Below are positions 1 to 64,000 of a stretch of DNA of 64,000 nt, in pieces; the stretch's first letter is position 1; each line of letters starts with the position of its first letter. The notes under the pieces were generated by a model. The model made no database searches and was not told the DNA's origin. It saw only the letters and a list, made by a program, of their open reading frames with translations. The stretch is from Mobula birostris (Eukaryota): NCBI RefSeq assembly GCF_030028105.1, contig NC_092382.1, positions 100,332,699-100,396,698 of the forward strand, given 5' to 3'. The position numbers and the translations under genes were made by a program.

Positions 1-99
1 TATCTATCCATCTACCTACCTATCTATCTATCTATCGTCATGGCAAGGCGAGGTTGACTAAGATTTTAACATGTTGAACGAGATGAGGCTATTTCAACA

Positions 100-400
100 T
101 TGGGTGCGGAGTGTATAAAGTAGAGGGGTTCAGAGATTGCAGCGGGATCTGTACCAGCTGAGAAAATCGGGAAGAAAATGTCAGACACAATTTAACGCAT
201 ACCAGTGGAAGGTGTTGCAGTTTGCCAGGGCAAAGCAGGACGTGAACCACATAGCGAATGGACAAGCATCTAGGAATGCGGTAGAGGACAATCGTTTGGG
301 AATACGGATCCCCATTTCCTTCAAAATGGCTTCACAGGTAGGAAAGGGAACGTTTAGCAGGTTGCCTTTCAGAGCTCAGGCACTTGCCTATGTGCTCCAC
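100..400 (+). mobile_element. CR1-type LINE fragment (3' part of RT)
   Basis: Translates as ..LQRDL..WKVLQFAR..LGIRI, typical of CR1 ORF2 3' regions. Confidence 0.6.
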
Positions 401-1109
401 TCAACTCTCCAATCAGATTCCCCGCTTCTCTCCCCCCACCCTCCATTTGGTTTCACTCATCTCTTTCTAGCTAACTTCCATCCCCACCCCTAACTTTTTA
501 TTCTGGCGTCTCCCCCACCCCCAGTTTTCCAGTCCGAAAGGAGGGTCTCCGCCCGAAACGTCACCTGCTTATTCATTTCCATAGATGCTGACTACCCTGG
601 ATAGGTTCCTCCAGCAATTTGCATGTCCGCTGCTTTGGATTTTCAGCATCTGACGAATTTATGAGTTCATTGGGGTGCAGGAGTTCGAATATCATGTTGA
701 AATTTGCATTGTTGAGGTCCGTAATTCATGGGAAGAGGCATCACAGGCAGATTGCGGGCGTAAAGAGACTCTTAGAAAGGTACACGGAGCTGAGGGAAAT
801 AGAGGGCTATGCGGGGGCGAAATTCTGGGCAGTTTCTAGAGTGGGTTACATGGTCGGTACAACATTGTGGGCCGCAGGGCCTGTAATGTGCCGTAGATTT
901 CTATGTTCTAAGCATCACCGAAAGCCTCTAATGTATCTGCCTCTACCAACACCCCAGGCTGCACATTCCAGACACCCAGCACTGTGTGGGAAGACTTGCC
1001 TCTCACATCTCCTTTTCACTCCCCCCTCCACCTTAAAAATGTATTGGACATTTTGACCCTAGAGGTGAAAGTCTATTCTGTCTGTGCACTCCGTAATCTT
1101 ATAAATCCT

Positions 1110-1410
1110 TACCCTATGTAGAAACAAAGAGAGACAGAAAACCTCCTGGACAATACGGGCCTTTCGGCCCACAAAGCTGCACCGAACATATTCTTACTTC
1201 AGAAGTTACCTAGGGTTACCCATAGCCCTCTATTTTTCCAAGTTCTATGTTATTATCCAGCAGTTTCTTAAACGACCCTATCGTTTCTGCCACCACCAAC
1301 GTCGCCAGCAGCCCATTCCACGCACTCTCCACTCTCTGCATGAAACACTTAACCCTGACATCGCCTCTGTAGCTACTTACAAGCACCATGAAACTGCGCC
1401 CTCTCATATT
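1110..1410 (-). mobile_element. CR1 LINE 3' end
   Basis: FMQRVESAWNGL..TIGSFKKLLD motif plus the CR1 tail. Confidence 0.75.
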
Positions 1411-1499
1411 GTCCCTTTCACCCTCTGACTATTCACACGATCCATACCTCTCATAACCTTATACACCTCTATCAGGTCACCTCTATGCAGGAAGGTCGT

Positions 1500-2500
1500 A
1501 AAGAAAGCTTTCATAAATTGAGTACAGAAGATGGGATGTTATGTTCAAGTTGTACAAATGTAGAAGAGGCCTAATTTGGAGCATTGTGTGCAATTTGGTC
1601 ACCTACCTACAAGAAACATATCAATAAGATTGAAATAGTGCAGAGCAAACATCGAACCACGTGGCCAGGACTTGACCTGAGTTACAAAGAAAGATTGAAT
1701 ACGCGAGGACCTTATTTCGTGGATTGCAGCATAACGAAGGGAGCTTTGAGCGAGGGAAACAAGACCATGAGGGGTATAGATTGACTAAATTCAAGCAGAT
1801 TCTCTGTTTTGGAAATAAAGTTGGTTGACACTACATCCTTGGCTTCCTTATCGGGAGACAACTTCTTGCTGAGATATAACACGTAAGTATAGGAGTAAAG
1901 AGGTCCTTCTGCAGTTGTACAGGGCCCTGGTGAGACCACACCTGGAGTATTTTGTGCAGTTTTGTTCTGCAGATTTGAGGAAGGACATTCTTGCTATTGA
2001 GGGAGTGCAGCGTAGGTTCACGAGGCTAATTCCCGGGATGCGGGTCTGTCGTATGTTGAAAGATTGGAGCGACCAGGCTTGTATACACTGGAATTTAGAA
2101 GGATGAGAGGGGATCTGATTGAAACATATAAGATTATTAAGGGATTGGCCACGCTATAGGCAGGAAACATGTTCCCGATGTTGAGGGAGTCCAGAACCAG
2201 AGGCCACAGTTTAAGAAGAAGGGGTAGGCCATTTAGAACGGAGTTGAGGAAAAAATTTTTCACCCAGAGAGTTGTGGATCTGTGGAATGCTCTGCCTCAG
2301 AAGGCTGTGGAGGCCAATACTCCGGATGCTTTCAAGATGGAGCTCGTAAAGATAGCGGAGTCAAGGGATATGGGGATAAGTCAGGAACGGGGTACTGATA
2401 GTAGATATTCAACCATGATCACAGTGAATGGCGGTGCTAGTTGGAAGGGCCGAATGGCCTACTCCTGCACTTATTGTCTATTCTCTATTGTCTATAATTC
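1500..2500 (+). mobile_element. CR1 LINE 3' fragments
   Basis: YRALVRPHLEYFVQF..IEGVQRRFTRLIPG and RTRGHSL..FFTQRVVDLWNALP, plus the CR1 3' tail. Confidence 0.9.
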
Positions 2501-3079
2501 AAAAATTATTTTTCAAAATAATCTCATCATTAAGGTACTGGAATATGTCAGCCGATACTACCTTGAGATTCATTTCGTACACATATCTCCAGAATAATAA
2601 AGAAATAAAACAGAATTTATGGAACACCATACATAAACCAAAGACTAGAGGCAACCAATGTGCAGACGAGGAGAAATCATGTAAATAACAGAGGTAAATA
2701 AATCATACTAAGAACCTGATTGGTAGAGTCCTTGAAAGTCAGTCCATTGGTTGTGGAGTTAATTTAGTGTTGAGGTGAGAAGCGGTCCGTTCATTTTATT
2801 ACAGCTGCATGGACCAGGCATTACCCTGAACAGGGTTTTTTAACACGGCTCGAAAAAGCGAACGGTGCTTTAATAAGGCGTTCTCATAAAACAACTTCCC
2901 AGCTGCGCGCCCAAAAGGCGATGTGCGCGGGGGCATTTCAGTCACAGCCCGGCCGTGCACCCGCACAGCTTGGAGGTTACGGTGGAGCTGAGTGAAGACA
3001 TCCGCGCTGGTTCAGGAGCCAGACGGTTGTAGGACCTGATTGTTCTTTGGTGAACTACAGGGGCGTTGCTCTACACAAC

Positions 3080-3324
3080 CGAGAAATAGAGAGCGAAGGC
3101 GAGAGAGATAGAGAGCGACAGAGAGAGTGAGAAGAGTGAGGCAAACAGGAGAGAGACAAGGAGTAGGGAGAGAAAGATGGAGTGAAAGAGTTAATGAGAG
3201 AGAAAGACAGACGGAGAGAGAGAGAGACACCGAGAGAGAGAGAGAGAGAAAGAAAGAGAGATAGAACAAGAGAGCGGGACAGAGAGATAGCTAGAGACAG
3301 AGAGATAGAGACAGAGACAGAGCG

Positions 3325-3376
<52 letters not shown>
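3080..3376. repeat. GA/GATA microsatellite
   Basis: Visible (GA)n and (GATA)n tracts. Confidence 0.95.
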
Positions 3377-3454
3377 CGCTAACATATGGCAGGTAATATG
3401 AAAAGCAACGGAATACATTAGAGTGCTTCGGTCCAAATTACATGACTGTCACCT

Positions 3455-3490
3455 TGATTCTGATTGGTTATATCAGGAGAAGAGGCGTGG
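3455..3490 (+). promoter_or_regulatory. Family-A V promoter motif: inverted CCAAT/Y-box plus GGGCGTG (Sp/KLF) box
   Basis: TTGATTCTGATTGGTTATATCAGGAGAAGAGGCGTGG, about 100 nt upstream of the VA1 leader; homologous in all four family-A genes. Confidence 0.65.
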
Positions 3491-3581
3491 CTTACCTCTG
3501 ATATATAATGTCTGCCTAATCCTACCTCCTATTTACCACCTCTTCTCCTTCAATATTGTAGAGAATTAACCAAAAAAGGGT

Positions 3582-4132
3582 ATGTTTCTGTTACTGTGGA
3601 TCACGCCTTGGATTGTCGGTTAGTTGATTTTGTTCGCTGTCTAATTTCTCCCCTCTCTCGCTTCCACATTCATCAGATATTCTATTCTCGATTATTTTTC
3701 TTCCCGGATCCCACCACCCAGCCGCTGACTGATAGTCTCACTGCCCTGTTACATTTCCGTCTCTTTCCGGCAGTCACTGCTCCCCACTCGGTCAACACGT
3801 CTCTAATTCCTCATCGGTTTCCCGCTCTCTGTCCGCAGGTGGGAACTCGGTGACCGTCCGGCAGACTCCGCCCGCACTCTCCGCCATGCCCGGCAGCGGA
3901 ATGGAGTTGCAGTGCACGGCGAAAGGCGGGGGTAATACTGATACTATGTACTGGTACAGACAGTACCCGGAGAGTGGCCCTGAGTACCTGCTTTACTCGA
4001 GAGCCAACGCGCATCTGGACCGAAGGAAACAGCGGACGGGTTAACGGCGAAGAGGCGGGACAACCAGTTCAACCTGATTTCCAAAAGTCTGACTGCGAGT
4101 CACTCGGCCGTTATTTCTGCGCCTGGAGTTTA
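3582..4132 (+). pseudogene. TRBV: TCR beta V segment VA1 (family A, CAWS type), frameshifted. Leader 3582-3618, V exon 3839-4132
   Basis: Leader ATG TTT CTG TTA CTG TGG ATC ACG CCT TGG ATT GTC G|GTTAGT (MFLLLWITPWIV); acceptor ccgcag|. The exon reads SVTVRQTP..MELQC..MYWYRQYP, then has two 1-bp deletions relative to VA2 (near 4020 and near 4110) before TATTTCTGCGCCTGGAGTTTA (YFCAWSL). Confidence 0.9.
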
Positions 4133-4171
4133 CACAGCCGCCCGAACAGATGGTGGAACCGAACAGAACCT
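4133..4171 (+). other. 23-RSS of VA1
   Basis: CACAGCC + 23 nt (gcccgaacagatggtggaaccga) + ACAGAACCT. Confidence 0.9.
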
Positions 4172-5434
4172 CCAACGCTGGGGGAGGGGCGCGACTGTCA
4201 ATAAAAAGAGGGCAGCCGCCCTCCGCACTGAGGGGCGTGACGACAGAGGCTGTCAGTCAATAATGGGGAAGGCCTTCCGGTCGGAGCGAGGATAGCCATG
4301 GCGACCCCCTGTGGCTAGCCTGGCTTACCAGCGTTTAATGTGCTTTTGCACCGGAGGCTAATAGGGGAATTTCGTACAAATGGGAATGAACACGATACGG
4401 CCGGCACGGACCAATGATTATGTAATTATGAGAGGTGTTGATGAAGTTGATAGTCACAGACGCTTCCACAGTGAAAATACATGTCAGTTCCTGGTGTTCA
4501 TAGTGCCACGCACTGCGTGACGGAATAAAGCACCAGCAGAGATGGAAAACACTTTAGAGTCCAGTATTGCTATTAACTAATAATCATTAATCAGTACTTA
4601 CGCAATACAGTAATATAGATGTAGATAAATCAAACAGGTTAGCAATGATTATGTATAAGTAAGTAAATCAGTAAGTGTGGAAATGTATATGAAAAACAAG
4701 CTTCTTCAAGTATCGGAGTAAAAAGATACAGTCTTACGATGATGAGCAAAGTTCAGTTCAGTTCGTGGTGTTGAGTTGAGTAGTGGTGGGGAGAGAGAAG
4801 GGGGAGAGATTTGAGTCTTCAGGTGAGCCTGATGCCGAAAATCTTCCCGTTGTCCTCCAAAATCCTTTAGAGGTCACCGACTGTGTCCACAACAAAGGGG
4901 ACCGTTCTTCTGTGGTTGAATTATCCACCCAGGCAAAGGTTAGATACATGGACAACTCCCCACCGATCAATCCCTTTTCTCACTGTAAGAGCTAAACTGA
5001 TCGATTCGCCTGATAGATCCTCCAAAATCCCGCCTAATTTCTGTGGGCACATCAAAGCTCATTCAATGTCCAAAACATGTGTCGGAGGTCTACATCATCG
5101 GATCTCCTATTTATCTCACCGTACTGAGAACCAACTGTCATTCAAATAACTCCTCCTTCCCTTCTCTGTGTAAGAATGTACAAGCAGGCAAAATGTCCTT
5201 GGGAAGTATCAACACGCTGCCGGAAAATGGTAACATCGATTGTCCATCAAATAACGCCGCCTTCGGTCACCATAGCAACTTACGAGCTGCTCGGTGCCAT
5301 CTTCAACTCAGCAGAAATCCGAAAGTTTTTTCAGTTCTTTCTCGTACATTAAAGTGACAGTCCATCAGTTAGTCTCCGTCTCTCTCCCTTTCTTTCTCTC
5401 TCTGTTTTCAAAACAACATGTCGTTGTTAAATAA

Positions 5435-5472
<38 letters not shown>

Positions 5473-6059
5473 GTCTTCAAAAGCAGTCCATGGGGGTAGT
5501 CGAGCACAGTTCATCATAGGCATTAGGTGAGAGTGTGGAATGTTTTAAGAAAGGTTTTTCTTGCTCAGAGGACTGTGTGTCTCAGAAGCGGAAAGCCCGG
5601 GCTAGGTGTGGATGTGTTTACGATAGAGGTGTTTCGATAGACACTTTGATCTTTTTCCAACCGACCATCAGGATTAGCTTGAATCGGGTACATGCAGTGA
5701 AGCTAATACAACACAGGAAGAAACTTCTTTGCCCATCTGATCCGCGCCGGCCAAGATGTCCATGTACGCGATTCCACTTGACGGCCTGTGGCCCATGCCC
5801 CGAGAAGCACGATACATCAACCTTAGGGGCGTTTTCTGTGACCCGCTTTTAAAAGGCTATGGAACGCTTCCCAGTCGACTGGCATGGACTCGTCTCTTCA
5901 CAGTTTACACAGTTGTCTTATTGACTGCCTGTTCGTTACTTTTCCTGTGACGGTACCGCTCCGTTCTGAATTCTGTTGTTGCTTTCCCTCGATTCACTGC
6001 TGTATCATGCTGTGATCTGTCTGCATTCAGTCGCATAGTGGATGAGAGATACGAATAAA

Positions 6060-6262
6060 CAGAGAAAAAGAGAGAGAGGGGAGACAGAGAGGGGGGAGAG
6101 GGAGGGGACGGGAGAGAGAAAGAGAGAGAGGGAGGTGGTGGTAGGGGCGAGAGAGAGGGGGAGTGAGACAGAGAAATAAAGAGAGAGAGGTGGGAGGTGC
6201 GAGAGAGAGAGAGACAGAGACCGAGACAAAGAGAGGGTGAGGGGCGAGAGAGAGATAGAGAT

Positions 6263-6330
<68 letters not shown>

Positions 6331-6380
6331 GGTGAGGGGCGAGAAAGAGAGAGAGACTGAGAGCTGGGGGGAAGAGGAGA
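6060..6380. repeat. GA-rich microsatellite
   Basis: (GA)n tract. Confidence 0.95.
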
Positions 6381-6403
6381 ATGACAGAAAAGGTTTTACC
6401 TTG

Positions 6404-6650
6404 TAAGTCGCACGTTTACGTAGCAATTGTAATCACGGTTTGCGCGACGCTTTTGCAACTCCGGGAGTTCCGGAGTTCGGAGCTCAAATCCGGTGCCAGC
6501 TGTAAGGAGTGTGTACTTTCTCCACAGGTCTACGTGTGTTTACTGCCCTCCCCCCCCACCCCCACTCGACCCAGGTACTCTGGTTTCGCCTCTCAGTCTG
6601 ATAACGTGCCGCGCTGTATCTCTAAATGGAATGAAATAAAAGAAATGTAA
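6404..6650 (+). mobile_element. tRNA-derived V-SINE (HE1-like) remnant
   Basis: B-box-like GAGTTCGGAGCTCAAATCC followed by a V-domain-like ..GGTACTCTGGTTTC..; related copies at ~10590-10830 (+), ~12150-12350 (-) and ~18010-18345 (-). Confidence 0.55.
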
Positions 6651-7359
6651 TTGACAGCAGCACCCGGGTGCAGGAATCTCAGGGACTTCAGCAATTCAAA
6701 ACAAAAGAAAAGATGTATTAAAGAAATTAAGTTGCAAAAATAACCAGAGCTCAGGTAAACTACAGAATCTTGAAGAATTCAAAGCATTCATGATACAGCG
6801 ACAGAGCATAGAGGGATTAGCAAGACAGAGCACCCCCAACCCTTCTCGAAATACACCCGTAAGAACTCACGTAGGAATTGAAGACTACTTGGAGAACTTC
6901 AATGTCTCGGCGAAGCAACGATCCCCAAAGGCAACAACTGCAATGACGGTCATTGAGAATATCGTGCTCAGTTAATCCCTGCAAGTTAAATAAAACTGTT
7001 AAATACACAGAGAGCTTCAAACACTCCACGTGACCAAACGGGACTCCTTCGAACCACAGTCAAAACCCAGAGCTTGTCCAAACATAAACAATTAGTCATA
7101 ATTGGTAAACGGTCGAAGGAACTGCGCATGCCCACGTGGTTACATCTAGATACTACAATCCACATACCAACTGGAGAGAAATAATCCTTTCTGTTTTTCT
7201 TCACAGCGACCCCTGGTGGTGACAAGCAGAAGAACAGGCGTTCCGTCCACGTCGTCTTCTACAAACAGGATGCTTAATTAAAGCAAATAACGATTGCCAT
7301 TACCGATTCCCTCCCAATCGCCACACATGCACGTGTCTATGAGAGAGAGAGAGAAGAGT

Positions 7360-7399
<40 letters not shown>

Positions 7400-7796
7400 T
7401 TAAGAATTAATTTACAACTGTCTCGACTACGTTGTTGGACCGACATCTTATATTCCATCTGGGCAACGCAAACCTGATAACATGAGTATCAATTTGAGGA
7501 TCAAACAGATCCCTTCCTCACCTCACCTTCACCTTTCTCACCCACCTGGCTTCTCCTATCAATATCTCGCAATCCCTCTTCCTCTTCCCCTTACCTTTTA
7601 CTTCTGGCTCCTTCTCCCTTCCTTTTCGGTCCTGCAGTGGCGTCTAGGCCCGTAACGCTCATTTCCCATGATGCTGCCATACGTGACGAGCACCCCCAGC
7701 ATTTTGAGTGCGTTGGTTTGGATTACCAGCATCAGCGGAATCTCTGGCGTTCATGATAACGCCTGAAACTTCATGAGACGACGGAGAGTCTGCACT

Positions 7797-7843
7797 AACC
7801 ACGTCATCGATTCCGATTGGTTAACTCGGCGGAAGGGGTGTGA
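7797..7843 (+). promoter_or_regulatory. Family-A V promoter motif of VA2 with a CRE/ATF-like site
   Basis: ACCACGTCATCGATTCCGATTGGTTAACTCGGCGGAAGGGGTGTG. Confidence 0.65.
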
Positions 7844-7936
7844 CTAATGTCCTCTGATTCTTCTGACGCACAAAGGGCGAAGCCGTCTGCTCCTGCCTCC
7901 GCGATTCGTCACCCTCCCTTTCAGTATTGCGTTAAA

Positions 7937-8549
7937 ATGGACCACGGGCAAGCATTTCTCTTACTGGGGATCACGGCCTGGTTTACCTGTACGTAGGTTT
8001 TATTAAATTTCTTTCTTTCATTTTCTTCTTGTTCTTCTACTTATTATTATTATTATTATTATGCTCTCTGTCATCTAACGTTCTTCAGTTGACGATTAGT
8101 TTTCTACCTCTGTATCCGCGTCCGTCGTGTCGCCCCCTCATTCTCTACATCTCCCTTCATTTGCCCTTTCTTGTTCCACTCTTCGCCGCCCTCCTCCTTA
8201 CGCCGGTCACTCAGTTTTTTCTCTTTTCTTTTCGTTCCCCTCCCGGTCCACAGGCGCGACGTCGGTGACCGTCCGCCAGACTCCCGCCGCGTTTTCCGCG
8301 CTGCCCGGCGACGGAATGGAGTTGCATTGTACGGCGGAAGGAGGGGGTGGTACTGACTATATGTACTGGTACAGACAGTACCCGGGGAACGGACCTCAGT
8401 CTCTGATCTACTCGATGACTAAAATGCACCAGGAACCGAAGGAGACGGCGGACGGGTTAACAGCCGAGAGGCAGGACAACAAGTTCAAGCTGATTTCAAA
8501 AAGTTTGACTGCGAATCAGTCGGCTCGTTATTTCTGCGCCTGGAGGTTA
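7937..8549 (+). CDS. TRBV: TCR beta V segment VA2 (family A), apparently functional. Leader 7937-7988, V exon 8254-8549
   Basis: Leader MDHGQAFLLLGITAWFT with phase-1 donor T|GTACGT; acceptor ccacag|. Open exon ATSVTVRQTPAAFSALPGDGMELHCTAEGGGGTDYMYWYRQYPGNGPQSLIYSMTKMHQEPKETADGLTAERQDNKFKLISKSLTANQSARYFCAWRL with Cys23, Trp41 and Cys104 intact. Confidence 0.95.
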
Positions 8550-8588
8550 CACAGCCGCCCGACCGGATGGTGAAACCGAACAAAAACC
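8550..8588 (+). other. 23-RSS of VA2
   Basis: CACAGCC + 23 nt + perfect nonamer ACAAAAACC. Confidence 0.97.
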
Positions 8589-8769
8589 TCCAACTCTGAA
8601 GACAGCCTCGACTGTCAATGGGAGCGCAGGTGTGGGGGTGGGGGTGGGTGTTTAAACTGGAGTGGCGCGGGGGAGAACGAACCCAGAGCTCCAGAACAGA
8701 TAGTAGAGTGGTTGCGGATACAGATTTTGTGCAACCTACCGACAAGGTCAGGAATAAACATCGATTGGG

Positions 8770-9060
8770 CATGGTGAGACTAAAGTTCTGGGCTGCGTGT
8801 GCTTCAGCGCAAGGAGGATCATGGGAAATGTGGCGGAGTTATAGCTTTGCTCCGCAGATGGATTTACCGGATTGTCGCCTTCAGTGAGACTTGGTTGTAG
8901 GAGGTGCAGTACCGGCAGCTCTGTATTCCGGGGTTCCGCTGTGGTGGGCGGGATAGAGCGAGAGGGATTAACGGGGTCTGTGGCACTACCTGTCAGGGGG
9001 AACGTCACGGCAATGCTCAGTCAGAACAGACTGCCTAGTTCGACTACTGAGGGTTTGTAG
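8770..9060 (+). mobile_element. CR1 endonuclease-domain fragment
   Basis: Frame IVAFSETWL*..LCIPGFRC matches the APE-type endonuclease start of CR1. Confidence 0.65.
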
Positions 9061-11577
9061 GTAGAATTGATTAATAAGTAAGTATAACTACGTTAATTAG
9101 ATCATATTATACAACGTCCAACAGTCCGCGGAAGTTATCTTCTTTCTTATAGAGGAGGGGAGCAGAAGGGGCCATGCACAATCCTGATTTGATGGAGACA
9201 GACGTGAAGAAACACGGAAGAACATCTGTAGAAACTTCTGGAATGCCTTCTTCGCTGCCGCTGCTACTGTGCGATCGAGAATCTCCGGATGGGAAGGCCC
9301 CAAATCCTCGGCTTTGCCAATGGCCGGTTGCCGGGATCGGGGTCGAAGGGCTCGGCAGAGGCGGTGCTCGGTGCTCGGTGTCGGAGAGCTGGTCGGAGGC
9401 TCGAGGTTTTCGGACGGACTCGGAGTCGGGCTGTGGGCGGGTGCTTCCAGGTTGCAGCATCGGCAAGTTTGCGGTGCTGGAAGCTCATTGCAGGAAGCTG
9501 TTTTTTCTTCCTTCAACCGTCTGCGTGCGATGATGGGTCTTTCGAGAGACTTTGAGACTTTTTTTTACCGTGCCCATGGCCTGTTCTTCATCAAGTTACG
9601 GTATTGCTTGCACTGCTGTAACTATATGTTATAATTATGTAGTTTTGTCACTATTATTTAGTCCTGGTTTGTCTGTGTTTCTCTGATATCATTCTGGCGG
9701 ACAAAATGTGTAACTTCTTAATGCATGCATTACTAAATGACAATAAAAGAGGACTGCGTGTCCTCATAATCATAACCACAATCTTACCTCAGATAAATAT
9801 TATGTGGAGATTTGTGACAAATATGACTATATGATATATATGTGCAGTATCTGAAATACATCTCATGGAAATGTTTGTTTGATGATGAACTTCAATAAAA
9901 AAAATAAATTACAAAAAAGAATTTAAATCAGAACGCTGCAATGAATATCCACCTCGCTGAACAGAGCGCCAAAAGAAGCAGAATGTCGGGATCTTGTGGC
10001 TCTGGAGACTGGGGATTCGGAGGTCGGCACCTCTGCAGCCGATCGGTGTGCCATTGGAGACGGAAGATCTCTAGCTGTGTGCCGAGAGACCTGAGATCCT
10101 TGGGCACAGAGCTCGGAAAAAGCGCCGTAACGGACATCTAACATCATAAACCAGCGAGTTGTTTGCGGTGTCACCACTCCCGCTGTGAAATGGAGACAAC
10201 TCTTTTTTTCCTTATTGGGGGGGGGGGGGGAGAGAGAGAGAAAGAGAGAGCCTGTGGTATGTCGAATACCGGGTGAACAATGAAGTCTTTGAAGAGCTGC
10301 CCTAAGATAGTCTTTGGAATCTTTGGAGTACTATCTTTGCTGTGGGTGCTCGGTGGGGGGTCTCGATGCTTTTTTTTGTTGGTGGGGGGAGGGGGGATTG
10401 TTGCTTGCTGCCGCTCACGCGCGGGAGGGAGGGAGCTGGGGGGGATTACTTTGGGGTTCTAACATTTCACTGGTCATTCTTTGGGGGCTCTCTTCTGTTT
10501 CCGTGGATGGTTGCGGTGAAGAAGCATATCAGGATGTATATTGTATGCATTTCTCTGACAATAAGTGTACCCTCGAAACCAAAAATGTATTAAAAGCGGT
10601 TCGCACGACGCATTTATAGTAGGGGTCGTTCCAGAGTTCGGAGTTGAAGTCCGGTATCATCTCCAAGGAAGTTTCAATTTCCCCCCTTGAAGCGGAAGTT
10701 TTAGCGGGTGCTCCGGTTTCCACCGACAGTCCAAACACCCAGCCGTTAGCAGTGTTAATTGGTAATTGTAAAGTACCGTGAGATGAGGCTGTTGGTCAAG
10801 AGGCGGGCTGGAGGGCCCGCTCCCCCACATAAATGAATTAAATCCGAGAACAGGACATGAAGGTCTGGTGTACTCCAAGGTCTTGCGGAATTCACAGTGT
10901 TACGTAGCAGCAGTTGTGATGGTTAGAGCTTAATTGTTGTCAAACAATTGACACTAGAACGTACAATCATCACAGCGACATTTGATGCTGTGCTTCGCTC
11001 TCCTGGAGTGCAAATCGATAGTAAATATTAAATATTTAAATTATAAATCATAAATAGAAAATAGAAAAGGGAAAGTAAGGCAGTGCCAAAAAAAACCTAG
11101 AGGCAGGCCGGGATATTTGGAGGGTAAGGCCCAGATCCGGGTCAGGATCCGTTCAGCAGTCTTATCACAGTTGGAAAGAAGCTGTTCCCAAATCTGGCCG
11201 TACGAGTCTTCAAGCTCCTGAGCCTTCTCCCGGAGGGAAGAGGGACGAAAAGTGTGCTGGCTGGGTGGGTCGATTTGTGCTCCAGGGAGCGCGAAGTGCA
11301 GAATCAAATATCGTGTGATGATTGTAAGCTCCAGTTTCGCGACAATAAAGTAAAATAAAGTAGGACGACGTTTCCGGTCTGTGATGTCACGCGTAGGGAG
11401 CAGATTGTCCTTCCTTCACTTCCCTGAACGCGCCATCGTCTTAACGGCCGTTTAGCAGGCTCTGACTGAAAGCCGCGCCCCTCCCTTTGAATGACAGGCT
11501 CACGCGATCACCGCGCGTCCCAGGGCGCCGGGCACCTGCCGCCTGTTGGTAATCGCGCCGTCCCTGAGCGTTGTATG

Positions 11578-11616
11578 TGTTTTTGTCGCTCTTCGCCGTC
11601 TGCCCGCCTGGCTGTG
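11578..11616 (-). other. 23-RSS of VA3
   Basis: Minus strand CACAGCC + 23 nt + ACAAAAACA. Confidence 0.93.
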
Positions 11617-12636
11617 TGATCTCCAAGCGCAGAAATACCTGGACGAGTGATTCGTGGTCAAATTGCTGGAAACCAAGTTGAACTGGCGGTCCTGTCTCGT
11701 GGCCGTCAGCCCGTCCGACGTCTCCTTCGGCTCTACGTGCATGTAGTTCGTCGAGTAAAGCAGACTCCGAGGCTCCTACCCCGGGCTACCCACTCCTTCT
11801 GCCGTACACTGCAACTCCACTCCGTCGCCGGGCAGCGCAGTGAATGCAGCGGGCGTCTGGCGGACGGTCGCCCATCTCCCAGCTGTGGACACAGAGCGGA
11901 ATTTAAGAAAAAAGTATGGAGAGACACAGAAACTTGAAGAAAACAGTTTTTAATTATTTATCTAAGGAAACCGCGCGCAACATGCAGTTCCGGCCCAACG
12001 AGACGTTCGGCCCAGCAGCCCTCCTGCTTACCACCGGACCGTAAGACCATAAGACAAAGGAGCAGGAGTCGGCCATTCGGCCCATCGACTCTGCTCCGCC
12101 ATTTTTTCATGAGCTGATCCATTCTCCCATTTTGTCCCACTCCCCGGCCTTCTCACCACAACGAACCACAGGACGCTTTACAACGACCATTTCAACCAGT
12201 AACCGGTAGGTCTTCGGACCGTGGGGAGAAAGCGGAGCACCGGGAAAACCCCACCCGGTTCACGGGGCGGAACTTACAAACTCCTCCTCGAGGGCGCCGG
12301 AACTTAACTCCGGACCCCGGAACGCCCCAAGCGGTAATAGCAGCGCGCGAACCGGAAGGAGGACGGCGACTAGCTGGCGGGGTTGCGGTGATGGTGGCGT
12401 CCACCGGCCGGTCCCCGACCACCTACACGTGGACAGAGAGCGGAATAAAAAGTAGAAAGACAAAGGTGTAACGAGGCTGTACCTATCAGAGTTCATTTGG
12501 GGGCCCGAACAAAGGAATAAAACATAAAAACTGGAGAACATGACTGAGAAGGCGATTAGAGAATTCTGAATAAAACCCACTTACGACTCAATCAGGACAC
12601 GATCCCCAGCAAGGCCAATATCTTCCCTTGAGCCAG
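11617..12636 (-). pseudogene. TRBV: TCR beta V segment VA3 (family A), inverted pseudogene. Leader 12636-12585, V exon 11882-11617
   Basis: The leader start is CTG rather than ATG and it has an in-frame TGA before donor GTAAGT. The exon has an in-frame 30-nt deletion removing YMYWYRQY (Trp41) followed by TAG, then reads LLYSTNYMHVEPKETSDGLTATRQDRQFNLVSSNLTTNHSSRYFCAWRS. Confidence 0.9.
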
Positions 12637-12732
12637 TTTTCGACTGTTAGTGAAAGACAAGAGGTCGGTGGCGGAGGGAAGATCGAAGAGCTTTGCTCTT
12701 CACGGGCGGTTGGGAGATAAATCGGAGAGCAG

Positions 12733-12805
12733 ACACGCCCCCTTATCCCGAGTTCACCAATCCGAATCGACCTGGTAATCGCCGGAATGCCGTCCGCCAC
12801 GTCAT
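12733..12805 (-). promoter_or_regulatory. Family-A V promoter motif of VA3
   Basis: Minus strand ATGACGTGG..GATTCGGATTGGTGAACTCGGGATAAGGGGGCGTG. Confidence 0.6.
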
Positions 12806-13456
12806 AGATTTTCTAACCTCTCACTGAACGAGTTGTTATTTCTGCGCGGATCTCTCTCTCTCTCTCTCTCCGGAATTCGCACTTAATGCTCCTAACTCTC
12901 CAAATGTCTCCCGATACCACGCATTCTATCTATCTATCTACTGATCTATCTCTTTTACTCCCGTACGCACTGTCATCTCCCTTTCCTCTTTCTTTCTCTG
13001 TCCCTTTCACTCTCTCGCTCTTTCTCTCACTCTGTCATGATCCATTTCTCTCTCTTTCTCTATCTCTCTCTCTGTCTCTGTTTTATGAGGAAGTCCCACT
13101 TAATGCTCCTTACTCTCCCAATGTCTCCCGACACCACGCATCCTCTATATCTATCTACTGATCTATCTTATTTACTCCGTTATCCACTATCATCCCCCTT
13201 CCCCCTCTCTTTCTCTGTCCCTCTCTCTCTCTCTCTAACTCACTCTCTCCGTTTTACTGAGGAACTCGCACTTAATGCTCCCTACCTTCCCAATCTCTCC
13301 CGATACTACGCACTCTTTATGTCACTTTTCGAGGGGTGTCATCTCACAGTTCTACGTCCCTCTCTTTCTCGATCGACTCTTCTTTACTATTTCATTAGGA
13401 TTTCTCCCTGCATTTCCCGATCTATTGGTCACTGCACGAGCAATTACCCGCTAAAT

Positions 13457-14342
13457 GAGCCGAGCCATTGTTGAAAAGAAACTCACATGTAATCAGGGCT
13501 AGAGTTTGCCAGAAGACTTGTGGGAGATTCTGAAGTCATCTGGAAGAAGCTTTTATGGTCCGATGAAACCAAAATTGAGCTTATTTGGCAATCGGATTGA
13601 AACGCTATGTTTGGCGTAAGCCACATGCTCACATCATCAAAAACACACCATCCTAACCGTGAACCGTGGTGGCGGCTGCATCATGCTGTGGGGATGTTTC
13701 ACTGTAGCAAGCCCTGGAAGGCTTGTGAAGGTAGAGGGTAAAATGAATGCAGCAAAATATAGGGAAATCCCGGAGAAAAACCTGATGCAGTCTGCAAGAG
13801 AACTGCGGCTTGGGAGGGGATTTGTTTTCTAGTAAAGCAGTGACCCCAGGCATAAAGCAAATACTACACAGGAATGGCTTAAAAACAACAAAGTTAATGT
13901 CCTGGAGTGGCCAAGTCAGAGTCCAGACCTTCATCTAATCGAGAATGTGCGGCTGGACTTGAAAAGGACTGCTCACTCATGATCCCCATGCAATCTGACA
14001 GATCTTGAGCAGTTTTGTAAAGAAGAATAGGGAAAAATTGCAGTGTCCACATGTGCAAAGCTGCTCGAGCCCCATCAACACAGACTCAAGGCTGGAATTG
14101 CTGCCAAAGAGGCATCTACTCGTACTGACTTGAAGGGGGTTAAAACTTGGACAATCAATTATTTTTTGTTTTATGTTTGTAAATAATTTAGATCACTTTG
14201 TAGCGACCTGATTTCACACGGAAGAGTCTCTTTCTGTCTATCAGTGTCAAACTAGCCAAACTGCATCCACACTGACTCAATGCTGTAAAACAAAAAAACA
14301 TGAAAACTTTCAAGGAGGGGTGCGTAATTTTCGCAGGCACTG
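13457..14342 (+). mobile_element. Tc1-like DNA transposon, 5'-truncated and decayed (paralogues at ~30868-31766, ~36025-36930, ~41158-42056)
   Basis: WSDETK..GGGCIMLWGCF..VLEWPSQSPDL DDE motifs; terminus ..TTTTCGCAGGCACTGT. Confidence 0.92.
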
Positions 14343-14639
14343 TGTCCGACCATAAATCGGTAACGTCGAGGAGCAGAATTAGGCCACTGGCCCATCCATT
14401 CTGCTGCGCTATTTCATCATCCATTTTCCATCTCATCCCCAATCTTCAGCCTTCTCACCGTATCCCTTGATGCCCTGATCAATCAACTATCTATCAAGAT
14501 CTGCCTTAGATGTTCAGCTGCGTGTGACAAACAAGTCCACCGATTCACGACTCCCTATCTAAAGAAATTCCTCCCCATCTCCTTTCTGAAAGGACGGCCC
14601 TCCATTCTGAGGCTGTGCCCTCTGGTCTTAAACTTATAC

Positions 14640-15130
14640 TTTATACTTTATTGTCGCCAAACAATTGATACTAGAACATACAATCATCACAGCGATATTT
14701 GATTCTGCGCTTCCGCTCCCTGGATTACAAATATTGAATATTAAAAATAGTAAAAATTAGTAAATATTAAAATTTTCAATTATAAATCATAAATCGAAAA
14801 TGGAAAAACGGAAAGTAAGGTAGTGAAAAAAAAACCCAGATCCGGGTCAGGATCCGTTCAGCAGTCTTATCACAGTTGGAAAGAAGCTGTTCCCGAATCT
14901 GGCCGTACGAGTCTTCAAGCTCCTGAGCCTTCTCCCGGAGGGAAGAGGGACGAAAATGTGTTGGCTGGGTGGGTCGTGTCCTTGATTATCCTGGCAGCAC
15001 TGCTCCGACAGCGTGCGGTGCAAAGTGAGTCCAAGGATGAAAGATTGGTTTGTGTGATGTGCTGCGCCGTGGTCACGATCTTCTGCAGCTTCTCTCGGTC
15101 TTAGACAGGACAACTTCCGTACCAGGTTGT
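14640..15130 (-). mobile_element. Rex1/Babar-type LINE 3' end (further copies at ~11040-11270, ~32060-32590, ~37225-37750, ~42350-42870, ~58670-59140)
   Basis: THPANT..LPSGRRLRSLKTRTARFGNSFFPTVIRLLN motif plus an AT-rich tail. Confidence 0.85.
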
Positions 15131-16150
15131 GGTGCACCCTGTACTCTATTATACTCTACCACCATAGGTAACATCCTCTCCACGTCCACTCTATCAAGGT
15201 CTTTCAACAAGCTTCGATCAGATCACCTCTCGCTCTTCCGAATTCCAGTGAATACAGGCCCAGAGCCATCAAACACTCTTCATATGACAGACCATTCAAT
15301 CCTGCAGTCATTTCCGCGAACCTCCTTTGAACCCTCTCCGGTTTCAGCACGAACTTTCTAAGATAAAAGGCCCAGAACTGCCCATAACACTCCAGGTGAG
15401 GTCTGGAGAGTAACCTTTAGGGAATCCTCCACAAGGACTCCCAAATCCCGTTGCGCCTCAATGTATATTTCTATTTTCTCTCCATATCGACCGCCAAAGT
15501 ACATGCCCGTATATTTCGCGACACTGTATTCTGTCTGTAACTTCCTTGCCCATTTTCCGAAGCTACCTTCTGCACCTATTTCATTTAACCTTCCTGCCCC
15601 GCCACCTGCCTTTGTGTTGCCTGCAAACTTTGCAACAAAGCCAACAAGGCCATCATCTAAATCACTGACGTATAATGTACAAGTAACTGGTCCCAACCCG
15701 GATCCCTGTGAAACACCAGTAGTCACTGGCAGCCAATGAGAATAGGCTCCCTTCATTCCCACTCTTCGCCTCCTGACATTCAGCCACTGCCTTGTCCATG
15801 CGGGAATCTTTCCTGTCATGCCAGGGGCGTGTAGCCTACAGAGCAGCCCCGTTTACAGCACCTTGTCAAAATCCTTCTGAAAATCCAAGTATACCACATC
15901 GTCTGACTCTTTCTTGTCTATCCTGCTTGTTATTTCCTCAAGGAATTCCAACAGGTTTGTCAGGCAAGATTTTCCTTTGAGGAAACCATAGTCTCTAATG
16001 CCTACTCCATCGTGTGCCTCTAAGTACCCCGAAACCACATCCTTAACAATTGAGTCCAACATCTTCTCAACAACTGAGATCACTTGAGACTGGGGTGACT
16101 TTTCCAGTTTGCCAGTCTCCGGGAGTCATTCCAGAATCCAGTGATTCTTG
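15130..16150 (-). mobile_element. CR1 LINE RT and 3' fragment (shorter paralogues end directly at the VB3, VB4 and VB5 promoters)
   Basis: DVVYLDFQKDFDKV, GKSCLTNLLEF, GVSQGSGLGP, FVAKFAGNTK. Confidence 0.92.
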
Positions 16151-16335
16151 AAAGGTCATTACTAATGCGGCCACAATCTCTTCGGCCACCTCACTCAGAA
16201 CCCCTGGGGTGTAGACCTGCTGGTGCAGCCGACCTATCTCGCTGCAATCCTTTCAGATCCCCAAGGATCCTAAAGCACTTTCCGTGCATCTACCCCTCCA
16301 CCATGTCTGCTAATTTCTTTCTCTCTCTCCCTCTT

Positions 16336-16368
<33 letters not shown>

Positions 16369-16443
16369 TTCTCTCTATCTCTAGCTCGCTCGCTCCTTCT
16401 CAACAACAAAGAAAGACAGATAGATAGGTAGAGAGATAAGCAG

Positions 16444-16599
16444 NNNNNNNNNNNNNNNNNNNNNNNNNNNNNNNNNNNNNNNNNNNNNNNNNNNNNNNNN
16501 NNNNNNNNNNNNNNNNNNNNNNNNNNNNNNNNNNNNNNNNNNNNNNNNNNNNNNNNNNNNNNNNNNNNNNNNNNNNNNNNNNNNNNNNNNNNNNNNNNN
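16444..16599. other. Assembly gap (others at 25645-26059, 30253-30403, 45570-45820, 62037-62186)
   Basis: N runs; four of the five lie inside GATA/TATC microsatellites. Confidence 1.
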
Positions 16600-16627
16600 A
16601 TAGATGGAAAGCTAGATAGATAGATAT

Positions 16628-16696
<69 letters not shown>

Positions 16697-16721
16697 CAGA
16701 CAGATTGTTAGGGTCAACATT

Positions 16722-17040
16722 GCGGGCTATGTTTGGTTGACCTGCTTCCTTTCTACCCCATCCAGACTGCCCTTTATTTGTCAATACGCTTATTTGACAG
16801 AAATTGCGCTTTCAACAATTTCGCGGAGGAACTGAGAGCGGCAGAAGGGCCGGATCCTCTTCCTGTCGCTGCGGTTACCTCTCTGTCCCTGTTCCTTGGC
16901 GTGGCGGAGACGGTTGAATTCGGTGCTCCGATGTCGCCTCCTGCTGTTGCTGCAGGGAAACACCCACTTTGTCAACACCGCACAATGCACCCAAGTTCTT
17001 ACTCCCGGTCAGTCCACCTGTCCCTTGATCTCGATCAACC
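16722..17040 (-). promoter_or_regulatory. V-downstream non-coding module with CTCF-like core (16931-16950), about 1.56 kb 3' of the VA4 RSS
   Basis: Minus strand GCAACAGCAGGAGGCGACAT; flanks are homologous to five other copies. Confidence 0.55.
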
Positions 17041-17444
17041 AATCAATCTATCTATCTATCTTTTACATATCAATCCAACTGTCTATCTATCTATTCATCT
17101 ATCTGCTGGTCTATCTACCTATAGTCATCTCTCTCTCTCTCTAACCGTCTCTCTCTCTATCTATTAATCTATCCATTAATTTATCTATATATCTTTTCGT
17201 CTATCTGTTTATCTATCTATCTATCCATCCTTCTATTTATCTATTTATCTATCTCTCTATCATTCTATCCATTAATCTATCTCTCTTTATCCATCCATTA
17301 CACTCAGTCTAACTGTCTCTCTCGATCTGTCTATCGATCCATCCATTCATTTATCTATATATCTGTCTATCAATCTACCAATCTATCTCTATCTATCTAA
17401 TCACCTACCTAGCTATCTATCTGTTTACCTTTATATAACTATAT

Positions 17445-17970
17445 AACAAATACAGCACGGAAACAGGCCGTCTCGGCCCTTCTAGTCCGTGCCGAACGCT
17501 TAATCTCACCTAGTCCCACCGACCTGCACTCGGTCCATTACCCCCCATTCCTTTCCTGTCCGCATAGCTGTCCAATTATACTTTAATGACAATATCCAGC
17601 CTGCCTCACACACTTCTGCTGGAAGCACGTTCCACCCAGCCACCACTCTCTGTGTAAAGAAGTTCCCCATCGTTTCACCCCTAAACTTTTCCCCCTAACT
17701 CTCAACTCATGTCCTCTTGTTTGAATCTCCCCTAATTTCAATGGAAAAAAGCCTATCCACGTCAACTCAGTCTATCCCCCTCATAATTTTAAATACCTCT
17801 ATCAAGTCCCCCCTCAACCTTCTACGCTCCAAAGAATAAAGACCCAACTTGTTCAACCTTTCTCTGTAACTTAGGTGCTGAAACCCAGGTACATTTCAGT
17901 AAATCTTCTCTGTACTCTCTCTATTTTGTTGACATCTTTCCTATAATTCGGTGACCAGAACTGTACACAA
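17445..17970 (-). mobile_element. CR1 LINE 3' end
   Basis: FFPLKLGEIQTRGHELRV plus tail. Confidence 0.85.
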
Positions 17971-18509
17971 CTGTATCCATCTATCTATCATTCCATCTAG
18001 CTATCTAGCTAAGTAAATTTTTTGCACCACTTCTACAAGAAAGAACCCATTGGTTTTCTTTGGCGATACACCGGGGAAAAAGTCCTTCCCGAACCCTTCA
18101 GTAACCCACCGATTGAACACCAGCCGAATCAGAGGGCAGTAACCAACTAACCGGCAGGTCTGGCCACTGTGACTGGGAAACCGGAGCTCCTGGTCACGGG
18201 AAGAGCGTGCAAGCTCCGTAGAGAGAGCGTCGGAATTGACCTCCGAACCCTGACGTCACGATCTGCAATAGCGTCGCGCTCACGGCGACTCAACCCTGGC
18301 GCTCTTGGATTATGTTTAAACTGGTGGTGTGCTTGCAAGTGCTACTTATGACATGCTAGAAGCTATTCATCGCGACCCTTATCCGCGCCTCCTTGAAACC
18401 ACCCCGCGCGGAAGGCCCGGCCCCCTTCGTTTGAGTGACAGCCCCTTTCTCCCCCGCCTCTGGGGCACCTCTCCTATTACCAATGTGCAAGCCTCGCTTC
18501 AGCGTTGAT

Positions 18510-18548
18510 CGTTTTTGTTCGGTTTCACCATCCGCTCGAGCGGCTGTG
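18510..18548 (-). other. 23-RSS of VA4
   Basis: Minus strand CACAGCC + 23 nt + ACAAAAACG. Confidence 0.95.
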
Positions 18549-19202
18549 TAAACTCCAGGCGCAGAAGTAACGAGCCGAGTGGTTCTCAGTCAAATTGTTG
18601 GCAGTCAGCTGCAAATGGTAATCACCTCTCCTGGCCGTCAATCCATCCTCCGTTTCCTTCGGGCTGACGTGCATGCTGCTCATCGAGTAAAACAGGTTCC
18701 GAGGTTGTTTCCCCGGGTACTGTCGGTACCAGTACATGTAGTGACTGCTACCCCCTCCTTCCGCCGTACACTGCAAATCCATCCTGTCGCCAGGCGGTGC
18801 GGTGAATGCGACCGGAGTCTGGCGGACAGTCACCGACGTCCCGCCTGTGGAGAGGGAGCGGAGGCCAGGGTGAGGAGGGTACTTCGTGACGGACCTCAGG
18901 GGTGAGTGAGGCAGGATCTGAAGGAGGGGCGCGCCTGAGGGAGAGGGACGTTGTATTGATGCTGATCAATTGCGGCACACACTGAATATCAGAACTCCTC
19001 TGGGTTCAGGAATCATGGAAAGGAAAAGATATGTGGTGGCGAGCACAGGAAATGAAGATCACGTGGGGACAGAGAAGACAGACTTTATTTAATAGAACCC
19101 CCAAACACCGAAACCAGGTCAGGGTCAACAGCAAGACCAATGGCCTGCTTTGAGTCATTTTTACTGAATAATGAGAGAGAGATGTGAGAGAGAGAGGGAG
19201 AG

Positions 19203-19247
<45 letters not shown>

Positions 19248-19436
19248 GCACGAAGACAAAAAGTGGCCACATTTCCCAGAGCTCCCTTGGGTGCAGGAAC
19301 ATGGGAAATAACCATGAGGAGAAGTTAGGTAGTAGATGAAAAAGAAAGCGGAAAGCAAGATATTAAATAAAACCCACTTTTTACTGTTAAACCAGGCAGC
19401 GATCCCCAGTAAGAGCACTGCCCCTCTTGGCTTCAT
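18549..19436 (-). CDS. TRBV: TCR beta V segment VA4 (family A), apparently functional. Leader 19436-19385, V exon 18844-18549
   Basis: Leader MKPRGAVLLLGIAAWFN with phase-1 donor A|GTAAAA; acceptor ccacag|. Exon GTSVTVRQTPVAFTAPPGDRMDLQCTAEGGGSSHYMYWYRQYPGKQPRNLFYSMSSMHVSPKETEDGLTARRGDYHLQLTANNLTENHSARYFCAWSL is open. Confidence 0.93.
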
Positions 19437-19524
19437 TCTACGTAATAATAAAAGAGGGAAGGTTGAATGGCCGAGGTAGAAGTTTCGCTCTTTGCCGATG
19501 GTGTGGCGATATATCCATGATTAG

Positions 19525-19558
19525 ACACGCCCTTTTCCTGAGGTAACCAATCAGAATT
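19525..19558 (-). promoter_or_regulatory. Family-A V promoter motif of VA4
   Basis: Minus strand AATTCTGATTGGTTACCTCAGGAAAAGGGCGTG. Confidence 0.65.
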
Positions 19559-20858
19559 AGTGTGGTCGGTCGTATACCGTTTCATTGTCACATTTCACTC
19601 GTTCAACCGCAAGATGTCTCTTAAATCTCCCCAACTCTCACACTCACTCGACACCTTTTCTCTTTCCGTCTTGTTTAAGGTAGAGATCTCGTCATTTACC
19701 CATCCATCATCCATTTCTCTCTGTTAAGGGAGAACTATCGCGTTTTCCAAACCTCAAAGTGTCTCCCATACCCCCTCCCCCGTCGCATTACCATCAATCA
19801 TACATAATACCTCACCACCACTCGCCTAAACATAATGAGACTCTTTCTTTTTACCATCTTTCGTTCTTTCATTCCTTTTCTTTCTGTCTTTTGTTCTATA
19901 TTTCTTTCTATCCTCTATGTCTGTCTCTCCCTGTTTCTCTGTCTCTCTTCCCATCCAACAACCTGAAAATATAATACACATTTTTCGTTCTTTCATTGTG
20001 TTCTTTCTGTCTTTTTTTCTATCCTCTCTGTCTGTCTCTCTCTGATTCTCCGTCTCTCTTCCCATCAGTCAGTTTGAAAATATAATACATATTTTTCGTT
20101 CTTTCATTGTTTTCTATCCGACTTTTGTTCTGTCTCTCCTTCTTGCTTTCTATCCTCTCTCTGCCTCTCACTCTCTGTCTCTCTTCCTGGAATTATAATA
20201 CGCACTTGTTTCGGAGTATTGGTTGTAATCTCTCCCCTCATCCCCACCCCCGCCCCCCACTCCCAACGGTATTTCTCACCAGGTTCAACGACTGCTTCAT
20301 CCCCTCTGTGATCCGACTGTTGGACGGTCCTCTGGTACGATACGATGGAGGCTTGACGCATCCCGGTTCGGGACGGCGGGCTCGTGGCCGGCGAGACACC
20401 GGGGGAAAGTCGCGGACGCAGCCCGGCACGTCACAGGAGCCATCCACTCCTCCGCGGACTCTATCCACACTTCCCGCAGCCAGCGTCATCAAAGACCCCC
20501 CCCCCCCCCCCGACACCAGCCCGGGATATTCTCTTCTCTACCCCTCTCATCGGGCAGGAGATACAGAATCCCGAACGCCCGTCCCATCAGGCTCAGGGAC
20601 AGTTTCCACCCCGCTATTATCAGACTATCGAACGACCCCCTCGGACGATCAGATGGACTCCTGACCTCACGATCTACCTCGCTATGACCCCCTTGCACCT
20701 GATCGTCCGCCTGCACCGCACATTCTCTGTAACTGCGGCACTTCATTCTGCATTCCGATTTTGTTTTCCTTCCTACTACGCCAATATCCTCCCGTATCTC
20801 GGAACTAGCGACAAGAACAAACAACTTACTAATTGCCAAGTATTTTTTATGCTGAGGG

Positions 20859-21648
20859 TGTCGTGGTCCGGTCCGAAGTCCGCATTCCGGTTCACGGTCC
20901 GGTCCGCGGACTCCGGACTCCGGGTCTTCCGGCTGTCCCTTGCTTCGATTGGACTTAACCATTAAGCACCTGATGCCCATCTTGGGGCTGGGAATGTAAG
21001 TGGCCCTGAGATCGAGTCTGGTTGCTGGGTCGTCTCATCAGTCTCCCCTTGGAGCAACCCACTGGTGGGAGGCTAGTGCAGTCATCGAGGTATGGATTTG
21101 GCTCTTCCGTAGCCCACCGAGGTTACCGGCCACCTCAAGTCTTGGAGCCACCCCGGACCTAGCTCCCTTCCTGCCCCTTGCCTCCGTCTGATAAGCCAGG
21201 CCGTTTGCCGTTACCCTGCGGTTGGGTCCATCCCTCCCTGCCCTTGCCACCGCGGGGTGGAGACAGGCGTGCTGCCCAGGAGTTGCCTCGAAGTACCCTT
21301 GCCCCGTCAAGCCCTCGTCGAGCCTCCAAGAAACCAAGCCTCGTCACATCTTCGCCTGGTCTCCAAGAATCTCCAATCCTCGTCACGTCTTCGCCTAGTT
21401 TTGTGGTCCGAGCCCGCGTCAAGACCAAGCTTCTGGGTCCTTGTCCGGTCTCTGGCTCGGAGTCCACGCCCAGGCTGCTTTTTCCCAGTCTCTCGTCCTG
21501 GTCCTGCTTCCCTAGCCTAGTCTGTGTTCCTCTCCCTACTCCTAGTCTGCGTCCTGTCTCGTCATTCAGTTTTGTCCGCTCCTGTTCCTAGTACTTCAGT
21601 GTCTGTGCCTTCTATTTGGGTCCGTTCCCAACGCCCCCCAATGTGACA
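20859..21648. mobile_element. Solo LTR (790 bp) with a 5-bp target-site duplication
   Basis: Termini TGTCGT..GTGACA, flanked on both sides by GAGGG (20854-20858 and 21649-21653). Confidence 0.8.
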
Positions 21649-22539
21649 GAGGGTGAAGGATGCCCGCTGCCAACTCTACCTGATCCTCTCCTAACCTTAT
21701 AAACCCCTCTCAGGTCCCTCCTTAGTCCCCGTCGCTCCAATTCCCCCAAGTTTGTCCCACCTCTCTCTAGAGCTCATGCCCGCCCCCCGATCTAGGCGGA
21801 GGCGTTTCCGGACCGTCGGGCAGCGCGGGAGACGAATACCACCCTCGGTGCGGCTGGGAACGTGCTCAGTTCATCTGTGTTGTAAACACAGGGGATTCTA
21901 AAGATGCTGTAAATCCAGCGAAGCTCACTTAAAATGCCGGAGGAACTCAGCAGGCCATCCGGAATGAACAAAGGCGGTCGGCGTTTCGAGCCCAGAGCCG
22001 CAATCAGTTCCTTCGTCGTCATCGGAATATTCCTTTAGGACCTTCGTTGAGGACCCATCGACCCGCGTGGACCCGGGCCCACAAGATCCGGAGAACCGTG
22101 CAGCACAGGCCACACCCTTCGGCCCACGGTCTCAAACTTACCCCCTCCCACATAGCGCAGAGCTGATCCGGGCGGCATCGTGTTCAGCCGAACTCTCGTC
22201 GAAGCCTCCGAGCCGTCTCCTTATGGGGTGTCCAGAACAGAATGTGACAACCTAAATCTATCATAAGGAGACGTTTTCTAAATCTTCAACGAAACGACTT
22301 GACCCTTCAAAGCGTCTGGGGGCGGGGGGACCACCGGATTTGCACGTGATATTCCATTTACAGCGGAAGCAAGTTTTTACATACTTTGTACATGACATTG
22401 TGGAATAACGAACGTGGTCAGATGATGGAGTGTTGGGGGGGGGGCGGTCAGCGGGGCGGGCGGGAGTTGGGGGGGTGGGCTCCCCCATAAAGCTGCGACT
22501 GAAGAAGAAAATCAGACGCTCAGGATTGTTAGCAAGTTA

Positions 22540-22865
22540 GCATAAAAATTGCGGGCTATGTTTGGTTGACCTGCTTCCTTTCCACCCCATCCAGACTGCC
22601 CTTTATTTGTCCTGACTCTGGTTTGACCGTATTTGCGCTTTCAACAATTCCGCGGAGGAACTGAGAGGGGCAGAAGGGCAGGATCCCTTTCCTGTCCCTG
22701 CGGTTTCCTCTCTGTCCCTGTTCCTTGGCCAGTCGGAAACTGTTGCATTTGGTGCTCCGATGTCGCCCCCTGCTGTTGGTGCAAAGAAATACCCACTTTG
22801 TCAACTCCGCACAATTCACCCAAGTTCTTATTCCCGGTCAGTTCACCTGTCTGTTGATCTCGATC
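22540..22865 (-). promoter_or_regulatory. V-downstream module with CTCF core (22760-22779), about 1.44 kb 3' of the VB1 RSS
   Basis: Minus strand CCAACAGCAGGGGGCGACAT. Confidence 0.6.
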
Positions 22866-23162
22866 AATCTATCTATGTATCCATCTATTACATACCTATC
22901 TATCTGTCTGTCTATCTATTCATCTATCTGTCTATCTTTCTATCTATAATAATCTATCTCTTGCTCTCTCTAACTGTCTCTCTATCTGTCTATCTATCTA
23001 TATATCAATTTATTTATCTATGTATCTACCTATCCGTCTGTCTGTCTCTCTATCTATCTATCCATTTGTTCATCTAACTCTTCCTCTATCCATCTATCTA
23101 GCTACCTATGTAGATATCTATCTATCTATTCATCTGGATATCCGACCACCTACCAATAATCG

Positions 23163-23201
<39 letters not shown>

Positions 23202-24216
23202 AAACTGTCTCCCTCTCGATCTATCTATTTATCTGTCTATTTGTTTATCTCTCTATCTATCTATCTATCTAACTGTCTACCTATATATCTAACTATCTAA
23301 TTTATCTATCTATCTATCTATATTATCTATCTGTCTCGCTCATTCTCTGTATATCTATCTGTCTTTCTCTGTTGTGGAGAAGGAGAGAGCGAGCCAGAAG
23401 GAGAGAGAGAGATAGAGAGAGAGATTAGCAGACTTGGTGGAGATGTAGATACACGGGTATACGTTTAGCTAGCCAGGTAAGCAGGTCAATGAGTATGATA
23501 TAAGCGTCAGTTGCCACTGCATTAGATACCTGCTGTACCCAACAGACTGCCCACTGAGTGTAGGCTCATCGTCCTCTGCTGCCGTCGCCCATCCGCCTCA
23601 GGATTCGACGTGTTGTGCGTTCAGAGACGCTCTTCTGCCCACGGCTGTTGTAACGTTGGTCTTTGCGGGTAACCGTCGCCTTCCAGTCTCAGTGAGCCAG
23701 CCTGGCCTCTGTCTGCGGACCTCTCCCGTGAAGAATTCTTCTACAAGCGCAGAAATGCCGCTCAGCGGATACGTATCAGCTGTATCGCAGTAGATTTAAT
23801 TTGGCTTTTTCCGACACTCATCAACTAAAAAAACTCTTCTGTGTCAAAGTGAAAACAGATCTCTACAAAGTGATCTGTATTGTTCACAAATACAGGTAGT
23901 TGCTTCCATTTGCTTTTTAGCAGGGTCAGCACAACATTGTGGGCCGAATGACCTGTTTCTGTGTTGTCCGGTTCTACATCCTACGGAGCTTGTTCGACCT
24001 GAATGTACTGTGTAATGATTTGTTCTGCATGTACAGAAAGCCTTTCGTTATATCTCGGTGGCGTGACAATGATAAACCTATTCCAATCCTTGCCAGAGAC
24101 GGAGAACTCCTGCAGCAAAGTAAAAGGCCCCTCGGTCCATCCAGTTCCGGTTCTGTACCTAGGTCCGATCTGCTCCCGGAACCTTGGCAGAGTTGCTCTG
24201 CGGGGAGATCTGTTGG

Positions 24217-24255
24217 AGTTTTTGTACTGGCGCCCAGTATCTCTACAACGCTGTG
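24217..24255 (-). other. 23-RSS of VB1
   Basis: Minus strand CACAGCG + 23 nt + ACAAAAACT. Confidence 0.95.
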
Positions 24256-25003
24256 CGCCATCGGTAGTAGCGCAGAAATAGGTCGCCGCGTCCGCGGCCT
24301 TCACGCCCTCGACCTGGAGGGTGAACTCCTTATTCTCCTTTGCCCTGGTGATGACGAACCCGCTCTTGAAGTCCTCCTCCCGCCGGGCCTCGCTGTTGAG
24401 GTAGACGGACCCGATCAAGGCCAGCCCGCCGGTGGACGGTTGGCGGTACCGGAGCATGTAGTCACGGTGCTGCCCCTTCTGAAGGCACTTCATCTCTGCC
24501 GGCGCCCCCTGGTGGACGCTGAGAGATCCGGGCCGCTGGTGGATCTCATCGGCCGGGCAGACACCTGCATAGAGAGAAGTGATAGGGGTTAGGAAAAACA
24601 GTGATGGACGGCGATGTGTTGCGCTGCATACACTAACCACGCGCAAAAAGGATTCATTTGGAGACTCGAGCTGTGGCGAAGCGGTTCGCCTTACGGTATT
24701 AAAACGCCAGCAACACGAGTTCAGTTCCCGCATCTGACCGTGAGGAATTAGTCCGCGTGGGTTTCGTCCGGGCGGCCCCACATTCAGAAGACTGCCGGGT
24801 TATCGGGTTAATTAGTCGTTTTGGGGGTGTAATCGGGCAGTTTGGGCCGCGCCGCAGCTCAACGAGAAGCGAGAGTCGGAACTCGAAAAGAGTTTGAGAC
24901 ATTTTGAGAGGAGGAAGCGGACAGCCGGAGAGCGAAGAGCACGTTCTCACGTACACAGAGCCAGAGAGAAGATCGTAGCAGAGAGGCAGCGCGCAGGCAT
25001 CAT
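24256..25003 (-). pseudogene. TRBV: TCR beta V segment VB1 (family B), open frame but Trp41->Arg (ORF or pseudogene). Leader 25003-24955, V exon 24564-24256
   Basis: Leader MMPARCLSATIFSLAL T|GTACGT. Exon VCPADEIHQRPGSLSVHQGAPAEMKCLQKGQHRDYML-R-YRQPSTGGLALIGSVYLNSEARREEDFKSGFVITRAKENKEFTLQVEGVKAADAATYFCATTDG, with TGG->CGG. Confidence 0.88.
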
Positions 25004-27199
25004 TGCTACCGGGCCGAGGCGGGTTCTAGTTCTTCAGTTCGCTCGGCGGACTGAAAGGTAGGCGGGCGACGTCGGAAGCTGAGTGCGGGTCTCGGGTTAT
25101 CACCCCTCCCCTTCCTAACCGAACGAGACGGAGAGACACTCGTCGTGGTGCGGTGGAGCGGCCGCTTCCGGGGGCCACGATCGTGGTTCGAACCTGACCA
25201 CGGGCGCCGTCTGCTCATCGAGTTGCTGGGGAGTTTCCAAATTCCAAATTCTCTTTGCATAATTTGTTCACTTTGTAATGCATAGTCATTTCATTTATTT
25301 GCTCTGTACAGCTGTCGAAGAACAAGAAGTTCCACGACGTTGAACTCAGCAGTAATAAAACAGATTCCGTTCCACATAACATATATACAGTAGCATGCAA
25401 AAGTTTGGGCACCCCAGCCAAAATGTCTGCTACCGTGAATAGCTAAGCGAGGAAAACATGACCTGATTTCCGAAAGGCATAAAGTTAAAGACGACACATT
25501 TCTTTAATATTTTAAGCAAGATTACTTTTTTTTTATTTCCATCTTTTGCAGTTTCAAAATAACAAAAAAAAGCAAAAGGGGCCGAAACAAAGCGTTGCTA
25601 TCTATCTATCTATCTACCTGTCTGTCTGTCTATCTGTCCATCTGNNNNNNNNNNNNNNNNNNNNNNNNNNNNNNNNNNNNNNNNNNNNNNNNNNNNNNNN
25701 NNNNNNNNNNNNNNNNNNNNNNNNNNNNNNNNNNNNNNNNNNNNNNNNNNNNNNNNNNNNNNNNNNNNNNNNNNNNNNNNNNNNNNNNNNNNNNNNNNNN
25801 NNNNNNNNNNNNNNNNNNNNNNNNNNNNNNNNNNNNNNNNNNNNNNNNNNNNNNNNNNNNNNNNNNNNNNNNNNNNNNNNNNNNNNNNNNNNNNNNNNNN
25901 NNNNNNNNNNNNNNNNNNNNNNNNNNNNNNNNNNNNNNNNNNNNNNNNNNNNNNNNNNNNNNNNNNNNNNNNNNNNNNNNNNNNNNNNNNNNNNNNNNNN
26001 NNNNNNNNNNNNNNNNNNNNNNNNNNNNNNNNNNNNNNNNNNNNNNNNNNNNNNNNNNNCTATCCATCTATCTTTCAATCTCTCTATTTAACCGTCTGTC
26101 TATCTATCTATTTATCCATCTATCTATCTATCTATCCATCTAGCTAGCTAACTGTTCATCTTTCTGCCTCTCACTGCAGGCTCGTACTGAATTAGCTATT
26201 ACAGAGAATGCAGGCTAACAGCGACATAACTCTACGATGCGTGATGAATAACGATAAGAAGGTCATTTCCATCCAATAAACACTTCTAGGGTAAATATGA
26301 TTCAGGCGAACACAAACATCACAGTTTGAATGTCCCTTTAAGGGATGTTACATGTATGAATTTGCTGTTCGCCAGAAAGTAGTCATTTAAGGTACACTAG
26401 TATTAACTTAAATTGAAATTGCATTGATAAACTATATAATGGAAAATAAAGAACAGAGGCCCATCGTATATACACAAAATTTAGTCTGTAATCGGTGCAC
26501 GTCATCGTTGGAGCTTATCGTTGCGTTATCCACCCGGTTTGAATCACGTCGTTTACTCACCGTGCCGACGAATTCTGCCTGGAAACCCCGGCAAAATCCA
26601 GGCGTCGAACTTTCTCCACGGTCACGTGATAACTCACCAACGAAGAGTTCTCTGCGCAGTCTCCCTGAGAGCACAGTCGGCCTGAGGACCTTCCGACGTC
26701 AGTCTCTGTACCTCCAGACGCGCCGCGTCACCACGTCCATCGCCCGTTTCCATTTTCCCTCTTTCTCCTTCTTCGATACCGCTCTCGCTCGAAAAAATGG
26801 CCGCCGCCCTCTTCCTTTTTCCCCACGCTCTCTCCAGCATGCACCGAAGACAATTTCTATCGTCTACTTCAATTGAGACTCACTTACCAATCACCGAATT
26901 TTATTTTAAACAGCATACATAAAATACTCTATTAATTAATGTAACTACAGGAAAATCTGCGGAAAGTAAAATGCACAACAACATAACTGAACATGAACAT
27001 AGAGACATAGAAAACATACAGCACAATACAGGCCCTACAGCCCACAAAGCTGAGCTGAACATGTACTCACTTTACAAATTACCTGGGGTTACCCATCGGC
27101 CTTTATTTTTCAAAGCTGCATGTACCTATCCAGGACTCTCTTAAAAGACCCTATTAAATCCGCCTCCACCACCATCGCCGACATCACACTGTCTGTAAA

Positions 27200-27716
27200 A
27201 AATCTGAAGGTGAAAAGAGGACGGCTTCTACAACACACCTCAAAATCCACAATAGGCTACCACAAGAGGCACAAGTTGAAGGTTTTGCCATGGCCCTCAC
27301 AGTCCCCTGACCTAAACATCATCGAAAATCTGTGGATAGACCTCAAAAGAGCAGTGCATGCAAGACGACCCAAGACTCTCACAGAACTAGAAGCCTTTCG
27401 CAAGGTCGAATGGGCGAAACTCTTAGCTGGCTACAGAAAGCGTTTACAAGCTGTGATCCTTGCCAAGGGGGGTGTTACTAAGTACTGACCATGCGGGGTG
27501 CCCAAACTTTTGCCTCGGGACCTTTTGTTTTTTTTTGTTATTTTGAAACTGCAAAAGATGGAAATAAAAAGAAGTAATCTTGCTTAAAATAGTAAAGAAA
27601 TGTGTCATCTTTAACTTTATGCCTTTCGGAAATCAGGTTAGCTTTTCCTCGCTTAGCTATTCACAGTAGCAGATATTTTGGCTGGGGTGCCCAAACTTTT
27701 GCATGCCCCTGTGTAT
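27200..27716 (+). mobile_element. Tc1 transposase 3' end and IR/DR-type terminal repeat (partial mirror copy at 25386-25585)
   Basis: VLPWPSQSPDLNIIENLW..LQAVILAKGGVTKY; direct repeat GGGGTGCCCAAACTTTTGC at ~27496 and ~27684. Confidence 0.9.
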
Positions 27717-28096
27717 ATGTTATATGGAACGGAATCTGATTTATTACTGCTGATCGTGCAACTTCTTGTTCTGCGACAGCTGTACAGAGCAGATAAATGA
27801 AATGACTATGCATTACAAAGTGAGCAAATGATGCAAAGAGAATTCGTAATTTGGAAACTCCCCAGCAACTCGATGAACAGACGGCGCCCGTGGTCAGGTT
27901 CGAACCACGATCGTGGCTCCTGGAGGCGGCCGCTCGACTGCACCACGACGAGTGTCTCCCCACCCCCCCCCCCTCGTTCGGATAGGAAGGGGAGGGGTGA
28001 TAACCCGCGACCCGCCCTCGGCTTCCGATGTCGCCAGCCTTCCTTTCAGTCCGCCGAGCGAACTGAAGAACTAGAACCCGCCTCTGCCCGGCAGCA

Positions 28097-28846
28097 ATGA
28101 TGCCTGTGCGCTGCCTCCCTGCTGCGATCTTCTCTCTGGCTCTCTGTACGTGAGAACGCGCTCTTCGCTCTCCGGTTCTCCGCTTCCTCCTCTCAAAATG
28201 TCTCAAACTCTTTTCGAGTTCGGACTCTCGCTTCTCGTTGAGCTGCGGCGCGGCCCAAACTGCCCGATTACACTCGCAAAACGACTAATTAACCCAATAA
28301 CCCGGCAGTCTTCTGAATGTGGGGCCGCCCGGACGAAACCCACGCGGACTAATTCCTCACGGTCAGATGCGGGAACTGAACTCGTGTTGCTGGCGTTTTA
28401 ATACCATGAGGCGAACCGCTTCACCACCGCTCGAGTGTCCAAATGAATCCTTTCGCGCGTGGTTGGTGTATGCAGCGCAAAACAACGCCGTCCATCACCT
28501 TTTTTTCCCCAACCCCCTATCGCTTCTCTCTATGCAGGTGTCTGCCGGGCCGATGAGATCGACCAGTGGCCCGCATCTCTCAGCGTCCGCCAGGGGGAGC
28601 CGGCAGAGATGAAGTGCCTTCAGAAGGGGCAGCTCCGGGACAATATGCTCTGGTACCGCCAGCCGTCCACCGGCGGGCTGGCGCTGATTGGGTCCGTCTA
28701 CCTGAACAGCGAGGCCCGGCTGGAGGAGGACTTCAAGAGCGGGTTCGTCATCACCAGGGCTAAGGAGAATAAGCAGTCTACCCTGCAGGTCGAGAGTGTG
28801 AAGGCCGCGGACGCGGCGACCTATTTCTGCGCTACTACTGATGGCG
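28097..28846 (+). CDS. TRBV: TCR beta V segment VB2 (family B), apparently functional. Leader 28097-28145, V exon 28538-28846
   Basis: Leader MMPVRCLPAAIFSLAL T|GTACGT; acceptor atgcag|. Exon VCRADEIDQWPASLSVRQGEPAEMKCLQKGQLRDNMLWYRQPSTGGLALIGSVYLNSEARLEEDFKSGFVITRAKENKQSTLQVESVKAADAATYFCATTDG. Confidence 0.95.
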
Positions 28847-28885
28847 CACAGCGTTGTAGAGGTACTCGGCGCCAATACAAAAACT
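28847..28885 (+). other. 23-RSS of VB2
   Basis: CACAGCG + ttgtagaggtactcggcgccaat (23 nt) + ACAAAAACT. Confidence 0.96.
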
Positions 28886-29661
28886 CCAACAGGTTTCCCC
28901 GCAGAGCAACTCGGCCAGGGTTTCGGGGGCAGATCAACCTAGGTACAGAACCGGAACTGGATGGGCCGAGGGGCCTTTTACTTTGCTGCGGGTGTTCAAT
29001 GTCCCTGGCTAGGATTGGAATAGGTTTATCATTGTCACGCCACCAAGATATAGTGAAAGACTTTCTGTACATGCAGATCAAATCATTACACAGTACATTC
29101 AGGTCGAACAAGTTACGTAGGATGTCGAACCGGACAACACAGAAACAGGCCCTTCGGCCCACAATGTTGTGCTGACCCAGCTAAAATACAAATGGAAGCA
29201 ACTACCTGTATTTCTAAGCAATACAAATCACTTTGTAGAGATCTGTTTTCACTTTGACACAGAAGAGTTTTTTAGTTGATGAGTGTCGGAAAAAGCCAAA
29301 TTAAATCCACTGCGATACAGCTGATAACGTATCCGCTGAGCGGCATTTCTGCGCTGGTAGAAGAATTCTTCATGGGAGAGGTCCGAAGAGAAAGGCCTGG
29401 CTGGTTCAATGAGACTGGAAGGCGACGGTTACCCGCAAAGACCAACGTTACAACAGCCGTGGGCAGAACAGCGTCTCTGAACGCACAACACGTCGATCCC
29501 TAAGGCGGATGGGCGACAGCAGCAGAGGACGATGAGCCTACACTCAGTGGGCAGTCTGTTCGCTACAGCAGGTATCTAATGACGCTAATATCATACCCAT
29601 TGACCTGCTTACCTGGCTACCTGAAGCACTTTCCGTGCATCAACCCCTCCACCAAGTCTGC

Positions 29662-29711
<50 letters not shown>

Positions 29712-29858
29712 CTCCTTCTCCACAAGGGGGAAAGACAGATAGATATACAGAGAATAAGCGAGACAGGCAGATAGATAATATAGATAGATGGATAGATAGA
29801 TAGATAGATAGCTAGATAGACCGATAAATTAGATAGATAGATAGACAGTTAGATAGAT

Positions 29859-29896
<38 letters not shown>

Positions 29897-29998
29897 ACAC
29901 AGATAGACAGATAAATAGATAGATCGAGAGGGAGACAGCTTATTTCATACCCATTGACCTGCTTACCTGGCTAGCTAAACGTATATCCGTGTATCTGC

Positions 29999-30045
<47 letters not shown>

Positions 30046-30494
30046 CCTCTCTCTCTCTCCACAACAGAGAAAGACAGATAGATATACAGAGAATAAGCGA
30101 GACAGACAGATAGATAATATAGATAGATAGATAAATTAGATAGATATATAGATAGACAGATAGCTAGAGAGAGAGATAAACACAGATAGACAGATAAATA
30201 GATAGATCGACAGGGAGACTGTTAGAGAGAGAGACGATTATTGGTAGGTGGANNNNNNNNNNNNNNNNNNNNNNNNNNNNNNNNNNNNNNNNNNNNNNNN
30301 NNNNNNNNNNNNNNNNNNNNNNNNNNNNNNNNNNNNNNNNNNNNNNNNNNNNNNNNNNNNNNNNNNNNNNNNNNNNNNNNNNNNNNNNNNNNNNNNNNNN
30401 NNNCAGTAAGAAAGAGCAAGAGATAGATTATTATAGGTAGAAAGACAGACAGATAGAAAGATAGATAGATATCTATATAGATACATGGAAAGAT

Positions 30495-30825
30495 GGATTA
30501 ATCAAATTCAAAAGACAAGTGTACTGACCGGGAGTAAGAACTTGGGTGAATTGTGCGGAGTTGACAAAGTGGGTGTTTCTTTGCAGCAACAGCAGGGGGC
30601 GGCATCGGAGCACCGAATGCAACCGTCTCCTCCCGGCCAAGGAACAGGGACAGAGAGGAAACGGCAGTGACAGGAAGGGGATCCTGCCCTTCTGCCCCTC
30701 ACAGTTCCTCCGTGGAATTGTTGAAAGCGCAGATACGGTCAACCAAGAGTCAGGACAAATAAAGGGCAGTCTGGATGGGGTGGAAAGGAAGCAGGTCAAC
30801 CAAACATAGCCCGCAATGTTGACGC
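30495..30825 (+). promoter_or_regulatory. V-downstream module with CTCF core (30586-30605), 3' of VB2
   Basis: GCAACAGCAGGGGGCGGCAT. Confidence 0.6.
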
Positions 30826-33423
30826 TAACTTGCTAACAATCTCAACGTCTGATTTTTTTCTCCAGTCGCAGCTTTATGGGGGAAGGGCAAAGAGCCGAGC
30901 CATTGTTGAAAAGAAACTCACATAAAATCAAGGCTAGAGTTTGCCAGAAGGCTTGTGGGAGATTCTGAATCATCTGCGAGAAGATTTTATGGTCCGATGA
31001 AACTAAAATTGAGCTTTTTTGGCCATCGGCTGTGTTTCGCGTAAGATAAATGCTCACATCATCAAAAACACACCATCCTAACCGTGAAGCGTGATGGTGG
31101 CTGCATCATGCTGTGGGGATGTTTCACTGCAGCAGGCTCTGGAAGGCTTGTGAAGATAGAGGATAAAATGAATGCAGCAAAATACAGGGAAATCCCGGAG
31201 GAAAACCTGATGCAGTCTGCAAGAGAACTGCCACTGGGGAGGGGATTTGTTTCTCGTCAAGCGGTGACTCCAGGCATAAAGCAAATACTACACAGGAATG
31301 GTTTGAAAACAACAAAGTTAATGTCCTGGAGTGGCCAAGTCAGAGTCCAGACCTTACTCTAATTGAGAATGTGTGGCTGGACTTGAAAAGGACTGCTCAC
31401 TCATGATCCCCATGCAATCTGACAGATCTTGAGCTGTTTTGTAAAGAAGAATAGGGAAACATTGCAGTGTCCACATGTGCAAAGCTGATCGAGACCCATC
31501 AACACAGACTCAAGGCTGGAACTGCTGCCAAAGAGGCATCTACTCGTACTGACTTGAAGGGGGTTAAAACTTGGACAATCAATTATTTTTTGTTTTATGC
31601 GTATAATTAATTTAGATCACTTTGTAGCGGCCTGATTTCACACGGAAGAGTCTCTTTCTGTCTATCAGTGTCAAACTAGCCAAATTGCATCCACACTGAC
31701 TCAATGCTGTAAAACAAAAAAACATGAAAGCTTTCAAGGAGGGGTGCGTAATTTTCGCAGGCACTGTGTCCGACCATAAATCGGTAACGTCCAGGAGCAG
31801 AATTAGGCCACTGGCCCATCGATTCTGCCGCGCTATTTCATCATCCATTTTCTATCTCACCCCCAATCTTCACCCTTCTCACCGTATCCCTTGATCCACT
31901 GACCAATCAACTATCTATCAACATCTGCCTTAGATGTTCAACTGCGTGTGACAAACAAGTCCACCGATTCACTACTCTCCATCTAAAGAAATTCCTCCCC
32001 ATCTCCTTTCTGAAAGGACGGCCCTCGATTCTGAGGCTGTGTCCTCTGGTCTTATACTTATACTTTATACTTCATCGTCGCCAAACAATTGATACTAGAA
32101 CATACAATCATCACAGCGATATTTGATTCTGCGCTTCCTGCTCCCTGGATTACAGATATTAAATATTAAAAATTGTAAAAATTAGTAAATATTAACATTC
32201 TCAATTATAAATCATAAATAGAAAATGGAAAAACGGAAAGTAAGGTAGTGCGAAAAAAAAAACGAGAAGCAGGTCCGGATATTTTGAGGGTACGGCCCAG
32301 ATCCGGGTCCGGATCCGTTCAGCAGCCTTATCACAGTTGGAAAGAAGCTGTTCCCAAATCTGGCCGTAAGACTCTTCAAACTCCTGAGCCTTCTCCCTGA
32401 GGGAAGACGGACAAAAAGTATGTTGGCTGGGTGGGTCGTGTCCATGATTATCCTGGCAGCACTGCTCCGACAGCGTGCGGTGTAAAGTGAGTCCACGGAC
32501 GGAAGATTGGTTTGTGTGATGTGCTGTGCCGTATTCACGATCTCCTGCAGCTTCTTCAGGTCTTGGACAGGACAACTTCCAGACCAGGTGGTGGTGCACT
32601 CTATAATCTATCATACTCTCCCACCATAGGTAACATCCTCTCCACGTCCACTCTATCAAGGTCTATCAAAAGGCTTCAATCAGATCACCGCTCGTTCTTC
32701 CGAATTCCAGTGAATACAGGTCCACAGCCATCAGACACTCTTCATATGACAGGCCATTCAATCCTGCAATCATTTCCGTGAACCTCCTCTGAACCCTCCC
32801 CAGTTTCAGAACGAACTTTCTAAGATAAAAGGCCCACAACTGCACGTAACACTCCAGGTGAGGTCTGGAAAGCACCCTTTGAGGGAAACCTCCACAAGGA
32901 CTCCCAAATGTCGTTGCGCCTCAATGTATATTTCTATTTTCTCTCTATTTAGAAAACAGGCAATGCTTTCATATCGTCTGCCAAAGTGCAGGACCGTACA
33001 CTTCCCGACACTGTATTCTATCTGTAACTTCCACGCCCATTTTTCGAATCTGCCTCGTCCTTCTGCTCCTATCTCATTAACCCTTCCTGCCCCTCCACCT
33101 GCCTTGGTGTTGCCTGCAAACTTTACAACAAAGCCATCAACTCCACTATCCAAATCACTGACATATAATCTACAACTAACTGGTCCCAACCCGGATCCCT
33201 GTGGAACACCAGTACTCATTGGCAGCCAGTGAGAAAAGGCTCCCTTCATTCCCGCTAGCGGCCGCTCGACTGCACCACGACGAGTGTCTCCCCACCTCCC
33301 TCGTTCGGAAAGGGAGGGGCGGGGTGATAACCCGCGACCCGCCCTCGGATTCAGATATCGCCCGCCTTCCTTTCAGTCCGCCGAGCGAACTGAAGAACTA
33401 GAACCCGCCTCAGCCCGGCAGCA

Positions 33424-34170
33424 ATGGTGCCTGCGCGCTGCCTCTCTGCTGCGATCTTCTGTCTGGCTCTGAGTACGTGAGAACGCGCTTTTCGCTCTCC
33501 GGTTCTGCGCTTCGACCTCTCAAAGTGTCCAAAAGTCGTTTCGACTTCCGACTCTCGCTTCTCGTTGAGCTACGGCGCGGCCCAAACTGCCCGATTACAT
33601 TTCCAAAACGACTAATTAACCCACTGACCCGGCATTCTTCTGAATGTGGGGCCGCCCGGACTAAACCCACGCGAACTAATTCCTCACGGTCAGAGGCGGG
33701 AACTGAACTCGAGTTGCTGGCGTTTTAATACCGTGAGGCGAACCGCTTCGCCACCGAGCGAGTGTCCATATGAATCCTTTTTCGCGTGGTCAGTGTATGC
33801 AGCGCAACACATCGCCGTCCATCATTTTTTTTCCCAACCCCGATCTCTTCTCTCTATGCAGGTGTGTGCCGGGCCGATGAGATCCACCAGCGGCCCGGAT
33901 CTCTCAGCGTCCGCCAGGGGGTGCCGGCCGAGATGAAGTGCCTTCAGAAGGGGCAGCTCCGTGAGAACATGCTCTGGTACCGCCAGCCGTCCACCGGCGG
34001 GCTGGCCTTGATCGGGTCCGTCTATCTCAGCAGCGAAGCTCGGATGGAGGAGGACTTCAAGGGCGGGTTCGTCATCACCAGGGCAAAGGAGAATAAGGAG
34101 TCCACCCTCCAGGTCGAGGGCGTGAAGGCCGCGGACGCGGCGACCTATTTCTGCGCTACTACTGATGGCG
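33424..34170 (+). CDS. TRBV: TCR beta V segment VB3 (family B), apparently functional. Leader 33424-33472, V exon 33862-34170
   Basis: Leader MVPARCLSAAIFCLAL A|GTACGT; open 309-nt exon with Cys23, Trp41 and Cys104 (..QLRENMLWYRQ..VYLSSEARMEEDFKGG..YFCATTDG). Confidence 0.95.
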
Positions 34171-34209
34171 CACAGCGTTGTAGAGGTACTCGGCGCCAAT
34201 ACAAAAACT
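34171..34209 (+). other. 23-RSS of VB3
   Basis: CACAGCG + 23 nt + ACAAAAACT. Confidence 0.96.
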
Positions 34210-35001
34210 CCAACAGGTTTCCCCGCAGAGCAACTCGGCCAGGGTTTCGGGGGCAGATCAACCTAGGTACAGAACCGGAACTGGATGGGCCGAGGGGCCT
34301 TTTACTTTGCTGAAGGTGTTCTCCGTCTCTGGCTAGGATTGGAATAGGTTTATCATTGTCACGCCACCGAGATATAGTGAAAGACTTTCTGTACATGCAG
34401 AACAAATCATTACACAGTACATTCAGGTCGAACAAGTTACGTAGGATGCAGAACCGGACAACACAGAAACAGGCCCTTCGGCCCACAATGTTGTGCTGAC
34501 CCAGCTAAAAAGCAAATGGAAGCAACTACCTGTATTTGTAATCAATACAAATCACTTTGTACAGATCTGTTTTCACTTTGACACAGAAGAGTTTTTTACG
34601 TTGATGAGTGTCGGAAAAAGCCAGATTAAATCCACTACGATACAACTGATAACATATCCGCTGAGCGGCATTTCTGCGCTGGTAGAAGAATTCTTCACGG
34701 GAGACGTCCGCAGAGAAAGGCCAGGCTGGTTCAGTGAGACTGGAAGGCGACGGTTACCCGCAAAGTTCAACGTTACAACAGCCGTGTGCAGAACAGCGTC
34801 TCTGAACGCACAACACGTCGAACCCTGAGGCGGATGGGCGACAGCAGCAGAGGACGATGAGCCTACACTCAGTGGGCAGTCTTTTGTGTACAGCAGGTAT
34901 CTAATGCAGTGGCAACTGACGTTTATATCATACTCATTGACCTGCTTACCTGGCTAGCTAAACGTATATCCGTGTAACTACATCTCCACCAAGTCTGATA
35001 A

Positions 35002-35069
<68 letters not shown>

Positions 35070-35654
35070 CCCCCCCTCCCTCGCTCGCTCTCTCCTTCTC
35101 CACAACAGAGAAAGACATATAGGTATACAGAGAATGAGCGAGGCAGACAGATAGATAATATAGATAGACAGCTAGATAGATAGATAGATAGATAATATAG
35201 ATAGAGAGATAGATAATATAGATAGAGAGATAGATAATATAGATAGATAAATTAGATAGATAGATAGACAGTTAGAAAGAGAGAGAGAGATAAACACAGA
35301 TAGACAGAAAAACAGATAGATGGAGAGGGAGATAGTTTGAGCGAGATTAATATTGGTAGGTGGACGGATTTCTAGATATATAGATAGAAAGATACGTACA
35401 TAGATAGATAGATGGATAGAGGAAGAGGTAGATAAACAAATGGATAGATAGATAGATAGAGAGACAGACAGGCGGATAGGTAGGTAGATAGATAATTAAA
35501 TTGATATATAGACAGATATAGACAGATAGATGGACAGAGAGACAGTTAGAGAGAGCAAGAGATAGATTATTCGAGGTAGAAAGACAGACAGATAGATGAA
35601 TAGACAGATAGAAAGATAGATATATATGTATGTAGATACATGGAAAGATGGATG

Positions 35655-35980
35655 GATCAAAATCAACAGACAGATGGACTGACCGGGAGTAAGAACGGAG
35701 TTGGCAATTGTGCGGAGTTGACAAAGTGGGTATTTCTTTGCACCAACAGCAGGGGGCGACATCGGAGCACCAAATGCAACAGTTTCCGCCCGGCCAAGGA
35801 ACAGGGACAGAGAGGAAATCGCAGGGACAGGAAAGGGATCCTGCCCTTCTACCCCTCTCAGTTCCTCCGCGGAATTCTTGAAAGCGCAAATACGGTCAAA
35901 CAAGAGTCAGGACAAATAAAGGGCAGTCTGGATGGGGTGGACAGGAAGCAGGTCAACCAAACATAGCCCGCAATGTTGAC
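35655..35980 (+). promoter_or_regulatory. V-downstream module with CTCF core (35743-35762), 3' of VB3
   Basis: CCAACAGCAGGGGGCGACAT. Confidence 0.6.
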
Positions 35981-38587
35981 GCTAACTTGCTAACGATCTG
36001 AACGCCTGAATTTCTTCTCCAGTCGCAGCTTTATGGGGGAAGGGCAAAGAGCGAGCCATTGTTGAAAAGAAACTCACATGAAATCAAGGCTAGAGTTTGC
36101 CAGAAGGCTTGTGGTAGATTCTGAAGTCAGCTGGAAGAAGCTTTTATGGTCCGATGAAACCAAACTTGAGCTATTTTGGCTATCGGATAAAAACGCTATG
36201 ATTGGCGTAAGCCACATGCTCACATCATCAAAAACACACCATCCTAACTGTGAAGCGTGGTGGCGGCTGCATCATGCTGTGGGGATGTTTCACTGCAGCA
36301 GGCCCTGGAAGGCTTGTAAAGGTACAGGGTAAAATGAATGCAGCAAAATGCAGGGAAATCCCGGAGGAAAACCTGATGCAGTCTGCAAGAGAACTGCCAC
36401 TTGGGAGGGGATTTGTTTTCTCGTCAAGCGGTGACCCCAGGGACAAAGCAAATACTACACAGGAATGGCTTAAAAACAACAAAGTTAATGTCCTGGAGTG
36501 GCCAAGTCAGAGTCCAGACCTTAATCTAATTGAGAATGTGTGGCTGGACTTGAAAAGGACTGTTCACTCATGATCCCCATGCAATCTGACAGATCTTGAG
36601 CTGTTTTGTAAAGAAGAATAGGGAAAAATTGCAGTGTCCACATGTGCAAAGCTGCTCGAGCCCCATCAACACAGACTCAAGGCTGGAATTGCTGCCAAAG
36701 AGGCATCTACTCGTACTGACTTGAAGGGGGTTAAAACTTGGACAATCAATTATTTTTTGTTTTATGCGTATAATTAATTTAGATCACTTTGTAGCGACCT
36801 GATTTCACACGGAAGAGTCTCTTTCTGTCTATCAGTGTCAAACTAGCCAAATTACATCCACACTGACTCAATACTGTAAAACAAAAAAACATGAAAACTT
36901 TCAAGGAGTGGTGCGTAATTTTCGCAGGCACTGTGTCCGACCATAAATCGGTAACGTCCAGGAGCAGAATTAGGCCACTGGTTCATCGATTCTGCTGCGC
37001 TATTTCATCATCCATTTTCCATCTCACCCCCAATCTTCACCCTTCTCACCGTATCCCTTGATCCGCTGACCAATCAACTATCTATCAAGATCTGCCTTAG
37101 ATGTTCAGCTGCGTGTGACAAACAAGTCCACCGACTCACTACTCTCTATCTAAAGAAATTCCTCCCCATCTCCTTTCTGAAAGGACGGCCCTCCATTCTG
37201 AGGCTGTGTCCTCTGGTCTTAAACTTATACTTTATACTTTATTGTCGCCAATCGATTGATACTAGACCGTACAATCATCACAGCGATATTTGATTCTGCG
37301 CTTCCTGCTCCCTGGATTACAGATATTAAATATTAAAAATTGTAAAAATTAGTAAATATTAACATTCTCAATTATAAATCATAAATAGAAAATGGGAAAA
37401 CGGAATATAAGGTAGTGCAAAAAAAAACCGAGAGGCAGGTCCGGATATTTGGAGGGTACGGCCCTGATCCGGGTCCGGATCCGTTCAGCAGTCTTATCAC
37501 AGTTGGAAAGCAGCTGTTCCCAAATCTGGCCGTACGAGTCTTCAAGCTCCTGAGCCTTCTCCCGGAGGGAAGAGGGACGGAAAGTGTGTTGGCTGGGTGG
37601 GTCGTGTCCTTGATTATCCTGGCAGCACTGCTCCGACAGCGTGCGGTGTAAAGTGAGTCCAGGATGGAAGATTGGTTTGTGTGATGTGCTGGGCCGTGTT
37701 CACGATCTCCTGCAGCTTCTTCAGGTCTTGGACAGGACAACTTCCAGACCAGGTTGTGTTGCACCCTATAATCTATCATACTCTCCCAGCATAGGTAACA
37801 TCCTCTCCACGTCCACTCTATCAAGGTCTATCAAAAGGCTTCAATCAGATCACAGCTCCCTCTTCCGAATTCCGGTGAATGCAGGCCCAGAGCCATCAAA
37901 CACTCTTCATATGACAGGCCATTCAATCTTGCAATCATTTCCGTCAATCTCCTCTGAACCCTCCCCAGTTTCAGCACGACTTTTCTACAGTAATGTGCCC
38001 AATACTGCTCATAATACTCCAGGTGAGGCCTGGAAAGTAACCTTTAAGAAATCCTCCACAAGGACTCCCAAATCCCATTGCACCTCAATGTATAGCTTTA
38101 TTTTCTCTCTACTTAGAAAACAAGGAAAGCTTTCATATCGTCTGCCAAAGTGCAGAACCGCACACTTCCCGACACTGTATTCTATCTGTAACTTGCACGC
38201 CCATTTTCCGAATCTGCCTCGTCCTTCTGCTCCTATCTCATTAACCCTTCCTGCCCCTCCACCTGCCTTGGTGTTGCCTGCAAACTTTACAACAAAGCCA
38301 TCAACTCCACTATCCAAATCACTGACATATAGTCTACAAGGAACTGGTCCCAACCCGGATCCCTGTGGAACACCAGTACTCATTGGCAGCCAGTGAGAAA
38401 AGGCTCCCTTCATTCCGGGTAGCGGCCGCTCGACTGCACCACGACGAGTGTCTCCCCACCTCCCTCGTTCGGAAAGGGAGGGGCGGGGTGATAACCCGCG
38501 ACCCGCCCTCGGATTCAGATATCGCCCGCCTTCCTTTCAGTCCGCCGAGCGAACTGAAGAACTAGAACCCGCCTCAGCCCGGCAGCA

Positions 38588-39335
38588 ATGGTGCCTGCGC
38601 GCTGCCTCTCTGCTGCGATCTTCTGTCTGGCTCTGAGTACGTGACAACGCGTTTTTCGCTCTCCGGTTCTGCGCTTCGACCTCTCAAAGTGTCCAAAAGT
38701 CGTTTCGACTTCCGACTCTCGCTTCTCGTTGAGCTACGGCGCGGCCCAAACTGCCCGATTACATTTCCAAAACGACTAATTAACCCACTGACCCGGCATT
38801 CTTCTGAATGTGGGGCCGCCCGGACTAAACCCACGCGAACTAATTCCTCACGGTCAGAGGCGGGAACCGAACTCGAGTTGCTGGCGTTTTAATACCGTGA
38901 GGCGAACCGCTTCGCCACCGAGTGAGTGTCCATATGAATCCTTTTGCGCGTGGTCAGTGTATGCAGCGCAACACATCGCCGTCCATCATTTTTTTTTCCC
39001 AACCCCGATCTCTTCTCTCTATGCAGGTGTGTGCCGGGCCGATGAGATCCACCAGCGGCCCGGATCTCTCAGCGTCCGCCAGGGGGTGCCGGCCGAGATG
39101 AAGTGCCTTCAGAAGGGGCAGCTCCGTGAGAACATGCTCTGCTACCGCCAGCCGTCCACCGGCGGGCTGGCCTTGATCGGGTCCGTCTATCTCAGCAGCG
39201 AAGCTCGGATGGAGGAGGACTTCAAGGGCGGGTTCGTCATCACCAGGGCAAAGGAGAATAAGGAGTCCACCCTCCAGGTCGAGGGCGTGAAGGCCGCGGA
39301 CGCGGCGACCTATTTCTGCGCTACTACTGATGGCG
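38588..39335 (+). pseudogene. TRBV: TCR beta V segment VB4 (family B), open frame but Trp41->Cys (ORF or pseudogene). Leader 38588-38636, V exon 39027-39335
   Basis: Near-identical to VB3 except ATGCTCTGCTACCGC (MLCYR) in place of ATGCTCTGGTACCGC (MLWYR). Confidence 0.88.
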
Positions 39336-39374
39336 CACAGCGTTGTAGAGGTACTCGGCGCCAATACAAAAACT
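39336..39374 (+). other. 23-RSS of VB4
   Basis: CACAGCG + 23 nt + ACAAAAACT. Confidence 0.96.
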
Positions 39375-40167
39375 CCAACAGGTTTCCCCGCAGAGCAACT
39401 CGGCCAAGGTTTCGGGGGCAGATCGGAACTAGGTACAGAACCGGAACTGGATGGGCCGAGGGGCCTTTTACTTTGCTGAAGGTGTTCTCCGTCTCTGGCT
39501 AGGATTGGAATAGGTTTATCATTGTCACGCCACCGAGATATAGTGAAAGACTTTCTGTACATGCAGAACAAATCATTACACAGTACATTCAGGTCAAACA
39601 AGTTACGTAGGATGCAGAACCGGACAACACAGAAACAAGCCCTTCGGCCCACAATGTTGTGCTGACCCAGCTAAAAAGCAAATGGAAGCAACTACCTGTA
39701 TTTGTAATCAATACAAATCACTTTGTACAGATCTGTTTTCACTTTGACACAGAAGAGTTTTTTACGTTGATGAGTGTCGGAAAAAGCCAGATTAAATCCA
39801 CTACGATACAACTGATAACATATCCGCTGAGCGGCATTTCTGCGCTGGTAGAAGAATTCTTCACGGGAGACGTCCGCAGAGAAAGGCCAGGCTGGTTCAG
39901 TGAGACTGAAAGGCGACGGTTACCCGCAAAGTTCAACGTTACAACAGCCGTGTGCAGAACAGCGTCTCTGAACGCACAACACGTCGAACCCTGAGGCGGA
40001 TGGGCGACGGCAGCAGAGGACGATGAGCCTACACTCAGTGGGCAGTCTTTTGTGTACAGCAAGTATCTAATGCAGTGGCAACTGACGCTTATATCATACT
40101 CATTGACCTGCTTACCTGGCTAGCTAAACGTATATCCGTGTATCTACATCTCCACCAAGTCTGATAA

Positions 40168-40214
<47 letters not shown>

Positions 40215-40789
40215 CCCCCCCCCCCCACCTCTCCCTCGCTCGCTCTCTCCTTCTCCACAACAGAGAAAGACATATAGGTATACAGAGAATGAGCGAGGCA
40301 GACAGATAGATAATATAGATAGACAGCTAGATAGATAGATAGATAGATAATATAGATAGAGAGATAGATAATATAGATAGATAAATTAGATAGATAGATA
40401 GACAGTTAGAAAGAGAGAGAGAGATAAACACAGATAGACAGAAAAACAGATAGATGGAGAGGGAGATAGTTTGAGCGAGATTATTATTGGTAGGTGGACG
40501 GATTTCTAGATATATAGATAGAAAGATACGTACATAGATAGATAGATGGATAGAGGAAGAGGTAGATAAACAAATGGATAGATAGATAGATAGAGAGACA
40601 GACAGGCGGATAGGTAGGTAGATAGATAATTAAATTGATATATAGACAGATATAGACAGATAGATGGACAGAGAGACAGTTAGAGAGAGCAAGAGATAGA
40701 TTATTCGAGGTAGAAAGACAGACAGATAGATGAATAGACAGATAGAAAGATAGATATATATGTATATAGATACATGGAAAGATGGATGG

Positions 40790-41115
40790 ATCAAAATCAA
40801 CAGACAGATGGACTGACCGGGAGTAAGAACGGAGTTGGCAATTGTGCGGAGTTGACAAAGTGGGTATTTCTTTGCACCAACAGCAGGGGGCGACATCGGA
40901 GCACCAAATGCAACAGTTTCCACCCGGCCAAGGAACAGGGACAGAGAGGAAATCGCAGGGACAGGAAAGGGATCCTGCTCTTTTACCCCTCTCAGTTCCT
41001 CCGCGGAATTCTTGAAAGCGCAAATACGGTCAAACAAGAGTCAGGACAAATAAAGGGCAGTCTGGATGGGGTGGAAAGGAAGCAGGTCAACCAAACATAG
41101 CCCGCAATGTTGACG
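40790..41115 (+). promoter_or_regulatory. V-downstream module with CTCF core (40877-40896), 3' of VB4
   Basis: CCAACAGCAGGGGGCGACAT. Confidence 0.6.
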
Positions 41116-43714
41116 CTAACTTGCTAACAATCTCAACGTCTGATTTTTTTCTCCAGTCGCAGCTTTATGGGGGAAGGGCAAAGAGCCGAGCCATTGTTGA
41201 AAAGAAACTCACATAAAATCAAGGCTAGAGTTTGCCAGAAGGCTTGTGGGAGATTCTGAATCATCTGCGAGAAGATTTTATGGTCCGATGAAACTAAAAT
41301 TGAGCTTTTTTGGCCATCGGCTGTGTTTCGCGTAAGATAAATGCTCACATCATCAAAAACACACCATCCTAACCGTGAAGCGTGATGGTGGCTGCATCAT
41401 GCTGTGGGGATGTTTCACTGCAGCAGGCTCTGGAAGGCTTGTGAAGATAGAGGATAAAATGAATGCAGCAAAATACAGGGAAATCCCGGAGGAAAACCTG
41501 ATGCAGTCTGCAAGAGAACTGCCACTGGGGAGGGGATTTGTTTCTCGTCAAGCGGTGACTCCAGGCATAAAGCAAATACTACACAGGAATGGTTTGAAAA
41601 CAACAAAGTTAATGTCCTGGAGTGGCCAAGTCAGAGTCCAGACCGTAATCTAATTGAGAATGTGTGGCTGGACTTGAAAAGGACTGTTCACTCATGATCC
41701 CCATGCAATCTGACAGATCTTGAGCTGTTTTGTAAAGAAGAATAGGGAAACATTGCAGTGTCCACATGTGCAAAGCTGATCGAGACCCATCAACACAGAC
41801 TCAAGGCTGGAACTGCTGCCAAAGAGGCATCTACTCGTACTGACTTGAAGGGGGTTAAAACTTGGACAATCAATTATTTTTTGTTTTATGTTTGTAAATA
41901 ATTTAGATCACTTTGTAGCGACCTGATTTCACACGGAAGAGTCTCTTTCTGTCTATCAGTGTCAAACTAGCCAAATTACATCCACACTGACTCAATGCTG
42001 TAAAACAAAAAAACATGAAAGCTTTCAAGGAGGGGTGCGTAATTTTCGCAGGCACTGTGTCCGACCATAAATCGGTAACGTCCAGGAGCAGGATTAGGCC
42101 ACTGGCCCATCGATTCTGCCGCGCTATTTCATCATCCATTTTCCATCTCACCCCCAATCTTCACCCTTCTCACCGTATCCCTTGATCCGCTGACCAATCA
42201 ACTATCTATCAACATCTGCCTTAGATGTTCAGCTGCGTGTGACAAACAAGTCCACCGATTCACTACTCTCCATCTAAAGAAATTCCTCCCCATCTCCTTT
42301 CTGAAAGGACGGCCCTCGATTCTGAGGCTGTGTCCTCTGGTCTTATACTTATACTTTATACTTCATCGTCGCCAAACAATTGATACTAGAACATACAATC
42401 ATCACAGCGATATTTGATTCTGCGCTTCCTGCTCCCTGGATTACAGATATTAAATATTAAAAATTGTAAAAATTAGTAAATATTAACATTCTCAATTATA
42501 AATCATAAATAGAAAATGGAAAAACGGAAAGTAAGGTAGTGCGAAAAAAAAAACGAGAAGCAGGTCCGGATATTTTGAGGGTACGGCCCAGATCCGGGTC
42601 CGGATCCGTTCAGCAGCCTTATCACAGTTGGAAAGAAGCTGTTCCCAAATCTGGCCGTAAGACTCTTCAAGCTCCTGAGCCTTCTCCCGGAGGGAAGAGG
42701 GACGGAAAGTGTGTTGGCTGGGTGGGTCGTGTCCTTGATTATCCTGGCAGAACTGCTCCAACAGCGTGCGGCGAAAAGTGAGTCCAAGTTTGGAAGATCG
42801 GTTTGTGTGATGTGCTGGGCCGTGTTCACGATCTTCTGACGCTTCTTCGGGTCTTGTACAGGACAACTTCTGTACCAGGTTCTGCTGCACTCTATAATCT
42901 ATCATACTCTCCCACCATAGGTAACATCCTCTCCACGTCCACTCTATCAAGGTCTATCAAAAGGCTTCAATCAGATCACCGCTCGTTCTTCCGAATTCCA
43001 GTGAATACAGGCCCACAGCCATCAGACACTCTTCATATGACAGGCCATTCAATCCTGCAATCATTTCCGTGAACCTCCTCTGAACCCTCCCCAGTTTCAG
43101 AACGAACTTTCTAAGATAAAAGGCCCACAACTGCACGTAACACTCCAGGTGAGGTCTGGAAAGCACCCTTTGAGGGAAACCTCCACAAGGACTCCCAAAT
43201 TTCGTTGCGCCTCAATGTATATTTCTATTTTCTCTCTATTTAGAAAACAGGCAATGCTTTCATATCGTCTGCCAAAGTGCAGGACCGTACACTTCCCGAC
43301 ACTGTATTCTATCTGTAACTTCCACGCCCATTTTCCGAATCTGCCTCGTCCTTCTGCTCCTATCTCATTAACCCTTCCTGCCCCTCCACCTGCCTTGGTG
43401 TTGCCTGCAAACTTTACAACAAAGCCATCAACTCCGCTATCCAAATCACTGACATATAATCTACAACTAACTGGTGCCAACCCGGATCCCTGTGGAACAC
43501 CAGTGCTCATTGGCAGCCAGTGAGAAAAGGCTCCCTTCATTCCGGGTAGCGGCCGCTCGACTGCACCACGACGAGTGTCTCCCCACCCCCCTCGTTCGGA
43601 AAGGGAGGGGCGGGGTGATAACCCGCGACCCGCCCTCGGCTTCAGATATCGCCCGCCTTCCTTTCAGTCCGCCGAGCGAACTGAAGAACTAGAACCCGCC
43701 TCAGCCCGGCAGCA

Positions 43715-44462
43715 ATGGTGCCTGCGCGCTGCCTCTCTGCTGCGATCTTCTGTCTGGCTCTGAGTACGTGAGAACGCGCTTTTCGCTCTCCGGTTCTGCG
43801 CTTCGACCTCTCAAAGTGTCCAAAAGTCGTTTCGACTTCCGACTCTCGCTTCTCGTTGAGCTACGGCGCGGCCCAAACTGCCCGATTACATTTCCAAAAC
43901 GACTAATTAACCCACTGACCCGGCATTCTTCTGAATGTGGGGCCGCCCGGACTAAACCCACGCGAACTAATTCCTCACGGTCAGAGGCGGGAACTGAACT
44001 CGAGTTGTTGGCGTTTTAATACCGTGAGGCGAACCGCTTCGCCACCGAGCGAGTGTCCATATGAATCCTTTTGCGCGTGGTCAGTGTATGCAGCGCAACA
44101 CATCGCCGTCCATCATTTTTTTTTCCCAACCCCGATCTCTTCTCTCTATGCAGGTGTGTGCTGGACCGATGAGATCCACCAGCGGCCCGGATCTCTCAGC
44201 GTCCGCCAGGGGGTGCCGGCCGAGATGAAGTGCCTTCAGAAGGGGCAGCTCCGTGAGAACATGCTCTGGTACCGCCAGCCGTCCACCGGCGGGCTGGCCT
44301 TGATCGGGTCCGTCTATCTCAGCAGCGAAGCCCGGATGGAGGAGGACTTCAAGGGCGGGTTCGTCATCACCAGGGCAAAGGAGAATAAGGAGTCCACCCT
44401 CCAGGTCGAGGGCGTGAAGGCCGCGGACGCGGCGACCTATTTCTGCGCTACTACCGATGGCG
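43715..44462 (+). CDS. TRBV: TCR beta V segment VB5 (family B), apparently functional. Leader 43715-43763, V exon 44154-44462
   Basis: Leader as in VB3; exon VCWTDEIHQRPGSL..MLWYRQ..YFCATTDG is open with all hallmark residues. Confidence 0.94.
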
Positions 44463-44501
44463 CACAGCGTTGTAGAAATACTGGGCGCCAGTACAAAACC
44501 T
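44463..44501 (+). other. 23-RSS of VB5
   Basis: CACAGCG + 23 nt + ACAAAACCT. Confidence 0.93.
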
Positions 44502-45293
44502 CCAACAGATCTCCCCGCAGAGCAACTCTGCCAAGGTTCCGCGAGCAGATCGGAACTAGGTACAGAACCGGAACTGGATGGGCCGAGGGTCCTTTTACTT
44601 TACTGCAGGAGTTCTCCGTCTCTGGCTGGGATTGGAATAGGTTTACCATTGTCACGCCACCGAGATATAGTGAAAGACTTTCTGTACATGCAGAACAAAT
44701 CATTACACAGTACATTCAGGTCGAACAAGCTCCGTAGGATGGAGAACCGGACAAAACAGAAACAGGCCCTTCGGCACACAATGTTGTGCTGACCCTGCTA
44801 AAAAGCAAATGGAAGCAACTACCTGTATTTGGGAACAATACAGATCACTTTGTAGAGATCTGTTTTCACTTTAAACGAAAGAGGCTTTTTCTGTTCATGA
44901 GTGTCGGAATAAAGCCAAATTAAATCTACTGCGATACAGCTGATACGTATCCGCTGAGCGGCATTTCTGCGCTTGTGGACGAATTCTTCATGGGAGAGGT
45001 CCGCAGAGAAAGGCCAGGCTGGTTCAATGTGACTGGAAGACGACGGTTACCCGCAAAGTTCAACGTTACAACAGCCGTGTGCAGGTGAGCGTCTCTGAAC
45101 GCACAACACGTCGAACCCTGAGGCGGATGGGCGACGGCAGCAGAGGACGATGAGCCTACACTCAGTGGGCTGTCTATTGAGTACAGCAGGTATCTAATGG
45201 ACTGGCAACTGACGCTTATATCATACCCATTGACCTGCTTACGTGGCTACCTAAAGCACTTTCCGTGCATCTACCCCTCCACCAAGTCTGCTA

Positions 45294-45336
<43 letters not shown>

Positions 45337-45929
45337 GCTCGCTCGCTCCTTCTCCACAACAGAGAAAGACAGATACATATACAGAGAATGAGCGAGACAG
45401 ATAGATAGATAGATAAGCAGGTAGACATGGAAATAGATAGATTAGATAGATATATAGAGGGAGAGAGAGAGAGAGAATAGAATAGATAGATAGAATAAAT
45501 AGATAGATAGATAAGCAGGTAGACATAGAGATAGATAGATTAGATAGATATATATATAGAGAGAGAATANNNNNNNNNNNNNNNNNNNNNNNNNNNNNNN
45601 NNNNNNNNNNNNNNNNNNNNNNNNNNNNNNNNNNNNNNNNNNNNNNNNNNNNNNNNNNNNNNNNNNNNNNNNNNNNNNNNNNNNNNNNNNNNNNNNNNNN
45701 NNNNNNNNNNNNNNNNNNNNNNNNNNNNNNNNNNNNNNNNNNNNNNNNNNNNNNNNNNNNNNNNNNNNNNNNNNNNNNNNNNNNNNNNNNNNNNNNNNNN
45801 NNNNNNNNNNNNNNNNNNNNGAGAGATAGGGAGAAAGATAGATAGATAGAATGAGAGAGAGAGAGAGGGAGAGAGAGAGAGACTGATTGACTGATGACAG
45901 ACAGGCAGACAACCCTGCAGGCAGATAGT

Positions 45930-46205
45930 TGGATCAACAGACAGGTGGTCTGACCGGGAGTTTTTAGAGTGAAATATGCGGAGCTGGCAATGGGGTGTTC
46001 CTTCACAGCAACAGCAGGGGGCGCCCACGGAGCAACACTCTCCGCCCGGCCACAGAACCGGTCACAGAGAGGGGGAATTACGGGGACAGGAAGGAAACCT
46101 TGCACGTCCGCGTCTCCCAATTCCTCCGAGAAACAGTTGAAAGTGCAGCTAAGGTTACAGAATGCTAAACGGCAGTCTGAGGCGGTGGACAGGTGGAGCA
46201 GCCAT
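45930..46205 (+). promoter_or_regulatory. Divergent V-downstream module with CTCF core (46008-46027), 3' of VB5
   Basis: GCAACAGCAGGGGGCGCCCA; the flanks are visibly more diverged than the core. Confidence 0.62.
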
Positions 46206-47094
46206 GAAACCCAGGCAGCAATGGTGACTTCCAGACGAGCGAAAATTCTCCTCCTTTGTGCACTCCCCTGCGTGATGTTTCGACCTCTCGATCTGACAGT
46301 TTGAAGGGCGCTCTTTGCTCCTTTCATCAATATATCTGCCTCCCGATATCCCTCTACCTGTCTAACAATCGGTGTTCCTGACTATCTGGCTGTCCAGCCC
46401 ACTGCCTCCATCCCTGTTTCATCCAATCATTCATTTATCTGTCTATTCGTTCATCTGTCTGTACCCATCTCTCAATCTAGTTTCCTATCTATTTGTCTTT
46501 CCGTTGATCTCTCTGTCTGCATCAGCATCTGTCTACCTATTTATCAATCCATCCATTTATCAACATCCCCATCGATATCGCTGTCTTTCTTTCTCTCTGA
46601 TTGCCTATCTATTTATCTATCAACCTGTCTAACTATATACCTATATAACTCTCACCTGTGGCTGCCCTGTAGCTGTTTGCATGCGACAGCGGCCACTCCC
46701 CGGGCAACGGCTTCGACAACCAGGTGAGGGTAGCCGACGGGTCTCTAACCCTCGCAGATATCGGGATTTGTCTCTCCCAGCCTGTGAAGACAGACTCCGG
46801 CGGACTGAGCGGACGAGACTAATGGTCAAGAAGGCGGATTCTGCAAGCGTCGTAGAGCAGGTCAAGAGACAGAAGACGTCCTGGTCATCCTCTCCGTCTA
46901 GTCCCATCTCCAGCCGTCTGGAATCTTGTCTTGCCACTGGATCCAGATTCCAATTGGGAGAGAGGGTGAGGCTGACGCTGCGCAATTCTCCCTCACTTAA
47001 ATCCAAATCAAGCCCTCGTCTCGACACAATCATATAATGGTGTCGAGGTCCTCAATCGAAGTTGACGATAGACGAAAACATTGAATACCTATAT

Positions 47095-49580
47095 ACAGTG
47101 CCCAGAAAAAGAATTCACCTCCGCTCTGCCCGCCTTGGATTCTTTCAAGTTTTATTGTTTTATAAAAATGAATCACAGTGCATTTAATTTGGCTTTTTTG
47201 ACACTGACCAACAGAAAAACGCGCTTTCCTGTCCGAGTTAAAACAGATCTCCACAAAGTGATCCAAATTAGTGAAAAATATAAAACACAAGATAATTGAT
47301 TGCATAAGTTCTAATCACCGAATTATAGGGAAGATGTCAACAAAAATTGAGAGATTACAGAGGAGATTTACTAGAACTTTGACTGGGTTTCATCTCCTAA
47401 GTTACAGAGGAAGGTTGAACAAGTTGGGTCTTTATTCTCTGGAGCATAGAAGGTTGAGAGGGGACTTGATAGAGGTGTTTAAAATTATGAGGGGGATTGA
47501 TAGAGTTGACGTGGATAGGCTTTTTCCATTGAGAGTGGGGGAGGTTCAAACAAGAGGACATGAGTTGAGAGTTAAAGGGCAAATGTTTAGGGGTAACACG
47601 AGGGGGAACTTCTTTACTCAGAGAACGGTGGCTGTGTGGAACGAGAAGTGGTCGAGGCAGGTTCGATGTTGTCGTTTAAAGTTAAATTGGATAGATATAT
47701 GGACAGGAAAGGAATGGAGGGTTATGAGCTGAGTGCAGGTCGGTGGGACTGGGTGAGAGTAAGCGTTCGACTCGGACTAGAAGGGCCGAGATGGCCTGTT
47801 TCCCTGCTGTAATTGTTATATGGTTATGTAAGTATTCAACCCCCTTTAATATGACACACCAAATCACCACCGGTGCAGCCAACTGGTTTTAGAAGACATA
47901 TAATTAGTTAAATGGCGATCACCGCGTGCAGTCTGGGTGTTTCAATTGACTGTAGTAAAAATACACCTGTACCTGGAAGATCCAACTGCTGGTGAGTCAA
48001 TACGCTGCCAAAATCTGCACCATGACCAGAATTAGACCATTCAGTCCATCGAGACTGTTCTACCGTTTCATCATGGCTGATCCAATTTTCCTCTCAGCTC
48101 CAATCTCCTGCCTCCCCCCCCCCCCGCCCCCACAATTCCCACCCGCCCACGAATTTCTACAACGTCACCTAAATTAAATTCATCTATAAGCTACTACGTC
48201 GACTCAGGCCTACGGGGCAGGCGTCGGGCAACGCCTATCTGTTATAAAACAGAAAATAATTAATTGCATATGTATTCACCACCTTCAAGTCAGTACTTAG
48301 AAGATGCACCTTTGGGAGCAATTACAGCCTTGAGTCTGTGTGGATAGGTCTCTACCAGCTTTGCACATCTGGACACTGCAATTCTTCCCCTATTCTTCTT
48401 TACAAAACTGCTTAAGCTCTGTCAGATTGCATGGGGATCGTGGGTGAACGGCCCTTTTCAATTCCAGCCACTAACTCTCAATTGGATTGAGGTTTGGACT
48501 CTGACTTGGTCAGTCCAGGGCATTAACTTTATTGTTTTCAAGCTATTCCTGTGTAGCTTTGGCTTCGTATTTGGGGCCTTTGCCTTCCTCGAAAACAAAT
48601 CTTCTCTGGAGTCGCAGTTCACTTGCAGACTGGATCAGGTTTTCCTCCAGGATTTTCCTGTATTTTGTTGCATTCATTTTACCCTCTACCGTCACCAGCC
48701 TTCCAGGGCCTGCTGCAGTGAAGCATCCCCACAGCGCGATGCCGCCACCACCATGCCTCACGGTAGGGACGGTGTGTTTTTGATGATGTGCGCTGTTTGG
48801 ATTACGCCAAGCATGGCGTCGAGTCTGACAGCCATGAAAGCTCAATTTCGGTTGCATCAGAAAGTAGAACCTTCATCCAGCTGACTTCGGAGCCTCCCAC
48901 ATCCCTCTGGCGTGATCTACCGGAGATTTCATGTGCGTTTTTTTTTTCAACAGTGGCTTTGTCTTAGGTCTCTTAGTGGCCTCCCTCACCCGTCCCCTTC
49001 TTGCACGGTCACTCAGTTTTTGAGGACAGCCTGCTCTGGGCAAACTTACACCTGTGCCATATTCGTTCCATTTCTTGATGATTGACTTAACCGTACTCCA
49101 GGGGATGTTCAGTGACCTGGACATGTTCTCGTGTCCATCTCCTGACTTGTGCTTTCCAACAAACTTCTCGCGGAGCGGCTTGGAGTGTTCTTTAGTCTTC
49201 ATGGTGTAGTTGTTTGCCAGGATACTGACACACCCGAAGTTCGACCTTCCAAAATGCAGCTGTATTTTTGCTACAGACAATTGAAACAGGCTGACTGCAC
49301 ACGCTGATCTCCTTTTAGCTAATTATATGCAGCAAGTGACTGCACCAGTGACGATCTGGTGCGCCATATCAAAGGAGGAGGGGGTGAATACTTAACGCAA
49401 TCAATAATTTAGTGCTTTATATTTGTAATTAATTTCGATCACTTTTTTTTCTGTTGCTCAGTTTCGGGAAAAAAAAGCCGCAAATTAAATCCACTGGGAT
49501 TCAATGTTGTGGAACAATAAAACATGAAAACTTCCAAGGGCGGGGGAGGGTGGGTGAATATCTTTTAGAGGTTCTGTACC
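47095..49580 (-). mobile_element. Near-full-length decayed Tc1 element interrupted by a CR1 3' end (~47325-47825, +) and other fragments
   Basis: N-terminal MKTKEHSKPLREK..IPWSTVKSIIKKW (48873-49280 ORF), DDE part GGGGIALWGCF, and terminal-repeat-like ends at ~47095 and ~49580. Confidence 0.85.
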
Positions 49581-49836
49581 GCTACCTATCTATCTGTCTA
49601 TCTGTCTATCTGTCTAGCCGTCTGTCTATCCTGGTTCCTAAGCTGTAACAGACCAGAATCATCCACCAGAACTGCGTAAATCATCTTCCGGCGTTTCCCT
49701 CGTATCCTTTTGAGACAAACGTTTTCCTGCCATAGACCCTCCCCTCCCCTACCACCACCACCGCCAGCAGCGGCATTAACGGAAGCTGGTCACACCTCTC
49801 CTTATAGTCCCTACCTACCTCCAATGTGGGCAGGCC

Positions 49837-50070
49837 GGCTGGTGGCGCAATGACATCAGCGCCGGACTCCGGAGCCAAGGTTCCCGAGTTCGAACCCAGT
49901 CGGGGCCGCTCCCGGGCACGCTTTCCATCGTGCCGGGTTAAGTGTCGAGCGCTCAAAAAAAAAAAATTCGGCGCTCTGAGAAGGACGTGGGGGACCACTC
50001 ACAGACTCACAGAATATTTCCTCCAAGACAACCACTTGAAAAGTGGTCACCGAGGCTCTGACAGAGTATG
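49837..50070 (+). mobile_element. tRNA-derived SINE
   Basis: A box TGGCGCAATG, B box GTTCGAACCC (49888-49897), then a non-tRNA body; related to the copy at 52823. Confidence 0.75.
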
Positions 50071-50720
50071 ACAACGCAAAATAAAAAAAAATAAATGTGG
50101 GCAGCGTCCTTTTGAACCACTTCAGCACAGAGATGTCAGAGGTTTAGTTAAAGAATAACAGATCCCGGATGTGCGTGACAGACTGGTACCTATCCTGGGG
50201 ATTGGGGGGGTTTTACAGAGTAAAACAGATCCCCTCCGGGAGTGGGATACATGCTGGGATCTAATCCGGGAATTCAAAGGGGTTTAAAGTTAAATGTTGA
50301 GATTCTTTTTCTGCCGGCGTACTTGGCAAATCTATATGAAAGCAACTGCGAACTGTAAACACTAAAATCTGTAAACAAACCGTGCGAATGTAGATACAAA
50401 TAAGTAGCAATAAATAATAAATAATGCAAAAGAGAATGCAGAACGGACTACTGTGTTCGTAGATTGGAAGCCCCCGCGGCTACAAGCGGAATGCAGCATC
50501 TCCACACACAAACAGCGGCAGAGGTCAGGTTCGAACCATGATCGCGGCTTCCCTGAAGCGGCCGCTCGACTGCACCTGGGGGAATGTCTCCCGCCTCTTT
50601 CTTAAGCGGAACGGGGCGGGTTGGATAGACCGTAACCACTCCCCTCCGCTTCCGATATCACCTCCCTCCCTTTTACATCGCCTGCCGAGACGCAGGCGGC
50701 GGCTCGGCTCGGCGGCAGCG

Positions 50721-51181
50721 ATGCTCCGGCGCTCCCTCTCGGCGGCTGTCCTCTCTCTGGCTCTCTGTACGTGAGTACGCCAAGCCTCCGCGCGTGTAGG
50801 TATATCGAGCGTAAACCATCCTCGCCCGTCTCTTTTTTTTTCCCCCAACCCCTATCCCTTCTCTCTTTGCAGGTGTTTGCCGGGCTGATGAGATCCACCA
50901 GTGGCCCGGATCTCTCAGCGTCCTCCAAGGGGCGCCGACCGAGATGAAGTGCCTTCAGAAGGGGCAGCTCCGTAACAATATGCTCTGGTACCGCCAACCG
51001 TCCACCGGCGGGCTGGCGTTGATCGGGTCCGTCTACCTCAACAGCGAAGCCCGGATGGAGGAGAGCTTCAAGAGCGGGTTCGTCATCACCAGGGCAAAGG
51101 AGAATAAGCAGTCCACCCTCCAGGTCGAGAGCGTGAAGGCCGCGGACGCGGCGACCTATTTCTGCGCTACTAGTGATGGCG
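50721..51181 (+). CDS. TRBV: TCR beta V segment VB6 (divergent family B member), apparently functional. Leader 50721-50766, V exon 50873-51181
   Basis: Leader MLRRSLSAAVLSLAL T|GTACGT; 106-nt intron. Exon VCRADEIHQWPGSLSVLQGAPTEMKCLQKGQLRNNMLWYRQ..EESFKSG..YFCATSDG. Confidence 0.94.
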
Positions 51182-51220
51182 CACAGCGTTGTAGAGATAC
51201 TGGGCGCCAACACAAAAACT
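51182..51220 (+). other. 23-RSS of VB6
   Basis: CACAGCG + 23 nt + ACAAAAACT. Confidence 0.96.
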
Positions 51221-52029
51221 CCTACAGATCTCCCCGCAGAGCTTTTTACAACCGGAGCCTCGGGCAGATCAAACCCGACCAGTGAGCGTCACGTCACAGC
51301 GAGCGCTAGGTATGTCCACAAGCATTGGTCCGAACCGTTTGCGTCTCGACCCACAGCGGGAGGATACATTCGTCGGGAAACGGAACTGGATTCGGAATTG
51401 GAGTAGGACTGCCCGAAGGGCCTGTTTCTTTGCCGCAGTGGTTAATGCATCTCGTTGTAACTAAAACGGGTTTCTTATCTTTCCCCCTACCGAGACACAG
51501 TGCTCTTGCATACTCTTCCTGCGGCTGAAACCATTCCTCAGCGCATTGAGGGGGAGCAAGGTGCGCAGAGCACAGAACCGTACAGCGCAGGATCAGGCCC
51601 TAAATGCCTTGTAAACTCCACGCATTTCCGACCCCTCTTCGCATTCGTCGGCACATTGAGGGAGAACAGGGCACGCAGAACATAGAACGGTACAGTACAG
51701 GAACACAATGATGCATCTGTTCACAGTTTATGATTTCATTTCTGCGCACAAGAGCAGCTCAATGTCGATATACTCCATCATTCTCCTCATGCAGATAAAA
51801 GCCCTCTTTTTCGAAGTACACTCTCCTTGATATGTTTTCAAGCTGGTCAATCACGTGTCCACAACCTGTACCAGAGTCGATATATCGAGATTACCACGGG
51901 CCCTGGCCATTACGTTTGTGTTACTGGTCATCTTGAATACCTGATGTAACGCGCTGCAAGGTTTCACTGCTGATGTAATGGTCTCTCTGTGATATTTCAC
52001 TGCTAAGGTAACGGTTTCTCTGTGGCAGC

Positions 52030-52530
52030 AATGTCATAGACATAGTCTTACTTTATTGATCCCGGGGGAAATTGGTCTTTGTTACAGTTGCACCATAAAT
52101 AATTAAGTAGTAACAAAACCATAAATAATTAATAGTAATATATAAATTATGCCAGGGAAGAAGTCCAGGACCAGCCTATAGGCTCAGGGTATCTGACCCT
52201 CCAAGGGAGGAGTTGTAAAGTTTGATGGCCACAGGCAGGAATGACTTCCTATGACGCTCTGTGTTGCATCTCGGTGGAATGAGCCTCTGGCTGAATGTAC
52301 TCCTGTGCGCAACCAGTCCATTCTGTCGTGGATGGGAGACATTGTCCAAGATAGAATGCAACTTGGACAGCATCCTCTTTTCCGACACCACCGTGAGAGA
52401 GTCCAGTTCCATCCCCACAACATCCCTGGCCTTACGAATGAGTTTGTTGGTTCTGTTGGTGTCTGCCACCCTCAGCCTGCTGCCCCAGCACACAACAGCA
52501 AGCATGATCGCACTAGCCACCACAATGTCT
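52030..52530 (-). mobile_element. Rex1/Babar LINE 3' end
   Basis: VVCWGSRL..RMLSKLHSILDNVSHP..RLIPPRCNTERHRKSFLPVAIKLYN. Confidence 0.88.
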
Positions 52531-52822
52531 GGGTTATGACCAGAGATATCGGGGCTTTGGAATGTATGCCAGCCACTGAGAGGCGTGTTGCTCTATCGCG
52601 TGGGTCTGGGAGCAGGGATTTCGCGGTCTTTTCGAGATGAAGAGAGAAGACGAGGATGTAACGAGTTGGTAGATCGGCGGGACGGAGTCGGAGAGAGGGT
52701 TCGACGGTCAGCGACGCTGAGAGGTGGTCGATGGGTATTGAACGGCCTTATCGGTGAGCTCCCACGTGCACCTTAGTCTGTTTCATTAAAATGGCCCCTT
52801 TTTCTTTTTATTATCTTTACTA

Positions 52823-53100
52823 GCCTGGTGGCGTAGTGGCATCAGTGCCGGACTTCAGGACGAAAGGTCTCGAGTTCGAATCCAGCCGGTTCCCCTGCAC
52901 GCTTTCCATCCGTGCTGGGATTCGATCTGGTGATCTCCTTGGAAACTCACCCGCCAGAAGGCAACGGCAAACCACTGCCGAAACGAGGTTCAAGACTACG
53001 TCAGAGAGGCGGGGAGGGAAATCATCCGCACACAGGAGAAACTTCGGACGTGGCATACCTTTCCTTTTTAAACAACCGTATAGTCAGTTTAAGATTCATG
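52823..53100 (+). mobile_element. tRNA-derived SINE with an RTE-like tail
   Basis: A box TGGCGTAGTGG, B box GTTCGAATCC (52874-52883), and GAAGGCAACGGCAAACCACT, which resembles RTE 3' ends. Confidence 0.75.
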
Positions 53101-53519
53101 AAGTTCAGTCGTTAAATTAGGTATGGTGTACTGTGTGATATTTTGTGGTTCGGATTTGCAACGAGACAACACATCACGCAGCATCCACACAGACGAGATT
53201 TCTCCGTTCAGCTGGCTTGCCCTTGACAAAAGCTTGCTGGCCGAACCCGAGGGGTACACTTACGCCCGGCCTGCTCCTCAAGGTCAAATAAGCGGTAATC
53301 AGAGAACGACCCAGTGATTCCAACATCTGCCCTATTTCCCACAATCCCTCTAATCCCTAATAAAGTGAGTGGATTCGTATTCACAGAATTGCCGAACCTC
53401 GATAGCCGTCAATCAATCTATCTCCGTCAGGGGCGGAATTACTGTACAACGAAATATTCAGTCCAATTGACGCCTGAGGCCCCCTGGCCGCTTCCCCACC
53501 TGACTCGAATTTGAGGAGT

Positions 53520-54060
53520 ACCATCATCCCACACGGTCTGCTGGGAAATTGAATCCCAATATATTCAGAGAAGATTCACGATAGCGATTAGAGGAACGAA
53601 AGGGCTAACGTATGAGGAACGTCTGGCAGCTCTTTGGGCTGTATTCTCTGGAGTTCAGAGGAATGAGGGGGGGATCTCATAGCAAAATTCTAAATGCTAA
53701 AATGCCTGAACAGATTAGATATGACAAATTTATTTCCCATGGTGAGGGACTGTAGGACAAGTGGGCACGACTTCAGGATTGAAGGACGTCCATTTAGAAC
53801 TGAGATGCGGAGAAATTACTGCAGTCAGAGAGTGGTAAATCTGTGGAATTCGTCGCCACTCGCTGTGGAGGCCAAGTCATTGGGTGCATTTAAGGCAGAG
53901 ATAGGTAGTTTCTTCATTAGCCAGGGCATCAGAGAGTATGGGGTGAAAGCAGGGGAGTGGGGATGACTGGAGGAATTGGATCAGCCCCTGATTGAATGAC
54001 AGAGCAGACTCGATGGGCCGCACGGCCTACATGTGCCTCTGTACCTTATGGCCTTATGGT
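53520..54060 (+). mobile_element. CR1 LINE 3' end
   Basis: RTSGHDFRIEGRPFRTEMRRNYCSQRVVNLWNS. Confidence 0.88.
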
Positions 54061-55009
54061 CTTATATTGTCTGAGGTTGAGGTGCAGAGGGGTGATGTCA
54101 CAATGGGAGCCTTGCACTCCACGTCAGCAAGACCGAGGAACCGAAAGGGAGGTCGGGTGAGCACACACGTGAGCTCACCGAGAGGTCGGCAGTGGAAAGG
54201 GCGGAGAAGAGGCAGGAGGAGAGAGAAGGAGCGAGAGAGAGGGTGGGAGAGAGAGGGGGACGGGGAGGGGGGGAGAGGGGGTGGATAGAGGAGAGAGAGA
54301 GAGGTTGGAGAGAGGGGGAGAGTGGGGAGAGACGGCAGAGACGGGGAGAGAGAGGGAGAAAGAAAGGGGGAGGGGAGAGAAAGGGGAGAGAGGCGTGCCA
54401 GAGACGGGGAGAGAGAGGGGAGAGAGGGGAGGGGGAGGGGGAGAGGGGGAGGGCGAGGAAGAGGGAGGAGAGAGGGAGAAAGGCAGGAGGAGAAAGAAGA
54501 AGAGAGAGGGAAGAGAGTTTGAGGAGTGAGAGGGGGTGCGAGAGAGGGTGAGGGGGTGAGAGAGGGGCAGGGAGTGAGGTATCAATATCTCAGAAGATCT
54601 TTCATAAGCGAAACACATCCGTGCACGAACGGGGCAGTTGGGTTCTGAGGAGCTTTGTTCTCTCATTGAAGACTCCAGATAAACCGAAGCGGGACGGAGA
54701 CCATTCTGACTCGCTGCACCACCGCCCGGTATGGAGGTTCCAGCGCACTGGGTTGCAAGAGGTTTCGATAGGCTGGGACTCGGCTAGTTCCACCAAGGAC
54801 ACAACCCTCTCTATCATCGAGGCCGCCTATCACTAAGAACATGGCGCATAGACCACCCAGCAGTGAAACACTGGACAGGGCCCAGGATGCTTTGTCAATC
54901 TCGATGCTATCTTATTGTCTTTCTCCTAAGTATCATCCAATCCCTTCAATTCCTTTGTATTCAAAGTTCAGAGTCCAACGTACACTTATTATCAGCGTAA
55001 GTGCAAATG

Positions 55010-55880
55010 ATACAACATAGAACATAGAATAGTACAGTACAGTACAGGCCCTTCGGCCCACAATGTTGCGCCGATCCTCAGACCCTACCTCCCATATAAC
55101 CCCCCACCTTAAATTCCTCCATATACCTGTCTAGTAGTCTCTTAAACTTCACTAGTGTATCTGCCTCCGCCACTGACTCAGGCAGTGTATTCCACGCACC
55201 AACCAGTCTCTGAGTAAAAAACCTTCCCCTTGAACTTCCCACCCCTTACCTGAAAGCCATGTCCTCTTGTATTGAGCAGTGGTGCCCTGGAGAAGAGGCA
55301 CTGGCTATCCACTCTATCTATTCCTCTTATTATCTTGTACACCTCTATCATGTCTCCTCTCACCCTCCTTCTCTCCAAAGCGTAAAGCTCTAGCTCCCTT
55401 AATCTCTGATCATAATGCATACTCTCTGAACCAGCCAGCATCCTGGTAAATCTCCTCTACACCCTTTCCAATGCTTCCACATCCTTCCTATAGTGAGGCG
55501 ACCAGAACTGGACACAGTACTCCAAGTGTGGCCTAACCAGAGTTTTATAGAGCTGCATCATTACATCGCGACTCTTAAACTCTATCCCTCGACTTATGAA
55601 AGCTAACATCCCATAAGCTTTCTTAACTACCCTATCTACCCCCAGATATATACCCCCAGATCCCTCTGCTCCTCCACACTACCAAGTATCCTGCCATTTA
55701 CTTTGTACTCTGCCTTGGAATTTGTCCTTCCAAAGTGCACCACCTCACACTTCTCCGGGTTGAACTCCATTTGCCACTTCTCAGCCCACTTCTGCATCCT
55801 ATCAATGTCTCTCTGCAATCCTCGACAATCCTTTACACTATCTACACCACCACCAACCTTTGTGTCGTCTGCAAACTTGC
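55010..55880 (-). mobile_element. CR1 LINE 3' fragment
   Basis: WAEKWQMEFNPEKCEVVHFG; LERRRVRGDMIEVYKI. Confidence 0.9.
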
Positions 55881-57419
55881 CAACTCACCCTTCTACCCCC
55901 ACCTTGAGGTCTGTCTGCTTGCTGGCAGCCGCTGAGCGAGAAACCGGGAAGATAAAAACACATTTTTAAAAAGGCCTGCAAACACTCGATGCGCAAACGC
56001 AAACGCGCAGACAATAAAAGCAACGGAATTCAGAGCAAAAGTGGGTCCACGGACACGAAGCCCGGAGCGGGGGCGCGCCCTCAGCGTCGGCGCATCACAC
56101 AGCGGGCCAAGTCGCCGCCACGAGTCCCGCGGACACGGGGGATGGGGGGGTGGCGGAGCAGGGCAGCAGATTCGGTCTCGGAGCCGCGGAGGGCAGGGGT
56201 AAACGCCGCGGAGCAGCCAGCCGAACCAGCCTGACACTCGCTATGCCCTCAACCACCACACGCATCTCCAGCGCACCGCTAGTCTCACGGCCACCGCCGG
56301 ATGCGTGGTCCACTGCGTCGAAGAAGCTGCCCCTCAGATCTCCGGTCAACGCTAGCCCCGCCGCACACCCAGCACCGGGCGAAGAAGGATGCCCTCTCGT
56401 GTCTGACAATTCTAACTTGTGGATATAATCTCAGAAGCCTCTTTCACCACCCACCCCCACCCCCCAACTCTCCACGGCAACACAAACTTGCTCCTACTTC
56501 TCCGCATGGCCGGTGTCTTCGGATGCAGGGAGCAATCCCGGCGTCTCACGGCGCTCCCCGCCGTCCCGGAAGCTGACCTTCCCGCGTCGGTCCCATCAGA
56601 GAGGAGGTACAGGAGCAGGCCGCTGCAGCTTCAATGATTCCCGAACAGCCTCTTCCTCCTCCTCCTCCTCCTCGTACGCCGACCGATTCCCGACCGGCTC
56701 GTGCGCCCGTGAACACTCCCTCCCTCGGACTGGGGGTCGGGCTGTGGCCGGGTGCTTCCGGGATGCTGACATCGGCAAGTTCCCGGCGCTGGAGGTTCAC
56801 CGTCTGCCTTACATGAGGGGACTTTCGAGACACTTTGAGATTTTGCCGTGCCCGTGGTCTGTTCCTATCAAATTACGGTACTGCTTTGCACTGTTGTAAA
56901 TATATGTTATAATTATGTGGTTTTTGTCCGTTTTTCAGTCTTGGTTTGTCATGTGATATCATTCTGGAAAAACATTGTATCATCTCTTAATTCATCCATT
57001 ACTAAATGACAATAATAGAGGACTGCGTGTCCTCATAATCTAATCTAATCACATTTCCGTCTTTGCAATGTCAGGCTGACTAACAGCAACCAATCTCGCG
57101 GCCTAGGTCGGTTGATAATTAATCTGATCCTGGTTGCCCTGGAGAGACAGGATGAAGACAAGCTTTCGCATTTCGGGGCGGGGAGCAACTTTGATAACGC
57201 TGGCTGAGCTGGCGGTGGGGTGGGGGGGGGGGTGGTGTGGAAAGCGCACAGATCTGTGGTGGGGCGGGGGGGATGATGGGTTGTGACGTACCGAGCAGCG
57301 TCCCTCATCATTCCGCGGTGTCATGCGGCCACGGGAAGAGGACATGCCGCAGCGAACCGAAATACAGCCGGGTCAGGACGCCAGCTGTGGGACATCGGTT
57401 AAAAACAAAATCACTGCGG

Positions 57420-58350
57420 GTGACGAGGTTCCTGCTGGCCGTGGCGATGCTGGTGGTAATGATGAGACTGTGGTCATAACGTACGTGGGCAACCGCATAT
57501 GCAGATCTGCTGACCGCGTTATGGGAGGATATGGAGAGGGTAGAGAACGTTTTAACTGGGATGCTGCCTGTATTGGAGGAAATGCGTGCCAGAAGTAGAG
57601 GTTGGCGAACTCTTTTTTTCTCAATCTCTCTCTACCCCTCTCTTTCTTTCTCGCTTTTTCTCTTTCTTGCTCTTTCTCTCTCTCGCTCTTACTCTCCCTC
57701 TCTCTGCCTGTCCCTCTCTTTCTCTCTTGTTCGCTCTTTCTCTCTCTCAATCTCTCTCTTCCTCTCTCTTCTACTCTCCATCTCTTTATCTCACTCTCTA
57801 TATATCTCTCTCTACCTCTCTCTCAAACGCACCCTCTCTCCCTCTCTCTCTCCTGTCTCTATCTCCTCGCTCTTCCTCTTTCTCTCTCACAATCTCTCTC
57901 TGCGCCTCTCTTTCCCGCTCTTTCTCCTTCACTCTCTCTCAACCTGTATCTCTCTCTCTCTCAATCACTCTCTCACTCTCTGCTCTCTGTCTCTTTCTCT
58001 CTCTCTTTCGCTCTCTCTACCTCTCTCTCACACACTCCCTCTCTCCTTCTCTCCTTTCTTTCTCTCTCTCTCTCTCTCTCTCTCTCCACCTCTAATTGAA
58101 GTCTTCAATAATGCAGTAACAGAGAGGGCAGAAATCACCAGACTACTGGAATCAACAACACCGAGCACTGCGGGTCAGCATTGCCCCTTTGAATACATCT
58201 CAGGGCACGTAAACATTCATGATCTACTGACAAACCCTCCCCCCCACACCCCCAAAAAAACAGACTAAACATTGAACCGTCAAACGCAAAGAAGAATAGA
58301 GGTTAACGAGGGCCCAATGTCCGACGAAATGCAAATTATACAAAGACATG
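57420..58350 (+). pseudogene. Possible degenerate V segment relic of a third family. Leader-like 57420-57480, exon remnant ~58117-58350, no RSS
   Basis: Hydrophobic stretch VTRFLLAVAMLVVMMRLWS* followed by C|GTACGT, the same phase-1 donor as most V leaders here. After a CT tract and acceptor it reads AEIT..GQHCPFEYISGHVNI, then IY* (TACTGA) and RLTRAQCPTKCKL in other frames. It is cut by a CR1 tail. Similarity judged by eye only. Confidence 0.35.
57608..58090. repeat. CT-rich microsatellite
   Basis: (CT)n low-complexity tract; its mirror type, a GA-rich tract, lies at ~54200-54580. Confidence 0.95.
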
Positions 58351-60989
58351 GAAGTATATGGAGGAATATGGAGGAATCTAAGGTGGGGGCTTATATGAGA
58401 GGCAGGGTTTGAGGGTCGGCACAACATTGTGGACCGAAAGGCCTGTACTGTGCTGTACTATTCTATGTTCTATGTTCTATGTTCTATCATCCGGAAAAAA
58501 AAATAAAGCTATTAAATTAAAGAAAGCCTTCATGAAAACAAAATCAGAGAAATTGTACCTCTTTACCCTGAATTGTTGTGGCAACATGTCAAATTTCGTT
58601 TACTCTGAACCCGGGTTTTCCGATGTCATTCCTGTACTTCCATTGCCCCCTGCCGGAGTGCTGGAGATAATACTTTATACTTTATTGTCGCCAAGCAATT
58701 GATACTAGAACGTACAATCATCACAGTGATATTTGATTCTGCCCTTCCCGCTCCCTGGATTACAAATATTAAATATTAAAAACGGTAAAAATTAGTAAAT
58801 ATTACAAATTTAAATTATAAATCATAGATAGAAAATTGTAAAGTAAGGTAGTGCAGAAAAACCGAGAGGCAGGTCCGGATATTTGGAGGGTACGGCCCAG
58901 ATCCGGGTCAGGATCCGTTCAGCAGTCTTAACACAGTTGGAAAGAAGCTGTTCCCAAATCTGGCCGTACGAGTCTTCAAGCTCCTGAGCCTGCTCCCGGA
59001 GGGAAGAGGGATGAAAAGTGTGTTGGCTGGGTGGGTCGTGCCCTTGATTATCCTGGCAGCACTGCTCCGACAGCGTGCGGTGTAAAGTGAGTCCAAGGAC
59101 GGACGATTGGTTTGTGTGATGTGCTGCGCCGTGCTCGCGATCTTATGTGCAGTTATTCCCGAGCTCCCCTCCTTGGAGCCCCAGCTCCCCGCACTTGCAC
59201 AGGTTCCCTTTCTTTTCCTCCTCTGCGGGGGAAAATTCCAGGCCTCTGCCGGGCGAGCGCCGACCCCCACCCGTCAAACAGGCTTTTCCCTTCCGTTAAA
59301 ATCACCTCCCCACCGCTTCGATTCCAGGAAGGGACGGAGCAGAGGTTCGGTAAGGCATCCATCCCGTCGGCACTTGCCTGCGTCCTTCGACCCGTCGCCG
59401 TTCCTCCCGGAGAGCGCTGGCCACGCACGACAGACGGACACAAGGCGTCTCCGAAGATGGCCTGGCTTTTATTCCTCGCCGCCGTCTCTCTGACTCTCGG
59501 GTAGGTGTCCGCCCTGGTATGACGGTGTCCCCATCCCCCATCCACTGATCCATCTTCGGAGACGCGTTGTGACCACCCCCCCCCCCACCACCACCACCAC
59601 CACCACCACCCATTACGAGGAGCAAGCACGGGTCGAATGACGCACCCAAGTGCCGGCGGGAACCTTGCGTCATTGAACCTCTGCCCCTCCTTGGGCGGAC
59701 GTAAGTGGCGGAGCGTCAACAGAAGGGATAAGGAGGAAGTCCTGCACATCTCCTGCATTCCGGCAGGGGGCAATAGATGTACAAGAATGACATCGGGAAA
59801 CCCGGCTTCGGCAATACAGGGCAAAGTCGTACAATTTCTTTCTTTTTCAATCTTTTTATTAGTTTCATAGAATATAAACATAACATATCAATAATACAAA
59901 GTTATTGGGAATACATTATTATACTTAACATGAGTAATTATAAAACCAAATAGTACGATTTCAATAGTTCAAGAAGGAAGGAATAGGGAACTGGAAATAT
60001 TAGATTAGATTAGATTCAACTTTCTTGTCATTGCGCCGAGTACAGATACAGAGCCAATGAAATGCAGTTTGCATCTAACCAGAAATGCAAAGAATGGTGT
60101 TATTTACAAAACAACTGCGAATTTAAAATGTGCTACAGGGCACAAATATAAAAGTACTGAGACGGTACACTATGGGTGCAAAACTGCTTAACGCTGTGAT
60201 GAGAGGTTCAGCAGGGTCACAGCCTCGGGGAAGAAGCTCTTCTTGTGCCTGCTGATGCGGGAGCGGAGGCTCCTGTAGCGCCTACCGGATGGGAGGAGAG
60301 TTAAAAAGTCCATGGCTAGGGTGAGATGCATCCCTGATGATGCTTTTCGCCCTGGCTCAACATCTGGAATACACAGAGGAAGAGAGAGAGGAGGAGGAGG
60401 AGGAGGAGAGAGAGAGAGTGTGTGAGAGGGAGATAGAGGGATAGAGAGAAGGAGAGACGGGAAGAGAGTGAGAGAAGTAGAGAGAGAAGGAGACAGACAT
60501 GGAGAAGCGCAACGACAGAGAGAGAGAGAGAATTCACTTTTTTACAGTGTCATTGTTTTCATTTCCAGAACAGAGAGCTAATAACAGCCTTGCTTTGGGC
60601 CGTGACCATCATTGTAACGGTCTCTGACTTTGTTTCCCGGAACGCTCACCATGACCATGCAGTTCCTTAACTTAACAGCTTCGTTTTTTTTTTTCGGATG
60701 ATATTCCCATGTCTTTGTATAATTGGCATGTGGTTAGGGGCTCATTACCCGGGCATTCGGACCTCGTTCACATCATCTTGTTTGAATTTTTTGGGTTTAT
60801 GTTTTGTCTGTTTTTGGCAGGTTACTTCTTTGTTGATCCTTGACAAGCAGTGCTCCATTCTGAGTGCTGTTAGAGGCGAGACGACACACCTGTGGGAAGC
60901 AACATTAGTCGCTCCGCTGGCTCTGAGTCTGGCCCCGTGGGTCAGAAGGGTACGGCACGGAAGAGGAAGGCAGCGTTAATAGGGGACTT

Positions 60990-62036
60990 TATAGTTAGGG
61001 GATTTGATAAAGTGAAGCACAATAAGTTATTTGAAATGTTACAGAAAACTCTAGATCTAGAGTCGAAAGACCTCCGCCTAATCAGAAATCTGTACTGGGA
61101 ACAAACTGCCGCTGTAAGAATAGATGGAGAAGTGGGTCAGTTTACGAAAATCAAGAGATGCGTTAGACAAGGGTGTGTTTTCTCCCCTAATTTATTTAAT
61201 GTGTACAGTGAGACAATATTAGAAAAAAAAAATACGAGCCATCTTGGGAATCAAAGTTGGCTGTGAAACCATCAATAATTTCATATATGCAGGTGACACT
61301 TTGTTAATTGCAAGTACGGAGGAAGAACTACAAAACTTAATTGATATAATTGTTGTAGAAAGTGCAAAAATGCGTCTATCTATCAATTGCAAAAAGACAG
61401 AATGTATGGTGATATCCAAAAAGAAGGAGAATCCTATCTGCAGGCTGAGAATAAACGGGGAAGACATAAAACAAGTAAAGAAATTTTGCTACTTAGGAAG
61501 CTGGGTGACATCAGATGGCAGGTGGGACTTGGAATTAAAAGAAGAATAGGGATAGCAAAAGACACCTTTACGAGAATGAAGAGTATAATGACCAATACTA
61601 AACTAGACATGACAACCCGCCTCAGAGTACTGAAATGTTATGTTTATCCAGTTATGTTATAACATCAGAATGTTGGACAATATCTAGTAACATGAGGAAA
61701 CGATTTGTCGCAGCAGAGACGTGGTTTTTGAGAAGGATGCAAAGAATATCATGGAAGAAACGAATATCTAACGAGGATGTCATGACCAGAGCAAGCACAA
61801 AAAGAAATACTGTATGAGATCATGAAAAGGCAACGTAACTTCATTGGACATGTGATTAGGAAAGAGGAGTTAGAATGCACGGTAATTATGGGAAAGATTG
61901 AAGGGAAGAAAGCAACAGAAAGGCAAAGACAAATGATGATGGAGACAGCAGCCAGAGAACTGGAAATGAATACCAACGAATTGATCCACTTGACCCGAAA
62001 CGGGAGTGTGTGTGGGCCATGCATTCAAAGCTCAAA
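60990..62036 (+). mobile_element. RTE-clade LINE RT fragment, decayed
   Basis: FDKVKHNKL..RNLYWEQTAAVR..VRQGCVFSPNLFNVY..YAGDTLL..INCKKTECMV..FCYLGS; frameshifts present. Confidence 0.88.
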
Positions 62037-62186
62037 NNNNNNNNNNNNNNNNNNNNNNNNNNNNNNNNNNNNNNNNNNNNNNNNNNNNNNNNNNNNNNNN
62101 NNNNNNNNNNNNNNNNNNNNNNNNNNNNNNNNNNNNNNNNNNNNNNNNNNNNNNNNNNNNNNNNNNNNNNNNNNNNNNNNNNNNNA

Positions 62187-63295
62187 TGGGCGATTCCGTG
62201 GAAACGGAAAGAAAAAACAAGGATGTTAGTTTGCCTCCCTCTTGCCAGGGCTTGTGATGTTTCTGAGCGCGTCCACAATAGCCTGAAATGGCAGGGTGAG
62301 CAGCCAGAGGTCGTGGTATATATTGGCACCAACGACAAACGTAGAAAACGGGTGGAATTCCTGAAAGCATAATCCAGGGAGTGAGGAAGGAAGCTGAGAA
62401 GCAGGTCCTCAAAGATAGCAATCTTGGGATTGCTGGCTGTGCCACGCGACAGTGAGTATAGGAACAGAATGAGGTGGAGGATAAATGCATGGCTGAGGGA
62501 TTGGAGCAGGGAACAGGGATTCAGATTTCTGGATCATTGAGACCTCTTTTGGGGCAGGTGTGACCTGTACAAAAAGGAAGCCTTGCACTTGAAACGGAGG
62601 GGGACTAATGACCTGGCGGGAAGGTTTGCTAATGCTTTTGGGGAGAGTTTAAACTATACTTGCAGCGGGTGGGAACTGAACTGAAGATGCAGTGGGTAGA
62701 GCGGTTGGCGTACAAGTAGAGGCAGCTTGGACGGAGTTTGTGAGTAAGGATAGGCAAATTGTAGAGCAAAGGTACTCTCAGCCAGATGGTTTGCGATGTG
62801 TCTATTTTAATGCAAGGAGTATCATAAACAAGATGGTTGAACTTAGAGCGTGGATCAATACATGGAACTAGGACTTTGTGGCCATTACAGAGACTTGGAT
62901 TTCTCAGGGGCAGGAAAGGCTGCTGAGTACGCCGGGTTTTAGCTGTTTTAAAAAGGACAGGGAGGGAGGAAAACGAGATGCGGGGAGTGGCATTGCAAAC
63001 CAGAGATAGTGTCACGGCTGCAGAAAAAGAGGTGGTCTTGGAAGGATTGTCTACGGAGTCTCTGTGGGTGGATGTTAGAAACAGGAAGGGGTTAATAACT
63101 CTACTGGGTGTTTTTATAGACCCCCATTAGTAACAGGCGCGTCGAGGAGCAGATAGCGAGGCAGATTCTGGAGCCGTGCAATAATAATAGGGTTGCTGTG
63201 ATGGGTGATTTTAACATTCCTAATATTGAATGGCATCTCCTTAGAGCAAGGGGTTTAGATGGGATAGAGTTTGTTCGGGGTGTCCAGGAGGGGAA
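62187..63295 (+). mobile_element. CR1 ORF1 (SGNH esterase-like) end and ORF2 endonuclease start; a second ORF1 piece lies at ~60860-60990
   Basis: EVVVYIGTND and ALIGDFIVRG (GDS-type) motifs; CVYFNARSI..VAITETW..MGDFN. Confidence 0.85.
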
Positions 63296-63424
63296 ATAAC
63301 CCTGGTCAGTTGTCAGATTTCTTGATGGGAGACCATTTTGTACGCAGTGATCACAACTCTATCTCTATCATCATAGCGCTGGAGAGGGTTCGGAGCCGAC
63401 AATTTGGGTAAGGGAATGCTATTA

Positions 63425-64000
63425 GACCATAAGACCATTAGACATAGGAGCCGAATTAGGCTATTTGGCCCATCGACTCTGTTCCGCCATTCTATCATGG
63501 CTGATCCTTTTTTTTTCCCATCTCCTCCTCCACCTCAGTTCCCGGCCTCCTCCCTGTAACCTTTGATGCTGTGTCGAATCAAGAACCTATCAATCTCTGC
63601 CTTAAATACACCCAACGACCCGGCCTCCACAGCTGCATGTGGCAACAATTCCCACAAACTCACCACCCTTTGGCTAAAGAAACTCCTCCGCATCTCTTTG
63701 AAAGGGCGCCCCTCACTCCTGAGGCTGTGCCCTCTTGTCCTAGACTCCCCCACCACGGGAAACATCCTTTACACATCTACTCTGTCTTTCAACATTCGAA
63801 ATGTTTCAATGAGATCCCCCCTCACCCCCCCATCCCTCTGAATTCCCAGAGCCATCAAACATTTCTTTGATTCCTGGAATCCTCCTTGTGAACCTCCTCT
63901 GGGCCCTGTCCAACGCCAGCACATCTTTTCTAAGATGAGGAGCCCAAACCTGTTCACAATGCTCAAGGTGAGGCCTCACCAGTGCCTCATATATCCTGAG
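63425..64000 (-). mobile_element. CR1 LINE 3' end
   Basis: SRTRGHSLRSEGRPFKEMRRSFFSQRVVSLW. Confidence 0.88.

What the first reader, a model, noticed from the sequence alone, without database searches (positions are those of the whole stretch)
16722..46205. A V-linked, V-oriented CTCF module sits ~1.5 kb downstream of V segments of two unrelated families
Seen: a ~300-nt non-coding module bounded by GATA microsatellite occurs six times. The core ACAGCAGG[GA]GGCG is at 16931-16950 (-), 22760-22779 (-), 30586-30605, 35743-35762, 40877-40896 and 46008-46027 (+). Each lies 1.4-1.7 kb 3' of an RSS (VA4, VB1-VB5) and always in the V's transcriptional orientation, although the DNA between RSS and module differs completely between VA4 and the VBs. 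The core stays intact in the most diverged copy. Known: the CTCF core consensus is CCAGCAGGGGGCGC-like, and oriented CTCF sites beside V segments control RAG scanning and V usage in mouse Igh and Tcr loci. Inference: a portable 'V plus CTCF anchor' architecture in a cartilaginous-fish TCR locus, possibly an early loop-extrusion system for V accessibility. No such module was seen after VA1-VA3 or VB6.
Basis: partly seen in the sequence, partly recalled or inferred. Interest (0 to 1): 0.78.

Follow-up and report, generated by a model that had tools for sequence, protein, structure and literature searches.

The report
CTCF-motif module copied with ray V cassettes
A 327-base non-coding element with a good CTCF-type motif really occurs six times behind T-cell-receptor V genes of this ray. 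It sits there mainly because it was copied with one 5-kb V-gene cassette, so it is a plausible but unproven chromatin-loop anchor, not a portable design shared by two V families.

Summary
Exactly six copies of a ~327-nt module are in the window. Each lies 1.44-1.70 kb behind a V RSS, in the V's orientation, with the stated core.

- Copies c2-c5 belong to one ~5.15-kb V cassette that was duplicated in tandem and once inverted. c6 is an old copy (~70% identity) at the end of the same array.
- Only c1, behind VA4, is an independent placement. It is a ~576-nt copy bounded by microsatellite. Its similar spacing is coincidence: the interval is one third high-copy transposon and one quarter microsatellite. 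Its motif is the weakest (11 bits against 16).
- The module is not a dispersed repeat. Contigs of the source species give about 5-8 copy-equivalents, against about 10^4-10^5 times more for the neighbouring transposon.
- The core is the best-kept block: 1 change against 7 expected, P about 0.01 if the position is fixed in advance. It ties with another block, and some block that well kept arises by chance 35% of the time.
- Among the young cassettes the module evolves at the neutral rate.
- Two V-to-module links cross assembly gaps, and the orientation of the 9-kb block holding c1 and c2 is not secured.

No binding data exist. The scan has reported RSS-adjacent CTCF motifs elsewhere in this locus. 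The V genes here lack those.

The parts
16711..17036 (-). Module copy c1, behind VA4. Core at 16935-16947 carries G>A; PWM 11.0 bits.
   Evidence: It is 86-88% identical to c2-c5. Homology to the cassettes is limited to 16707-17282.
22540..22865 (-). Module copy c2, behind VB1, inside the inverted copy of the VB cassette. Core 22764-22776; 16.2 bits.
30501..30826 (+). Module copy c3, behind VB2. Core 30589-30601; 16.3 bits. Separated from VB2 by the gap at 30253-30403.
35655..35983 (+). Module copy c4, behind VB3. Core 35746-35758; 16.2 bits. The link to its V is gap-free.
40789..41117 (+). Module copy c5, behind VB4. Core 40880-40892; 16.2 bits. 98.8% identical to c4.
45931..46230 (+). Module copy c6, behind VB5 and across the gap at 45570-45820. 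Old copy, about 70% identical to the others. Core 46011-46023 intact; 15.9 bits.
27926..45563 (+). Tandem array of the ~5.15-kb VB cassette: V exon, RSS, about 1 kb unique DNA, (AGAT)n, module, 2.4-kb region X. Holds VB2-VB5.
   Evidence: Self-BLAST at 89-96% identity; three-cassette alignment
22481..25591 (-). Inverted partial copy of the cassette: VB1, its downstream DNA and c2.
   Evidence: 23208-25591 matches 29891-27509 at 90%
18511..18833 (-). VA4 V exon (18833-18528, as matched by tblastn; its last bases overlap the heptamer) and RSS (heptamer at 18549, RSS ends 18511).
17431..17962 (.). High-copy dispersed repeat (transposon fragment) between the VA4 RSS and c1. A second copy lies at 47307-47831.
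   Evidence: summed contig depth 0.8-2.2 million against about 40 for single-copy DNA.: the two copies are 86% identical.
17037..17430 (-). (GATA)n-type microsatellite upstream of c1, in module orientation.
16600..16706 (+). (ATAG)n array abutting the 3' end of c1, inverted relative to the upstream array. It runs into the gap at 16444-16599.
35145..35626 (+). (AGAT)n array upstream of c4. Equivalent arrays lie at 22863-23336, 29769-30252, 40300-40791 and 45395-45930.
13453..15760 (+). Extra copy of cassette region X, 87-95% identical, with neither module nor V.

Best explanation
The module is a real, low-copy, locus-restricted piece of intergenic DNA embedded in (GATA)n arrays. It belongs to the VB-family V cassette.

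Shown:
- The module was multiplied together with its V by segmental duplication. Three tandem steps gave c3-c5, one inverted copy gave c2, and c6 is an older copy at the array's end.
- One short stretch of microsatellite plus module was copied ectopically to a place 1.56 kb behind VA4 (c1).
- Its position and orientation relative to V are therefore inherited. They are not independently acquired in two families.

Inferred:
- The c1 copy most probably arose by recombination or template switching between GATA arrays.
- The conserved core is more likely than not under some constraint. The most likely mechanism, at about 45%, is a forward-facing CTCF-binding element. In the four + copies it points toward the D-J region and would stall cohesin beside each VB segment, like the CBEs interspersed among mouse Trbv segments. 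c1 would be a weakened copy.
For: - Six copies and no more in the window.
- Cassette homology extends kilobases beyond the module for c2-c5.
- The tree places c6 on a long branch (0.35), c1 at 0.09, and c2-c5 as a young group.
- c1 homology is only 16707-17282 and ends in microsatellite on both sides. c1 and c6 share the layout (GATA)n-module-(TATC)n.
- Summed contig depth over the module in the source species is 75-309, against about 30-50 for single-copy contigs. Only 1-4 variant contigs are seen. The transposon 400 nt away reaches about 10^6 with more than 100 variant contigs.
- A related species (organism B) has a module contig with the GGGGG core.
- The PWM score of 15.9-16.3 bits has a null frequency of 1.25e-6 per position.
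- The 13-nt core shows 1 parsimony change against 7.0 expected, P=0.007, or 0.0105 with the local rate.
- VA and VB segments here have no RSS-adjacent CTCF motif, best score at most 3.3 bits on the V strand.
- Skates use an oriented CTCF code (PMC10115646). Mouse Tcrb has 18 V-side CBEs convergent to the D-J CBEs (PMC10772921).
Against: - No occupancy data exist.
- The core ties with another 10-nt invariant block. Some 13-column window with at most 1 change arises in 35% of column shuffles.
- Among the three young cassettes the module changes faster (0.092 per column) than the cassette median (0.062).
- c1 lost an informative G.
- c1 and c2 face away from D-J as assembled.
- VB6 and VA1-VA3 do without the module.
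- An equal or better CTCF-like match lies inside the VB exon itself. A 16-bit match can therefore arise here with no architectural role implied by its position.
- The scan looks for CTCF motifs, so chance matches that fall in a duplicated cassette are selected for.
- Contig depth is only a rough copy number.
Confidence: 0.5

Rival explanations
1. Neutral passenger. The module is ordinary intergenic DNA of the VB cassette. Its CTCF-like core is a chance match that binds nothing of consequence, and its survival in c6 is luck.
For: - The module evolves at or above the cassette's average rate.
- CpG content is not raised: 0.57-0.78 against 0.74 for the window.
- Another block is equally invariant, and the any-window P is 0.35.
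- c1 has lost the motif's strength.
- About 0.16 matches of this score are expected per window, so dozens are expected over the windows scanned.
- V genes without the module exist.
Against: The 13-nt core, defined by the PWM and not by conservation, has 1 change against 7 expected (P about 0.01). It is unbroken in a copy with only 70% identity, and also in a related species.
Confidence: 0.4
2. A portable 'V plus oriented CTCF anchor' unit has been selected independently behind V segments of two unrelated families, at a set distance of about 1.5 kb.
For: c1 lies 1564 nt behind the VA4 RSS in the V's orientation, although the intervening DNA is unrelated to that of the VB cassettes.
Against: - There is one independent event only.
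- Its interval contains a 532-nt high-copy transposon and 394 nt of microsatellite, so the spacing is not a kept property.
- c1 has the weakest motif, 11.0 bits.
- VA1-VA3 and VB6 lack the module.
- c1 is younger than the VA family: 86-88% non-coding identity to c2-c5, against 76-82% between VA exons.
Confidence: 0.1
3. Relic of an old mobile element that carried a CTCF site, as B2 SINEs do in mouse, later trapped in the cassette.
For: - The module has a sharp 3' boundary shared by c1, c6 and (59 nt further) c2.
- Microsatellite lies on its flanks.
- Copies under 80% identity would have escaped the read test.
Against: - Only about 5-8 copy-equivalents at 80% identity or more.
- A profile able to find the 70% copy finds nothing else in 64 kb, whereas true transposons recur there.
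- No Rfam or tRNA-like match.
- No terminal inverted repeats or poly-A were seen.
Confidence: 0.1
4. A different cis-regulatory element, such as an enhancer or germline promoter. It would be read by other factors through the other kept blocks: two GGAA (ETS-type) cores and the CTGACCGGGA block.
For: Identity between c6 and the rest is clustered in short blocks (P=0.06 without gap columns). These include GACAGGAAG and TTCCTCCG.
Against: The clustering is marginal. No RNA run holds the module. The motif assignments are by eye only.
Confidence: 0.1

Closest known systems
CTCF-binding elements interspersed among mouse Trbv segments (18 CBEs, all convergent to the CBEs flanking D-beta/J-beta; PMC10772921)
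   Same: A TCR-beta-type V array. An oriented CTCF-type motif lies in the intergenic DNA near V segments. Four of the six copies face the D-J side.
   Different: No binding data here. The sites are copies of one duplicated cassette, not independent sites. Two copies face the other way as assembled. Several V segments have none.
RSS-adjacent CBEs of mouse and human IGH V segments, and the RSS-adjacent CTCF-type motifs this scan noted in other V families of this same locus (s1-145130, s1-145129, s1-145257)
   Same: The motif is V-associated and co-oriented with the V.
   Different: Here the motif is about 1.5 kb from the RSS, not 20-40 bp. The VA and VB segments of this window have no RSS-adjacent motif.
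Transposon-borne CTCF sites (for example mouse B2 SINE; own knowledge)
   Same: A CTCF motif is multiplied by copying of the DNA that carries it.
   Different: Spread here is by local segmental duplication of a V cassette. The module is low-copy and confined to this locus at 80% identity or more.

Membership tests
CTCF-binding element of an antigen-receptor V array | Sequence match to the CTCF core motif (JASPAR MA0139.1) well above background | tested here: met
   c2-c6 score 15.9-16.3 of 26.4 bits, null 1.25e-6 per position. c1 scores only 11.0 bits, null 3.3e-5.
CTCF-binding element of an antigen-receptor V array | Occupancy by CTCF and cohesin in developing lymphocytes | not testable with these tools
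   No ChIP, CUT&Tag or Hi-C data could be reached. No RNA run holds the module.
CTCF-binding element of an antigen-receptor V array | Motif kept beyond the neutral rate | tested here: inconclusive
   1 change against 7.0 expected in the 13-nt core (P=0.007 with the position fixed in advance). P=0.35 for any window, and the core ties with CTGACCGGGA.
CTCF-binding element of an antigen-receptor V array | Orientation convergent with CBEs at the recombination centre | tested here: inconclusive
   c3-c6 are forward on the + strand, toward the D-J cluster that an unchecked note places about 18 kb right of the window. c1 and c2 are reversed. The block that holds them lies between two gaps with inverted microsatellite ends.
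   Five copies trace to one cassette. There is one ectopic copy, whose spacing is made up by a transposon and microsatellite.
Dispersed repeat / transposon family | Many copies outside the locus | tested here: not met
   Summed contig depth is 75-309 against about 40 for single-copy DNA, with 1-4 variant contigs. The neighbouring transposon reaches about 10^6 with more than 100 variants. Copies below 80% identity were not tested.
Dispersed repeat / transposon family | Structural hallmarks (tRNA-like head, terminal repeats, tail) | tested here: not met
   No Rfam match in 13-48 kb apart from low-complexity hits. No coding potential.
Segmental-duplication cassette | Collinear homology that extends from the module into the V gene and its flanks | tested here: met
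   30447-40425 matches 35602-45540 at 94.5%, and 22481-25591 matches the inverted cassette at 85-92%. Not met for c1.

The most novel reading that the evidence does not exclude
The module is a working forward CTCF anchor that the D-proximal VB family carries 1.5 kb behind its RSS, in place of the RSS-adjacent sites reported for other V families of the same ray TRB locus. Anchor position would then turn over between V families, and new anchors would be made simply by duplicating a V cassette. That would give a natural series (VB2-VB5 with the anchor, VB6 without, c1 with a weakened core) for asking what such an anchor does to V usage in a cartilaginous fish.
Probability: 0.35. Interest if true: 0.5.

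Novelty: new member of a known kind. Interest (0 to 1): 0.3.

Why it matters
If the modules bind CTCF, this ray would show that loop anchors beside TCR-beta V genes exist outside mammals, and that they are gained passively when a V cassette duplicates. The array offers built-in controls: paralogous V genes with, without and with a weakened site. If they do not bind, the finding is a caution. In tandem V arrays, any chance motif in the repeat unit will look V-linked, V-oriented and evenly spaced.

Tried and rejected
- Exon hypothesis. A pyrimidine tract plus CAG precedes the core. The AG is CAC in c2, c4 and c5. The indels in c6 (9, 10, 3 and 1 nt) do not keep a frame. The 105-144-aa ORFs over the module have no Pfam match. 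Rejected.
- Structured RNA or SINE head. Rfam at E up to 1 gives only low-complexity miRNA-like hits outside the module.
- CpG island or protected CpGs. Module CpG o/e is 0.57-0.78 against 0.74 for the window, and several CpGs have decayed to CpA/TpG. No signal.
- Expression. No run on record as RNA holds the module, which proves nothing.
- Chain type of the V segments. A sequence search of solved structures did not separate TCR-beta from other V domains. The identification rests on V-set domains, 23-spacer RSSs and the scan's notes on the neighbouring D-J cluster.
- Findings look-up by sequence: blank.
- Homology between the VA4-to-c1 interval and the VB RSS-to-module interval: none beyond microsatellite at relaxed settings.
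- Gaps. I could not bridge any gap with reads. The single read-laying run began just right of the gap at 16444-16599, and all pieces were short contigs.
Full report

Yes. The core pattern (one mismatch allowed) occurs six times, at the stated places and strands. Shuffles give 0.10 expected, and none of 100 reached six.

Aligning 550-700 nt around each core shows a shared stretch of about 327 nt preceded by GATA-type microsatellite. A profile built from that stretch recovers the same six copies (E 1e-77 to 1e-115) and nothing else in the window:

| Copy | Position | Strand |
|---|---|---|
| c1 | 17036-16711 | - |
| c2 | 22865-22540 | - |
| c3 | 30501-30826 | + |
| c4 | 35655-35983 | + |
| c5 | 40789-41117 | + |
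| c6 | 45931-46230 | + |

V-set exons (Pfam E 1e-7 to 1e-12) with heptamer-23-nonamer signals lie upstream of each copy on the same strand. They are VA4 (18833-18528, -), VB1 (24550-24245, -) and VB2-VB5 (+).

From the end of the RSS to the start of the core I measure 1564, 1441, 1704, 1537, 1506 and 1510 nt. VA1, VA2, VA3 (11871-11605, -) and VB6 (50887-51192) have no module.

**2. The gaps**

All three gaps in the finding's range, and the one just left of it (16444-16599), sit inside GATA-type arrays. The sequence on both sides of each gap is microsatellite of the same polarity.

For 30253-30403 and 45570-45820 the flanks are collinear with the gap-free cassettes. The interval is 512 nt against 270 nt in one case and 379 nt against 363 nt in the other. 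Continuity is therefore plausible, but the VB2-c3 and VB5-c6 distances are estimates, and further cassettes could be hidden there.

The block 16600-25644 holds c1, VA4, c2 and VB1. It lies between two gaps and ends in inverted microsatellite arrays, so either orientation would fit its neighbours. The V-to-module orientation inside the block is secure. The block's orientation relative to the rest is not. I could not bridge the gaps.

**3. How the six copies are related**

Self-comparison shows a cassette of about 5.15 kb repeated in tandem from 27926 to 45563 at 89-96% identity. Its order is V exon, RSS, about 1 kb of unique DNA, (AGAT)n, module, then a 2.4-kb region X. c3, c4 and c5 are parts of it.

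c2 lies in an inverted partial copy of the same cassette (22481-25591), head to head with VB2.

c6 follows VB5 but is only about 70% identical to the others, while the DNA just left of the gap is still cassette-like. It is an old copy outside the recently duplicated or homogenised unit.

Pairwise identities and the tree agree:
- c6 sits on a long branch (0.35).
- c1 is at 0.09.
- c3 follows, then c2 with the near-identical pair c4 and c5 (98.8% identical).

Five of the six copies therefore trace to one VB cassette. Their linkage, spacing and orientation relative to V are inherited together.

**4. The cross-family case, c1**

Homology of c1 to the cassettes covers only 16707-17282, that is, microsatellite plus module at 81-86%. 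It ends in microsatellite on both sides.

c1 and c6 share the layout (GATA)n, module, (TATC)n. This suggests copying by recombination or template switching between GATA arrays, which are frequent in the window. That step is inference.

c1 is 86-88% identical to c2-c5 in non-coding DNA, whereas the VA exons are only 76-82% identical to each other. c1 therefore arrived after the VA family diversified.

The 1564 nt between the VA4 RSS and the core are made up as follows:

| Segment | Length (nt) |
|---|---|
| Unique DNA | 548 |
| Very abundant dispersed repeat (17431-17962) | 532 |
| Microsatellite | 394 |
| Module, up to the core | 89 |

In the VB cassettes the same distance is about 1 kb of unique DNA plus about 0.5 kb of microsatellite. 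The equal spacing is therefore coincidence. It is one event, with a one-in-two chance of matching orientation.

**5. Is it a dispersed repeat?**

No, at 80% identity or more. I laid Logan contigs of four runs on 16600-22599 at 80% likeness.
- **Source species, module:** the summed depth is 75-217 per bin and 176-309 at individual positions. Only 1-4 variant contigs are seen.
- **Source species, single-copy DNA:** contigs of the same stretch have depth 29-50. That makes about 5-8 copy-equivalents, close to the five copies of 80% identity or more in the window.
- **Source species, neighbouring repeats:** the repeat at 17431-17962 reaches 0.8-2.2 million with about 60 to over 100 variant contigs. 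The stretch 20.0-22.0 kb reaches 10^4-10^5.
- **Organism B (about 93% identical in unique DNA):** it has a module contig of the c2-c5 type with the GGGGG core.
- **Organism D (more distant):** nothing lies on the module, although it has the V exon at 89%. For neutral DNA that says little.

Caveats: depth of contigs is a rough measure, and copies below 80% identity would be missed.

**6. How good is the CTCF match, and is it conserved?**

The 19-mer scores 15.9-16.3 of 26.4 bits in c2-c6 and 11.0 in c1. On 4 Mb of first-order Markov sequence:

| Score threshold | Frequency per position | Expected per window |
|---|---|---|
| 16.2 bits or more | 1.25e-6 | 0.16 |
| 11 bits or more | 3.3e-5 | 4 |

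Conservation is suggestive, not decisive.
- **For constraint:** the 13-nt core shows one parsimony change (the G>A of c1) against 7.0 expected over the tree. That gives P=0.007, or 0.0105 with the rate of the 5' half.
- **Against, within the module:** the longest invariant run (10 nt) is tied with CTGACCGGGA. Shuffling columns gives some 13-column window with at most 1 change in 35% of trials.
- **Against, among the young cassettes:** the module changes at 0.092 per column, against a cassette median of 0.062 and 0.01 for the V exon. The module as a whole is not constrained.

CpG content is not raised.

**7. Context that bears on function**
- The VA and VB segments of this window have no CTCF-type motif just behind the RSS. 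The best score on the V strand is at most 3.3 bits. Earlier notes of this scan report such motifs for other V families of this locus (I did not check those windows).
- A first-reader note places the D-J cluster about 18 kb to the right of the window (unchecked). If so, c3-c6 are forward motifs pointing to D-J. That is the orientation of the 18 V-side CBEs of mouse Tcrb, all convergent to the CBEs around D-beta/J-beta (PMC10772921).
- An oriented CTCF code with loop extrusion has been shown in a skate (PMC10115646).
- Against a simple rule: c1 and c2 face the other way as assembled. The strongest intergenic motif in the window (7204-7222, 20.2 bits) is antisense to its neighbouring V genes. The VB exon itself carries an equal or better match in FR1.

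**8. Verdict**

The structure is settled. It is a low-copy, locus-restricted intergenic element carried by the VB cassette and spread by segmental duplication, with one ectopic, microsatellite-bounded copy behind VA4.

The claim of a portable architecture shared by two families is not supported. Whether the core is a working CTCF site is open. I put it at about 45%, against about 40% for a neutral passenger with a chance motif.

It would be a new member of a known kind (V-array CBEs), not a new kind. The scan has already reported CTCF-type motifs beside V segments elsewhere in this genome. This case differs only in its distance from the RSS and in how plainly it was copied.

**9. What led nowhere**

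An exon, a structured RNA, a SINE head and a CpG island were each tested and rejected. No RNA run holds the module. A search of solved structures did not settle the chain type of the V domains.

Noticed in passing
window 24500-24518(-), 28584-28602, 33908-33926, 39073-39091, 44200-44218, 50919-50937(+): Every VB V exon carries a CTCF-type match inside FR1 (coding ...VRQG.PAE...), on the V's own strand. Scores are 13.0-17.0 bits, and 23.3 bits (near-perfect) in VB1. These match or beat the module's core.
   Followed up: partly
window 7204-7222(-) and 4299-4317(-): The strongest intergenic CTCF-type motif of the window (20.2 bits) lies about 1 kb upstream of the VA2 exon, antisense to it. A 14.6-bit motif lies about 125 nt behind the VA1 RSS, also antisense.
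   Followed up: no
window 16600-25644: The 9-kb block with the inverted V segments VA4 and VB1 lies between two assembly gaps and ends in inverted GATA arrays. Its orientation may be a scaffolding choice, or the block may be invertible in nature.
   Followed up: partly
window 17431-17962, 47307-47831 and 20000-22000: Extremely abundant dispersed repeats: summed contig depth up to 2 million in the source species, and also present in the three other organisms laid. One copy sits between VA4 and c1, another about 1 kb after c6.
   Followed up: partly
window 13453-15760: An extra copy of cassette region X (87-95% identical), preceded by microsatellite but with no module and no V. It is followed at 16269-16441 by the cassette's pre-module sequence. 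This looks like a degenerate cassette.
   Followed up: partly
window 24550-24245(-) and 39041-39346(+): VB1 and VB4 have lost the invariant Trp of the WYRQ motif (LRYRQ and LCYRQ). They are probably non-functional, although their frames are open.
   Followed up: no
window 3850-4153: VA1 is frameshifted: its match to VA4 is split over frames. Its nonamer is degraded (ACAGAACCT). Likely a pseudogene.
   Followed up: no
window 19894-20169: A 111-nt unit repeated about 2.3 times upstream of VA4.
   Followed up: no
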